Positions 1 to 63,051 are shown, numbered from the whole stretch's first letter. The stretch: DNA of 63,051 nucleotides, filler included, from Asterionella formosa (GCA_002256025.1; 8 parts of 8 records of this genome joined end to end with filler, not necessarily neighbours in it), one strand, 5' to 3'. Notes: a model not told the origin generated them from the letters alone. Made by a program: numbers and translations.

Positions 1-2117
1 GCCTTGAGAATCTTGACTGGTCACCTTTTAAATATTTATCCCTCAAAAGTGCTTGTTTTTGGTCATCACAACGGCCATTGCAATGGCCATCACTTACCTT
101 CTCTTATCTTTGTTCCTTAATGTGATCTTGTGGATTGCTTGATCACTGCTGGTTCAAGAATTGGAACTATGAGATGATGGTTCCTCGAGGGCACTCATTC
201 CAATTTAGTTTTGAGCGATTTTAACATTGGTTGTCAAGGCAAGGCAAAGCAAACATTTTGAAATTACAAAGCAAAATGCACAGGACATTTGGTCTGAGAA
301 GGAGGAATGAACCATGACAAGTTTGATGAACCTCAAAACTGCCAAGGAAGATAGTTAATGCTAGAATATAATTAATAACATACATTAGTAAGTGGAAAGG
401 ATTAATAAGTTCTTATATATAGCAGCATTATGAATCATATGTGGTTGAGAACAAGTATGTTCATTGCTTTGGTCCATCTTTCTTTGTCTACTTCGCAACA
501 ATTATATTAACGTATGTTTGGCCGTTGGTGGAGACCATAATGCAATGCATTCAAGATTTAGTTGCCTTTCTTTTTTCCTTCCTCCAAAGATGTTTACAAA
601 CAGAAATTATAGTGGTACATCAAATATGTTGAGCCCACTCAATTTCAGAAATGAATTTGCGTGGGTAAATGTTCCTGTTTCAACAAACAATAAAGGAGGA
701 CCCACATTCCCCATAACATCAATCTTGTATCCTTGATTGATGCAAGGCATTCTCTTGTCACCACGAAAATCATTCCTCTCAATTCCAAGACTCTCTTATC
801 AATTGCATCATTTTAAATTACTTTGAAATGGATCAAATCCTTCTTGTACTTTTCGTTGAAACCTGTAGATATCTTTCTCCTTTCCTTGTTTTTTGGTTGA
901 AACTTGTAGACAGAATTCACCACAGCAAGCTTTTGGCAATTCTGACAAATCTCCTCTTCATGTTCAGACATGGGCATTGGATTTATGCTGACGGGCAAGG
1001 ATTACCTTCAGTGCCTTGCTTGTTAGTATTGTTACCATTTGTCGTGTTTCTTTCTATTCGTTCTCCCTTTGTCACTGAAAATCAATTGCAAGTTTCCAAC
1101 AAGCTCATGGAACATGGAACGAATGGTACTACCTGTCACCAAGAACATCTGAGACTCAATGAGGATGACATTGCTGGTCGATCATAGTTATAGCAAGGAG
1201 TTGATGGTGAAGATCAAACAATGACAAACAGAGGTATCATCATGGTGAGTGTAGCAATCAAGTGTGAGGCTGTGGCTCCTCAGTGTATGTGGCATGTATT
1301 TGTCAAGAGATTCATGATGGTTTATTATTAACAAGTGGTATGTTCATTCATATATTTAATGAAGAGGAAATGAACGACATCAACTTGGACGACTCTACTT
1401 TTATGTATTCAAAACAAATATTGGGTTGTGCTAAAATTTACAAATGTAGAACCAGCTACTGGTACAATGGTCCGGTGTGTACCTGATGTACTTTGGGGGG
1501 GCCACCAAGCCATAATTTGGATCGAAGTGCTGTATACTACCGGTAGGTACATGGTATGGTATGGTACCAGGTACCCTGGTACCAGGTACCAGGTACAACA
1601 GGGGCCCTATCGTGAGAGACCACGTATGTACCAGCACACCCAAGTCCTTGCCTTTTTGCTTGGTGACGCTGGTTCCTAAGATACCAGTACGATAGTTGAC
1701 AATTGCCCATTCACACATGATACTTACGTAATTTGCATCGAAGTGCATAAACACAGATTCCATCAAGACAACTACTACATATGTAAAATGCCACGAGAAA
1801 ACAGCTACCAGAAAAAAACGGCCGTTCATCCGGTATTTCCCTCAAATGATCAAACTTCACTCCAAGTTCAACATAGTAGTACTAGATATACCGTGTTAAA
1901 TTATGAAATGGGAATGAACGGAAGTTCAGACTTCGGCTGAAAAACCGGCCTACTGTCCGAACATTTCTACGAAAATCAGCGTAAGTGTCCGGTAGATGTC
2001 TGATGATTGGCAATATCGGATGCGAACAATTGATTCAAAAAACCGATATTAGATTCAGTCCTTCAAGATTGCGAAGAAAGGTTCAACCCCTAGCTTCGTC
2101 TCCAAATTCTGATGGAT

Positions 2118-2347
2118 GATGGGAACACTGAACTGCAGGCTTAAATCTGTATTAGTCTCGTAAAGACAAGGTCACATGATTCACGTCAAATTGCCCCTTT
2201 AACAAAGCGACGAGAAGATTGAGCCTCTATATTTCTCTAGAAGATGGGAACACTGAACAGCGGGCTTTAATCTGGAAAAGAAATCAAGTCAAACTCGGCA
2301 CAATTCTGTTCACAATGGCTCCTTAACAAAGCGACGAGAAGCTTGAA
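2118..2347. repeat. Degenerate ~125-bp tandem duplication upstream of the SEL1 gene
   Basis: GATGGGAACACTGAAC at ~2118 and ~2243; TTAACAAAGCGACGAGAAG at ~2199 and ~2323. Confidence 0.75.
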
Positions 2348-2530
2348 TGAGAAGAGTGGGCACAAATGCGAAGATTCTCGACCCCATTTTCAAATTTAGT
2401 TGCTGTTCATGAGCTCATAAATTCAATTTGCAGTGAAATTTCATTAGTATCACATCACACATCCTTAACGATTTATTCAAAGTAAAAAGAGACTGCGTTA
2501 GCATTGACAGTCAACCTTTCTCACTCAATC

Positions 2531-4072
2531 ATGACGCTCCTTGAAGATATGATTATGCCTGATGCAGCCAATGGCTCACATATTGATGAAGATGGGCTGC
2601 CGAAGGTTAAAGTTAATACTCACACTTTCCCGAACTTTGTTGCATGGCCCTTTGATGGAAGCCATCACAGGGGTTGGCATCCTGACCCAGAGAGGAGAAA
2701 CATCTGGGCTTATGTTATCAATGAGAAGCATCCCTGCTGCGATCCACCTAAAACAGATATTCACAGACTATTTCAGGATGCAAACATAGAGAAGAGTAAG
2801 TACACTGATTCTGCGTTAGATCTCGCTTTGAGATTATTTCAAGAAGCTATGGATAAGCCAGTTTCGGCTCGTTTCATTCACGAGGACAATATGCTTCGGT
2901 CATTTTCCATGACCAATGTGGGCATACTTCTCGCAGTAAGAATCCCGCCCAAAGCGCAAACTTATACGCCGACAAGAAAGTGCTTCCAGTACTTTTTCCA
3001 TTTCTCGCTATCCTTGCTATGCTTGCTGCTTCCTGGCGCAATGCCGCTGCCACCGCCAGGGCTACCACCACCAGCGAGTGTGTTGAATAGGGACAACTAC
3101 ATAAGAAGTGAACGCGAAGCTGTCTTGCTTTTTAAAATTGGCGCCTTGGGCTACAAGCTTCCTCAATGCAAGTACCTGTATGGACATGCACTCATACACG
3201 GTACAGGAGGCATTAAGAAGGATATTCCAAAAGGCATGGCGTTCCTCCATGATGCAGGGAGTGTCCTTATTGCTGAAGCTCTTTTCGAATTAGGATCCAT
3301 TTATGAGCGTGGCTGTATGGAAAACTTGAAAGAAGGCATAACCAAAGACTATGCGATGGCACTTGACTTCTATGAAGCAGCAAGACAAGCTTCTACAGAT
3401 ACTGATCAAAAATTACGTGAAAATGCTTGGACTCCCCAAATATTATTGACAAAGCGTCTACTTCGGATCGACAATATTCATCTGCAAGAGGATACAGTAC
3501 AGAATGCTGCAGGGTTGCAGTTTGCCTGGACCATTCTTGGTCATTCATTCCTATTTAGTGCCACGGCATCGCTTGCAAGCACTGTCCAACCTAACCATTA
3601 TGCACCATTACTGATTCTTATTCCAATCCTGGGTATCCTTTTGGCTGGTTACTCAATAGACCATACCTTTGATACATACAGATTCATGCAAAGAAACCAA
3701 GAACTTGTTCAAGGTATGCTGTGCTCAAAGTATGCAGCATACAAGGCAATTATCAATAATATTGTCATTTCCTTGAACCTACCCAAGGAGGATGCCCCAA
3801 CAAATCCAATCTATTGTTTGGCAATTGAGGAGCAAGATGAAGTTGCGAAACAGGAAAAATGCATAAATGAAAGATTTCGCCGCCATGGAAAGTTAGGAAG
3901 GTCACTTATATTAATTTCTGGATTGTTCTATCTCATCTGGCTCATTCTTCTTATCTTTGAGGTTAAATCCAAAATGTCAGGGTGCAGCTATTGGAATAAA
4001 TCACCTTGCATGTTATGCAATGCTGATTCTAAGGCTGACCATGAAAATTTCCTGTGCATGGCTGCAGGATAA
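2531..4072 (+). CDS. SEL1-like repeat protein with C-terminal 3-TM module
   Basis: Intact single-exon ORF (first ATG 2531, TAA 4070-4072). Two SEL1-like repeats (CKYLYGHALIHGTGGIKKDIPKGMAFLHDA; ALFELGSIYERG...GITKDYAMALDFYEAA). Hydrophobic helices follow (FAWTILGHSFLFSATASL, LLILIPILGILLAGYSI, LILISGLFYLIWLILLIF), then a Cys-rich tail. Confidence 0.8.
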   Translation: MTLLEDMIMPDAANGSHIDEDGLPKVKVNTHTFPNFVAWPFDGSHHRGWHPDPERRNIWAYVINEKHPCCDPPKTDIHRLFQDANIEKSKYTDSALDLALRLFQEAMDKPVSARFIHEDNMLRSFSMTNVGILLAVRIPPKAQTYTPTRKCFQYFFHFSLSLLCLLLPGAMPLPPPGLPPPASVLNRDNYIRSEREAVLLFKIGALGYKLPQCKYLYGHALIHGTGGIKKDIPKGMAFLHDAGSVLIAEALFELGSIYERGCMENLKEGITKDYAMALDFYEAARQASTDTDQKLRENAWTPQILLTKRLLRIDNIHLQEDTVQNAAGLQFAWTILGHSFLFSATASLASTVQPNHYAPLLILIPILGILLAGYSIDHTFDTYRFMQRNQELVQGMLCSKYAAYKAIINNIVISLNLPKEDAPTNPIYCLAIEEQDEVAKQEKCINERFRRHGKLGRSLILISGLFYLIWLILLIFEVKSKMSGCSYWNKSPCMLCNADSKADHENFLCMAAG

Positions 4073-4987
4073 TGTGTCAGTCTCTGCTTTGTTTCCATTT
4101 CCATTCTTGTCACCTTCACTTCCTTGACTTCCTTGTAAGATTCATGATTCAAAACTGATACATCCTACCTAGATGGTTTCCTGTCACTCTCCCTACTTCT
4201 AAATGATACACACAATTTAATCAATTATCCCACAAGCTTCCTGAGCATGCACATACATGAGAAGGAAAATTAGCCAATACCAACTCCAGTTCATGGCTTT
4301 TCTTCCTATTCTCGATATATTCATTTTACATAGGCTGATATAGCACTTAATAACTAATAATACATATATTTCTATATGATTCACTCTTATGTGGAATTGC
4401 TGGCTTTACAGCATTGCGCACATGGTGGGCCAAAAGGAAGGAAGGACACATGGTTGTCCTTCGACTGGCCATTTTTTGCTAACATATATACCTATCCTAG
4501 ATTACCAGCACATACCATAACCATGGCAAATATGGTGTAACAAACAAATTGTAATATAATGAAGGAAAAACAGCTACCCAAAAATTTCTAGATCCATAAT
4601 TATTAACAACTTACAGGCCATTCAGCTGACCACAGAATTTGCACCACATCACCATTCAGGTGGTCTGACGTGACCACACATGTGAACGGAATATTATTGG
4701 TTGCACTTAGATAAACATCAGTCATGATAAAGGATAAGATTTACAAATTATCCTGTCTTATCCAGTACTTTCAAGGACTGTCTTGCAACAGTTGTGATGT
4801 TCTCTGGGTAGATGCACTGCCTGATTGCTTTCCCTTTAATATGATCGACAAAAGCTGGTGCCTTCATTATAGACATAGACTAGCATTAATGTATATAAAT
4901 ACAACTGAGTATAATTGTATACATACATGGATACCGAACACATGTGATGGCACAGGATCCAATTCTTTTATTTTTTGTAGGGGCATC

Positions 4988-5240
4988 AATCTTAACAAAG
5001 ATTCAAATAATTTTTTATTATATCTTCAAAAAATTTATAGAGATACATTTCACAAATATATCTCAGTAAGCAATAGCATAACAGTTAGCCCTTTTTTGGG
5101 TATCCACACATGTAGGGGGGGGACAATCTTAACAGAGATGCATATAATTTTTTATTGAATCTTCAGAAAAAATGAATCTTTACAGAGATACATTTCACAA
5201 ACATATCTCAGTAACGGCAAAACAGTTAGCCATTTTTTCG
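4988..5240. repeat. Degenerate ~140-bp tandem duplication
   Basis: AATCTTAACA(A/G)AGAT... at ~4988 and ~5126; AGAGATACATTTCACAAA(T/C)ATATCTCAGTAA at ~5039 and ~5184. Confidence 0.7.
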
Positions 5241-5479
5241 TGTCGCCGCAAACATGTGCATCAGACTCAGCAAAAATAATAGCTCTGTGCATTTCAATTA
5301 TACAACTTGTCTGACCATCATCATTACTCAAACAACAATGTTAAATCGACCATTTAGAACAAGAAATACAAGCGGAACAACAGAGCTTTCTGTTACTTGC
5401 AGCATTTGCATTATCATTTTTGGAGTCTTATGGACAAAACTCGAAGCCAGGAGTCTAATCAGAAAAATGGGAGCATCAA

Positions 5480-5890
5480 CAACTTGACTGGAATGATCAT
5501 GTCACAAAGCTTCTCCATGATAAATGGTTTCATTTTGAATATTGGATGTCGCTTCTAGCTTTCAATCACTTACTGCAACTATTTTGACCTTCCATCACAG
5601 TTGATGGTGTCAAATCAAACAAAGCAAGTTCCGGTTTATACAGCACAAATACGCATATTTATCCCAAGTTTATCCTTGCAATTGGCCTTTGCTAGATTGC
5701 AGGCGAAAGCCTCATAGACATTTGTCCTGCCTACTGAGTTTCTTATCCATCTGTTTTTGCAATCACTAAAACATTCCTTGATGCATTGAACTCCAGGACA
5801 GCATTATCAATTCAATTCCTTCTAACAAACAAAGAGAAAAAGCTGTGATGAATGGATTTCTTTAAAAAGCAAGCAGCAGCTGCTTCGTGG
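5480..5890 (+). pseudogene. Decayed PIF/Harbinger (DDE_Tnp_4-type) transposase N-terminal fragment
   Basis: Manual translation gives LDWNDHVTKLLHDKWFHFEYWMSLLAFNHLL and, in a shifted frame, YPKFILAIGLC*IAGESLIDICPAY*VSYPSVF. This matches the F..xRMS..F..L and LRWLAGGSYxDI motifs of Harbinger transposases; stops and frameshifts present. Confidence 0.65.
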
Positions 5891-6529
5891 ATGCATTCAT
5901 CTGCGAATAAAAAGTTTCATGCGTATAGGATCAAGGGTATTGTACGCTAAGTGGCACAGGATTTTCATATCTATGATAATTTTTGGATCAAAATTATGAT
6001 CAAGTTATCCTGTAACTATGATGATTTATTTATTTTTTAGCGACCTTGAAGAAAAATGATAAGAAAATTATCATCACACCACAATGTATATCAACTGATA
6101 AACAACATTTCTCATCAATATCATAAATCTTCTCATTTTATTTTCACTTCTTGTGATTGCCAAATATAAATTGTTACTACAATGCATGATCCTAAAATCA
6201 GCTAAACTCTATGCTATCATTTGAATTGTTTTATCGTATATCTATCCTAAAAATGATCATAATTCTAATCACAAGCATTGTTCAAAATAGATTGAAATGG
6301 ATCATAATTTAACTATCAAATTTAGCAATGCTATCTATGATTCTACAGGCTAGCTACTCAATGTTTCTCTCTCCACTCGTCTAAATTTTTATTGTTCTTC
6401 CTGTCCCGCCCCTTTCTTCCTCTATTCTGAATCTTGTGCCATGCAGTGCTTAATGTCTAGTCTCTTTCCCTGCTATTAGTGTCATTCTAAACTCGCCGAC
6501 TATTCTGTTGTTTGATTGGTTTGATTGGT

Positions 6530-6940
6530 TTTATTGGTTTTATTGTCCTATGCACTAACAGTAACAATGAGTTTAATGACTTGTTAGCTAGTCATGTTAC
6601 ACTGACACAACACCACGCAATTCCATCATAGTACCATCTTGCTTCACTTACCACAAATCAAAGCAACTGATGTATATGTCTGTAATGGTAAATCGTCTGT
6701 CAATCCTTGAATAAGTAAATATCAGGTATCCAATGTTGTCAAATAAAACTTACCGATTCATTTTCGTTGTTAGCTTAACTTTGAAAGAAGGAAAACTGTT
6801 TCTGAAATTTTGTTTGCATAAATATTTTCTACATCCGTTGGAATTAAATTTTTAGACCATTCAATTGGTGGAAGTCACAAACCATTTGTATCATTATTTA
6901 TGCGCAAGGATTTTGGTAGCTGATTATTTAAACCACTTAT
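6530..6940. repeat. Dispersed repeat; internally deleted copy of the element at 20240-21235
   Basis: ATTGGTTTTATTGTCCTATGCA...TTGTTAGCTAGTCATGTTAC matches 20244 onward; TTCTGAAATTT(T)GTTTGCAT...TTAGACC.TTCAATTG at ~6800 matches 21121. Confidence 0.7.
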
Positions 6941-6944
6941 TTGG

Positions 6945-7265
6945 CAGGGAGTTGACGGAAACTCCGAAGTACAAAAAAGTCATGTACAAAAACGACCTCA
7001 CATCACATCGCAAAAGTTCGCAAAAGACCGCAGAAAAACATCCTATATCCGGGTTTTCCCGTTATTTTGTGGCATTTTGCGAACTTTTGCTGTCTTTTGA
7101 GAACTTCGCATTCTTTTGCGGTCTTTTCGTTCAATCTCCTTCAGTGTGTTAAATATTTGTCATTAATATCCACTGGTCAAATGGATTATGACTGCTTTTT
7201 TGAAACCAAGAACGATGCATTCTTGAGCATGGTGTGACAACGAGTATCAAAAATAAAATGTACCT
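6945..7265 (+). repeat. Dispersed repeat family starting GGGAGTTGACGG (other copies 52061-52250 and, reversed, 58388-58749)
   Basis: Direct alignment by eye, e.g. AAATATTTGTCATTAATATCCACTGGTCAAATGGATTATGACTGC is the reverse complement of 58449-58493; internal CGCAAAAG/CTTTTGCG inverted motifs. Confidence 0.75.
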
Positions 7266-7810
7266 TGTAGTAGCGATTCTTTGCCTAATGGATGCGGTTG
7301 ATTGTTGGATTGCTTGTCTTCTCGAGGCATTCATTTAGTCGCATCATCCATATTTCGTCGTAGGAATGATGATATCAATACATCTGATGTTGTGTCAAGA
7401 ATATTAGCCCAAGTCAAAAGGATTGTGGACTCAATTGTAATCGAACGAGTCGAATATTGCATTGCCACGTCAATCAGCTGTCTAACGAGATCAGAGATTG
7501 AAGATTTCTATGGAAATGTTAAGTGGAAACTCGAAGAGAGTCTTAGAATGACTTTGCAGGAAGCAAAGATGCATGGAAAGGAAACAGTTAGTTTAGCTTA
7601 TAATTTAATTTGAGTTTTAGATTATCAACCGAGGAAACAGTGTGTTAATTGACAGGAAGGTCAATTATTCTATCTAGCAGGAAGGCTAGAAGCAGAGACA
7701 AGAGAGAAAGTGAGTGGTACTAGGTAGTACTACGATCACGTAAGAGTCTACGTGAAGAGAGACCCAGCCTGCGGAAAGGAGTACAGACCATTTCAACACG
7801 CTTTAAAGCG

Positions 7811-7910
7811 NNNNNNNNNNNNNNNNNNNNNNNNNNNNNNNNNNNNNNNNNNNNTTAATTAATTAANNNNNNNNNNNNNNNNNNNNNNNNNNNNNNNNNN
7901 NNNNNNNNNN
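7811..7910. other. Artificial contig spacer (N44-TTAATTAATTAA-N44); also at 15720, 23615, 31518, 39412, 47304, 55182
   Basis: Seven identical 100-nt spacers containing a six-frame stop linker; the flanking contigs are all ~7.8 kb. Confidence 0.97.
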
Positions 7911-8124
7911 TGTATATAGGGTTAGTGTTATATCATATATGTATAAGAACTCAATAATGAGAGAACTCGACTAACCCTCATTGTATACTTTGGTGTCGAC
8001 TTGGAGAACGAGTTACACACAAGGATTAACAAATAAGCTCATATGTTCAACAAATACTACTACTTCTAGTTAGATACTTCACTCCGTACCAGGTATCGGT
8101 ACCGGTACCGCACACCGGTATACC

Positions 8125-8347
8125 GTGTGATGAGCAATGTTATTGCCCATGGATGTTTAATGCCTGATCAGAGCTCAAACTCGATTCGACGAAATTGTAG
8201 TCGCGCGTACCTTTCAAGAAGTATGCGAACTTCGCAGAAGAACGCGCGACTAGAATTTTGCAAGATTTTTGAGAAAAAATGCGAGGTCTGTGCACGATAC
8301 ACAAAAGGAATTTTTCACGTAGCGAGGAAGTAGGGAGTTTCCCGTAC
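8125..8347 (+). repeat. Dispersed ~230-bp repeat (reverse copy at ~56947-57172)
   Basis: CAGAGCTCAAACTCGATTCGACGAAAT...CGATACACAAAAGGAATTT matches the reverse complement of the 56947-57172 copy; both copies abut GGTACC-rich islands. Confidence 0.8.
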
Positions 8348-8566
8348 GGTATTTTGGTACGATAAGTAGAAAATGATTGATTATTACAATCAGCAAAAGA
8401 ATTATTTGGACAAAACATTTTAAATATGATCTTATTTAGGGTGAAAAAGTCCAATTAATATCGGTATTCAAATGATCAAAATGTTGATAAAAATTTCTTT
8501 GGCCAAGTGGCGACGGGTTTTAATGTCACAACTTCAATTGGCTTTTGGTTGATATATGGTACCAGG

Positions 8567-10589
8567 GTAACTAAATTTTTAAGTACGCGTTATTGAGCCT
8601 CAACTTTAGTGTGGAGTTCGTTGGGTCGCACATGACCTATGTACGACGCTAGATATCATTAGATGGTATAAGTCCTATATAACGTTAACCTTATAGGCTC
8701 TTCTATACAGACCATATCCTTGTTTACTCTCACTGTAAAGATTTACACAATACACACTGTGTATGTATACCACGTCAACCATAAGTGAAAGGTGCCTGCA
8801 CATGACTACCTGGTACCATGGAACCCATACGTAGTACATACATATACATGTACACGAGAGTGATCATGCATGATTAGTACGTGATGCTATACACACGGTT
8901 ACTAGTATGTAGCTCGTAGCACATATTGCATTATGTACCCGAAGCTAAATGTTACGTGATAACTATTGGTACAGATGTATCTCTAGAATAGACGTACCAA
9001 TGCTAGGCTAAAATATGACACCTAGCATGGACTCTTGACACCTAGTACATGCCCTTCTCATCAAGACTGTGGATCCCCTTGGACTAGGAACTTATATAGA
9101 TACACTAATCATTAAGCTCATAATTACCCAGAACCTACTTGTTAAATCCTGACAACTGTAGGGCAGCACTGGGGCGCAAAGCGCCCGGTTCGATTAGATG
9201 GACATGGACTTAGACAGGTGAAGAGGGACAATGAGGGGTTGTGCAACGGATAAGAAATTTTCGGATTGTGCCCTGATGGCGTTTGTCTTGTCGAATTTGG
9301 GATGTGAGGCATAGTTGACCTGCTAGATAGATTGCCAGCAAGGCCGTCATTGCCAACGGGGAATGAAGTAAGCGTTGAGAGAGAGGAAGGCCAAATAGAT
9401 GACCACGTTAATCAGCTGGGTGCACTAGTGGCAAGGAGAGTGGCTCCATAGACGAAATCATTGCGATATTCCACTGTTCCATGGCATAGGCGCATAAGGA
9501 GTTGAATAGTTGACTTGTCCAATGAGAGGATTCATAGGGTTGGTCGGGATGCCTGATGGAGTGATAGGTTGTCATGGCATGAGCCCAAGAAACTGATAAA
9601 TTTCCCCTTAGGAGGTGTTTCCACCCTATAGCTGTTTGTTGGACATCTGCCTGATAGGTAATCCAAAGAAGAGGGTCATTTGGAGAGGGGTCTGGAAGAG
9701 GCCAAAGTGGGGGAATGTCGCCATTTTCCCACAATTGGAGACCATGGGTGAGGGCAAGGAAAATATGGGGAGGAGTGCTAAGTTTGGATTTCAGATGGTC
9801 AGAGAGTGTGGTCCACTTTGTATCCCGAAAGTGGCAAGAAGCTGAGCAGGTGAGGACATGATCGTGGTCCTCAACGGCATTGGAGCAGCGTGGGCATAAG
9901 GAAGTTGGGGCTTTGCCATGGTGGCGATGTAAGATTTTGTTGGTGGGCCATTGTCCATTTATTAACTTAAACATTGCTAATTTGCGTCCATATGAGAAGT
10001 ATTTATTTGCGCTGGTGGAAGACGTCCAGTCAATAGAGTCAGAGATTGACTGCATCCATCTATGTCGTGTTTGGAAGTATGTGAATTGTTTGGGCTTATA
10101 GTACGCTTTCAGAGTTGTAGGGATCATCTGAGAGGTAACTTGAGATCCCTGAAAAAGGAGGGTGGCGGGGACTTGAGGGGAACAAAGCGGAGTAATGGCG
10201 GAGCGCTGGGGGCAGTAGAGATAGGCTAAATGAGTGATTCCATCGACTTGGATATTAAGTTTTGCAGGCAGAGTTAAGGCTTCATAGGGTTTGCTGTCAT
10301 CTTGATGGCTTTTGATGTGAACCGCCTGGAGATCAACCGGGATATATGCAAGGACCTTCTTGACTCAGTGGATAAGGTCCCAGTCTGGGTGGAGACTGTG
10401 GCGAATTGAGTGTTGATGGTGGTGAGACAGAGGGCCTGGTTGTCGATGTGAGCTCCAGTGGTGAAAGGAGTAAGTGTATCTAGAAGATCGTGGTATGTAA
10501 GAAGAGCCCGAAGAGCAAGAACAGCACCAAGATAGCCGCAGCACTTCTCTGTCTGGAAGGAGAAAAGGGGAGTGGTGGTAAAGGTGGTG
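8567..10589 (-). mobile_element. 5'-truncated non-LTR retrotransposon (RNase H/CCHC-bearing, Ambal-like), copy 1
   Basis: Closely similar to 21288-22820; CPRCSNAVEDHDHVLTC zinc knuckle and the C-terminal half of RNase H, with frameshifts; interrupted by a solo LTR at 8633-9165. Confidence 0.85.
8633..9165. mobile_element. Solo LTR (533 bp) inserted in the LINE 3' UTR
   Basis: TGACCTA...TAGGGCA ends (TG..CA, near-inverted), flanked by GCACA/GCACT; the empty site GGGTCGCACCGGGGC is visible in the sister copy at 21346-21360. Confidence 0.8.
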
Positions 10590-11555
10590 AAGGAATACGA
10601 TTTTTGCAAAAAAGTGTCTGAAGATGCATAAACCGTCAGTCGGGGGAATTTGTGTTTACATTTTAGCATCGAACTTTTTAGTCGCCTAAAGAACAAGGAG
10701 TGTATTGTTTAATGATTGTATCTATTTCTATAATATACAACAAAATGACCTAATTCAGATTCCACAAAATTATGCCACACGACATGAAGTACCACCTGGT
10801 ACATACATGAAAGTCAGTACAAAAAAGTGGTTGAGGTATTTCTTGCATTTTGAGCTGTTGCACCCTTTCCGAGATTTGATTTTCTCAATGTTTCTCATCA
10901 ATTTGTACAGTAGATCGAAATAACTATCTATCATAAGTTATCAAGCTAGTTACTATGGACTCAATGATGTCTCTACTTTGGTTGTAGCTCCAAAATTGAG
11001 CAAACAACGACGAAAACAATTTCCAGCTGCAATTTCAAGTTTCCGTGGTCAAAATTAGAGCAAAGTTTTTCATCATTGAACGATTAACTCGTCTATGTCA
11101 GGCTTTATATTGTTACGAAATAGGAATGGTCGATTGTCAGTTTTCGTGGAGATATTGAGTCCGATCAGTTCGTCATGGTCTAGACGAAGATGGTGAATCT
11201 ACAGCAGTACAAAATCAAGTTTACTTAGGTGTGATTACCACATACTTAGATATATGTACCCGAATATAAACCTCACATGCATTATTTTAATTTGGTGTAT
11301 TTATAGTCCTTAATTCATATTCATGCCTGTATGTAATAGTGATGTTAAGATTGTCGCTACCTAAGAGTACCTGTTAACCTGGTACCAGGTACCAGTTCCA
11401 CCTGACGAATGAAGTACAGGTATATACACACACATAAGATGGCAAACTTGTGTACAGCCAGGTGTTAAACTTACCGTTACGCTGCCAGTCCGAGCCATAC
11501 TAATGGTGATCTAATGATTCTAAACTGCCCTGGTTCTGGTATATAGTACATGGTA

Positions 11556-13358
11556 CTCCCTATAAGTTCAATACATATAGAACCATTACCAACCAGTGCT
11601 AGTATATATATATATATAAAAGGGGGAACGTCTTTTGATCCAATGCAGCCGTGCAAAATGGCACCAGAGACGAAAACCCCTTATCATTACACCCAACTGT
11701 TAAAAAAGATCATCCAGAAATGTGCTAGCCAACTCAATTGCTCCTTCCCCAGCTGCTAACCTATCAGGTAAAATTCCCGCCCTTTCCAGAGCCGCCTTCC
11801 CAATGTGAGGTATATTATAATTGTTGTCGCCATTAACCAAAATAATCTCTTCCAAGCAACCCTGTAGTGTTAAGAAAGAGCAATTTAATTTGGTTGGTAA
11901 AAAAAAGAATGCTGCCTGCACCGCCTCTATCAAACCGTCGATGTCGTTGTGGGCTTCTTCCACAGAGTCCCATTGATGACTGTAATGCCCTAAAAAGATA
12001 GATCGTTGATATTCAAATCTGGACTGTTCGCTGGTTGCTAAGTCAATCGAATTCCCATTCTTCATCTGTTGCAGCTGCTACAATGGGAGCAAAATCGGAA
12101 CCAAAATGTGTTGAAGCATTGTTATGCTGTAGATATATTCGTTTGTTTCCATCAGGCCACTTCGCTTTTACCATAGTTAAAACATTATCAACAATCATGT
12201 CAGCATATGACTGTTTTGTCACTGGGAGTGACTTTGTTTCCATTGTCCCTGCCGGTCGATAAATTGAACTTCTTTGTGCTGCTACTTGGCGCACAAAAGG
12301 CCAAATTTCAAATTTACCATCAAACGTAAACACTTTTTCGTCATCAAAACGCGGACGTGTCACAGCAGAAAGGAACATGACCTTTTCGATATGCTCCTTA
12401 TGTTTCGTCCGCCTTGTGGGAGCCTCTTCTCCATGAGTCAGATATATTTTCAACTTTCCTTCTGAAACAAAGAACCACTTTTCATCTATATGGACCTGGT
12501 CGTAGAACCCATCATAGTTACCAAACAGTCCCGGATCAAAATCAATGTCAGGGGAAGGATGTTCTTGATCTGGATGGTTCAATTGTAAATGATTATCACA
12601 ATGCATAAAGGGGATTATCTTACCCTCCTCCGAAAGCATTGGCTTGACTGCACTTGTGTGCAGTCGTATAACATTCTCTCTGTTATCCTCTGCAATCCAA
12701 AAAACTGTTGACTTGGGAAGGGCAAGAGCAGCTGCTAATTTACGATACGTAGTACGCTTGCGATATGGAATACCTCTAATTGCTGCAATTATTTTTTCAC
12801 TTGGGTATTTGCAGTATTTGCAAGTACACCCAGTCAATAATTTGCGGGAAAGCAATGCAAACACGTAAGTATCATCATTATAATAGGATTCGAGCGCGCG
12901 GTTCGAAATACGTTGCATAGATGTTTTATCAACTTTGAACCGGCCCGCCAAAAATTTAACGGTTCCACGCACTGAAATGAGCCGACCATCTATTTTGTCC
13001 CCTCCACCAGGTCCGTTTTGGAGGTTCCGTAAACCATAATCCAACACGAGTTGACGCTCTTCTGGTGTTAGATCCTTTCTCATGATGTGCTTGTTGAGAA
13101 GAGGTGGTGGCAAGAAAAAAGGGGGGTCAGGCATCTGCATTTCGCTCGAGATGAGCAAAAGTGGAAGTCGAAAAAGCCGAAAAACGTTTTTTTCAAATGT
13201 AGTTGCCAATTTTAATCTTTCTAAATATTATATATACATGGATCCGTAGCTTAGAGCAAGTTGTACCATAGGGCTATTGAGCCGGAGAAATTCCTAGGAA
13301 TCAAGATGGCCCCGGATAAATTTTAATTATCGATGCAAGTGTTACTAGACAGAGGGAG
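11556..13358 (-). mobile_element. DD39D mariner (plant/oomycete-type) DNA transposon with degraded transposase (~11700-13083)
   Basis: HIDEKWF, KVMFLSAVTRPR, IWPFV, QHNNA (D->N) and, after a frameshift, QPANSPDLNINDL. Stowaway-type terminus TA|CTCCCTCTGT (rc of 13349-13360); weaker opposite end TA|CTCCCT at 11554-11561. Confidence 0.88.
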
Positions 13359-13848
13359 TACCAGTTACTGCCGGTACACATCTGTGCAAGTTCTGATACC
13401 TGTAATTGTGCTGTAATTGGGTGCGCTCTGATAATAAAAAATTATTATATCATGTGTATTATAACACAAATCGTTGTACCCATAACCCCAAAATTTGTGT
13501 TTGTGTTCACCAAATTTGGTAAACCTGGTAAGCACCTAATTGGGCGCGCTTTGATAATAAAAAATTATTATATCATGTGTATTATAACACAAATCGTTGT
13601 ACCCATAACCCCAAAATTTGTGTTTGTGTTGACCAAATTTTTTTCAGTTATAAATAACAGTGCATTATATAAAAAGATGTTTAGACATGAATGACTATAT
13701 AGAATCTCCTGGAATATTTCAAGACTTGCTTGCTCATACTCAAAATGGCTTGCTCTTGCCAAAATAGGTATGCATATACATATGCATATCGTTACATATG
13801 AATCAACCTCCTCAATAAATCGATCATCATCGCTTTTAGATTTTGGCC

Positions 13849-15073
13849 ATGTCTTCATCTTCTTCTGGTCAAAGGAGAGCAGCCAGGGAGGGCTTCCCTT
13901 CCTCTCCAAGGCTGCTTGAATGTCGCAGTCACCAGCAACAAGAACAACAACAGACTCAACCGGAAGAAGAGGAGGAGGAACGACGACGAGAATGAAGATG
14001 ACACTGGTGCTGATGAGTTTGCCAGTGACGATGAGGACAGTAGGATAGGTGTCCAAGGTGTTTCTCAGATTGGTGTTTCTGGGGTTACTCAGTCCCCATC
14101 AAGGAACAACAACGATTTTTCACGTGCTCCTACTACTTCAGTTTCAAGAACGGCAACTGCCAGGCGAGCACCAACGTTTCCAAGAGCTCGCCAAAGCATG
14201 CAGAGTCGGAGTCAACAGTTCAGGATCAATGAGATTCTCTCATTGCTGGAAGCCATTTCTACTCACCTGCCAATTGAATCCCATGAATGGGAAGTTGTTG
14301 CATCACAGCACAACGAGAATTTCCCAGACAAAGAACGGACAGGACCTTCACTTCGCCGAAAGTTTTCACAGCTGCACAAAGTTAAGAAACCAACTGGGGA
14401 CCCAACATTCCCTGCTGAGGTGAGATATGCCAAACAAATTTTTCGAAGAATCGAGCAACGAGCAGATGAAAGTGCTGAGATTGAATCCACTGATCTTGGA
14501 ATAGAGAGAGAGCCCAATGAGCCCAATATTGATGAGCCAAATGTTGATGATTTTATAGCGATTTCTGGGGAGAGTGAAGACAATGGTGGAGCAACATCTG
14601 CCGCTTATGCTAATTTTTCTGGTTCAAGATTTCCTCAACCTATTGTGTCCCCTCGATTTAGAGATAAGGCAGTGTCAAACAATACTGGGCCAGTTGAGAA
14701 AGTGCTTTCTCTTCTTTCGACACAGTTGCTTCACAAGGCTACTTGAACTGATACTGATAACCTGCAGCAGCAACAACAACAGCAGCAACAACTGCAGCAA
14801 CAGAACATGATGAACATGATGATGATGTCAATCATGGCATCATTGTTGAATCATGGGGTATCTCAAACAACCACCTCCACTGGCAGTGCCAATCCCACTC
14901 AGGCAATTATGAATTCAATTATTGCTTCAAACATGATTTCAATGCAGCAAACAATGCAAAGCCAAAATCTAACCTCATCAGCAGGTTCCAATGCACAACA
15001 AACTTTGTCTGCCTCAACTCAATGTTAAACACCAAAAAACAACAGTGGTAGCAGTAGTAGTGATGATGAATAA
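13849..15073 (+). pseudogene. Accessory Myb/SANT-like (DUF6818-like) protein of the Harbinger-group element
   Basis: FRINEILSLLEAISTHLPIESHEWEVVASQHN...RTGPSLRRKFSQLHKVKKPTGDP core; frameshift near 13975; in-frame TGA at 14744-14746 followed by a Q/M-rich tail in the same frame. Confidence 0.7.
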
Positions 15074-15147
15074 CCTTAAATTAATTCATTCTAATATAAT
15101 GTGAAAGAAGTGGAACTAAATAATCATGAAGGAATAATTTCTTTGAA

Positions 15148-15719
15148 TTACATGGCATATCTATTTGCATTCCTATGCAAATAGGGCATATACACTTTTA
15201 CAATCATTTGGAGAATTAATTTTCTCTCACCATTTTCTGCAGGGTCAGTTTCAGACCATCCATTGCTCCCCAACAATTTTTTATTAGTGGGTATTTCTGA
15301 TTGATCATGGTTGCAAACAAGGTGGCTTCATCTGCAGTAGGCAGTCTCACAACGGCATCTTCATGTGTCAGCAGTACTTTTACAATCATTCGCCTTGAAA
15401 ACCTCAACCAAACACTCAAAGAACCATGAGTTAATCCGAAAATAATCTGAAGAATCATATAGGAACCACGAGTCCTGGTCCATGCTAACCCAAGCGCTAG
15501 ACAACTGATGGAACAGAGGTATCTTCTTTGCCGACCTTTCTTTGTTGTTGAATTTCTAACAATGAAATCCGTATTTTTCCTACAGGGAGTAAAGGAATAA
15601 AAACAAGGTTTGAACAGCTGGTGTAGGAGCTCGAAAGAAGCATGGTCGAACCCACACAAGGTAATCAGAGCATCATCATGCTTGCTGTTGAACAAAAGTC
15701 CAGAATGGACTCGATAATG
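15148..15719 (-). pseudogene. Internally deleted Harbinger-group transposase
   Basis: Near-identical to the 30579-31517 protein up to CWGAMDGLKLTLQ, then jumps straight to C-terminal ENGERKLILQMIV...SVYMPYL; the second and third catalytic residues are absent. Confidence 0.8.
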
Positions 15720-15819
15720 NNNNNNNNNNNNNNNNNNNNNNNNNNNNNNNNNNNNNNNNNNNNTTAATTAATTAANNNNNNNNNNNNNNNNNNNNNNNNN
15801 NNNNNNNNNNNNNNNNNNN

Positions 15820-17158
15820 GTCATCGCATGTTCCGGAGTCGCTAAGTGCTGCTGCCTTGATAGAACTGATGATGGCGGAAGCAAGTTGCTTTGTTGTCAT
15901 CTCGGAAATGGTACGCTTCGATCCGCCTTGCTCTCCTTTCTTGTCGCCTTCCTTTCGGACTCGATCACGCTCCTCATATGAAAGCTTTTCCCATTCTGTT
16001 GTTGAGTAGTAAGTGGTTTTCTGTGGATTGGTTCCGCGCCTGCCGCGACCTCCGCGACCTCAGCCGGCACCGCGACCCTGGAAGCCACGACCATTGCCGC
16101 GGCCTCTGCCACGATGTCCGCCACGGGTCCGCCACGGCCGGTTGTGTTTGTTGCGTTAATTCGTCTGGATAGCTGACAATCAGGCGTCTGTGACACCTCA
16201 GAGTTTAAATGGTTTGCTGCGACGGTAAAGGTAATACCGGTTGTATTGAGCTGGTATCTGAGTTGGGCGACTGCGGCAGATAAGCCGGAGCTCTGCACTT
16301 TGGACAAAAGCTCGTCTACTTTCACTCTTTTGGACAAAGGCTCGTTCTCTTCTTCGAAGATTGTGAACATACGTTGTAGTGAATCCAAGAACTTGTTAAA
16401 AGGTAACGCACGCTTTGTCTTGTAGTGGAGGGATGATTGAATCTTCTTGGCGTCAGCAATCCTACGTGTGGAATTTCCATGTCCCTACAACCGTCCTGAA
16501 AACGAGAGATGGAATGAATCCAATTTTCTGTCTGTTCGCCCTGTAGAAAACCAAGTAACAGTGTATGCACAAGTCTCGCATCCGCAATGTAATACTGACC
16601 GTTAAGTGGGGCACGATGGATCATGCGCTCGTTGAATGAGCCATAATCGGCCTCAGCTTGGGGATCCTCCGCTTCTCTTACCACATAAGACAACGGTATG
16701 CCGCTAACGCCGGGAATGACAGCCAAGTAGTTGATAAAGGCCTTTTCCCACTCAGGCCACTTCCTCTCATCTTTGAATTTTCCCGGATCGGCAGCCTTGG
16801 AATTAGTAGCCACGAGATCTATGTCGGACTTCCTGATCTGCGCAAGGCTCAACGATTGATATAGAATCTCAACATTGAAATCGTTGTGGTCCGGAACGTC
16901 GTTAACTCGATGACAATCCTGGACCCAATGCATAACGCCTGTCAATTTCTTTGTGCGTCCAAGTCCAAAAACAATCTTACCGTTTGTCACGCTACGCTTT
17001 GCAAATTCGTCCGCCATGTCACGAATGTCCTTTTCTACTAGATAACGGAAGTCCTCAAACTCGCTAATACCTGCTGCCATGATGTTCAAACGTTCGACAG
17101 TGACCTCAAAACCGATTGCCAACAGAACGTGGGCGACTCCGACCAAGTTATTCGCCAT
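15820..17158 (-). mobile_element. Ty1/Copia (diatom CoDi-type) gag, frameshifted; pol lies beyond the contig end
   Basis: MANNLVG...DPGKFKDERKWPEWEKAFINYLAVIPGVSGIPLSYVVR; after a deletion, GNSTRRIADAKKIQSSLHYK...LDSLQRMFTIFEEENEPL; RGG-rich tail. Confidence 0.8.
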
Positions 17159-17198
17159 GATAATGAGTGCATTTGCTGGGAAAAGAGAATGATAGTAA

Positions 17199-17292
17199 TT
17201 CGCAAACGCAAACGCATGTCGTCAGTGGATTCCCGCTGTAACGATTTTCGCAAACGCAAACGCATGTCGTCAGTGGATTCCCGCTGTAACGA
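17199..17292. repeat. Two-copy 48-bp-period tandem repeat in the Copia 5' UTR
   Basis: TTCGCAAACGCAAACGCATGTCGTCAGTGGATTCCCGCTGTAACGA occurs twice, identically. Confidence 0.9.
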
Positions 17293-17874
17293 ATAGTACT
17301 TGTGTGCAGGCAGCACAGTTACGCCAATGCCGTCGTTGAGTGATCAGTTCAACTCCGGCCACAATCGCTATCGCTCGCTGGTCGTCTGCGGATACCCGTC
17401 GGTACGACTCGAGTGCACACGGTCACCGACGCCTGCGAATGATCGTCATCATCCAAATTCGGTACGCACACGTGACACTACATACTGAATATGAAAAATT
17501 CGTTACGAACACGTAATGCCAGACGCCTTGTCTCGATGGTTCGAATTCGACGCTCCTATTCGCTCGCACTGTACGCTCTTCTCCGATTCAAGGATAACTC
17601 AAGTGGTAATCGATAGAGCGGTGGGTCTGATAAACCGAATAAATATGCTAGTGTTGTCGGCAGCACAACTTACATGGTGCACAAGGAAAGAAAGATAAAG
17701 GTTGAAAAGATAGACTTAAAGATATATAAACCTACGCCGTTCTAGCGCATTCGCTGCTCCAAGCCTGCATGCTGTACTATCGCTAAAACACTCTAACGAC
17801 TAGTTAGTCCCCTGTACCGTATGACACGGTACATTCATCCACGCGCCCATACTGCACTGCAATATTTGTTCACA

Positions 17875-18425
17875 TACACTGTCAACTTGTGAACATTACA
17901 GGAGTGACTTAGCTACTAAAGTGCGTGTTATAATATCATACTCCGCAGTACGATGCAGAATACAGTTCCCAATCCACATTGAATGATTGATAAGATGATA
18001 ATGTGATATCACGATAGTGTTACTTTTATGCATACATCACCAAAATATAATACGTAATATTGAATAAAGTATATCACATAGCTATGATACATCGATCATA
18101 GAACTATGATGGTTTATCAAAAAGTTTATTATATATTTTAATCAAAATATGATTATGTTGAAAAAATACAATGATAATAAAATACTATAAAATATGTACA
18201 CAAATATTATCAATACATCATAGAAAATAAATAAATCAATCATAAAGTATGTTACTTAATATGTTTACAGTAAAAGCAAATATTTAATATGATAGTATTA
18301 TATTGTGAATATGATCTAAGTGTACAGATGTGTTGATATGAACATCACCATAATATGATTTGTGATACTATGGATTGATGCATATCGCATACCGGTATTC
18401 TCCACAACCATCCATCATGTTCTTT
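17875..18425 (+). repeat. AT-rich dispersed repeat (reverse copy at ~45009-45580)
   Basis: AGTACGATGCAGAATACAGTTCCCAATC...TTGAATGATTGATAAGATGATAATGTGATATCACGATAG is the reverse complement of ~45437-45507. Confidence 0.8.
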
Positions 18426-19689
18426 GTCATGTCGTTTTTCCTTGTTAGTACCTATAGCTATATATACCGGGGAGTTCCGGGAAAGTCTGAATATTGCGAA
18501 TATTTGTCCAAAAATACACAATCAAACCAGCCATACGGCTGGTTGCATCAAAAAGATAATTATAGTAGCCCACGTAGATCTGGTACAAAATATTATCTTT
18601 ATCCCTATAGGTGTACTAAACATCACGCCATTTTATTTGCTTCGATCGACTCACCATGTTACTCAAGATCTTTGTCGTTTCTTGCGCAAAAGTGATTCCC
18701 CAAAGGCTTTTAGAACTGTTCGTTATGTCATGAGTGAAATGCTTTTGGGGAATCACTTTTCACCAGATATTTTAAAAAAATTATAGCAATATCAGTTATG
18801 GCCGCCATCAGTGACCTTGCCATACATGATGCTTGGTTGCCGGTTGAACAATTCAGGGAATGTTCTCTTCATCAAAAGTACTGTTATTCCAATGATATTC
18901 AATTCAATATTAATAGATTGATAAGTTAGTTCAAGAAGTTGATTCCAAACCAATTTTTGGAACCCAATGAGTTCGATTTTTTTAGAGGCAAGAAGGTGAT
19001 CATGCTATTCCTACATAAGTATCAAACGAAGAGCAAAAGTAGACAAAGATTACATCTATGTTACAGAAAATTCAGTAATAGCAATTACTACACTACTTAC
19101 TTATATGAATTCATCTGCATGGGAGGAGAAATGTATCCCATTGAAGAAGCAGCTAAGAAGGAGTGGAAGTTGGGGTTGTGATGATCAAAATTTTCGTGAT
19201 GGTCACAGGGCTGTGACATCACCTAGTAGTACTTCACCTCGAACATTAGATAAAGAAGTTGCTCTACTAACTACTTTTAATTCCACCAGTACAAGTACTA
19301 TGACTAGTGCAGGAGAAGAATGGAAAACAACAAACTGGAGAAGAACAACTAGAGATGGAGGGAGAGGAAAGATGCAGCACCTACTAAATTACTATTGCTA
19401 CAGGAGGAGGGAATTAAGGGAAGTGAACGTTCAACAAAAACATGAAAACAAGACCTGGGAATGTTGTTGCAATATCACTCTCAGGTGATTAATAAACCAA
19501 AAACTCACACTGGCCACACATGCACACATTGTCTCCAAATGATTCCGCAATTTTTGAAAACACGGCTTCAATGCATATCCAAATAAGATTTGTAAAAAAA
19601 TCGAGATTGGAGGACTACACATTGACTGGAAATCAGTAAGAATTAGGATTCATCCCAAAGCAAAGAATTTCTTTGAAGTCATTCAGCAT

Positions 19690-19990
19690 GGGAAACTATC
19701 TTGATTTTGAGGAAAAGAAGACATTATTGCAGTCAATGGGAAGGAAGGGAAATGGGAGTACTTGCTGACACCGAAATGTCACTGCTAACTTGCATGAGAG
19801 GGAATCGATTTGATTAGCTCTTCTTGGGTTGTGCCAAGAATTTTTACCGTTGGGTTGCTCTGAACACGAAGAAGAGGAACGAGAACTTCAGGTCTGTGGT
19901 GCAAGAGAACAACATGGTGTTAAGGGACAAAAGTGTTAGCAGCAAAAAGAATAATTAAGGCAAGCAATACAATATATACTATGTGCATAC
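19690..19990 (+). pseudogene. Relic C-terminus of a DDE transposase (IS630/Tc1-like)
   Basis: Across frameshifts: LDFEEKKTLLQSMGRK...TPKCHC*LA*EGI...WGCAKNFYRW...KKRNENFRSVVQE, resembling the PKxHxEL...IE..WG.AK motif. Confidence 0.55.
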
Positions 19991-20933
19991 TTCAAAATTT
20001 GGAAAGAGCTTGACAAGCTAACGACAAGATGACAGGATGACCACCGCTGTGCCCTTGATTTCGATACAACTTTCTGCAAGGCAACCTGTGTCTATGATCT
20101 AATGTAGCAAACAACAAAGCAACGAAGCAAACAAGAAACAAGCAGCAAAATCAGTAAAATCAGCAAACATGAACAATAACAACAACAGATCGATGTTACA
20201 TACCGGTACTAGTACCTTTTGCAGGGAACTATTCCGTTGATTTATTGGTTTTATTGTCCTATGCATGCAGTTATAGTTACAATGAGAAGAATTGATTTGT
20301 TAGCTAGTCATGTTACATTGACACAACGACACACAATTCCATCGTATCCTCTTCTTTGCTTCACTTACCACAACTCAATGCAACTGATGCATAAGTCTGT
20401 AATAGTAAATTGTCAGTAAATTCTTGAATATGTAAATTTCGGGTAGTATCCAATGTTGTCGAATAAAAATGACCGATTCATTTTCGTTAGCTTAACTTAG
20501 AGAAGGTAAACATTTTGTCAGTTTTGTTCCTACAGAAGTGAATAGGTCCAACGAGCGACAAGAGCACTAACGCAATTTGGTTTTGTTTTACATTGGTGCT
20601 CCCCAACAAGCGAAACGAGCTGTTGAATCAACTGAGAATAAAGGAAATGTGGGTGCGTTTAGTTAACAATTTGTTGTTGTGCTGCCTGCCTCCCAACGAT
20701 TGTCATCCAAGTACCACATTGATGGCTTCATTACCTGAAACATTCTTCATCTTTCGAATGCGCAATGTGTCGAAGCCACAATGTTTTTCGTTATGTATTG
20801 CATAAACTTTCTTTGCTTGTCATGTGCTTAACTACGACCTATCTTTTCATGAAGCAGCAGGCATTGTTTGTTAACATGACAGAACGATTTCAAAAATATA
20901 TATGCCATTCATATAGTAATAAAATTTGTAAAC

Positions 20934-20974
<41 letters not shown>

Positions 20975-21287
20975 GTGTTATACATTTATAAAATTCAAAG
21001 GCGCTCTCGATATGGAACATCTGATATGGTTGGGATGATCATACTCGCATATGCATAATTCGAAAATACTCAATGCACTATATGTCCATTGTTTTCCACG
21101 ACTACCTGTACTGGTATTGTTTCTGAAATTTGTTTGCATCGATATTTTCTACGTCCGTTGAAACTAATTATTTAGACCGTTCAATTGCCACAAGGGTTTT
21201 GGTAGCAAATTGTTTAAGCCCCTTTTTTGGTTGGGAGCTCTTCATGTGTACCGGTACATCATATGACAATAACAATATATCATATAT

Positions 21288-23614
21288 GGTAACTAAATTT
21301 TTTAAGTACGCGTTATTGAGCCTCGACTAAAGTGTGGAGTTCGTTGGGTCGCACCGGGGCGCGAAGCGCCCGGTTCAATTAGATGGACTTAGACAGGTGA
21401 AAAGGGACGGCGAGGGGTCGCGCGACGGATAAGAAATTTTCGGATTGTGCCCTGGTGGCGTTTGTCTTGACGTATTTGGGATGTGAGGCGTAGTTGACCC
21501 GCACGATAGATTGCCAGCCAGGCCGTCAGTGCCGACGGGGAATGAAGTAAGCGTTGAGAGAGAGGAAGGCCAAATATATGTCCTCGTTCATCAGCTGGGA
21601 CGGAGATCTGGTTTGAGTAAGCTGTAGTTGTCTGTGTTCGAAGCAATGTGATTCGGCGTTCATTAGTGGCAAGGAGAGTGGCGCCATAGACAAAATCATT
21701 GCGATTACTGTTCCATGGCATATGCGCATAAGGAGTTGATTAGTTGACTTGTCCAAAGAGAGGATTCATAGCGTTGGTCTGGATTTCTGATGGAGTGATA
21801 GGTTGTCATGGCATGGGCCCAAGAAACTGATAGATGTCCCCTTAGGAGGTGGTTCCATCCTATAGCTGTTTGTTGGACATATGCCTGATAGGTCGTCCAA
21901 AGAAGAGGGTCGGTTGGGGAGGGATCTGGAAGAGGCCAAACAGGGGGAATGTCACCATTTTCCCACGATTGGAGACCATGGGTTAGGGCAAGGAGAATAT
22001 GGGGAGGAGTGCAAAGTTTGGATTTCAGATGGTCAGAGAGAGCGGTCCACTTTGTATCCCGAAAGTGGCAAGAAGCTGAGCAGGTTAGGACGTGATCGTG
22101 GTCCTCAACAGCATTGGAGCAGCGTGGGCATAAGGAAGCCGGGGCTTTGCCATGGCGATGTAAGATTTTGTTGGTAGGCCATTGTCCATTTATTAACTTA
22201 AACATTGCTAGTCTGCGTCCGTATGACAAGTGTTTGTATGCACTGGTGGAAGACTTCCAGTCAATAGAGTCAGAGATTGACTGCGTCCATCCGTGTCGTG
22301 TTTGGAAGTACTTGAATTGTTTGGGCTTATATTATGCTGTCAGATTGTAGGGATCATCTGAGATGTAACCTGAGATCCCTGAAGAAGGAGGGTAGCGGGG
22401 ACTTGAGGGAAAAGCGGAGTAATAGAGCGCTGGGGGCAGCGGAGATAGGCTAAATGAGTGAGTCTATCAACTTGGATATTGAGTTTTGCAGGCAGAGTTA
22501 AGGCTTCATAGGGTTTGCTGTCATCTTGATGGCTTTTGATGTGAACCGCCTGGAGATCGACCGGGATAGATGCCAGAACCTTCGTGGCTGAGTGGATAAG
22601 GTCCCAGTCTGGGTGGAGACTGTGACGAATTGAGTGTTGATGGTGGTGAGACAGACGCTTGACTAGGGCCTGGTTGTCGATGTGAGCTCTAGCAGTGAAA
22701 GGAGTGAGGGGATCTAGAAGATCATGGTATGTAAGAAGAGCACGAAGAGCAAGAACTGCACCAAGATAGCCGCAGCACTCTGTCCGGAAGGAAGAAAGAG
22801 GGGTGGCGGTGAAGGTGGTAGTGTTGTAGCCAGAGATTTGGGTGCCACTGGAGCGGCCATGAATAAGCCATGAGAAAGAGCCATGGGGAGAGCGGACTGA
22901 TCCATCAGTGGCAACTTCAAAATTATTGGTTTTGATATCTTGGAGGAGTGGTAGAATATCGGGCGGGAAGGTAACCTGGCCGATATAATAATTGTCATAA
23001 GAAGAGAGAGATGAAAGGTAGGTGGAGAAGGTTGGTGGGAGATGTGATTCAGGGAGAAGGGAGGGGAGAATTCGAATATGGTGGGATAGAGTTTGCGGCA
23101 AGGGGAGCCAGGAAGAGACCGAAATTGGAATGGCGGAAGAGGGAAGAGTGGAGGTAAGGTTATTTGGAGTGGGTGTGAAGCGGAGCCGATTGTTCCGACG
23201 ATAAGGGGAGAAGAGGGAAGGATCAGAGGGGAGGCGACAATAGAAGGTAGAAGATGATGGATGCAAATATGTCGGCCAGTGTTGGTGAGAGGGTCCAGTG
23301 GGAAGCCATTTGAGGAGACAGCTTTGAGGGCGAAGGTGAGGGGAGCGAGATTTGATGGTGAAGAGGTGTGAAAGTAGGCGTCTCCAAATTGTCCAGCTGG
23401 TGGGGCCAGGGCGGGTTTGTTTGGGCCAGGAGAGATTGAAGACTCTATTGTTTTTGTATCTGTTCCAAAAGTCCTTATCAATGGTGTTGCCTGTACTGTC
23501 GACAATGTCGGACAGAGTGAGCACCTGCAGATACAGACGACATCTATTGAATTTGATGATGTCTGAGGCAGTGATAGAAAAAGTGGCTGCCAATGAAATT
23601 AATCTAGGCATGAG
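21288..23614 (-). mobile_element. Non-LTR retrotransposon 3' part (RNase H + CCHC; Ambal-like), copy 2
   Basis: RNase H motifs ATDGS, SSFRTECCG, HIDNQ, DWDL, HIKSHQD, LNIQVD; CPRCSNAVEDHDHVLTC; frameshift near 22342; cut by the contig end. Confidence 0.88.
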
Positions 23615-26600
23615 NNNNNNNNNNNNNNNNNNNNNNNNNNNNNNNNNNNNNNNNNNNNTTAATTAATTAANNNNNNNNNNNNNNNNNNNNNNNNNNNNNN
23701 NNNNNNNNNNNNNNACAGGTGAATGCATTCCTTTTATGACGTCATGTACAAAGCCTTGAAGATTCATCATGTAATAGCAGGGAATAGGACCGTATGTGCA
23801 CTATAATCTAGACAATCAAAGGCAAAATGAAGACTGTAGTAGTATATAATAGAGATACATACCATCAGGTCTGTTGGGTGTTGTGGTGGTGGACAACTGG
23901 AGGATGCAATCCAGGTGAATAAAATACTGGATTGTGACCTCACACAGGAGGACAAATGTACTCCAATGCAAAATGCTAGTGATAGAACTGTTTTAAAACA
24001 CAAACAAGAGAAATGAAGAACAACAATGTGAGGTAACAACTAAAGTGTTGAAAATTTTATTGTAGACCAATATGCAACAAAAATAACATAACATTGTCTT
24101 GGTTGTCCCCATAAGGCATAATCCAAGACAAGATGATGTTCTTCTGTTGATAAATCCTTCCTCTTGTGCTTGTTGCTGAGAATAGGATTGGCAAAAAGGG
24201 GATCTTCTGCCTTGGTTTACTAGCTACATTGGTTCTTTCGATGCTGGACAAGAAGCAAAACTCGAAAAAGGTCAGAAGCATTTATATGTAGTTGCCAATT
24301 TTGAATTTATTAATATGATCACAATCTCTGTGAAGTGAAAATAAGTATGTTCTCGACCTTGCAAGAAAAACGCGACATCATGGTGCTATTGGTGAGTTCA
24401 ATTTTCGTTTTCAATATTAGTGTTCGTAAAATATTTATTTTGCAATTGCATCTTTCTGTTTAGAACTTGATCTATGAATCAAATAGGAAAGCGTCGTTCT
24501 TAATTTTCGAGGAGATATTCGATATTTTCGTCATTACATGGAGCACTGCTGCCTTGCTTGTCATGTGCAGATAGGATTTTCGCTCTGGCATGTCCCTACT
24601 AGGAACATGTAGTAGAAGCAATCAGCCTCGTATTTAAAGGATGCAAATTAATTTAGCTCTTTCATAGTTTTCCATAAAATATTATTTGATGATTTCAGTG
24701 GATTGAAACCCGCCTTAAAAAGTATATGACAAACTGTATTGCCATTTTGGAGAATTTAAATTTAAATTGTGTATCCTGGCAGACGATTACCAGGATGAAA
24801 TGTGGAGCAGAATGGTGTTGAGGGCTATGAGGAGTGCTGCTATCACTTTGGGGTGGGTTGACGCCAGGGTATAACAGTGAGCTTGCTTCTTTGCAGCAGC
24901 AGTAGTGTTGAGGGATTTGGCGGAGGTGTCATTTGGAGTAGAGAGATGTGACGAGCGCCTTTCGCTGCTGTGGAGGACCAAAGCGGTGGGTGTGGTGGAT
25001 GTGTGAAGGGGTTCAATAGTGGTGGTCGGAGGTACAGAGGGTCGAATAGGGGAGATAGGTGGGGGGGGGGATAAAAGAGATTGAATTACAGTGGAGTCAA
25101 TGTTGTGTTGTTGACAAAGTTGATGGTACAATTATATATATTTATCATTTTCGCAGCAAATTCTTACCCTATTCTTTTTCTAGAGTTACCTTCTGTGCGC
25201 TCCATGGGTCCCAAGGTGGGGCAGTGGAAAGGTTTGGGTGGTAGTCCTCACTTCCTTGTGTAGAAGTAGTATAAACATCGTGCTAGCTTTGTTCTTGGGT
25301 CAGTTCTCGACGACTGCACTTCTCGTGTCAGCAGGAGAATTAGATGGTGGCTGATTGTGGATTGGATCTAAGATTTTTATTTTGGCCAAACTTCTGGTGG
25401 TTCTATTTGAAGTATCCATTACAAATGCTAATTCCAGGGCTTGGAACTCATTGTTTTCGTCTTTGTCTTAGTATACCATAAAATTATTGCTTTGAACAGC
25501 ACATCCAGCTCAGGCGCCATTTCTTTATTGGTGACTTCTTTATTTCTCTGTTTTCTTCATGCTTGTCAATGTTTTAGCACATTGCTATTCTTATATTCTT
25601 CTTCTTGCACTGTAGTAGTGCTAACTGTCTTGAACAGGGTAAACTTTGCTTTTCTTTTCTCTTGTTGGTCTTGGTATGGTTCTTCTTCTGTTCATATTGT
25701 GTTGATACCATTGCCATGAATTCCCCAATTGTAGTGTTTGTGTCAAACACCCAATTGACATCCATGAAATCGCCTCTGTTCTCTGCTCCTGCATTAAAGA
25801 CAACTTTGTATGATTTTTCAAACTTTCCTCCTCTTTCTGCATTCTCTTATTATCCGATTTCATTACTATCTTAGCTATGGATCTGTCCCAAATGAATGAT
25901 TTCTTCCTTCTCTGCTTGGTTGGCTTCTTGGACAGCACCTTTTGTTGTGGTGAATTGTTTGTTTCTAGGATATCAGTAAATTCTGTGATCAGCGCTGTGG
26001 TACTGTAGTAGTCTTTCATGAACTCACCTTAATACTTGGCAAAACAGTATTTGTACAGTACATTTTTATTCTACAAAGATCCACAGCAGCGCGCACTACT
26101 ACGGCAATTGAGCCGGAGAAAATCATACGAGTCGAAATTGCCCCGGAAATTGTTTTCGACACAAAGAATGTTTTCGACCAGAGGTAGGACCAGTCAATTA
26201 CAAGGTTGAAGGTATACTACACAAACAATGATACCAGGGCCTCGGATGTTATGATATAAAGCTACCGGCAGCTGAGTGCCTCATGAAACTACATTGGGTA
26301 GCCATTGTAGCTAACACTACAAAATAATTTTAGCTTAAGTAAAATGTTCTATATAAATAACATTGATGTAAATAAATTTTATGTACACATGCATCCTTAA
26401 TCTTGTTGTTCTTGTTGTATTCATCAATGACAAACATGAAATCGAAGTCTATTGCACAGCAATGGGTATGAAATCGTTGTTGTATCTTCATTGTAACTAC
26501 TATATGAATTTATTTGAGAAATTAATGTGTAGTTTCAGTTCCAGCTTGCCCACTATCAAGCTCAAGAGCTTTTCCATGTGAAACGATTGGTCATGTAGGG

Positions 26601-27443
26601 GGTGCAGATCTGTGTGCCCAACACAAAATAGTTCATATTATATAAACCAAATCATGTTGTCCTGTGCCGCTTCCTGTGTTGACTAGTTGCGCTAGTCACG
26701 GAGGAAATAACACTATTTGAAGCGGTTCAGGAGGATGTTTTATTGTTGAGTAAAGCAAGAGAATAAAGACAACAAGATGGATGTGATTGTAACATCAATC
26801 ATTGCACAAAATGTTATAAACCATTTTAGTTTAGGATTTATGCTAATGCCATGCCTACATACAGAGTAGTGGCCCCAAAAATTGCATCCAGCCGTATATA
26901 TACCGGTATACGGTTCCTGCGTGCGAAACCCCGGGATTTTTAGAACCGACAAAAGTCATCAATGACAGCATCCGTTCCGATGTCAATGTCATGTCTTGTG
27001 CTGAGTACATCTCAACAGCAGGCAAAATGTTCATTTATCATGTCCATTTGAGTCACGAAATGGTCGCGAAATTACATAGTGGAGGTAGACTAACCTCTAG
27101 TACATTATTATAGTTCTGCTAAATAGAAAAAAGTGCTCTTATTCGAAATCAATTAAAGTAGCTGTACTGCACACATTTCACGCCTCACAGTTTGTAATAA
27201 ATAGCTATATATATTTAGAAAGGAAATGTTGACTGACCCTACAGGTATGTTCAAGTCATCATGCGTATAAAAAAGGTGTCAGGGAGACTAAAAAGTACAA
27301 GTTCCGACATTTCATCGATCCCTGTCAATTTCACGCCTGTAGGATTGTACGAGGAAAAATCCTACATGGCCAAAATTCCCGTAAATACATTCATTCTGAC
27401 ATTGCAGAAAACCAAAAAAATTAAGGGCATAAGTGATCCAAAA

Positions 27444-30182
27444 ATGGCGCCGTTGACGGAACTGCGTGTTTCAGAGGTCCAAGTCTCACCTACAACGTCG
27501 AAGAACTCCAGGTCTCGAAGGAGCAGCCGTAACGGTAACCCGCCAGTCAGTAGCGACGGAGCCATGACATCTGTCTCGGAAGAAGAGACGTTGCAATTGT
27601 CTAGTCAGACCATCATGAACGACCCCCAGAAGAGTGAGCACAACTCATTCGTCCTCCCTCACATCGAAGAATGCAGAGGGGCTGAGTACGATTCCGACGC
27701 AGACAAAGACTGTTCGGCTTCGGTAACATCCCGCATGAGTCAACCCTTTGTTCAGTTTGGGCCTTCCATATACGGACGTCGAGGGATGACCGCCGGCGGC
27801 GATCGAGCAACAACTGGAGGAGGCGCCTACGCTGGACTGGGATTCAACAACATTGCGCTAGAAAATGAGCATGAGCTAGTAGCGTGTGTCAGTTCTCTCA
27901 ACATTGATGCGCTGAGTGATTCGTCCCTCTATGAGACTCCGCCTCTCCCGTCGTCAGCAATGACTATGTCTACACCACTCATGTCTCAAGGCGCTCAGCA
28001 AGGACGAGTGGGGAAGCTTGCAAAAAGCAGTTCCAAGAAAAAGCGACTCGTTACGAAGATCAAGGGAAGAAAGAGCAGAAATCAAGCTCAGACACAGGAT
28101 GTTGACGAAGAGTCTGTCGTCTCCGCAGTTACTGCTTTGGTCAACAACAAGACAGTCAAGAGGTCGGCCTCTCTGCCTCCAGCGAGAACTGATTTTAAGT
28201 CACAGTTCTCATGTCCCACCGGAATGATGAGTACGGAAAATTCCTTGGCCGTTCCCATGCTTTCACGACAGCATTCTGATAGGGCAGCTCCCATGAAATG
28301 GCAGAATGATAACCCCATGCTGCCTACACCCCGAACAATGGACTACAGGCAAGGAAGCTACGAAACAAATGCTAATGGACCGACCTCGGTCCACACAAGA
28401 AAGTTGGAATCTGAGCCTCATCATCAGTCATTCACTCACATGCCGCCTGATCGAGAAAGATGCAACACCTCACAAGGATCACCACCACAACCTAGGCGCA
28501 AAATTTCCATTTCTGGAATTCTCAGGCCGAACCAATTCCAGAACTACGCACAAGACGAGGACTCCCACACAACGGGGAATGGCGAAGGGTCTCAGCAATC
28601 TACGCATTCCTTCCGGCCAGTGCCTGTTACTTCCGACACACATCAGTATGTATTGTCTCATCAACCCATGATGTCGCATTCGGGACAGTCGGGATTACCG
28701 CAATCTGCCGTGCCGCCCCAATATGTCATGCCAAATGGTGACAATTCTCACCATGTTCCACAAAGTTATTCACGTCAAACATCAAGTCAAGCAGAACCAA
28801 CTATTGTTGCCGCCAAGGTACCAAAAGAAAAAGTAAAGAGTCGCCTTGCCCGCCTCATCATGAGCAATCATGTCCAAGCTGATTTTGATATTGGAAGTGA
28901 AATTAGGGATCGAGTAAGTTATCATAGTGATCCATTAGAACTGGAGGTGGAAGGTAGTTTGACCCAGTCGAGAAGTGCTCGTGGTTTGGATGCTAGTGGA
29001 TCATCCAAAACTTCAGCAAAAAGTGGGCACCAACAGCAACAGCCTCGATTGTCTCCTAGAGCACATCCATACCATCAGGGCGGACCTCATCATCGACAGG
29101 ATGATCCTCATTACCCACCTGGTGATTCCCAGTACTATCAAGGAGGGCCTCCGTACCAACAAAGTGGACCGCTTCCATACCAACAGGACTGGCCTCCGTA
29201 CAATCAGGGTCCGCCTTACCAGCAAGGAGGAGGTCCTCAGCAGTACCCTCGGCAAGAATATGCACAGGGACCACCACAACTATACCATCAAGGTGGACCT
29301 CCACAGCAGTATCAGCACGGTATTCAGTATCAGCAACAAGGTGCACCTCTACAACAGTATCCTCATGGCCTTCCGTATCAGTACACTGGCCCACCACAGC
29401 AGTATCATCAGGAACCTCATTATCAGCAAGGAGGACCCTCTTACTACCATCCTATCCCTCAACAACAATACTTTCAGAATGGTCCACCACCTCCAATTTA
29501 TCCAACTCAACAAGGGTTTCCACCAATTCACTGGGGAACTCCTCCATCAATAAGTCAGGAAGGACCACCCCAGCGTCATACCCAATCCTCGATTCCTCCA
29601 CAAAAGTCTAAAAAAGGTCAACTTCCTCCTCCTCAATCGCCTCATCCTAGCCAGTACCATGGAACCCTTCCGGTTGAAGGTTTACCGTTGACTCCGGCGA
29701 CTGAGTATCAAAAGGAGTTACTGGTGCAACAGTATCCACACAGGGTAACGCATCCCTTGCCGTATCCATATGGGCCTCCTCACCAATATTATCAAAGCGG
29801 TCAACCACCTCATCAGCAGCAGCATGTTAGTGGGCCACGACAACATGAAGGTTACCAGGATAGTCCACCTCATTATCACTACCAAAGTGTGCGCCCTCCA
29901 CCTCAATATTTTTCCGTACCCTCCTCGAAACATAGCGGACACAATGATGACAAAATGGTCCCACCATTGATGCAGCAAAATACTTCTAGAGGTGGAGGGT
30001 TTGTAAAAGACGCGGTTGTGACTCTATCTGATCATGAACCTGAGCCACCTCCAGACCAGCGGAAGAAGAAAGGATTAAAGGGCCTCTTCGGCCGAAAGAA
30101 GACCGGCGAAGGAGCACCGGAGAAGACAGACGAGCGACATGGGTCTCAAGACTCGCAAAATTTGACAAATCGTCTCAAATAA
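27444..30182 (+). CDS. Large intrinsically disordered protein with a P/Q/Y/G/H-rich repeat region
   Basis: Uninterrupted ORF 27261-30182 (973 aa). The ATG in AAAATGG context at 27444 is the likely start. YxQGGPP-type repeats at ~29070-29500; basic clusters SSSKKKR and RKKKGLKGLFGRKK; higher GC than the flanks. Confidence 0.85.
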   Translation: MAPLTELRVSEVQVSPTTSKNSRSRRSSRNGNPPVSSDGAMTSVSEEETLQLSSQTIMNDPQKSEHNSFVLPHIEECRGAEYDSDADKDCSASVTSRMSQPFVQFGPSIYGRRGMTAGGDRATTGGGAYAGLGFNNIALENEHELVACVSSLNIDALSDSSLYETPPLPSSAMTMSTPLMSQGAQQGRVGKLAKSSSKKKRLVTKIKGRKSRNQAQTQDVDEESVVSAVTALVNNKTVKRSASLPPARTDFKSQFSCPTGMMSTENSLAVPMLSRQHSDRAAPMKWQNDNPMLPTPRTMDYRQGSYETNANGPTSVHTRKLESEPHHQSFTHMPPDRERCNTSQGSPPQPRRKISISGILRPNQFQNYAQDEDSHTTGNGEGSQQSTHSFRPVPVTSDTHQYVLSHQPMMSHSGQSGLPQSAVPPQYVMPNGDNSHHVPQSYSRQTSSQAEPTIVAAKVPKEKVKSRLARLIMSNHVQADFDIGSEIRDRVSYHSDPLELEVEGSLTQSRSARGLDASGSSKTSAKSGHQQQQPRLSPRAHPYHQGGPHHRQDDPHYPPGDSQYYQGGPPYQQSGPLPYQQDWPPYNQGPPYQQGGGPQQYPRQEYAQGPPQLYHQGGPPQQYQHGIQYQQQGAPLQQYPHGLPYQYTGPPQQYHQEPHYQQGGPSYYHPIPQQQYFQNGPPPPIYPTQQGFPPIHWGTPPSISQEGPPQRHTQSSIPPQKSKKGQLPPPQSPHPSQYHGTLPVEGLPLTPATEYQKELLVQQYPHRVTHPLPYPYGPPHQYYQSGQPPHQQQHVSGPRQHEGYQDSPPHYHYQSVRPPPQYFSVPSSKHSGHNDDKMVPPLMQQNTSRGGGFVKDAVVTLSDHEPEPPPDQRKKKGLKGLFGRKKTGEGAPEKTDERHGSQDSQNLTNRLK

Positions 30183-30543
30183 ACGGACTATCATGAATAG
30201 ACGGCTACAATTGAACTTGTCTAATTGTTGCTGTTTTGAGTTTTCATTGGCATGCTTAAATCCTTTGATGACGTCTAGTGTTGGCTTCAACTCGTTGCCA
30301 CTGTGCTGGGCAACATCGTTTTGTTTTTTGAAATTTTAGCTATATTTGCTTTTTGTTGTGTGATGATAAAAGGGCAGAAAGTAGGCGGTGAAGTTACCGG
30401 TAGTCTTGTACAATATAAGGCTGAAACTTATGGTGCACGAAATACAAAGATCGAATATTGCGAAGCTATCACGGCAAAATCTTCGATCTTCGTATTCGGG
30501 AAATTTTATTGCCACCTTAAAATGGTCCCAAAGATTAAATAGT

Positions 30544-30829
30544 GGGCGCGCTCTGATAATAAAAAATTATTATATCATGTGTGTATTATAACACAAATTA
30601 TTCTGGTGATCTGCTACATAATATCGTCCTTGCGCTCTGATAGTAGAGATATTTTAGATTACTTCTCTGACATTATATATATTTTTAACTTTAATTTTCA
30701 ACAGTTAAATTTTCATATCGATGCATCCTCTTGTATGCTATGCCGCCTCTTGTTCATTATATGCATGCGTTCTATATATTCATCATTGTCGGTCACTGAC
30801 CATGTCGACTTTCATCTCATCTCATCTCC

Positions 30830-30874
<45 letters not shown>

Positions 30875-31517
30875 CATTATGATCGCATTGCTACTGTTAG
30901 CAATGTGCTATCCACCAGTAAATAGGACGCCATCGTTCAGGGAAAGTTTGACTGTTGATGAGGTCCGAAGAAGAAGTGGCAAAATCCGTCGCCACGCACT
31001 ACAGCATCCATTATCGAGTCCATTCTGGACTTTGTTCAACAGCAAGCATGATGATGCTCTGATTACCTTGTGTGGGTTTGACCATGCTTCTTTCGAGCTC
31101 CTACACCAGCTGTTCAAACCTTGTTTTTATTCCTTCACTCCCTGTAGGAAAAATACGGATTTCATTGTTAGAAATTCAACAACAAAGAAAGGTCGGCAAA
31201 GATACCTCTGTTCCATCAGTTGTCTAGCGCTTGGGTTAGCATGGACCAGGACTCGTGGTTCCTATATGATTCTTCAGATTATTTTCGGATTAACTCATGG
31301 TTCTTTGAGTGTTTGGTTGAGGTTTTCAAGGCGAATGATTGTAAAAGTACTGCTGACACATGAAGATGCCGTTGTGAGACTGCCTACTGTAGACGAAGCC
31401 ACCTTGTTTGCAACCATGATCAATCAGAAATACTCACTTTTAACAAATTGTTGGGGAGCAATGGATGGTCTGAAACTGACCCTGCAACGGGCTGGAAATG
31501 AAACACAGCAGAACAAC
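30544..31517 (+). mobile_element. Harbinger-group (Pangu-like) element: transposase-side TIR plus transposase 5' half
   Basis: AGT|GGGCGCGCTCTGATAAT TIR; (GAT)n poly-Asp; DDALITLCGFDHASF, CLALGLAWTRTRGS, CWGAMDGLK (first catalytic D). Confidence 0.85.
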
Positions 31518-32047
31518 NNNNNNNNNNNNNNNNNNNNNNNNNNNNNNNNNNNNNNNNNNNNTTAATTAATTAANNNNNNNNNNNNNNNNNNNNNNNNNNN
31601 NNNNNNNNNNNNNNNNNAAATTTCCATGCAATTATCAACGAGCCTTTCAGTGGCTCGTCCCAACTCTGTTGACTCGCCCCAAACACGGAGTTTGTTTATC
31701 CTCGATTCCCCGACATTCAACGCAAGACATTTGCCGACGATACAGAGAAACAGGGTGTTTGATGACCACATCCTGTTGTCCCTGTCGTTGAGTATCTGAT
31801 CCTGGAACGAAATGGAAAAGCAGCGACAAGCAGGAGGCGATCAGCAATAATGGGCCGGACAAGAAACTGCGGTCGATCATCAAGACAGGTTATTATTTTT
31901 CGAATTGCGCTGGTAGGGAGAGATAATGTGAACATGTAGACCGCCCGGTATGCTGAAACCGAATGATATGACACATCGATATCGGAATCCTTGTCCTTCG
32001 TCCCTTTTCCCTAGGTTGATGAGTGCGGTTTTGTATGAAGGTATTTA

Positions 32048-32370
32048 TTACTGAAGGCAATTACGCGCCCGAGGTGGTCTCTTGCCTGCGAGTATACTTG
32101 TGTACTCGGCTGGGATGGCACTCGTAGGGTGACCTTCTCCCAGCGCCGGCCATACGAGAAGGCAAGTAGCCGGCGAGAAGGGTATTGTCGAGGCAATTCC
32201 CGCTCTAGCTATCGTCGCGTCATTCGCTTACCTAATGCCAACAAATTTAGGATAAATGTCAATTTTGGCCTACAATTGCCCATCATATATAATAAATTTT
32301 CTATATTTCCTATCTCCACCTCGAAAATCGCCAAAGGTCCGATATTGCCCATGCCCATGATTAAAATTAA
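32048..32370. repeat. Dispersed repeat (second copy ~47813-48077)
   Basis: GAGGTGGTCTCTTGCCT, CGAGAAGGCAAGTAGCCG and GCCAAAGGTC.GATATTGCCCAT are shared in the same order. Confidence 0.75.
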
Positions 32371-32475
32371 TTTTGAATATTTCAAATGTTCGCATTTTGG
32401 CAAGAAAACAGACGCCAATTGCCCCTCGGTTTTCCAGCCTAGACCCCTTGCCGAAATCGGCAAGGGGTCTACTTA

Positions 32476-33402
32476 GGGTCGTTCTTATCATTCCGAATTT
32501 GCTGTATCATTTCCGGGTTGTGGGCAAAAAAATGACGGTTGGTATCAAAACACGGTATCAGCAACGGTAACTTGATGGTATCAATTTTGTATCATTGATA
32601 CAAAATTGATACCTTTTTTGCCCCCTCCAAAAACGGTATCAGTGATACTGACGTTTTCACGCGGGTATCATTTCCGTTGTCACTGACAAGATAACCGAAA
32701 AAAAGCCTGCAGGGCAATACTTTTATTGACATCTATATAATATACACAAAAATTATTATGGTGTGCATCAAAGAAGCACGACACAATCATTATAGCGGCC
32801 GTGTGTGGTAATGTTCAGCCACAACACCAAAGAACGAAAACCACTGAGTAGAGAATTGAACAGATTGAGTCATGTTCTTAGAGAAATACCCGGTGTCTAA
32901 TTACAGGTACCTGGTGCTTGGTACCTGGAACTGATATTCGGGAACTCATGAGAAAGTACTAGGCAATAATAGAATACGAAAATGATCACGTGACTACGAC
33001 ATATACTAGCTGTGCAAATACTTTGGCTTAGGCTGTTACTACCGGTACATTCTACTATCACTCGTCCAGCACGTACTAGGCAATAGAATACGAAAATGAT
33101 CACGTGACTACAACAAATACATGTGCAGATACAATTGACTATAGTAGTCCATATACATAATTCGCGTAGATTTCTTGCATGGTTTGAGGACTGGTTTGGT
33201 ATCATTATGTACCGGTAGTCAGGAAGGAAAAGCACATGTTTGTAGCCAGCCCGTAACCGTTGAATTTTCGTGATACTTTTTGGTGATACAATTTCATTTT
33301 TATTTTTGTGGAGAATGGTTTTTTTCGGTTTAAATCGAGTAGCCATTTCATGATACATTTTCAAAAAAAATGATACCAAATCGAAAATGATAAGAACGAC
33401 CC
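32476..33402. mobile_element. Non-autonomous PIF/Harbinger (Tourist-like) element, 927 bp
   Basis: 17-bp perfect TIR GGGTCGTTCTTATCATT; TTA target duplication at 32473-32475 and 33403-33405; many subterminal GTATCA/TGATAC motifs. Confidence 0.88.
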
Positions 33403-33456
33403 TTAAGGTTCCTGCATTTGAACCCCTAGCTCGAGATAGGGTTTTAAAAAAATTAA

Positions 33457-34600
33457 GGATGCGGCCCCGCAGTTAAACATTGCGAGGTCCTTTTTTCCCA
33501 AAATAAATTTTGATGTACCTTAATCCACGCATTACGTACAATTACATAAAGTAGTTAAAGGTAAAATTAGCTTTCACCAATGCGACCACTTTGCACATGC
33601 TTAGATACAGTCATGGGTCGACTTAGGGGTATGTTCTATCTTCGGATATGGTAAGGACCTCATTTCTGGAAAGAAACTGCAGTTATGTATTGTAGAATCG
33701 TAACTATCGCAAAAAAATCAAAAAAAGGGAACGAAGCTTTTCTAAAAATCTAAGATACATAACTGCAGTTTCTCTCCAGAAGGTAACTGCTGACGTTATT
33801 GGGTACACAGGTATCTACTTTTATCTAGATGAAACCCCGCAGATGTAGAGCAATCCTCCTCCTAAAAGTCGACCCGATCGGCTTTTTCAACAGTCGCCAA
33901 AATATTGGAATCGGAATTTGTAAGTGCAAAACGTTCTAGTAGATTAAGAGTCTTGCGTAGGTATGTTTTGCTGCTGAACTCTCTCAGTCCGAAAAGACTC
34001 CAGGGTACTTTGCCGCATCACTACACATATTCTTATTGGTAGAATTGAATTTACTTACCTGCTCCGGATTGGCTAAAGTATTCCGGTCTTGTAAAATCAA
34101 GCCAGCAACACTTGAACCACACGTATTACATGTACCATACCAGTAGGTAAAATCAGTACCAGTGCACTGGTACTAGTTTCATCCTGTCTTTCATCGTCAT
34201 GAACCGAGAATATGTACTACCGGTACTCTGGTACTTCGGTCCCTGGTTACGCGCTGATCTTCATTAAACCAACATACATCAGCGTAGATTCAATATAACG
34301 CATAAACACGAACCATGAGCATACATGTTGGCATACTCCTGATTTATATATGTGTTTTGGCATTGAGAAAATGATCTCTACATACAGGAGCAATGTAGAT
34401 ATAGTATTAACGTTTAAAAATCATTTCTGTTTGTTTGAAATGGAACTCTGTCAATCTGGCTGGCGCTGATTCCCATTTAATTCAAATATTCAAATGGACT
34501 CGAATCATGGGAATTCATAGTAGTAAACTCCCTTTTCCACGCAGTTTTTACAATCCTTGTGATTTTTTCTCCAAACTAGAGTTAAGCCGGGGCCGTAACC
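33457..34600 (+). mobile_element. 1144-bp non-autonomous TIR element with TTAA TSD (Kolobok-type GG..CC termini), copy 1
   Basis: TTAA|GGATGCGGCCCC...GGGGCCGTAACC|TTAA; colinear with 59007-60150. Confidence 0.85.
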
Positions 34601-36859
34601 TTAAGTCAGAGTAGTCAAACATAGAGTTCTTACGAGTAAAACGTAAATGTACATCGCTAAATGCAGCTTTCACCAATACACACTCTTTCCATATGCTTAA
34701 ATACAGTCATTTATCAAAAAAGGGTACAGGTCAACGCCATATATCGTCAGGATATAGGATCTGGCGAGAAACTGCAGAAAGGAAATTCGGTTATTTTACT
34801 AGGCCAAAAAACTATGCTGAAAATAGTGGATTTTACCGGGCCAACTCGTTTATTTGGCCTAGTAAAAAACCCGAAGTTCCTTTCTGCAGTTTCTCACCGA
34901 AAGTTAACTTCTGGGGCTATATGAAGATTACTTATGTACTTAACTCTTCTTCAAAACCTGCCAATGTTGAGCTATCGTTGTCCGAAAATTCGACAATATC
35001 GGCCTTTTCAACGGTCACCAAAATGTCGGAATCAGAATCTCTTATCGCCGAAACGTCATCATCGGAATGGCAGTCTTGTGCTAAAATTTTTAGTCGTAAA
35101 ATCTCGTGTACAAAAAGTTCCATTGTATTTGCCCACTGCATTATTCATATTCTGTTTGGTTGTCCTTAAATCCGTTCGATTGGCACGGTTTGCGAGGTCT
35201 TGCAATCCCACGCCGGCCAAGCTGGATGCACATGAAGCATTTTCTTGGGTGTTGGTCGATCCTACCTGTATACCGGTACTATCCGTACGGAGTAGGAATA
35301 CCAAGTACAGGGTAGACCTACCGGTACTAGGTAGCTGATCATCATTGGTCTTTGTACAAGGTAGTGCACGCTTACCAGTACGATAGTACCATTAGTATGC
35401 TCATTCAAATGTTTTTCGGAGCAGCCGGCTCGTGCATGTTGCCTGCCTTGACTCTATTTGGGCTTGCAATAGTAGGCAAGGTTCGTCTTTCTTTGATCCC
35501 ATCGTCTGCTGCTTGTTATGCTAGTTGAAGAGGATCGGTGAGTGCAACAGTGAAACACTGAATGTGGATTGTAGATCGTATTTATCGATTTTCCGATTTG
35601 ATTGCTTCCGTGGTTTGTTTTGATCTTTTTCATCGTTGTTTGTCATTATGCACTGTCGTTTTGTTTCGATTGTACATATCTACATGAGAACCAATGCATT
35701 TATCAATGACTACTCATTGAAGATGTGGTATTGTGCCGTTGTTGATCGTATTTGTTGATTTGTATAGTCGTTGACAATGATGTCAATATTGCCGCCAAGC
35801 AATGCTTTTCTTGTACTAACGCGCTTTGCTACATTTCTACTACGAGTTCGTATGAGAAGCTACATAAAAACTCAGCTAGAGAGAGTCAATAGTGCTGGGC
35901 AGCGTGGCGATCACGCTTGCTCAGAATGGAATGATCAGGGTTGCTTGTTTGGTGGGCGGCAGAGAGGAATGACTGTGGCGGAAATACTGCTACTGGTGTC
36001 AGGCTACTACAGCGATGCGCATGGTTGCAGAAACCAGACCATTTACGCTACATAACGATGCAGGTCTACATTGGGTTCAGTTTTTGATATTCTTCTTTCG
36101 GTCTTCGATTATGTGGTGATGGAAAGTCAATGTTGCCTGCTGGTGTGTAAGTACTACAATGATTCACAATGCATACATCTCCATTGGAACTCTTCTTTTT
36201 TACATCATTTCTAACCCAAAACAATTTTTTCTATTTCTCATTTGATGCTACTTATTACATGGCATTTCATACTTTGGTTGCTCCAAACATCATGTTCAAT
36301 TTTCATTGATGTTGCATGTTGTTACAATCATTCTCGTGTGTTTTTTGCTTGGTGTACCATCTCTATGCATAATACCGTTATTCTGGTTGTCATGCTAAAA
36401 TCGGCAATTTTGTTGCCGAAAAGTTCGATGTGCCACATATTGCCCCTAAATAAAAATTACTTAAGAAATTGCTTAGAACCTTAAAAATTTTTAGAAGTAC
36501 CCGAATGGCAAGATGATAGCTGGAGCGGGAATTGCCGGTATATCCATAGGGGTATGTTATTAGTAGACTACCAGCATCAGTCTAAATGTACACATCTACG
36601 GTACCTGATTACATGTACAACATACTATCTTTCTATGTGAGGGCCGGCTTACTCGAAAATATGCATTTTAGCTAGTTTTTTAGACATGTGGAAAAACGTG
36701 CAATCATTAATCAAATAATTAGCATCTACATGAATTGTTCGAAATCAATTTAACAAACATACCGGTCTATCCGTTTGGTACATCTACATATCGCCAAATG
36801 CCCTTTCATATCGGTCTGCCAATGATCAAATATTTTCAGGAAAAAGAATCACACAATTC

Positions 36860-37170
36860 ACTCATGGCATCATCCTTTTCATCAGGAGTTGAGAGGTAAG
36901 CTGACACGCAGGTCATTGACTGACACTGGTGAAATTTTATTACTCATGTGGACAATGAACAAGAGGCCACATAACACGCAAGAGGATGCATTGCTATGAA
37001 ACTATAACTGTTATAAAATAAAGTTAAATTTATATAAAATGTCAGATGACTAATCTAAAATATCTTGATTATCAGAGGGCGACGACGTTATTAGGAATCA
37101 AATCACCAAAATATTTTGTGTTAAAATACACACATGATAAAATAAAAAATTTTAATATCAAAGCGCGCCT
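36860..37170 (-). mobile_element. Diverged terminal fragment of the Pangu-like element
   Basis: Reverse complement reads ATT|AGGCGCGCTTTGATAT... and aligns to 30544-30840. Confidence 0.7.
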
Positions 37171-37189
37171 AATTTATAACATGAAGTGA

Positions 37190-37580
37190 ATAACAGTTGT
37201 TCCATACACTTTCTACGGTTTTTACATTTAGCTGTTCCGATGGAGAGAATAACAGTCATTCCATAAACTTTCTATGGTTATAACATTTACATTGACCATA
37301 CAGCCGGATTTTTGAAGTTTCCGATGATCAAAACAAGCATGCCATCGTATTCTTCCTTGGCATATTTGCCACTTTTGCGGATGAACATTCAGCAATCAAA
37401 CTCAAGCTTCCATTCTTTTACTGCTATATCTTAATATGAATGAATTTAGAAATAAATTGTTGGAAGAAAATGAGGATCCTCATGATGCATCTGCATTTTG
37501 CTCGAGATGGCCATGAGTGAAAATCGAAAAAGCCCCAAAAAATTTGAAACATAGTTGCCAATTTTTAAATTTATTGCATA
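37190..37580 (-). pseudogene. Relic 5' part of the DD39D mariner family (similar relics ~24250-24305, 26078-26190, 56370-56650)
   Basis: Shares GCATCTGCATTT(C/T)GCTCGAGAT...GTTGCCAATTTT with 13131-13213. The 56397 ORF (YDITVEQLQLAFNYG...DGMLVLR) resembles mariner KDLTPEERQLVLDYG...DGRLISVR. Confidence 0.65.
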
Positions 37581-38229
37581 TAAAGTATGCTTAGATCAGC
37601 TAGAAGCAAGGCGCACATTAGAGCAATTGAGAAAGCAGACGAGAAAATTTTGGGAGTCGAAGAAATGGCGCAGAGAAATTATAAGAATTGATGCAGCTAT
37701 TTTCGCCCAGAGGGAGCACAGGTACCATTGTTTTTTCTGCAGTCATACTTAACATTATACTGTGTGTAAGACATGTACATACTACGATGGAACATGATCC
37801 TCCTGAGGAAGGTCCGGTATTAAACATTGTAAGCACACCTTGTCAGTTTCGACTCACTCCCAATGATTCGTCCCATACTTGCCAGACAAGATAGACCTGT
37901 TTTCAATGGAAATGATATTCCTTATGTATTTTAGGAAAATGTTACTTACTATGAAGAATACATATGACCACCACTCCCTGATAGCCTTACCAATACTATG
38001 AACATAGTATGTAAAGGTATTTCTATAGACATGGTCACAGTCATCATTGCGCCTGATGCAACATGCTACCGGAGTACCGCTATATTTGCAATATCATACA
38101 TATCACATTTCACTTACCAGTACTATGGCTGAATTTATATGATGTTCCCGAAATACCGTAGCCCTTGTAGACGCTAGTATATATTTATTTAGCCTGTATG
38201 TTGCTATGTTTTTCTACATACTGGAATAT

Positions 38230-38730
38230 GAAATTTTTATAGTACGCTTTTATTGAAACTCAAATCTCATGGAGTTCGTTGAGTCGGCTGAACTACTACT
38301 ACTAGGGCCCAATTGGGCCCCAAAGGAATGACCAGTGAGGGCGAGTCCATTGAGGGATTCTTAGGGGTTGCAGACTAGGAAACAACCTTAGAGATGGCAA
38401 ACAAGGGCAAGGAGCCCAAATAAGGCTCTTAGAGTTTGTGTAGACCAGCTAGTATAGATAGCTAGGAACTGAGGACAGAGAGGAAGGCCAATCAAGAAGT
38501 AGAAAGAAAATATGAAAACTCCATGGCCATTTTGGGAGAAATGTTTTAAATGAGAGCCCGGAATTTGAAGAATCAATGAAAGTGGTAGCCTGATGAAGAC
38601 AGAAGGTGAGAGCAAGAGAAGGGTTGAGAGTCCTCGCAGAAAGTATATGGCAAACTGTATTGCCATTTCAGTGAATTTACTGATTGGTTAACCATGTAAG
38701 CAAAACATCTTCCAGTTGCTGAATACGCAC
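38230..38730 (-). mobile_element. Highly diverged LINE 3' end relic
   Basis: AAATTTTTATAGTACGC...GGAGTTCGTTG.GTCG matches the LINE 3' terminus at 21295-21351; S/L/P-rich minus-strand composition. Confidence 0.5.
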
Positions 38731-39813
38731 CATTACAAGTAATAGTAGGTGAGCACAATTTCGATGATGAGAACACGACTTGGATTTAATGAATGATAAT
38801 TTAACACTATAGAAAGTTGCTCAAGAGAGTTTGATACAGAAAGCCAGCCTATCTCGCCTGGTATACGGGCATTTCGGTATTTATGCCGCAGTCTGTTTTT
38901 ACTAGAGTCTTCCTTTGTTATTCCTTGCATGCAACTACCGGTGGGCCTATAGCCCATCGATACCCGGTACTTCAAGTTACTCGTCGACTCCTCCTATTCC
39001 TCTATAAACAAGCATCAACGTAATAAAACTCGATGTACAATTGCAAAATGAGACTCCCTCAAATCAAGTTGTGAGCAGGGTACTCCAAATTGCAATTTCC
39101 ATCGCGAACACGAGCGATGTTGCCCTTTACCATTGCTGGGCAAATTCATCGCAGGGGAGCATGCGCAACAACAAAACACTCCAACATAAGAATTAGAAGG
39201 ACGAGGCACATTGCATGGAGAACTTAATTTCTTTTGCCAATAAGAATTTATAAGAATTGTTGCCTAAAATCATAACAGTTTTTCTAGTGGAAGTAATTTG
39301 GTCATCATTGCTATTCTCGCAATGTTGACAGCTCACGATATCTGTCAAAGAATGGGCTCGCAAATACGACTTGTGGTCAAGCCAGTTAGGAGGGTGGACG
39401 TAGATCCACAANNNNNNNNNNNNNNNNNNNNNNNNNNNNNNNNNNNNNNNNNNNNTTAATTAATTAANNNNNNNNNNNNNNNNNNNNNNNNNNNNNNNNN
39501 NNNNNNNNNNNGGGAAATTATACGCACAAACAAGGACAAGGTATTGTATATAGTACATCCGAGTATTCGTGTGTCTTGTACTATTTATCTAGTAGGTACT
39601 AGATCCAGGTAGGATTCGGACACAAAAACATTGCAACTAGCTACTACTGGCTTCCTGCCTGTTTTTTGGAACAGAAAAACTGCCAGCCATCCTCACGTGA
39701 CTCTATATTTCTCTAATAATTGCACTTTTTCGCAAAAATTGCGTTACTCTCCTCTTCTCTCTTTCCTTTGTCCCTTCGAGACTTCTTTCTCGCTCAAGAA
39801 CAGACCAGCCAAG

Positions 39814-40380
39814 ATGTGCGATGGTTTCTGTCCTTTCGAGGATCACAGGGCTCAGTATGGTGATGATGATACTATGTATCCTCATTACCACATCAAGACG
39901 AATTTCAGTGTTCCTTTCACTACTGACCAGTTTAAGAGTACTTGCGACAGTATGGACAAGTTACTTGAGATTGGCATGTTCAAGGATTTCCAGAGAGATC
40001 CTGAATTGTCCATGTAGAAACTCTATCTTCGATTGATCAACGCGTATGAGAATGAGTCCTTTCTCCCTCAACGCTATTGGTTAGTCCCCTTCAATCCTGA
40101 GTCTATGAGTTTGATCCGCGAGGGATACAGGACTCATGTGGATTATCCACTGCTCTATTTTCTTGCTTTTTTCACTCATGTGAGCAGAATTCTTGAGGCT
40201 CTAGGAAGATTGTACATTGGTTGCATCAATGTACGTGACCCTAATGCTGCTGATAGGCAGTACAAGTGGAAAGTTAGGATCACCCAAACTCCCCTTGACA
40301 CCTTCGCCACCTCTAAAATCCCTTTGGAGATCAATGAGATTATGACTTTCTTGTCCAAACCTTTTGGTAACAATTGGAAT
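39814..40380 (+). pseudogene. Unknown ~190-aa ORF with one internal stop, antisense to the adjacent Gypsy
   Basis: ORFs 39631-40017 and 40033-40494 share a frame and are separated by a single TAG; protein-like sequence from MCDGFCPFED; no recognised family. Confidence 0.4.
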
Positions 40381-40399
40381 TCCGTTGTTACCAACCAAG

Positions 40400-40926
40400 C
40401 TCTATGTATAATTACTTTTTGTCCTAAAAGGATTTTACGGAAGTCTTTCAGTGTTTCCACTATAGACAAGAGTTCTTGTTCGGTGATGGTATAGCGTCGT
40501 TGGGTCGCATTTCATTTACGACGAGAGAACAACGCTAGGAGCTTATCATCTTGCATGATGACAGCGCCTAATTGATTGTCACTTGCGTCAGTATAAATAT
40601 GAAACGTCTTAGAAAAGTTCGAGAAGGATAATACTACTACTTCCTGACTTAAAACTTCATTTATTCTAGTGAATGCTGCTTGATGGAGATCAGTCCATTC
40701 ACAATGGGATTTTGTGGAAGTTCGTGCTGTTAGCGGTGCTAAAAGATCACTACGTCTGATCCACATATCGCGATAATAATTGATCATACCAATAAAGCAT
40801 CATAGTTGCTTACGTTGAGTTGGTATTGCGATATTTTGAATTGCCTCGAAACGGGTTATCCAAAAACCAAGATATTCAATTTCGATGGTACAGAATGTCG
40901 ACTTGTCTGCATTTATCCGAAGCCCT
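40400..40926 (-). mobile_element. Ty3/Gypsy pol fragment (RT C-terminus + RNase H), decayed
   Basis: GLRINADKSTF..EYLGFWIT, FIGMINYYRDMW, FHIYTDASDNQLGAVIMQ, YTITEQELLSIVETLKDFRKILLG. Confidence 0.85.
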
Positions 40927-41312
40927 CAATTTGTACATGCTGTATGTAGGTGATCGTGAAACGAGCCCGAGGTAATAACCAGTAGGTCGTTTAATTACGT
41001 ACGTACACATTATTGACGAAATTCTACCAAAGAAGTATTTTTCTGTAGGGCTCCGGTAGTGTTCTACTCTGGACAGGTCAATGCTGTCCGGTACCCTTCC
41101 CTTGCTTGACCGTGGTGAAAATATGGTATAGAGAAAGGCAAAATTTCTACCCAGTAGTAATGGGGGTAGAATTTTTTTCACATTTTGGTAGAATATTCTA
41201 CCAACGGACCAATGGAACCCTGCAGTATGCCATGTTGTTGTCTAAGAAATTCTACCACGATACAACATGGTATGAAATGGGATTGAAGTAAAAAATTAAA
41301 CTAAATATCAAC

Positions 41313-43007
41313 ATGGCGAGAATGCCAACAAGAAGAGTAAATGAACCTACACAATCCCCTGCTTACAAGAGTGTCCTAATTGCTATGATGTCATACAGAG
41401 ATGGCATAGAATATTCTAAAAGCTACGAGTCTAGTCCAGAGGAAGTTGGGGAAGTTACACCTGAGGATGTCTACAAATGGATGGCTATGAAAGTCTATGG
41501 CCGTCCTGATCCAAACAATGATGACAATCCAACACATGGCCGGTCTTCTTCCCTGGAATTGCGTTCTCCTTGCCTTGGCCGTTCATCTTGAGACAGAATG
41601 TATAGAACAAGGCGCATCACCCGAAAATCCATGGGTGTTACAAAGCAACAATCCATCAAATGCAAAAAGAAAGGTCTATACAATTCTACTTGATGATGTA
41701 TGGGAAAGTGGTGAGTTCAAACAAATGAACAATGGTTTGATTGGCTCACACAGCCTTCGGAAGTACCCATCAACACATTCATGTCGAAATGGCTGCTCCT
41801 GGGATGATGATGCCTTCCGTGGACGCTGGAGACGGCGCACAGAACAAGTTGAAACTTACATTGATGAACTTACATTGATGTTGAGCTACCTTATCCAGAC
41901 GCCAAGGTTGCGGCAGCCCTTTGTATTGTCGGCCCAGCATGCAAGTTTTTTCTGAATGAAGAAAGCGGTGTGTCTGATGATTGGCTTCTGCAATATGTAG
42001 TGCCAATTATATGCATGGAGTTTCCACGTAATGTGCACTGACGCTGACACGTCCATTCCTTTGGGCGGCTTTTGAGCCAAGTCGACTGGGTTTCTTACTA
42101 GGCAAGCTGACACAACGGATCCAGATGGCATACGCACTTGTACGTTATCTACCACCAGGTACAAATCCTGTGGGGAAACGGCTAATTGTTGTGAATGGTG
42201 CAGAGGCGGAACTCTACATTGACGAGATCTGGGATCCAGATGAGTTTTCGAACGATGTGTGTGAAGAAGTCGCTGAAGTGTCAACAGGAGTAGCTGCAGT
42301 TTCAACAGTAAATAATGGAGGAGGAGGCGTACAGCAGCACCACCAACAACAAGCCGTCAATGCATTTATTCAGAGGAACCGGAACAAGAACGAATTCCTT
42401 GGGCTGTACTCACAGCAAAGGGAGATTCAACGAGAGGTGAAGGAGATGCAAAGCCAGATTTCCATCCTTACAAGCACCGTGACCAAAGGGATGGGCAAGA
42501 TGCAGACAAGCTTGAATCGACTTTCCCGGGTGCCGGCACAAATGCTCAGGGGCAGTGTTTCTAATTTTGCTTTCGGCATAACAAATGCCAACAACAACCC
42601 GAATTCAAATGTCGAAAATGTTGCTATCATAGGAACCAACAACAACAGCCAAGCAAGTAATGACGACGAACAAACAAATATGGCTTTGGATCCTGTTTAC
42701 AATAGTAGCCTTTCCAAGACACCAAAAACACTATTTGTTCTTTGGCAAGAATGGGAAGTTGGAATTACAGGACGAAAACCAGCAAGGATATTTACAAGGG
42801 CAGAGAGGGGGAGGACAAAATTTATCTATTATCGACGCAAGGTTTTCTGGGATACAGTGGCAGCTCTTGTTTGAGCTGGGTACACTGCACATGCTGCAAT
42901 CGACCAAATCTATGAGGCATATGGTCCAGAGAAGAATGTTACTCAAATTCTCAACCAAATGTTGAAAGATCGCCGCAATGGTGGGCATCCACAACTACGT
43001 GTCTAAC
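41313..43007 (+). mobile_element. CryptonS-type tyrosine-recombinase transposon (internally deleted) with C-terminal GCR1_C domain
   Basis: N-terminal TPEDVYKWMAMKVYGRPDP..DDNPTHGRSSSL; YR box II GSHSLRK...RGRW...YID, then LPYPDAKVAAALC; GCR1_C-like LSKTPKTLFVLWQEWEVGITGRKPARIF...YRRKVFWD. Confidence 0.85.
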
Positions 43008-43274
43008 TAGATTTACATATTAACTATTAAGAAACTACTACACGCTTACATTCCATTCTCCTTTGATTTACAATTTACATTCTGACTTCATTTTATTTTC
43101 GCATGCATAAACCGGTGTATTGTGGCTATTTACATACAGGCGATATTTGACATGTACTGCCAAGCCAAAAATGATCAAGGCCATACTCCAGTGCATGCTT
43201 TGTATGTCATGCTAGTAAACTACTAGTGCACTAGCTTTCACTACGGCAAAAATTGGTAGTATTGGGGGTAGAAT

Positions 43275-43650
43275 TAATTATCAATACCTGCACAGTATAG
43301 ACCTGTCATTAGCTTGACATTCTTTCTTGAAAAATGATTCCCATTGGTAATCGCTTATATTTGCCCCAAGGAAAAATTAGCTATAGTACATGAGTTTTGT
43401 GCCTCTTTATCTACACGAATTGTATAGTATCCCATGTAAAGGTCTAATGCCGTGGCATATGTAAACCCTTTGAGCTCTTGGATGAGGTCGGATATTTTTG
43501 GGATAGGAAACGGTTTTTGTTTGATATTTGCATTTAGCCGGCGAAATTCTGAAACTACACGGACTGTACCTAACGTTTTTGCCATGATAAATGTAGGAGC
43601 GGCATGTGCCGAGTCACTACATTTCTCTAACACGCATAAAATCGCACAAC
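43275..43650 (-). mobile_element. Ty3/Gypsy RT N-terminal half (same element as 40400-40926)
   Basis: APTFIMAK..GTVRVVSEFRRLN..PFPIPKISDL..ATALDLYMGYY, YKRLPMG, IFQERM; ends at a decayed (Y)IDD motif. Confidence 0.85.
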
Positions 43651-45679
43651 CATTGTATATCCTTTCGGACGGTCTCCTTATAGATGATCGGTACTGGGTA
43701 TGGATGTGCTTTGTATTAGTTGTGATTGGACCACCTTATTTTGCACACTAATGTACATACGATGATTGCCTTCAGTGTGAATGTAAGACTCGAGTAGTGT
43801 TAGCACTGCAGTTCTTACTAAATTATTTTGCCTGGTACATTATAATCGCTCGTTTCCTTTTCAGGTTAGGTACCGGCAGCGGCTAGATCATTAATGCATA
43901 CCGTATAGTGTTGGTTTGAAAATGAGCATGTCACCCATAGTGTTTGCGCGCATAGGCAAGTTTCACATAATGAAGATGCATTTGGCTCAGTGGCCTTTTA
44001 CATGATTTCACAGGTGTCCATAAACCATCATCATGTGGCTGGAATTTCGTTTTCAAGGGAGATCATGTCCTCGTAAGGAAATGCCGCTTGTAAGTGTTCT
44101 CGTAAGATCCTGTCCGATTATTATGCTGGAGGGATGTGTGAGCAGCACTGTTACTGTCATCGAGGTAACAGTCATGTGTATATGTCATATGGGACATTGC
44201 ATACTATTCACACCAATGATTATCATGTATGTGAATTATTAATTAGTCCGTCATGCATTTCTGCTGTGTACTGGACCTATAATGATGTATAGTAGGCAAA
44301 TAAAATATGATTTAAAATATTTTGTACCATACTACCAGTACTGTTACTACTGTCATCAATGCAACCACAGTCCCATATATCTATGTATGTACATACAGTA
44401 TACTGTACCACTGATTGTGGATATATATATATCTGTATTATTTATCAGTCTGTCATGCACTTCTGCTGTGTATTGATACTCCATAATCGGGTTCTTTCCG
44501 GCTCGACAGGCTGATATCAGTCTCCCTTTGCGGCCCGATAAGAAAGCCTTAACATCTCTTTCCTTTCACCTTATATACATCTCTGGATAGTAATTTTTCG
44601 CCTGAATAAAACGGCTCTATATGTTAGAGACAAGGAATTGAAATTTGAACTAGTAATATTTAGTCGTGAGCCAGTCACAACATGAAAAATTCCACAGACA
44701 CATATCAGTCTGGACTGGAAGGACTCAATACTTCTTCCATGGAATGATGTAAACAACAGTTAACACAACGATAGACACCCACGGAGCATATACAACATGT
44801 CCAAGTCTTTCTTTTGCAGTCTACCAGCCGACTACGATGTAAAACAGTGGAAGGGAAACGCGGAGCTTTTGCGGCGCTTGTGGAGGTGCAACTAGTGTGA
44901 TGGCAACCGAGTGTAGTAATTGTTGAACAGAGCACAGTGTAATATGCATGTTGCGCCAGCGTAATGTTTTCACAATACATACATAACAAGGAAAAACAAC
45001 ACAACGATGAACGTGATGGCTGGTTGTGGAGGATCCCGGTATGTGATATGCATCAACAACCCATACCACAAATCATATTATGGTGATGTATATATCAACG
45101 CATCCGTATACTTAGATCCTATTCACTATATAATACTATCATATCAATTATTTGCTTTTACTGTATACATTTAAAGTTGAATATACATATTAAGTAACAT
45201 ACTTTATGATTGATTGATATATTTTCTATGATGTATTGATAACACTTGCATGCATATTTTATCGTATTTTATTATCGTTGTATTTTTTGAACATAATCAT
45301 ATTTTGATTAAAAATGTATCATGAAACATTTTAAGAAATCATCATGGTTCCATGATCAATATATCATAGGTATGTGATGTACTTTATTCAATAATACGTA
45401 TCATATTTTGTTGATGTATGCATCGAAGTACTAACCCTATCGTGATATCACATTATCATCTTATCAATCATTCAATGTTGATTGGGAACTGTATTCTGCA
45501 TCGTACTACGGAGTATAATATTAAAAGACGCACTTTAGTACTTAAGTTACTGCTGTATAATGTACACAAGTCGACAGTGCACGTACTACACACACGCTAA
45601 GCAGGTTTGAGGCTAGTGCCAACGAGCGAATGACGATGTGGGTACCAATTTTTCGAGCGGCAAACTATGAAAGGATCCA

Positions 45680-46700
45680 CACAAAATCCATAGATCATAT
45701 GCGGCAGTACATCAAACTAGAAAACTAAAAAGCATAATTTGAAAATAAGTACAACCAGAACAGGGAAAAATTGGTTGACTGGGACAATATATCATTAGAT
45801 TCAAGAGTCAACAATGTCAAACACAGACAAGGATCACAAAATGTATCCATGTGTGCCTCCCAACAGGAGCGCAAAGGAGCCTAATGCACCATGCATGGGG
45901 TCAAGACATACCCTCAATGTGGAGAGGACGAGTCAAATGAACATATGATAGTGTGCAAACAACCCAAAAGCGCCTATAATAGAGGACTTCAAATCTCAGT
46001 GATGGCATCCACGCTACGGCAATACAAAGCAGGCCAAGCAGTATCAGCGGTATGGATGGAGTCTGTAAAACACCTTTTTTTGTCCGCCAAAGATCCCTTT
46101 CAACTAAATTTTGAGCCCAGAACATTGGAAACAACAAAAAAGGATACATCATGCATTACAACAACAAAACAAAATGGGTAAGATAATGGCGTTAAGGGGA
46201 TACTTAAGCAAAGGATGTAAAAGCGCAGTTCTAAAAAGCTCGACAATGGATCCAAGTCCAACAAAAGCAAAATGCAACATCTGGATCAAAAGGGCCATTA
46301 CACAAATATGGCTTTGAATGGACAGATCCTGGAAGGAAAGAAACGATGCATTACGCAACGGCAACAAGAATAGTACCATTTCTCAATCAGAATATGACAA
46401 AAATAATCAAAAATACTACGCACAAAAAAGGATGAAATATCTAGGAGGGGTGAACATCTATTCAGCGCGAGCTTGGTGGAACTTCTGAAAGCTCAACCGA
46501 GTAAAAAACTAAGATTTCTTAGAAGGGCCAACTATCTTTTCAAAGAATCACAGAAATTTGCTGCATCTGACCAACAATTGATTCACGCATATTACAACAC
46601 AAAAATCATGCACACCACAAAAATATCACCAGAAGTGAGGACCACCAGGAAGGAACTAACACAATCCACACTTTCCTTCCTATTCTCAAGCTGATATGAA
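45680..46700 (+). mobile_element. Decayed non-LTR retrotransposon 3' fragment (different family)
   Basis: YPQCGEDESNEHMIVC (decayed CCHC), ALQQQNKMGKIMALRGYLSKG, WKERNDAL: homologous to the C-terminus of the 21-23 kb LINE. Confidence 0.6.
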
Positions 46701-49177
46701 AAGTGCAGCTATGGGAAATGTTAAGAGAACAAAGCTACCGAAATTTTTTAACCCTATTTCCACACGAGGGATTGACCACCACAAAAATCCACCACCCCAC
46801 CTGACATGGGGCATGGAGCGCAAAGACCTCAACTCTAGAAAAAGACCAGTAAGAATGCGCCATTAAGATGATTAATGCATAGAATGATTTAAACTAATTT
46901 GAGAATATACTAAAAGATATATTTAGACACAAATAGAATGAAAGACTTACCTTATTTTGGCAACCAGCTTGCCAATATTAGAGTAAAAACACAACAATAC
47001 CCACCAATAGCTTGTTACCGGTTTGCTCATTTTTCTTGATACATTTGACAGTAGAAGAAACACTGTAGCAGATGAGACAAACTCCATGTCAGGAGGAATA
47101 CCTACCTTTCCAATGTTTGTAATTGGTGGATAGATATTTTAAACAAAAGAATTTGATTTACAGCCTGCATACTGGCTACTAGTATTGCGTATGCACAAGA
47201 TCAACAGTGACAGTCGGGCAAGCATACCGTTAATCTAAACCAATTTTCGTATACAAAAAATGAAAGTCATATACATTATATAATATATTTAATTGATTGA
47301 ATCNNNNNNNNNNNNNNNNNNNNNNNNNNNNNNNNNNNNNNNNNNNNTTAATTAATTAANNNNNNNNNNNNNNNNNNNNNNNNNNNNNNNNNNNNNNNNN
47401 NNNAGGAGGTTGGGGTGCAACTCTTGTAGCTACTTTGCACATGATGCTAGTACCAGGGCATCTGGAACGGTTGGCAGGCAGTGTGGGGGGAGGGAAGTGC
47501 AAATACTTAATTGATAATGCATTAATAGCCTATGATATCTGTACAAATATGTAGTGTGTGTGCTGGCACAGTACCGGTATTCAGTACTACCGGTTTACCG
47601 AGTTTTGGGCTACGAGTACCGGCTACACCTGCTACTGCTGCATCTTGTCTAGCTGCAATTGGGTTACGTACTCCCAGGTATCATGCGAACACAAAGTGAA
47701 GCAAGCAATGACGAAAGGATGAGTGGGTGGCTGCGGCATCGTCTACTACTAACTGCTCGCTCCGAGTATTGGTGCATAATAACAAGAACGGTGACTCCGG
47801 CTGTAATAAAATTGCTGAAGGCAAGATATGCCTGAGGTGGTCTCTTGCCTTCGAGTACACATGTATTCGAGAAGGCAAGTAGCCGCCAAGAAGGGTATTG
47901 CTGATGAGGCAATTCACAAACAAGCTATCATTATGCCATTCACTTACCTACTGCCCACAAGTATAGCATAAATGTCAAGTTTAGGTTGCTATTGCCCATC
48001 ACATAAAATATATTTTGGATATTTCCTTTATTCTCATCAAATCTTGCCAAAGGTCTGATATTGCCCATCATTAAAATGTCTCTTGTTGCATATTGTAGAA
48101 TGTTGCATGTGTACAAATAAGACGCTTTTCAAAGCAATGACGAGATATCGAGGTATCATCTAGTATGTCATAGAGCCCACTTGTGGTTTTCCGATTTTGC
48201 TGTTTCGGCTACTATATATAAATAATAACTTCACTTTTATAGCGCCTTAAAGCTACTCTATTGGAGATGGGGCAGCTCGCATGGCACTTCCTGGCATGAA
48301 CAGCCTCGACATCCTGTGTTCCAGTATATAATGAAGCTTTGCTTGATTTTTTTCTCTTCCGACCTTGATAATCAACACAAACGCCAAATCCACCGTTATT
48401 TCTGGTTGTATGATCTCTTTCTTGTCCTTGTAGTTGCGCACTGTTTCCCTTGCCGTGGCGAGCTCCTTCGCCGCAAATTTTTCCGATTTTGACGACATCG
48501 CCACATCGTCACGATCACAGTTTGACGCCATTACCGCCTTGATTTTCTTCATTTTTCCTGTTATGAAATCACTTCCTTTTAGCGCCTTTGTCAAATTCTG
48601 CCGTGTCGAACATGATGCCTTTGTGGTGCTAGTATCATTGCGACCAAACCCCAGTGATGTTGTTTTTGCCATGGCGATGGCGCTGTTTTGCTTGCTTCTT
48701 ATTGAAGAATTCTTCTAATGTAATAATTGCTGTGATTACCCAATTTTCTTCTTCCTTCACATGCTCGCCTTTATACTTAGCGAACAAATAATCTTTATTT
48801 TAAAATAAGTTTCTGCTATATCTAAACAAATGTAGTAGCTACAAATAAAATCGTTTACAATAGGCTAGCAACTATTCGATTCTATGTATTTGATTAGTAT
48901 AGTACAAGAGCAATTGAGGGAAAGTTGTCATGATCACTGTCGTCAAATTGTCAGCGATTTGTTGTAGCACAAGGCAACAACCCTCCACGGAAGCGTGCCA
49001 GCCCTTGCATGACGCGCTCTAAATATATATATTCAGTTCTGAATAATTAGCTAATATTATTTAACCCCCAAAAATGATTGCCGTTAAACGATTTTAAGCA
49101 CATTTCCGTATGTCCCAGGTACGACCGCTAATCCCTATGCTGATGGCTGTTGCTCTTTGCTTACCTGGTGAGTAATA

Positions 49178-49867
49178 CTGCAAGTTGCGGTGATTCTGCT
49201 CAACTTATATATATATATTTAGTCTGTAGTCTGTATGCATGGCTGGGTGCAATTTTTTGGGGTCTCGAGGTAGACACCGTAGATAGGACTAGCATTAGCA
49301 ATAACCCTGACCCTACTGTATATGATATTTTTCGCCTAAAAACATTAGTAACACCACTACCTGTATTTCAAAAATGATCCTAACTATTATCGATAGGGTA
49401 CCTGGTACATTAAATCCAGATCAAAGGATATGCGGTTTTTCACTTTGGCCAGAAAAGACTACTTTTGGAGACTTCAGGAAATTCCATGCATTTCCTGAAA
49501 TTTCCTTACGCATTTCCTTACGTTTCCTTAAGTTTTCCTGAAAGTCATAGGCATTTCCTGATAGTCATAGTCATTTCCTGAAATTTAGAGGAATTTCCTG
49601 AAAGTCATAATGCTTCCTGAATGTCATAGTCGTTTTTGCAATTAGAAGAATTCCGCTATTTATTTCGCTGAATCGTGCTATGAATAGAAGATGTTCTTTA
49701 TACGTTATAAAATATGTCGATGTCCGGTGACATGTTGTCCGTTTCAGGAAAATGACCGCTGGTTGAAGGTACAACAACGAGATGCGGTAATTTTGCTTAA
49801 ATAAACAATTCGATTTGGGATAAAAACAGCTAAATCGTTAGTTCAGCAAAATTACCGCAACTTGATG
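49178..49867. mobile_element. ~690-bp MITE with TA TSD (Tc1/mariner-type)
   Basis: TA|CTGCAAGTTGCGGTGATTCTGCTCAACT ... AGTTCAGCAAAATTACCGCAACTTGATG|TA (23/28 TIR match); internal TTTCCTGA/GTCATA short repeats. Confidence 0.75.
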
Positions 49868-50415
49868 TACTCCACCTAGTACTAACTAGTGGTACCAGGT
49901 ACCAGGTACCAGTCACCAGGTACTGGTACCCTGGTGCCTGGCAACGCTATAAAGATATACCAGTGTACAGAGTGCTAAGAATATTCATACTTCATAACTG
50001 TCTGTACTTTTTTGTTCGCTCCTTGGAAAGTCTGGTGAAACACGTTTTTTATGAGTATAACAGTGTTCCAGTAGTGTTCCAGTTGTTTGTGTAAATAGCT
50101 CGATGTAAAGTCTTATACTTGGAGATGGCATTAAATCTAATCCTTCTTTCACACTTGGCTGTTGCACCTGAAAAAGCCTATAAATTCAACACAAGCATCA
50201 TTTATTGCATCACCATAATCCTAAATGTCACGTTTTTAGTAATGTGATTTCAATTGTGATGAGTGAATGATTACTCTGAATCAATATTTTTCTGTAAATG
50301 ATCCTAGTTTGAACTAGCGGATTAAATGCAGCAAGCAACCTTCTAGCTAGCTGGTAGCCTATGGTGAGTTAATATGCATATATATTAATTTCGATTTTAG
50401 AAGTGTTAGGTCCAA

Positions 50416-51585
50416 TCAGGTTGTGTTGAACTTCACCAAAAGATCAAGGTTGTTGCTGAGATGAATGTTTGGATTCTGGCATAATCTTCTAGTACCTGCC
50501 TTATTCAACCTCGAGTAGTGTGTGATATTGTTTTTGGTAGTTCCTAGACTGCTACCGAATAGTCCCAAGAAGTTGTCAACCTGAACATTTTCTTTCGGAG
50601 CAACAACAATTGCTTCACCTCCCGTATCTGTGATTGTGTCTTCAGACAAGTCGAGATCTTCCAACAAATAATGTTGCTTGAAAGCACCAACTAACGCAAT
50701 AGCGCCAGTGTCACTAATACAGTTCATCATGAGGCGAATATCCCTCAGGGACATGTTACTCGTGAATCCTTTCGTGATAATGGCAGCTCCGTTGTCATTC
50801 AGGTTGTTTCCCCACAAGTACAGCATGCGAAGAGACTTTGTCTTTGCTAAAAGTGAGAAAATTGAATGAGCAGCATTGCTGTCAACATGAGATCCCGTAA
50901 TCACTAGCCTCTGCAAGGTAGTGTTGTGTTCTGCATACGAGCAGATACCCACAATTTCCTCAGAACCCAATTCAGTATGCACAAGAAGCAAGTTTTTTAG
51001 GCTGCGGTTGCGAAGCAACATTCGTCCAATAGAATCTGAACATGTTGGTCCGATACTTCCTTGTTGAAGGCAAAGCTCTTCAAGGTGAGTGTTTCTCCGA
51101 AGAGCCTCCGCAATCATGACTGCGCCTTCTGATCCTATTGGGTTGTTTTTGATATGAAGGACACTAAGCTTCGTATTGCATCTCAGCATGGAGGCAAGGG
51201 AATTGATTGCGTAGGGTCCAATCTCGTTGTTTTCCAAGTGAAGCTCTTTAAGTGAATGATTCTCTTTCAGGGAGTCAAATATGGCAATGGACCCATTCCC
51301 CGTAATGCAGGTGTTGCTCAATCGCAAAACTCGGAGTTTTGTGTTCACCCGCAAAACAGAGACTAATGCAGCAGCAGTGCAAATATCAATTGAGTCTCCA
51401 TCAATCCACAATTCTTCTAAATGTTTATTTTCTCCTTGTAACGAATATAGTATGGTTCGAAAGGCATCACAGCCCAATTTCGGAATGCTCAGTCGAAGTG
51501 TCTTGATGTTCTTGGCTTCGTAAATGAGCTCAAAATGTTGAGACAACCATCTATGGTTGGGTGAGCTGCTTCGTCCCATAAACAT
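50416..51585 (-). CDS. Ribonuclease-inhibitor-like (NLRC3-like) leucine-rich repeat protein, possibly pseudogenised
   Basis: About ten 28-aa repeats of type N..L..L.L..N.IG..GA..IA.AL; C-terminal LNKAGTRRL. An upstream in-frame ATG at 51678 is separated from the ORF by a TAG at 51640-51642. Confidence 0.85.
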   Translation of the reverse strand: MFMGRSSSPNHRWLSQHFELIYEAKNIKTLRLSIPKLGCDAFRTILYSLQGENKHLEELWIDGDSIDICTAAALVSVLRVNTKLRVLRLSNTCITGNGSIAIFDSLKENHSLKELHLENNEIGPYAINSLASMLRCNTKLSVLHIKNNPIGSEGAVMIAEALRRNTHLEELCLQQGSIGPTCSDSIGRMLLRNRSLKNLLLVHTELGSEEIVGICSYAEHNTTLQRLVITGSHVDSNAAHSIFSLLAKTKSLRMLYLWGNNLNDNGAAIITKGFTSNMSLRDIRLMMNCISDTGAIALVGAFKQHYLLEDLDLSEDTITDTGGEAIVVAPKENVQVDNFLGLFGSSLGTTKNNITHYSRLNKAGTRRLCQNPNIHLSNNLDLLVKFNTT

Positions 51586-52251
51586 GATTTTGAGGACATG
51601 TGCATTTACTATTGACTTTGATCCATTAAAGAAACAATTCTACACAATGAGTTCTTCAACACTTCCATGCCATTTCATGTGGAATTCATGGCTGTTGTTC
51701 TCGTTCGTTCCTGAATCCCGCTAATCTACCAATACCAGCTATGTATATCTCATGCTGTCGGTCGTCTCTCGCCTGTGAACTTTACATAAATATTGCATGC
51801 ACCTGCTGAGCAAACAAATATGAATTATTGCATGCAGAATTTTGAAGCAAATAGCAGTATAGCAATTGTATGACATCCGTATTAGGTGTATGCGGATAAT
51901 AATGCCTATATGCAAGGTGTAGTACATAATTATCCTTTCATATACCGGTATGTAGAGTGTTACAAGTAAGGACATATCAATTTCAATGAGACACATTAAT
52001 AAGTCGTCTGACAACAAGTTATATTATATACAGGTAATATACATTTATGTAGGTATTCCGGGGAGTTGACGGTAATTCCGAAGTACGAGAAGTCACGTGT
52101 AAAAACTGTGTTTCATCTAAAATCGACCTCGTATCACGTTTTCTGAATCGCTCAAAGGCCAAAGAACGCGAAGTTGGCAAAGAACAGCAAAAGTACGCAA
52201 GAGAACATGAGGTTCGCAAAAGTTCGCAAAAGACCGCAGAAAAACGTCGTA

Positions 52252-52936
52252 CATTTGCAAGTTGCGGTAATTTTGCTGAACTTCGATTTTTTTTTTATCA
52301 GATATAAAATTGTTTTTTCAAACAAAATGACCGCATCAGGTTGCTGTACCTGCAAGCTGCGGTAATTTCAGGTTTCTGTTACCGGACAGCGACATATTTA
52401 TTATGCATATATACTTCTAAAGGACATCTTCTACCGGTATTCATGGAATGATTCTGCGAAATAAATAGCGGAATTCTTCCAATTGCAAAAATTGTATATG
52501 ACTATGACTTTCAGGAAATCATTATGACTTTCAGAAAATTCCTATGAATTTCAGGAAATGACTATGACTGTCGGGAAACTTTTGGAAATGTCAGGAATCA
52601 TAAGGAAATGCGTAAGGAAAGACCAGGAAATTCCTGAAGTCTCCAAAATTAGTTTTTTCTGGCCAAAGTGAAATACCGCAGATCCTTCGTTCTGGATCTA
52701 ACATACAAGGTACCCACCCTACAGGTAATAGTTAGGATTATTTGAAAGACCGGTAGTGGTGTTACTTACAATTATTATTATTAAATATATATATATATAT
52801 TTAGTCTGTACGGAGTAGTCTGTATGTATGGCTGGGTGCAATTTTTGGGGCCACGAGGTAGACCCATTACATAGAGGCCTAGTATTAGCAAAAACCCTGA
52901 CCCTACTACTGCATATATTTTTTTGCGCCTAAAAAC
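52252..52936. mobile_element. Second, inverted copy of the TA-TSD MITE; outer TIR missing
   Basis: TA|CATTTGCAAGTTGCGGTAATTTTGCTGAACT; 52252-52768 is the reverse complement of 49346-49867; inserted at a TA inside the GGGAGTTGACGG repeat. Confidence 0.75.
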
Positions 52937-52974
52937 CCATGTTCAAATCACATTTGTGCAGTGACATGGGAACT

Positions 52975-53529
52975 CACCCTGGAGTCTTTTCGGACAGAGA
53001 ATTATTCAGCAAAACATACCTACTCAAGACTCTAAGTCTACGAGAACGTTTTTGCACGTACTAATTCCGATTCCAATATTTCGGCGACTGTTGAAAAAAC
53101 CGATCTGGTCGACTTTTTGGAAGAGGATTGCTCTACATCTACGGATTTTCATGACGATTAAAATAGATAGCCGTGTACCCTATAACGTCAGGAGTTAACT
53201 TCTGGAGAGAAGTGGCAGTTATGTATCGTTAACTTTTTGAAAAGCTTTGTAGCCCCTTTTTTTGACTAGTTTTGCGGTAGTTACGAATCTCTGATACATA
53301 ACTGCCACTTCTCTCCAGAAATGGGGTCCTTAGCATATCTGTATATAGATCATAACCCTAAGTCGAGCAATGAAGGTATCTAAGCATATGCAAAGTGGTC
53401 GTAATGGTGAAAGCTAATTTTACCTTCAACTATTATATTTACTTGTGCGTGATGTGTGGATTGAGGTCCATCATAAAAATATTTTGGGAAAAAACAGACC
53501 TCGCAATTTGTAACTGCGGGGCCGCAACC
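52975..53529 (-). mobile_element. Truncated copy of the 1144-bp TTAA element
   Basis: Ends GGGGCCGCAACC|TTAA at 53529; reverse-aligns to ~33457-34005. Confidence 0.8.
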
Positions 53530-54170
53530 TTAAGTAAAATCAGTCAAATTCAGTCACGGCAGTATACATTGGGGGGTCCAGGACAATGAAGTATACGGGG
53601 GGGGGTATCTTGCAAACTAAGTTCAGACCGTTCGTTTACTCTGTTTAGCGGTGGCTTACAGTTCAAAAGTCTCCATAGCAGTGGCTTACAGTTTTTAACT
53701 GGTACTTGTTACCAGGACCTACCATGATAGTACCAGTAGTGTTGATGTTTTCCCTCAATTGTGATCGCCGTTAGGAATCAAGATGAACACCACGACTTAT
53801 TTTGCGAGGTTGATGATAGTATATCCTGGTATGAAATAGAATAAGAAGCCAAAGAACTGCTGTCAATCGTCTTTCACATCGCTGGACATTTGACACCAAA
53901 GTCCTGTATTTTACCTACGACCTGATAAGCAATGTACGTAGGCTCCACCGTATACCAGAGCAAGTTGCGTTAAATGAGAAATTCAACGCTGTTTTCCTGA
54001 TAGTAAAACCCCTCTTTTACAGCAACTCCGACAAGACCTGTTGAAGTACCTGTTAGGGTTGGTAGCAGGTACATGGTATACTTCGCTCACACAAGAACAC
54101 GTCCAAGATTCAAAAGTGGACTTTTGACTTTTCCCACTGAACAGTGAACACAAAAACGGAAAAAATCATC

Positions 54171-54845
54171 ATGCCAAGCACAACAATTGCTGCCATTGGA
54201 ATTCCTATTGATCGCACTATACCTGTGATTCTTCGGAATCATATTAACTTGGAGGATTGGACCGACTTTTGCGACAAGTATGATGTGATTTCAAGATCCA
54301 TGACGAAGATCTTTACGACACTTGTTTGCGGCATATTTTCAGCCTTCCTTGTGGGGGTAATCACTATAGGCGTCTCTACTTCCATAACGTCCCCTGCGTC
54401 CTTTCCTGTCGGTGTCCCTATTGGGGTTATCATTATTATTGTTTCAATGGTATCATTGCTTGTATACGCTTACAAACAAAACAGCAGAGCAATGCAAGAA
54501 ATTGCAGATCTTTGTGAGGAAGCGTCCAAAAAGCAGCCATCACTAACATTCCACGTCAGGAACTCTGTGACCCATGGTTTCCATCATGTCGGGGATGGCA
54601 ACCACGGTTCCTCCAGCAGCGTACGGTACCATATTGAAGTGTTCTTTGTGGATCCAATAACACCAGTCAGTGTTGAGACGAGGCCTTCTACAAACTATGA
54701 ACCAGAAATCGTGTATGCAACTGCCTCAGTAGATGATATTGTATTGACACCTGCTGAAAGGTTGAAAGCATTAGAAAATCTCAAACCGTATCTAACGGAA
54801 AAAGAATATGTTCAGAAACGCGAAGATATTATTGCTGTCGTCTAG
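54171..54845 (+). CDS. Two-TM membrane protein with C-terminal SHOCT-like helix pair
   Basis: Intact ORF with ATCATG start; TM helices LVCGIFSAFLVGVITIGV and VPIGVIIIIVSMVSLLVYAY; C-terminal PAERLKALENLKPYLTEKEYVQKREDII. Confidence 0.8.
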   Translation: MPSTTIAAIGIPIDRTIPVILRNHINLEDWTDFCDKYDVISRSMTKIFTTLVCGIFSAFLVGVITIGVSTSITSPASFPVGVPIGVIIIIVSMVSLLVYAYKQNSRAMQEIADLCEEASKKQPSLTFHVRNSVTHGFHHVGDGNHGSSSSVRYHIEVFFVDPITPVSVETRPSTNYEPEIVYATASVDDIVLTPAERLKALENLKPYLTEKEYVQKREDIIAVV

Positions 54846-57431
54846 ACCAGGATTTGATGAGCCCGTCTATGCCTTGACTGGCACACCCAGTACATCTACT
54901 GGAAATAAGTGCCCTCAACGTGATCAATATATATTTTGCTTTTTGATTACCAGTATTTGGTTCAGAGAGTTTCGCTTCATTCGTACACCAGAAGTGGTTG
55001 CAGGCATCAACAAACACCGTACTGTCACGAAAAATCATAGAAGAGCCCTAATGATGGTGCACTATTTAATTACATCTTTTCTAAGCCCTTATGCTGTAGT
55101 AATGATACCATTTGTAACTGCTGGTTTTACCTAAATCTTTGCTACACACCATTTGACGTTTAATCGGAGTAAGTTTGAGAANNNNNNNNNNNNNNNNNNN
55201 NNNNNNNNNNNNNNNNNNNNNNNNNTTAATTAATTAANNNNNNNNNNNNNNNNNNNNNNNNNNNNNNNNNNNNNNNNNNNNAACCAGAAACAAGAATTCC
55301 ATCTCCTCAGCATTCGTTCAGTTGTTGTTGTTCTCGATTGGACATGGCCTGATATTTGATCACAGTCATCATTTGCACGATCGAGTCGTCGCGTGGAACG
55401 CTCAGTGGTAGCGAAAGGTACTTCTTGACGTTTTCGTTCGTTGTGAGCGACCACAGCCCTTCTCGCTGCAAGCTGTCGAAGAATTTGCCACTGCATCGAT
55501 TTCGGAGTTCAATTGAGTTTTGCAGTTCTCAAGAGGTGAGCATGACAAGATCCATGTTTTTTTGGAACGTTTGCTCCAACAAAAAATGATTGACACAGCG
55601 GCTCGTAATACCGGAATGTGAATCTATGTATGATTAAGTGATGGGCTGGTGACAAAAACTTGGAGTCATGCATAATACATAAGTGAAAACAGAGCCGAAG
55701 ATCCACACAAATTTTTTCTTATGTAGCGATGTGCCACATCCATCGGCGGCAACAACACAATTCTGGCACGACTGCTTGGCTAGAGTACCGGTAACGGTAC
55801 CTGGTACCAGTACTACAAACAACTCCATGTCTACTTAAAACATAACGATACCTGGTACCAGTAGTCTATAGTTCCGGTAGACTAAGCGAAGATCGGACGA
55901 TCATTTCAATCGTTTGAAATTTCTTTTTTGGGCTTCCACCAATGTAATAACAAGTGGTCCGGTATACTTATGTAATTTGTGGCCCTGCGTAGGTAGTTCC
56001 TGGTACGCGTTACCAGGTACTCCCTCTGTCTAGAAACAGTTGCATCGATTCGCCGGCACCACCAGTGTCTTGACTGTTCGCATATGAAGGATTATGTAGC
56101 CAACATACAAAATTTCTACGTGAGTGTCCGCTTACTCGAAAAAATGCGTTTTTAATGAGTTACATAGACGTCAACATATACCGGTACTCGGTTTCTGTTA
56201 TTAAAATTTTAGCATGTAAATATATTATTCCAAACCAATTCAACATACGCATATTCATTGCAAGCATCTACATATGCTGTTTCACATCGGCCGGCCAGTC
56301 AAATATTTGCGGAAAACAAAATACAACAAGCCACTATCATAATTATAACATGAATAGAATAATTGTCGTTCTGTATACTTTCTACGGTTGTTGCACCTAC
56401 ATGGACCCTGCCACCGGATGTTTAATGGTTACAATCCTCAGAACGAGCATACCGTCGTTTTCTTCCTTCCCATCATCGCCACTTTCGTGGTTGCACATTC
56501 CATAATTGAACGCAAGTTGCAGTTGTTCTACTGTTATATCGTACTTTGTACGTATGTTGAGACTAGATGGTTCGAAGAAAAATGGGTCCTCATGATGCAT
56601 CTGCATTTTGCTCGAGATAGCTAAAAGTGAAAATCGAAAAATCCTAAAAACGTTACCAGATAACGTGCTCCCGAGTGCATGTGTTGAGTTTACTGCGTGG
56701 AGAGTACATACATTTATGTACGAAGACAACCAGGCACGGAAAGTCCAGTAAACGCTATCTTTACCTCAAAATGTGTTTTACCGGAACTTCCCGGTAACTT
56801 ATCCAAGGCAAGCAAATTACTGTAAATAAACATACCGGCATATCACCTTACAGGTAGCGGTAAAACCGGTGTATTGCGTTACCGTACCAGGTACCAGGTA
56901 CCGGTACTCGGCTTGGTATGCATCACCTGTTTTCAAGGCCTGGGAGGTACGGGAAACTCCGTACTTCCTCGATACGTGGAAAATTCCTTTTGTGTATCGT
57001 GCATAGACCTCGCTGTTTTTTTTCAAATATCTTGCAAAATTCGAATCGCGCGTTCTTCTGCGAAGTTCGCGTACGTCTTGAAAAGTACGCGCGACGACCA
57101 TTTCGTCGAATCGAGTTTGAGCTCTGATTAGGCATTAAACATCCACGGGCAATAATAACATTGTTCATCACACAGTATACCGGTGTCCGGTGTCCGGTAC
57201 CAGGTACCAGGGGGTACCGGTACCGATACCTTGTACGGAGCACCTGGTACCAGGTGGATTACCGGTACCGTATTCCGTTTCTAATCATTCAACCCTCTAC
57301 CTGTATCTACCCTAGCATCAGGTACCAGTACCAGGTACCAGTGGTACCCTGGTACCTGATACAATGAGCGTACATGTCGGCACCTTGATGTAACTTCACG
57401 TGCCGGTATCCGGATGATAATACCCGCCGCA

Positions 57432-58225
57432 AAACCTGGTGTCTCGTATCGCCCCAGATACCTGTAACCCCCCTTCGTACATCTGGCACAACACCCCCAA
57501 ATATTTTATGTCTACAGAAAAAATAACAGCATATTATTGTATTCTACCCAGTTGTTCATGTATTTACTTTTTAATTGTATTCTTACTGGTCACCAACATG
57601 AAACAACAATTAACAACAACACGAGCGATGCCAATGACATTTGCGATGGCAATATCCTTGTCCTGAGATCTATTTCAAAAGCCGAGTTTGCAACTTGCAT
57701 GCTTGTTGTGGAGTGATTATCAAGCTGAATGCTAAAGGCTCAGGCCATTCTGGCCTTGATGTTGTCGGCTTGCCGGAAGTGTTCACAGAATCATTTCGTC
57801 TGCTGCGTCATGATGCAAAAATATTTCGTGCATGTCATGATTCTGGTCAAATAATCATATAAGTGATGTGGTTGGCTTATATTAATTTCCATCACGATCC
57901 AAGTCATAGAGTCTACACAAGTTAATACTATTGTAGGATTTAGTACAAATGGTTACACACTCTAGGAATTACTATTGATGCCATCAAAAAACTCGGGCGT
58001 GCCGGTGCACCAAAAATAGAAATTCTATTGATCATAGAAACTGTTTGAACCTACAACATTATATCTTTTAATGTTGCTATTCACGTTTTAGACTACGGCA
58101 AAACCAGTGGTGAAGTTGGTTTGCTCGCAGTGTTGGATTATCGAAAAAGGTCCAATGTCTTGCACTCCCCTCTAAGTAAAATCAGTCGTGGCTGTGTACA
58201 TTGAGGGGTACGAGACACCAGGTTT
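57432..58225. mobile_element. Probable non-autonomous TIR element (~790 bp)
   Basis: 17-bp perfect inverted repeat AAACCTGGTGTCTCGTA at 57432-57448 and 58209-58225; no TSD recognised. Confidence 0.5.
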
Positions 58226-59006
58226 CATGGTATACCGGTAGTTTCAGTACCGAACGTATCCCCTACTAGCTACCTGGTATGTACTGAGTCCTGAGTATGC
58301 TCGATTTTGTGTAGATAGAAAACCATAGATCTATATAGCACGGAATTATGTTCAAGGAGTAAAATATACCGGTAATTCACAATACTGGTACATTTTTGAT
58401 ACTCGTTGTCACACCATGCTCAATGCATCGTTCTTGGTTTCAAAAAAGCAGTCATAATCCATTTGACCAGTGGATATTAATGACAAATATTTAACACACT
58501 GACGGAGATCAAACGAAAAGAACGCGAAGTTTGCAAAAGACCGCAAAAGTTCGCTAAAGACCTCAAAAGACCGCAAAAGAACGGGAAAACCCGGATATAC
58601 GACGTTTTTCTGTGTTCTTTTGCGGCCTTTTAGCAAACTTCGCGTTCTTTTGCGGTGTTTTGGGAGAAGGTGATGCGAGGTCGATTTTAGATGAAACACT
58701 GTTTTTGTACCATGATTTTTGGTAATTCAGAGTTTCCGTCAACTCCCTGGTGGCGCACGTTTTGTGCGCATTTATTCAGTTTCGACTTACTCCCAATGAC
58801 TTGTCCCATGCCTACCGGATGAGATGGTTCACCAATTAGTAATTTCTAGTCATCTAGTCGTTGTTAGCAAGTTCTAATTGTTGTCAGCAAGTTCTAATCA
58901 TTGTCAGCAGATTTCTAGCCATATGTAGTCAACAACTGAGGATCAGTAATCATAAACAAAAGAGTCATTTGAAAATGTCAATGAACTATTAATTGATATT
59001 GTTTAA

Positions 59007-60150
59007 GGTTGTGGCCCTGCAGTTACACATTGCGAGGTCTGTTTCTTTCCAAAATATTTTATGATGTACTTCAATCCACACAGTACGCACAACAAAATTA
59101 AATAGGTAAAGGCAAAATTAGCTTTCACCAATATAACCACTTTGCATATGCTTAGATACAGTAATTGCTCAGCTTTGGGGTATGATCTATTCTCAGATAT
59201 GGTAAGGACCACTTTTCTGGAGAGAAGTAGCAGGTATATCTCTATGAATTGTAATTATCCAAAAAGGGGCTGCGAAGCCTTTAAAAAATCTATGAGGGAT
59301 AACTGCCACTTCGCTCCAGAAGTGAGCTCCTGACGTTGTAGGGTACACGGCTATTCATTTTAATCTTAATGAAATCCCGTAGATGTAGAGCAATCCTCCT
59401 CCAAAAAGTCGACCCGATCGGCTTTTTCAACAGTCACCTAAATATTGGAATCGGAATTTTATGAACGAAAATGCTCTCGTGGACATTTGAGTCTTGTGTA
59501 GGTATGTTTTGCTGCATAATTCTCTGTCCGAATAGACTCCATGGTAGCTAAGTTCCTGTGTAACTTCATATATTCTGATTGGTTGAATTGAATTTACTTA
59601 CCTGTTCCAAATTGACTGGAGTATCCCGGTCTTGTAAAATCACGCCAGCCACACTTGAACCACATGTTTTACATGTACTGTGCATATACCGGTAGGTAAA
59701 TCAGCAGTTCTAATTTCATCCTCCTGTCTTCCATCGCCATGAACCATGATTATGTACTACTGGTATATCAGTACCCCGGTATTTTTTTAATAAATGCCTT
59801 CGGGCATAGAGTAATATTAAAAAATACCTACAGCAACGACGATTACATAAAGACGTATAAAAACGAGCAATTAGTGTACATATTGGCATACTCCTGATTT
59901 GCATATGTGTTTGGCGTGGAGAAAAATTATGTCTACATACAGCAATGTAGATATAACAAAGACGTTTAAATATCGTTTTTGTTTGTTTAAAATGGAACTC
60001 TATCAATCTGGCGCCGATTCCTATTTAATTCAAATACTCAAATGGACACTCGAATCATGGGAATTCATAGAAGCAAACTCCTTGTTCCATGCCATTATTA
60101 AAAGCCCAGCGACGTTTTCTCCAAAGTAGGGTTAAGCTGGGGCCACAACC
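59007..60150 (+). mobile_element. 1144-bp non-autonomous TIR element with TTAA TSD, copy 2
   Basis: TTAA|GGTTGTGGCCC...GGGCCACAACC|TTAA; same length as, and colinear with, 33457-34600. Confidence 0.88.
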
Positions 60151-60849
60151 TTAAATAGAGAATTTAAAAAACTTGGTTCGACCTACAGATTACCGTAGCG
60201 TAGCGTAGAGTGTTTCATACTGTGAAAGTGTCAAATCCGTTCGTATCACCATCGTTCTGAATTGCGCATCTATAAATTACATGAAAAATGTGCCATTGGC
60301 GGCTTCCCTTTTCGTTATCATTATAAGTGTTTATAAAATAATTCTTCAGCGATTATATTTTCTATGTTGTGCTTAATATATTTAACAAATAGCAAATCAT
60401 CCTCAATTTCATTTTTCATGGAGAATTTTGTTTTTTCGTCATGGTCAAGACTGAGACGACATGATGCAGTATTCTCCAGCCACTCACAACGACTCCACTC
60501 TAGTGTTTTATATATATGTAGAAACAAATCGCATCATCTAGGCTAAATTATTATATACTAGTGTCTACAAGGGCTACTTCTGGTAACCTAAGCATTTCAT
60601 ATATCCCAGTATCCCAGCCATAGTAAGTGATAGCATGTAATATGTATGAATTTGCAAATAAAGCAGTACCAGGTACATTGGTAGGCTGTTGCATCTGGCG
60701 TGATAATGAGTGTGACAATGTATATAGAAATAACGTTATGTATGCTCATAGATTCGGCAAGGCTATCAGGGGGTGGTGGTTGGGTCTGTTCATGTATATA
60801 TTTCACAGGTATAAGGGTCATTCAGAAAATCTATTCGTATTCGCAAGTT

Positions 60850-60956
60850 CTAGTCGTTGTCAGAAAATTCGCTCTACTAGTCGTAGTCAGCAAATTCTAG
60901 TTGTTGTGGTGCAAAGAATCCTAGTTGTTGTCAGCAAATTCTACTTATTGTCAGCG
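60850..60956. repeat. ~20-bp minisatellite (also 58853-58918)
   Basis: Unit CTAGTTGTTGTCAGCAAATT repeated 3-5 times with variation at both sites. Confidence 0.7.
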
Positions 60957-63051
60957 GGTTCTTAACCTAGAAAGAGATGATTCCTATTTGTAATCCAAAG
61001 CTAGAAGACGGTTTGCTGAACCGGTTCATCAGTCGGCAAATCCGAGTCGTGTTCAGAGACAGATTCTGCAAATCTACATCGGTTTAATAAGAGTAACATT
61101 TTACTAAATGATTTGAGGAATATTACTTCCATCGAAAGTGGGCCTATCTCGTCTGGCAGGCATGGAACAAATCATTGGGAGTGTCAAAACCGAAAAGGTG
61201 CGCATAAAACGTGCGCTACCGGACCTTCCTGTGAGTCGACTTGAAGTCACAAAAGAATGCACCAGCTATGAAAACATGCATCGCAGTCATGCGGAACAAG
61301 GCCAACTACTGGTACACTTACAAAACAGGTAACATCTCTTTGCTGTATGTTCAAACAGACAAGTCAAATGTTTACCTCCGAAATCAGAGCAGGTATAACT
61401 CTCTGAGCCTACTCATATACATGAATCAATCTTTACTTATGCATGATTCACTGTTGTTGGGTTTGTTTTAAAGTCAATTCATGTATAACAGCTTGTTTTG
61501 TTTGGAAATACCAATAGAGTTTGACTTAACCTACCAATAGTCTTCTAAATTCACCACTGTGGTCCTATGGTCTACTGCCTAGTAGCCCCTCAGCTGCTGA
61601 GTTTTTCAACATACATATATACCATATAATTCAGTTTACTGTATCCTCCAAGCTTACTGGAACCCCCTCTCCCCTGTACATTTTCCTTGAGGTGGCACCA
61701 AAACCCAATAATTTTCTAGACAAAGACAGGTAACAGGCTAAAATACTGGTTTTTGTGGCGGAAATTGAGTGACACTACCATTACAAAGTACCAGTGATAT
61801 CAGTACTACCACTGCCAGTACATATAATATTTGTAATATCAGCAACATGATCCACAACAATCAATGGTTGCTGCGATGAGGAGTTGCTTGGAGTGAATGC
61901 TTCCAGCAAGGGCACTCATAAGAGGAACATGAATGCTGTGGGAAGGAAGTGATGGCTGATCATGGGATCCGGTTCAAACTGGCTGCTATTGATGATATTT
62001 CAGGCAAGGCGTTGGAGACCATAAAGGCTGTCTTCATCAGCCAACGATGGTGCAGAACTTTGCACTGTTAGGCTTCTGGGTGGGAAAGTTGCTGCACCGC
62101 CTTTGCAATTGAGCAAGTACATTGACTAGTTTGCCCAGGTGCTAGGACTGTATGATGATAATGATATTGCAATGATTAGAAGGAAGAGCAAGTGAAATGC
62201 TGGAATGGCTTCATTCCATTTGCTTGATGGAGGATATTCAAGGCCAAGAGTAGATTTCTTGTTACAATCTCAATAAAGCTAAAGAAATGAATTCTATACA
62301 TCTATTATAACATCTTATTTTTTGCTAAGTATAATAATGAAGACTAAACTTTTATAAATACAGAGCAGCAAAGAATACACCATTATTAAACCTACAAAGG
62401 TTTTGGGGTTCCTCTCTGGGAATAATTATGCAATCAGTGCTATAACAAAAATGCAGCACCAAATGAGCTAATAGTGAGTCTCCAGCTAAGTCACCAGCAT
62501 CATCCTCAATACATTACACCCAATGCAACAACACTAAGGTGGCGAAACAGGTGCCAGCAAATGTGAAGTTTCCACCCATCAATGCAAGTCACTACAATTA
62601 TGACAATGTTGTGATGGCAATGCAATAACAGCATACTTTTTTTCGAAGCAACACTTTCTCGCGCTAAAGCAACCACAGGAAAATATCAACAAGCTTCAGC
62701 AGCAATGAAAGCACCCAAAATGGAGTTCATAGAAGTGATGCTTTAGGTGTACCATGCTGCTTGTGGCAGAAGCAACATCTATGGCATACGCATGGCTGCC
62801 ATAGGTTCCTTGCATGCATGTTGTTGTTCAGGTAGTGGTGTGTGTATTTGAGCGGTACTTTCCCCATACATTTCTTTGATAAAATCTGGTTGACAATCTT
62901 TATTTGCAGGAACTTGTACAAAACCTTTGTCCCAACACACAGCAAGTCAGCATTCACTAACATGTTCTTGGCAAATAATACATTGTGTGCAGGTGCTAAC
63001 ACGGAAATGACCAATTTGGCAAAAGAATTGAATTGAAATCGAATTGGAGAG

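Follow-up and report, generated by a model that had tools for sequence, protein, structure and literature searches.

A TA-bounded palindrome in eight unlinked DNA pieces as a possible scar of Tc1/mariner-type transposons

What could scatter one exact eight-letter palindrome, TACCGGTA, over pieces of DNA that are not linked to each other? The window, i.e. the whole stretch of 63,051 nucleotides analysed here (filler included), consists of eight unlinked pieces of about 7.8 kb, separated by spacers of the form N44-TTAATTAATTAA-N44, and contains 23 copies of the octamer, or 0.37 per kb with all window DNA counted. A sequence-only reading had listed 23 coordinates on seven of the eight pieces: every one of them is exact, there are zero additional copies, and the count per piece (in order 1, 1, 3, 2, 5, 0, 3 and 8) confirms the distribution. 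Its estimate of fewer than one copy expected from base composition is likewise borne out, as 100 dinucleotide-preserving shuffles gave a mean of 0.26 and a maximum of two copies, none of them reached 23, and the excess in the window is about 60-fold. Only (AT)n is more frequent among the octamers of the window, which makes TACCGGTA the top non-microsatellite octamer, and the composition-matched control TAGGCCTA has no site there. The copies are without common flanks. That no copy had been seen inside the four host CDSs agrees with our counts too: supported ORFs (12,072 bases with homologues or a Pfam match) contain none of the 23 copies, against 4.4 expected.

With both strands counted, the 46 observed occurrences compare with Markov expectations of 1.7, 0.7, 1.4 and 3.7 at orders 0, 1, 2 and 3, and of 13.9, 30.2 and 42.9 at orders 4, 5 and 6. 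The correction for 6- and 7-mer composition that had been proposed as a check formally leaves no excess at order 6 (42.9 against 46), but such high-order correction is circular, because the sub-words are mostly products of the octamer itself; TA comes next after 46 of 82 oriented TACCGG, and A after 23 of 29 TACCGGT.

TACCGGTA forms the tip of a broader family of GGTACC words, short (GGTACCW)n arrays among them. The window holds 40 sites of GGTACC, 18 of the one-base spacing variant TACCWGGTA and 16 of the CpG-decayed forms TACCAGTA and TACTGGTA. At order 2, where the single-strand expectation is half of the two-strand figure, 23 TACCGGTA and 18 TACCWGGTA each stand against 0.7. The limits of the family lie at TA: among 131 CCGG sites, TA precedes 41 and follows 41, and 23 have it on both sides, where independence of the two sides predicts 12.8; for CCWGG the figure is 18 of 98 against 9.8. 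Within the TA-N4-TA and TA-N5-TA words, enrichment stands out solely in the CC..GG forms. Two other TA-bounded words, TACATGTA (4 sites) and TACTAGTA (3 sites), are not clearly enriched in the window.

The 23 copies range from solitary words to members of dense clusters. Isolated copies lie at 18390..18397, 21249..21256, 30395..30402, 33040..33047 and 33210..33217, further exact matches are found at 20201..20208, 35271..35278, 35319..35326 and 56179..56186, and the copy at 47572..47579 has TACCGG half-sites close by. For 12 of the 23 there is no other GGTAC word inside 40 bp. Conversely, the copy at 1538..1545 is the first in a cluster of TA-delimited units that reaches 1596, those at 57215..57222 and 57260..57267 belong to the densest cluster (57178-57270), the one at 8100..8107 lies among clustered GGTACC words where a repeat shared with 57211-56947 begins, and the one at 55786..55793 lies at the edge of a multi-copy stretch, with GGTACC units next to it. 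The cluster units are all delimited by TA and vary in length (CCGG, CCAGG, CCCTGG, TGG, GG and CATGG). Three period-7 arrays are present: (GGTACCA)n with 4.7 copies at 1563..1596, the same unit with 4.7 copies at 49891..49923, just within an inverted repeat arm, and (GTACCAG)n with 3.6 copies at 56884..56907, which terminates in the TACCGGTA copy at 56899..56906.

Repeat copies within the window allow a comparison of occupied and sister positions. Six of the 23 octamers fall within intra-window blastn repeat pairs, and these comprise one exact 6-bp difference, three substitutions, one GGTACC cluster present in both copies and one pair unalignable at fine scale. The example given earlier of a word that sits in one repeat copy and is missing from its sister, at 52432..52439, is the exact 6-bp difference. 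There, CTTC-TACCGGTA-TTCAT is matched in the sister arm (bare TA at 49685..49686) by CTTC-TA-TTCAT. This is one of 24 indels of 4-14 bp among the repeat pairs; unlike several others of that set (those at 9198, 20261, 34456 and 52716 among them), it involves no tandem duplication of adjacent letters, and the insert has no adjacent unit for slippage. Seen in two copies, the difference could equally represent a deletion between both TAs. In a TTAA-flanked repeat family, both inherited sites (two of two) have undergone a CpG transition in one copy: 34218..34225 corresponds to TACTGGTA at 59758, and 59687..59694 to TACCAGTA at 34138. The sister copy of 18390, at about 45041, reads TACCGGGA. One T/G difference of unpolarised direction also occurs among the sister-copy changes, and at the six paired sites no change demonstrably created TACCGGTA. 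The window as a whole has a CpG observed/expected ratio of 0.73 and a CA/TG ratio of 1.23. There is no sign of constraint on the TACCGGTA sites.

Copies of the word also lie in multi-copy DNA. In the last piece, seven of eight copies lie inside 55800-61240, a region of heavy contig pile-up to which 25,776 records of run X1 align at 90% likeness or more, while its flanks match single contigs. Contig break points at 55796, 56884, 56902, 58225 and 58375 are on or next to motif sites: many contigs from other runs stop at 56884 and 56902, run X1 contigs diverge at 58225 near the copy at 58233..58240, and a single run X8 contig diverges at 58375, right after the copy at 58367..58374. Measured from the ends of repeat pairs, the distance to the nearest member of the word family is about half of that measured from random points (P 0.004-0.05).

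A remnant of a transposon type that targets TA lies in the window. The ORF at 12043..13227 on the minus strand is a Tc1/mariner-type transposase remnant with a HIDEKWF motif, in which N replaces the near-invariant D of QQDNA. It scores 0.95 to the Atlas cluster 'Tc1-like transposase DDE' and has 2,643 relatives, whose profile matches the Mos1 transposase (E 1.4e-9) as well as those of Tc3 and Sleeping Beauty. At least four more fragments of this family occur in the window, and the mariner-like copies are degenerate, about 65% alike. With a slash at the boundary, the 5' end of the element (13345..13376, minus strand) reads TACCGGCAGTAACTGGTA/CTCCCTCTGTCTAG and its other end (11542..11561, plus strand) TATAGTACATGGTA/CTCCCT, the latter forming a 17-nt inverted repeat with 13353-13369; a second copy ends in TACGCGTTACCAGGTA/CTCCCTCTGTCTAG (56004..56033, plus strand) and a third in ATGGTACCTGTG/CTCCCTCTGG (37707..37728, minus strand). 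The two flanks of the element 11542-13376 are mutually inverted for nine letters more. These ends carry TACC(W)GGTAC, and in five of five readable ends a GGTAC-type word lies within 12 nt of CTCCCT. Two of the five can be written TA/CC(W)G.. under one boundary model, and other models start at CTCCCT or CAGT. The family may in fact end in TA/CTCCCT or TA/CAGT, and such ends would predict scars of the type TACT..AGTA or TACATGTA, neither of which is clearly enriched. Scans for elements bounded TA/CC...GG/TA with matching inverted ends, as had been proposed with the sequence-only reading, yielded nothing convincing. As to occupied alleles, in which a second haplotype would have the element in place at that TA, the matches in other runs were to multi-copy repeats, and a metagenome scan returned no relatives.

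We tentatively favour the view that TACCGGTA and its relatives, namely TACCWGGTA, the units between TAs that make up (GGTACCW)n arrays and the TACCGG half-sites, may be by-products of TA-targeting Tc1/mariner cut-and-paste transposons. A presumed donor with a CC start and a GG finish would enter a TA and duplicate it; upon excision, staggered cuts would keep two or three terminal nucleotides per flank, and end-joining would produce TA+CC+GG+TA or TA+CCWGG+TA. The new TAs could be used again, giving short arrays with a period of 6-7, and scars within other repeats would be copied passively and subsequently decay by CpG transition. The indel at 52432 would then run from bare TA to TACCGGTA. This origin is favoured by the sharp TA boundaries with TA-delimited units of variable length, by the exact difference between TA and TACCGGTA at 52432, by the CpG-transition decay of inherited sites as expected without constraint, by the setting (absence from supported ORFs, multi-copy repeats, contig breaks nearby) and by the transposase remnant with TACC(W)GGTAC at its ends. 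It is weakened by scans that yielded no convincing TA/CC...GG/TA donor, by 52432 being one case among six testable sites, and by how weakly the 23 sites follow the element into its inverted repeat (a mean of 4.0 matching letters of 11 against 3.4, P 0.016). The footprint option of the sequence-only reading gains partial support from the TA boundaries, the 52432 difference (of either direction) and the transposase remnant with its ends; no element with proven TA/CC...GG/TA ends was found.

Sleeping Beauty and Mos1 leave excision footprints as well. A Tc1/mariner footprint consists of TA, a few terminal nucleotides of each element end and TA; the octamer is likewise a short TA-bounded palindrome, it has length variants, and it stands in one exact case against a bare TA in a window that holds a mariner-type transposase remnant. 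Such footprints are, however, normally rare single events, whereas here the word tops the non-microsatellite octamers and forms arrays. Tc1 in C. elegans leaves TACATGTA (Eide and Anderson 1988, cited in Seidl et al., PMC3520976), and for that same word Seidl et al. considered and rejected a footprint origin on the grounds of abundance and conservation (PMC3520976).

The strongest competitor, which we regard as rather unlikely, takes the octamer as a site that a dimeric transcription factor would bind, identical to the oomycete motif known as M94, motif-9 or streme-5 (core ATACCGGTAT) and selected near gene starts, with the repeat copies incidental. TACCGGTA is already published as an oomycete promoter motif with putative function, a point missed in the sequence-only reading, as was the wider word family. 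It is motif M94 of Phytophthora infestans, 'high-confidence', conserved in related species and enriched in RXLR, elicitin and PcF promoters (Roy et al. 2013, PMC3597505); motif-9, which matches TACCGGTA, precedes 1,284 Phytophthora genes (Seidl et al. 2012, PMC3520976), and streme-5, ATACCGGTAT, upstream of 206 genes of Plasmopara halstedii (PMC10031896). The motif is presented there as the palindromic counterpart of TACATGTA, one for which no binding protein is reported (PMC3597505, PMC3520976, PMC10031896). The octamer is identical and highly abundant in non-coding DNA in both settings, and its absence from supported ORFs fits a promoter role. Two copies lie inside ATACCGGTATA upstream of a host gene, at nearly the same distance from its first ATG: 353 bp for 26901..26908, which belongs to a 981-aa ORF, and 358 bp for 51943..51950, which belongs to an LRR gene on the minus strand, in otherwise unrelated surroundings. 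A post hoc rough estimate for this coincidence is about 0.02, a third TACCGGTA site is situated 362 bp ahead of a 116-aa ORF, and ATACCGGTAT is found at three of the 23 sites (18390, 26901 and 51943). ATACCGGTATA upstream of two host genes keeps a binding-site role alive and, together with the oomycete promoter enrichment, fits such a role better than it fits a scar.

On the other hand, the excess of 60- to 90-fold is far above the usual level, since binding sites usually show far less. The one-base spacing variant and the head-to-tail arrays also argue against a binding site, as do the copies in multi-copy repeats, which decay freely, and the gain or loss of the word as a 6-bp unit at 52432. 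The density of 0.37 per kb, for which multi-copy repeats were counted along with all other DNA, is above the range of 0.03-0.22 per kb in P. infestans promoter sets (PMC3597505 Table S1), and the reporter assays of that paper covered six other motifs. The TACCGG word is absent from the text and two supplements of a 2024 binding-array paper. Unlike the oomycete case, the window is CpG-depleted and TACATGTA is unenriched, and the searches did not show the organism to be an oomycete. In the Atlas, the clusters closest to two transposon-type proteins consist mostly of Oomycota; for three ORFs (the two host genes and one multi-copy DUF6818 gene) no named homologue was found.

If the octamer is indeed an excision scar, it is possible, though doubtful, that the abundant TA-bounded palindromes described as 'promoter motifs' of stramenopiles (TACCGGTA here; for Phytophthora and Plasmopara, TACATGTA as well as TACCGGTA) are mainly Tc1/mariner scars. 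These would pile up wherever such elements prefer to land, close to gene starts and where repeats abound, and a (GGTACCW)n array would be the trace of successive insertions and excisions at one TA. That such motifs go with effector genes in repeat-rich compartments would then be due in part to transposon traffic instead of regulation.

An origin by slippage, in which GGTACC(W) is a hexamer or heptamer microsatellite and isolated octamers are decayed or minimal arrays that hitch-hike in repeats, appears improbable. The three period-7 arrays speak for it, as does the variation of array length between repeat copies (24 letters in a run X1 contig, 78 in the window at 57192-57269), and one repeat family accounts for two of the 23 sites by inheritance. 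More than 110 unrelated bacterial contigs contain an identical 20-mer array, so that (GGTACCW)n arrays can arise without these transposons; those bacterial array loci, however, hold eight TACCGGTA in 612 kb. Head-to-tail arrangement is a property of the arrays and not of the 23 sites overall, given the 12 solitary ones, the octamer ends sharply at TA without common flanks, and at 52432 there is nothing adjacent to slip on.

Even less probable is that the words are where the mariner-like family prefers to insert (TA within ..CCWGG-TA-CCWGG..) or the outermost letters of its inverted repeats, and hence mark its ends and solo ends instead of excision scars. In five of five readable ends (C)CWGG-like letters lie directly outside TA/CTCCCT, with GG adjoining TA in four, the inverted flanks of the element 11542-13376 agree with this, and TACCGGTACT continues 8 of the 23 sites as it does the mariner-like element end. 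Yet the sample amounts to about five ends, the inverted-repeat continuation is missing at most of the 23 sites, and the DNA around isolated TACCGGTA sites is unique.

HIP1 occurs within and between genes, and its upkeep is attributed to selection or a methylation-linked process. The other option of the sequence-only reading, a site-specific modification or repair process driving sequence toward the palindrome by substitution, is very improbable and is set aside as unsupported: TACCGGTA shares with cyanobacterial HIP1 (GCGATCGC) the nature of a hyper-abundant octameric palindrome, but it avoids supported ORFs, varies between copies by indel and decays, its sister-copy changes are motif-destroying CpG transitions beside the 6-bp indel and the unpolarised T/G difference, with none shown to be motif-creating, and no methyltransferase was found among 90 ORFs of at least 90 aa scanned against Pfam.

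The resident element itself invites one further comparison, as its end TA/CTCCCTCTGTC is close to that of Stowaway, a plant-type mariner element; its transposase profile is nearest Mos1, and its copies are degenerate.

All 23 coordinates at which the sequence-only reading had placed TACCGGTA, an eight-letter palindrome in which CCGG is bounded by TA, are exact, and no further copy is present anywhere in the window. As had also been stated, the copies lie on seven of the eight pieces of ~7.8 kb (1, 1, 3, 2, 5, 0, 3 and 8 copies per piece), which are joined by N44-TTAATTAATTAA-N44 spacers at 7811-7910 and at six other junctions. The assertion that chance would provide less than one copy agrees with dinucleotide-preserving shuffles, which yielded a mean of 0.26 copies; none of 100 shuffles reached 23. 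TACCGGTA is the third commonest octameric palindrome in the window, behind ATATATAT and TATATATA, and the composition-matched control TAGGCCTA has no site there. Compared to 46 occurrences observed on both strands, Markov models of orders 0-3 predict 0.7-3.7, and those of orders 4, 5 and 6 predict 13.9, 30.2 and 42.9. The excess over 6/7-mer composition is thus formally gone at order 6, in a test that is circular because the sub-words are counted mostly from TACCGGTA itself. Oriented TACCGG is followed by TA in 46 of 82 occurrences, and TACCGGT by A in 23 of 29. The enrichment of TACCGGTA is real.

This enrichment is part of that of a family of TA-bounded CC..GG words tied to repeats. TACCWGGTA has 18 sites in the window, where the runner-up among the TA-N5-TA words, an AT-rich one, has 10; GGTACC has 40 and TACCGG, counted on one strand, 41, and the most over-represented tetramer is GTAC (618 vs 330 expected). 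Period-7 arrays of GGTACCA are found at 1563-1596, 49891-49923 and 56884-56907. In dense clusters, TA marks off units that differ in length (CCGG, CCAGG, CCCTGG, TGG, GG, CATGG), and 12 of the 23 octamers stand alone, more than 40 bp from any GGTAC word. The variants TACCAGTA/TACTGGTA, one CpG transition away from TACCGGTA, account for 16 sites in the window, which is itself depleted in CpG (observed/expected 0.73) with an excess of CA/TG (1.23); this suggests cytosine methylation, which oomycetes are not known to have.

The octamer avoids coding DNA, as had been noted: supported ORFs cover 12,072 bases and contain none of the 23 sites, against an expected 4.4. Seven of the eight sites of the last piece are concentrated within 55800-61240, a region on which very many contigs of 90-99% likeness pile up and which is flanked by single contigs; contig breaks coincide with or adjoin motif sites (55796, 56884, 56902, 58225 and 58375). 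The distance from the end of a repeat pair to the word family is roughly half that from a random point, in a comparison whose control was not matched for regional repeat density. Among the sequences matched to the last piece, which is mostly multi-copy so that paralogues are mixed, no clean triplet of bare TA, scar and occupied site was present, and none of the indels listed there falls at its eight TACCGGTA sites.

The best-supported reading, which we hold tentatively, is that cut-and-paste transposons targeting TA gave rise to TACCGGTA as a by-product and that most copies are excision scars. Sister repeats provide evidence on this origin. Repeat pairs within the window include six of the 23 sites, and the earlier claim that the octamer sits in one repeat copy and is missing from its sister applies exactly at 52432 only. 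An inverted repeat brackets the LRR (RanGAP-like) gene (50416-51639, minus strand); here one of its arms reads CTTC-TACCGGTA-TTCAT, and the opposite arm has CTTC-TA-TTCAT, with the TA at 49685-49686, so that the two differ by exactly 6 bp in a stretch that otherwise aligns well. Repeat pairs show 24 indels of 4-14 bp, of which this is the sole case of its kind; several others (e.g. those at 9198, 20261, 34456 and 52716) duplicate adjacent letters in tandem, and this one does not. The difference, seen between two copies, may be an insertion or a deletion. The arms (49172-49870 and 52249-52936) are ~700 bp long and 76% alike.

The remaining five paired sites behave otherwise. Two of them, 34218 and 59687, are located inside a 1.17-kb repeat (33453-34619, 59003-60168 and 52946-53547) bounded by TTAA/GGTTGCGGCCCC, with the inverted ends GGTTGCGGCCCC...GGGGCCGTAACC, and their counterparts in the other copy read TACTGGTA or TACCAGTA; these sites descended as part of the repeat and are now decaying via CpG transition. 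A single T/G change separates one further site from its sister, another lies within a cluster in both copies, and one falls where the alignment is poor. The 1.17-kb repeat itself resembles a non-autonomous piggyBac-type element; metagenomes scanned for a 19-mer that it conserves gave 39 loci, none homologous to the window and none carrying TACCGGTA.

A Tc1/mariner-type transposon has left traces in the window. The ORF at 12043-13227 (minus strand) has no direct match in Pfam or PDB, and its Atlas cluster (score 0.95 to a Tc1-like DDE cluster) and the profile of its relatives identify it as a Tc1/mariner transposase remnant. The relatives number 2,643; among 24 that were aligned, 18 carry DUF7769 and six HTH_Tnp_Tc3_2, and the profile matches the Mos1 transposase (E 1.4e-9) as well as Tc3 and Sleeping Beauty. 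At least four further fragments of the family are present in the window. With a slash at the boundary, the element ends read ..TACCGGCAGTAACTGGTA/CTCCCTCTGTCTAG, ..TATAGTACATGGTA/CTCCCT, ..TACGCGTTACCAGGTA/CTCCCTCTGTCTAG and ..ATGGTACCTGTG/CTCCCTCTGG, so that each readable end has words of the TACCGGTA family on it or immediately outside it. The element may start at CTCCCT, CC(W)GG or CAGT, and CC..GG scars could derive from it only with the CC(W)GG start; continuation of the 23 sites into the mariner-like inverted repeat gives a weak signal. Intact elements bounded by TA/CC..GG/TA, which the earlier reading had led us to look for, did not appear in scans of the window. Within a spacing of 6 kb, TA...TA pairs with inverted ends (>=20/26) comprised only the LRR-gene arms and one unrelated pair, a TACC...GGTA scan (>=13/16) gave one weak pair (33210/35278) not above control words, and element-end scans found no match in genome_contigs or viral_contigs.

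The main alternative, which we regard as unlikely though well short of negligible, is that TACCGGTA is a conserved binding site. ATACCGGTATA precedes the first ATG by 353 bp at the 981-aa ORF (27237-30182, plus strand; site at 26901-26908) and by 358 bp at the LRR gene (site at 51943-51950); the 981-aa product ends in a long tail rich in Q, P and Y and matches no Pfam family. The two upstream regions otherwise do not align, and the near-equal spacing is a post hoc coincidence, put roughly at ~0.02; a third site precedes a doubtful 116-aa ORF (56155-56505) by 362 bp. Roy et al. 2013 (PMC3597505) list the octamer for Phytophthora infestans as M94, one of their 'high-confidence' motifs and the palindromic counterpart of M93 (TACATGTA). 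RXLR, elicitin-like and PcF genes have it in their promoters more often than expected; the promoter sets of that study (Table S1) contain 0.03-0.22 copies per kb, and the six motifs tested there by reporter do not include it. Seidl et al. 2012 (PMC3520976) describe it as motif-9, an abundant inverted repeat that precedes 1,284 genes of Phytophthora, with a three-fold enrichment at those of the RXLR class; they raise and dismiss a Tc1 footprint origin of TACATGTA. In Plasmopara halstedii ATACCGGTAT is described upstream of 206 genes (PMC10031896), an extended consensus with which ATACCGGTATA agrees at both host genes. The text and two supplements of a 2024 P. infestans binding-array paper contain neither TACCGG nor TACATGTA. 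Among the literature matches listed for TACCGGTA as an enriched motif, the two oomycete papers alone were relevant; searches on mariner excision footprints in oomycetes returned nothing on this question, and those on Tc1 footprints as over-represented palindromes nothing on genome-wide footprint words.

Slippage within arrays is a rather improbable source of the octamer. The array 20-mer GGTACCAGGTACCAGGTACC occurs in >110 bacterial genome contigs from many phyla (Acidimicrobiia, Gemmatimonadaceae, Planctomycetota, Omnitrophota and others), where chance would give about one, and is without match in viral_contigs; such heptamer arrays therefore need no transposon. None of these contigs is related to the window, and they hold eight TACCGGTA in 612 kb combined. 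More improbable still are target or terminal sequences of the resident element. A HIP1-like process, i.e. site-specific modification or repair generating the motif, lacks support.

The octamer itself is already known from oomycetes; new are its higher density in a freshwater eukaryote and the indel evidence, which reopens the footprint idea. If most copies are excision scars, one short word logs where a transposon family has moved throughout a genome, and a class of 'promoter motifs' from which the regulation of oomycete effector genes has been deduced needs another look. If they are binding sites, the motif and its factor extend past plant-pathogenic oomycetes to a freshwater lineage.

The nearest Atlas clusters of two transposon-type proteins of the window are mostly from Oomycota, with some from diatoms and plants, and the relatives returned for three ORFs are all metagenome proteins. 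The last piece is present in an 'algae metagenome' run, which may be its source, and long contigs near-identical to it occur in three further freshwater studies; we take the host to be a freshwater eukaryote and possibly a stramenopile. Rfam gave no match within the window. A repeat with ends at 18465, 6944, 52058 (plus) and 58750 (minus) was rejected as CC..GG donor, being TA-flanked in one of four copies; its end reads C(A/G)GGGAGTTGACGG (C(A/G)GGGAGTTGACGGAAACTC, then 10/20-bp subterminal repeats, GCAAAAGACC), from which we take it to be hAT-like. Decayed reverse-transcriptase and RNase H ORFs (40179-40799, 43358-43735) lie on the sole piece without TACCGGTA, and an element with weak zf-RVT matches is present in two copies, 86% alike (9158-10588, 21343-22819). 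The DUF6818 ORF at 13802-14746 (plus strand) is a multi-copy gene with relatives of 87-96% identity, including a cluster of 88 sequences.

Follow-up and report, generated by a model that had tools for sequence, protein, structure and literature searches.

The window (the whole stretch of DNA analysed, 63,051 nucleotides) carries on its plus strand a gene for a protein in which Sel1-like repeats lead into a predicted three-helix membrane module. Its reading frame is open, without a stop, over 2504/2531–4072, with the first in-frame ATG at 2531. The locus comprises:

2268..4366, plus strand: stretch under one RNA-seq contig (2106 nt, collinear), unspliced, likely an mRNA
2531..4072, plus strand: coding sequence, single exon, 513 aa plus stop (open frame, 13 non-self homologues)
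2531..3100, plus strand: N-terminal region, residues 1–190, with a conserved motif, a helical stretch and a variable hydrophobic loop (140–190)
3101..3397, plus strand: about two Sel1-like repeats, residues 191–289 (Pfam Sel1, solved structures, family-wide matches)
3470..3580, plus strand: amphipathic lead-in (HLQEDTVQN) and semi-polar helix 1 (WTILGHSFLFSATASLAS), residues 314–350 (AF2, conservation)
3602..3664, plus strand: predicted transmembrane helix 2 (APLLILIPILGILLAGYSI), residues 358–378 (hydropathy 2.25)
3665..3898, plus strand: charged helical hairpin between helices 2 and 3, residues 379–456, predicted cytosolic
3899..3970, plus strand: predicted transmembrane helix 3 (LILISGLFYLIWLILLIFEV), residues 457–480 (hydropathy 2.66)
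3971..4069, plus strand: Cys-rich C-terminal tail (CSYWNKSPCMLC...C), predicted outside the cytosol, 4 Cys

The 2106-nt contig, assembled from one public poly(A) RNA-seq run, lay on 2268–4366 with 0 mismatches, 0 gaps and no joint, and the flanks (2000–2267 and 4367–4600) were without RNA-seq contig cover. This is the pattern expected for an unspliced mRNA, which it likely represents, with a leader of ~263 nt and a trailer of ~294 nt; such a contig is no proof of transcription, and strand and expression level are not readable from it. The initial annotation had described the gene as intact and intronless, and the contig agrees on both counts. An in-frame intron in the variable stretch (residues 140–190; GTAAGA at 2936) was considered and rejected, because the RNA contig is collinear and the AG acceptors that were inspected by eye all break the frame. 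The leader contains short upstream ORFs, for example one with its ATG at 2315 and its stop at 2324. Within the 63-kb window, tblastn found the gene as a single copy. Few recognisable genes surround it, and an ORF at 9408–10127 is a zf-RVT remnant. The gene is a real, single-exon and apparently expressed gene of a eukaryotic alga.

Among 5.8 billion proteins, a word-indexed search returned 13 non-self homologues, full length or nearly so (310–579 aa, 39–48% identity), none of which had a functional name. Their alignment (A1) contained 85 invariant columns, concentrated at residues 194–281 (Sel1), 328–346 (helix 1), 365–375 (helix 2) and 388–403. Identity to the window protein was 26–36% over residues 1–189, 57–71% over the Sel1 region, 50–59% over residues 300–400 and 29–45% over the remainder, the Sel1 region being the best-conserved part of the family. 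A profile of the module, run exhaustively with HMMER against 1.84 billion representatives, found 49 proteins at E ≤ 1e-3, including 25 at E ≤ 1e-10. Named members were the diatom Attheya sp. CCMP212 and the green algae Pycnococcus provasolii and Pseudoscourfieldia marina, the green-algal form being a stand-alone module without Sel1. Source annotations of family members read ‘hypothetical protein’ or ‘TPR repeat protein’ only, and several paralogue types of the family were present in metatranscriptomes. Of the 28 family representatives exceeding 300 aa in length, 24 had Sel1 repeats before the module and one more had TPR only. The pairing of Sel1 with the module is thus constant in the family and not swapped, contrary to the exchangeable sensor that had been envisaged for this protein.

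No Pfam family matched residues 1–190. This region nevertheless holds a conserved Cys/His motif (DGLPKV..WPF..H.GW..CC..IH), with invariant or near-invariant columns in A1 at D21, G22, W39, P40, F41, C69, C70, I77 and H78. The N-terminus, which starts MTLLEDMIMPDAANG, is not hydrophobic and has no signal peptide, and the loop at residues 155–173 is hydrophobic in the window protein only. The Sel1-like repeats lie where the initial annotation had placed them. Solved Sel1-repeat proteins aligned to residues 191–287 (nt 3101–3391; 6ok3, E 1.4e-4; 4bwr, E 6.5e-4), with Pfam Sel1 itself (PF08238) sub-threshold on the window protein (22 bits, E 2.4e-4; cut-off 30.7). Across the family, Sel1 was matched in 13 of 14 close members, and distant members rose above the cut-off (e.g. 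61.9, 45.6 and 44.5 bits). Language-model neighbours of residues 1–300 were likewise Sel1 families, including COA7 homologues (score 0.92).

The strings on which the membrane module had been recognised were all present in the translation: QED...N...FAWTILGHSFLFSATA at residues 319–349, LLILIPILGIL at 360–371 and GLFYLIWLILL at 464–475. Ten residues of helix 1 are invariant (W333, I335, L336, G337, H338, S339, F340, L341, F342 and A346), and the stretch of lead-in and helix 1, which carries GHSFLF, aligns with a bacterial WFVxSQSFLFSAYA motif. In helix 2, P365, L367 and G368 are invariant and align with a bacterial IPxLG motif. The hairpin that follows carries 11 K/R and 10 D/E, with invariant R388, N389, V393, M396, K400 and A403, and the Trp of helix 3 (W171 of alignment A6) is invariant in eukaryotic and bacterial rows alike. 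The tail pattern CSxW....C is found again in distant eukaryotic members; the bacterial proteins lack it. A topology with the N-terminus and Sel1 repeats in the cytosol and the Cys-rich tail outside is suggested by the distribution of K/R (none in the loop between helices 1 and 2, 11 in that between helices 2 and 3), by the lack of an N-terminal signal and by the tail itself.

The AF2 model of residues 300–513, built from a 33-row alignment, was confident (pLDDT 86, pTM 0.75) and showed three long helices at residues 314–349, 358–414 and 426–482, the latter two extending beyond the membrane part. Helix 1 corresponded to model residues 15–50 (pLDDT 89–95). The full-length AF2 model, from a 14-sequence alignment, was poor (pLDDT 48.5, pTM 0.31) and was kept out of the fold searches. 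A four-copy homo-oligomer prediction of the module, run without the family alignment, scored 0.16 and 0.01 against a mark of 0.32 and counts in neither direction. The Foldseek comparison proposed in the initial annotation gave no PDB match for the C-terminal module at E ≤ 0.001. A wide VIA-align search reached a best Z of 11.3 with a list of generic long-helix bundles, including ClyA, AhlB and Mrs2; as Z values in this range are common for helical bundles, no fold was assigned. Searches of PDB sequences with the module profile and with the bacterial profile returned nothing relevant, and an ESM Atlas search with residues 300–513 gave no usable match. Since no solved structure matches by sequence or specifically by fold, an octameric state would derive from the name of the Pfam family alone.

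That Pfam family, 8xMP (PF24838, ‘octameric membrane protein family’), matched the window protein at 19.6 bits (E 8.7e-4), below its cut-off of 30, over residues 338–477, which corresponds to profile positions 29–134 of 136. Six of 42 further family representatives also matched, again sub-threshold (E 7.7e-5 to 6.3e-3). When 5.8 billion sequences were searched with a 14-row eukaryotic module profile (A3), 16 small bacterial-type proteins, encoded on contigs of bacterial size, were retrieved (110–245 aa, best E 6.2e-5), of which ten carried PF24838. These proteins displayed the motifs EHEDNLxGxRxxWFVxSQSFLFSAYA, IPxLG or IPxxA, LPPxQG and FxxVWxxLL. The motif that the initial annotation had given (ED..N.R..W...QSFLF.A / IP.LG / F..W) fits real bacterial PF24838 proteins. 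Comparison of A3 with an alignment of the retrieved bacterial proteins (A4) by hhalign gave 98.1% and E 7e-14 over 121 columns and all three helices, values inflated by the choice of A4 members for their similarity to the query. Control comparisons with one reversed and ten column-shuffled versions of A4 reached at most 3.7% (E ≥ 0.012), so the bacterial resemblance far exceeds chance.

Almost all A4 members (14/15) matched 8xMP, mostly around the cut-off (best E 6.6e-8), and a cyanobacterial ORF found by A3 (L019) scored 31.0 bits, above the Pfam cut-off, with an hhalign match to A3 of 94% (E 1.4e-7). The core 8xMP set consisted of eight members, with 8 of 201 Planctomycetota genomes above the cut-off, and its alignment (A5) was poor (11–32% identity). 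Against these eight, A3 reached a weak 6% (E 0.006) and the A4 bridge set 45%. Given this weak similarity to the core, the algal module was placed in the marginal ‘SQSFLF’ branch. On these profile comparisons, we regard the module as remotely homologous to small three-helix membrane proteins of bacteria that sit at the 8xMP margin. A search for fused bacterial forms of 430–2000 aa found none, which is weak evidence, and literature searches found no paper on 8xMP or PF24838.

In a tree of 33 rows, drawn up without most of the 49 representatives and without core 8xMP rows, 18 of the 19 eukaryotic modules grouped together on a long branch (support 96/98), set apart from the bacterial rows. The data would fit one division of eukaryotic from bacterial rows, with weak support (71/75). 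The tree, a phylogeny against bacterial proteins such as the initial annotation had called for, is unrooted, so it shows neither the direction of transfer nor a donor. A cyanobacterial source by endosymbiosis was also considered and was unsupported: in a six-frame genome search with the eukaryotic profile, matches came from only 3 of the 301 genomes drawn from the phylum to which the Oscillatoria genome belongs, L019 being one of these matches.

Bacterial gene neighbourhoods differed between the sets of loci. The six SQSFLF-type loci, from Phycisphaerales, Verrucomicrobiae, Chthoniobacteraceae and Oscillatoria, had varied, non-conserved, housekeeping neighbours (22 ORFs scanned), such as an epimerase, AcrB, TatC and a Na/H exchanger. 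Defence or mobile-element features were found at 7 of the 12 other loci (L008–L019). At L008, a planctomycete locus with the best core member (131 bits), a ThsB-like TIR gene (Pfam E 9.4e-14; PADLOC ThsB E 1.6e-10) lies directly upstream on the same strand, with a second TIR ORF nearby. The remaining features were:

L009: HigB-like toxin gene as neighbour
L012: phage integrase gene as neighbour
L014: PIN-domain gene as neighbour
L015: 8xMP–SNase fusion
L017: 8xMP-like gene between prophage prohead-protease and capsid genes
L018: EcoRI gene as neighbour

The first 130 aa of the L009 protein were considered as TIR-like, an identity that found no support (no Pfam match; BLASTP E 7.8). PADLOC (2023) gave no match for the window protein, its module or 12 bacterial 8xMP-type proteins, except for the SNase part of L015. 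These neighbourhoods provide a lead that some 8xMP proteins may act as membrane effectors. This lead does not extend to the nearest bacterial relatives of the algal module.

It is very probable that the locus is a real gene whose product joins Sel1 repeats to a three-helix module, and that this module is homologous to a marginal bacterial branch of 8xMP. The wider reading that we prefer, of a three-pass protein forming a homo-oligomeric ring or channel regulated through its cytosolic Sel1 repeats and hairpin, is quite possible and is put forward tentatively. According to this reading, the N-terminal 300 residues, with the Cys/His motif and about two Sel1 repeats, would face the cytosol and lead straight into the three-helix module, with a kink at P-x-L-G in helix 2, which would share descent with small bacterial membrane proteins at the Pfam 8xMP margin. 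The module would assemble into a homo-oligomeric ring, the conserved polar face of helix 1 may line a channel or an interface, and the Sel1 repeats together with the helical hairpin could serve, on the cytosolic side, as a partner-binding platform through which assembly is regulated. The ring or channel is drawn from the conservation pattern, the name of the Pfam family and the occurrence of the module on its own; more generally, we infer oligomerisation, channel activity, membrane location and orientation.

The main competitor, possible if somewhat doubtful, is a membrane-anchored Sel1 adaptor or assembly factor, in which the helices would anchor, and perhaps dimerise, a protein whose Sel1 repeats bind clients, as in COA7 or Hrd3/SEL1L. 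Known Sel1 proteins are mostly adaptors, and both the high identity of the Sel1 region (57–71%) and the COA7 homologues among the language-model neighbours (0.92) are in keeping with this. However, the ten invariant residues of helix 1, which include the polar H338 and S339, the invariant P-x-L-G of helix 2 and the RN..V..M..K..A pattern of the hairpin point to constraint beyond the needs of an anchor. The module also occurs alone, without Sel1, in bacteria and green algae, and the layout of Hrd3/SEL1L is not that of the window protein. A further reading, in which the frame has no function and is open by chance, a pseudogene or a piece of a transposable element, is very improbable. Recognisable genes are indeed scarce in the surrounding window, which holds at least one remnant of a retroelement (the zf-RVT ORF). 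Against this reading, the frame runs for 513 codons, its full-length homologues share 85 invariant columns, a contig from a poly(A) library follows it collinearly and ends discretely, and AF2 predicts the fold of the module with confidence.

The initial annotation had itself favoured a candidate protein of innate immunity or cell death, with a helical-repeat sensor coupled to a pore-like effector. Spelled out, the Sel1 repeats would sense a pathogen or stress ligand and the module would form a lethal pore, as the membrane effectors of bacterial abortive infection do. We consider this unlikely. Although 7 of the 12 loci L008–L019 lie in a defence or mobile-element context, and the family has several paralogue types in metatranscriptomes, the closest bacterial relatives (the six SQSFLF loci) have housekeeping, non-conserved neighbours, and among the PADLOC models none fits the module or the bacterial 8xMP proteins that were scanned. 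The module keeps its N-terminal partner, with Sel1 before it in 24 of 28 long representatives, the gene is single copy in the 63-kb window, and an ordinary poly(A) library covers it well. A bolder variant, which we judge more unlikely still, is that a bacterial 8xMP ring effector, TIR-paired or prophage-borne in some bacteria, was retained or gained by diatoms and prasinophyte green algae and wired permanently to a cytosolic Sel1 sensor; the outcome would be a ligand-gated pore, for death or for ions, with its ancestry in prokaryotic immunity.

These data define an uncharacterised, conserved family of algal membrane proteins and tie its module to a bacterial family. If the module does form a ring or channel, the Sel1 fusion would offer a route to studying its regulation. 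If the defence-type neighbourhoods of some bacterial 8xMP genes reflect function, the family would represent another prokaryotic immune module reused in eukaryotes. At present, the protein stands as a solid annotation and homology result, not as a demonstrated immune protein.

Several known systems invite comparison. In a review (PMC13434031), Rip1 (‘ring interacting pore 1’), which a Pseudomonas aeruginosa prophage encodes and which acts against phages, is described as a soluble sensor-effector; its N-terminus holds an amphipathic helix, and its C-terminal half wraps as a 12-mer around phage terminase or portal rings. Rip1 and the algal protein are both helical, an action as rings at a membrane being shown or proposed for them, and the 8xMP-like gene of L017 lies amid prophage morphogenesis genes, as is said of Rip1. 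Unlike Rip1 as described there, the window protein has two strongly hydrophobic helices (358–376 and 458–476) and a semi-polar one, and no ring-binding C-terminal half; Rip1, which by this account is not an integral multi-pass protein, was compared by its described architecture. The kinship of the module suggested in the initial annotation thus holds for small bacterial three-helix proteins at the edge of 8xMP, and is not supported for Rip1, which is described with a different architecture (PMC13434031). Literature searches found no paper tying ‘RipA’ to the 8xMP-like family.

Proteins of the SEL1L/Hrd3 type, which serve in ER quality control, have a signal peptide, many lumenal Sel1 repeats and a single C-terminal anchor. 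The window protein resembles them in joining Sel1 repeats to a membrane segment, but it has no N-terminal signal, its repeats number only about two and would lie in the cytosol, and its conserved module has three helices. A Hrd3/SEL1L-type anchor, which the initial annotation had named as an outcome that would count against its reading, is therefore not the layout found here. Thoeris-like pairs of a TIR protein and a membrane effector have a counterpart at L008, where a core 8xMP gene lies directly downstream of the ThsB-like TIR gene; this pairing, seen at a single locus, suggests an ability of 8xMP to act as a membrane effector. In contrast, no TIR or signalling enzyme is linked to the algal gene, and its closest bacterial relatives are without such neighbours.

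The closest likeness is to the marginal 8xMP subgroup of Planctomycetota, Verrucomicrobiota and Cyanobacteria, whose motif reads HEDNL..R..W...SQSFLFSAYA / IP.LG / F..VW..LL. Common to this subgroup and the algal protein are the predicted three-helix membrane module with its amphipathic, acidic lead-in, W...(Q/H)(S/A)FLF..A in helix 1, P-x-L-G in helix 2 and F..W..LL in helix 3. The algal helix 1 has H in place of the Q of the subgroup, and the algal hairpin is far longer, charged and without the bacterial LPPxQG. Whereas the bacterial relatives are small, at about 150–175 aa, the algal protein has in addition the Cys-rich tail and the 300-residue N-terminal region with its Sel1 repeats.

Elsewhere in the window, three further ORFs had Pfam matches, whilst six more ORFs (224–973 aa) had no Pfam match.

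9408–10127, minus strand: remnant of a zf-RVT (reverse-transcriptase zinc-binding) domain
14198–14746, plus strand: DUF6818 protein (E = 2e-12)
50416–51585, minus strand: LRR_6 leucine-rich-repeat protein (E = 2.3e-18)

The presumed 5' leader of the gene encoding the Sel1-repeat membrane protein (window 2268–2530) contained several short upstream ORFs when the sequence was inspected by eye, including one running from an ATG at 2315 to a stop at 2324 and another with its ATG at 2347. Within the variable loop of the protein, residues 155–180 (window 2993–3070) formed a proline-rich hydrophobic stretch, FFHFSLSLLCLLLPGAMPLPPPGLPPP. The hydrophobicity of this stretch was restricted to the window protein and was absent from its homologues.

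Comparison of region-wise identity revealed that the metagenome and metatranscriptome homologues (P0003–P0015) were mosaics. For instance, the N-termini of P0013 and P0014 were 100% identical, yet their last parts shared only 37% identity, and the last part of P0014 was that of P0007 and P0008. Likewise, identity between P0003 and P0005 was 95%, 73%, 74% and 100% over the N-terminus, the Sel1 region, residues 300–400 and the remainder, respectively. Two causes could account for this mosaicism: paralogues were joined into chimeras during assembly, or they recombined with one another.

Among the bacterial loci carrying genes of the octameric membrane protein family (8xMP), the top-scoring core member (131 bits) was located in a planctomycete genome (L008 1450–2046, minus strand). 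Immediately upstream, on the same strand, was a ThsB-like TIR gene (2001–2384; Pfam, E = 9.4e-14; PADLOC ThsB, E = 1.6e-10), and a second ThsB_TIR ORF occurred at the same locus (932–1333, plus strand). The adjacent TIR and 8xMP genes may represent a Thoeris-like pair, with 8xMP acting as the membrane effector. At another locus (L015 753–2075), a 441-aa fusion combined an N-terminal 8xMP module (33.1 bits) with a C-terminal staphylococcal-nuclease domain, which matched Pfam SNase (E = 1.1e-19) and the PADLOC candidate 'SNc+LTD' (E = 1.8e-24). Finally, an 8xMP-like gene whose product bears the motif LLPILG (L017 1180–1896, minus strand; 28.1 bits) was flanked by genes encoding a Caudovirus prohead protease and a phage capsid (span 572–3262). 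It lay on the strand opposite to these phage genes, a placement resembling that of a prophage moron.
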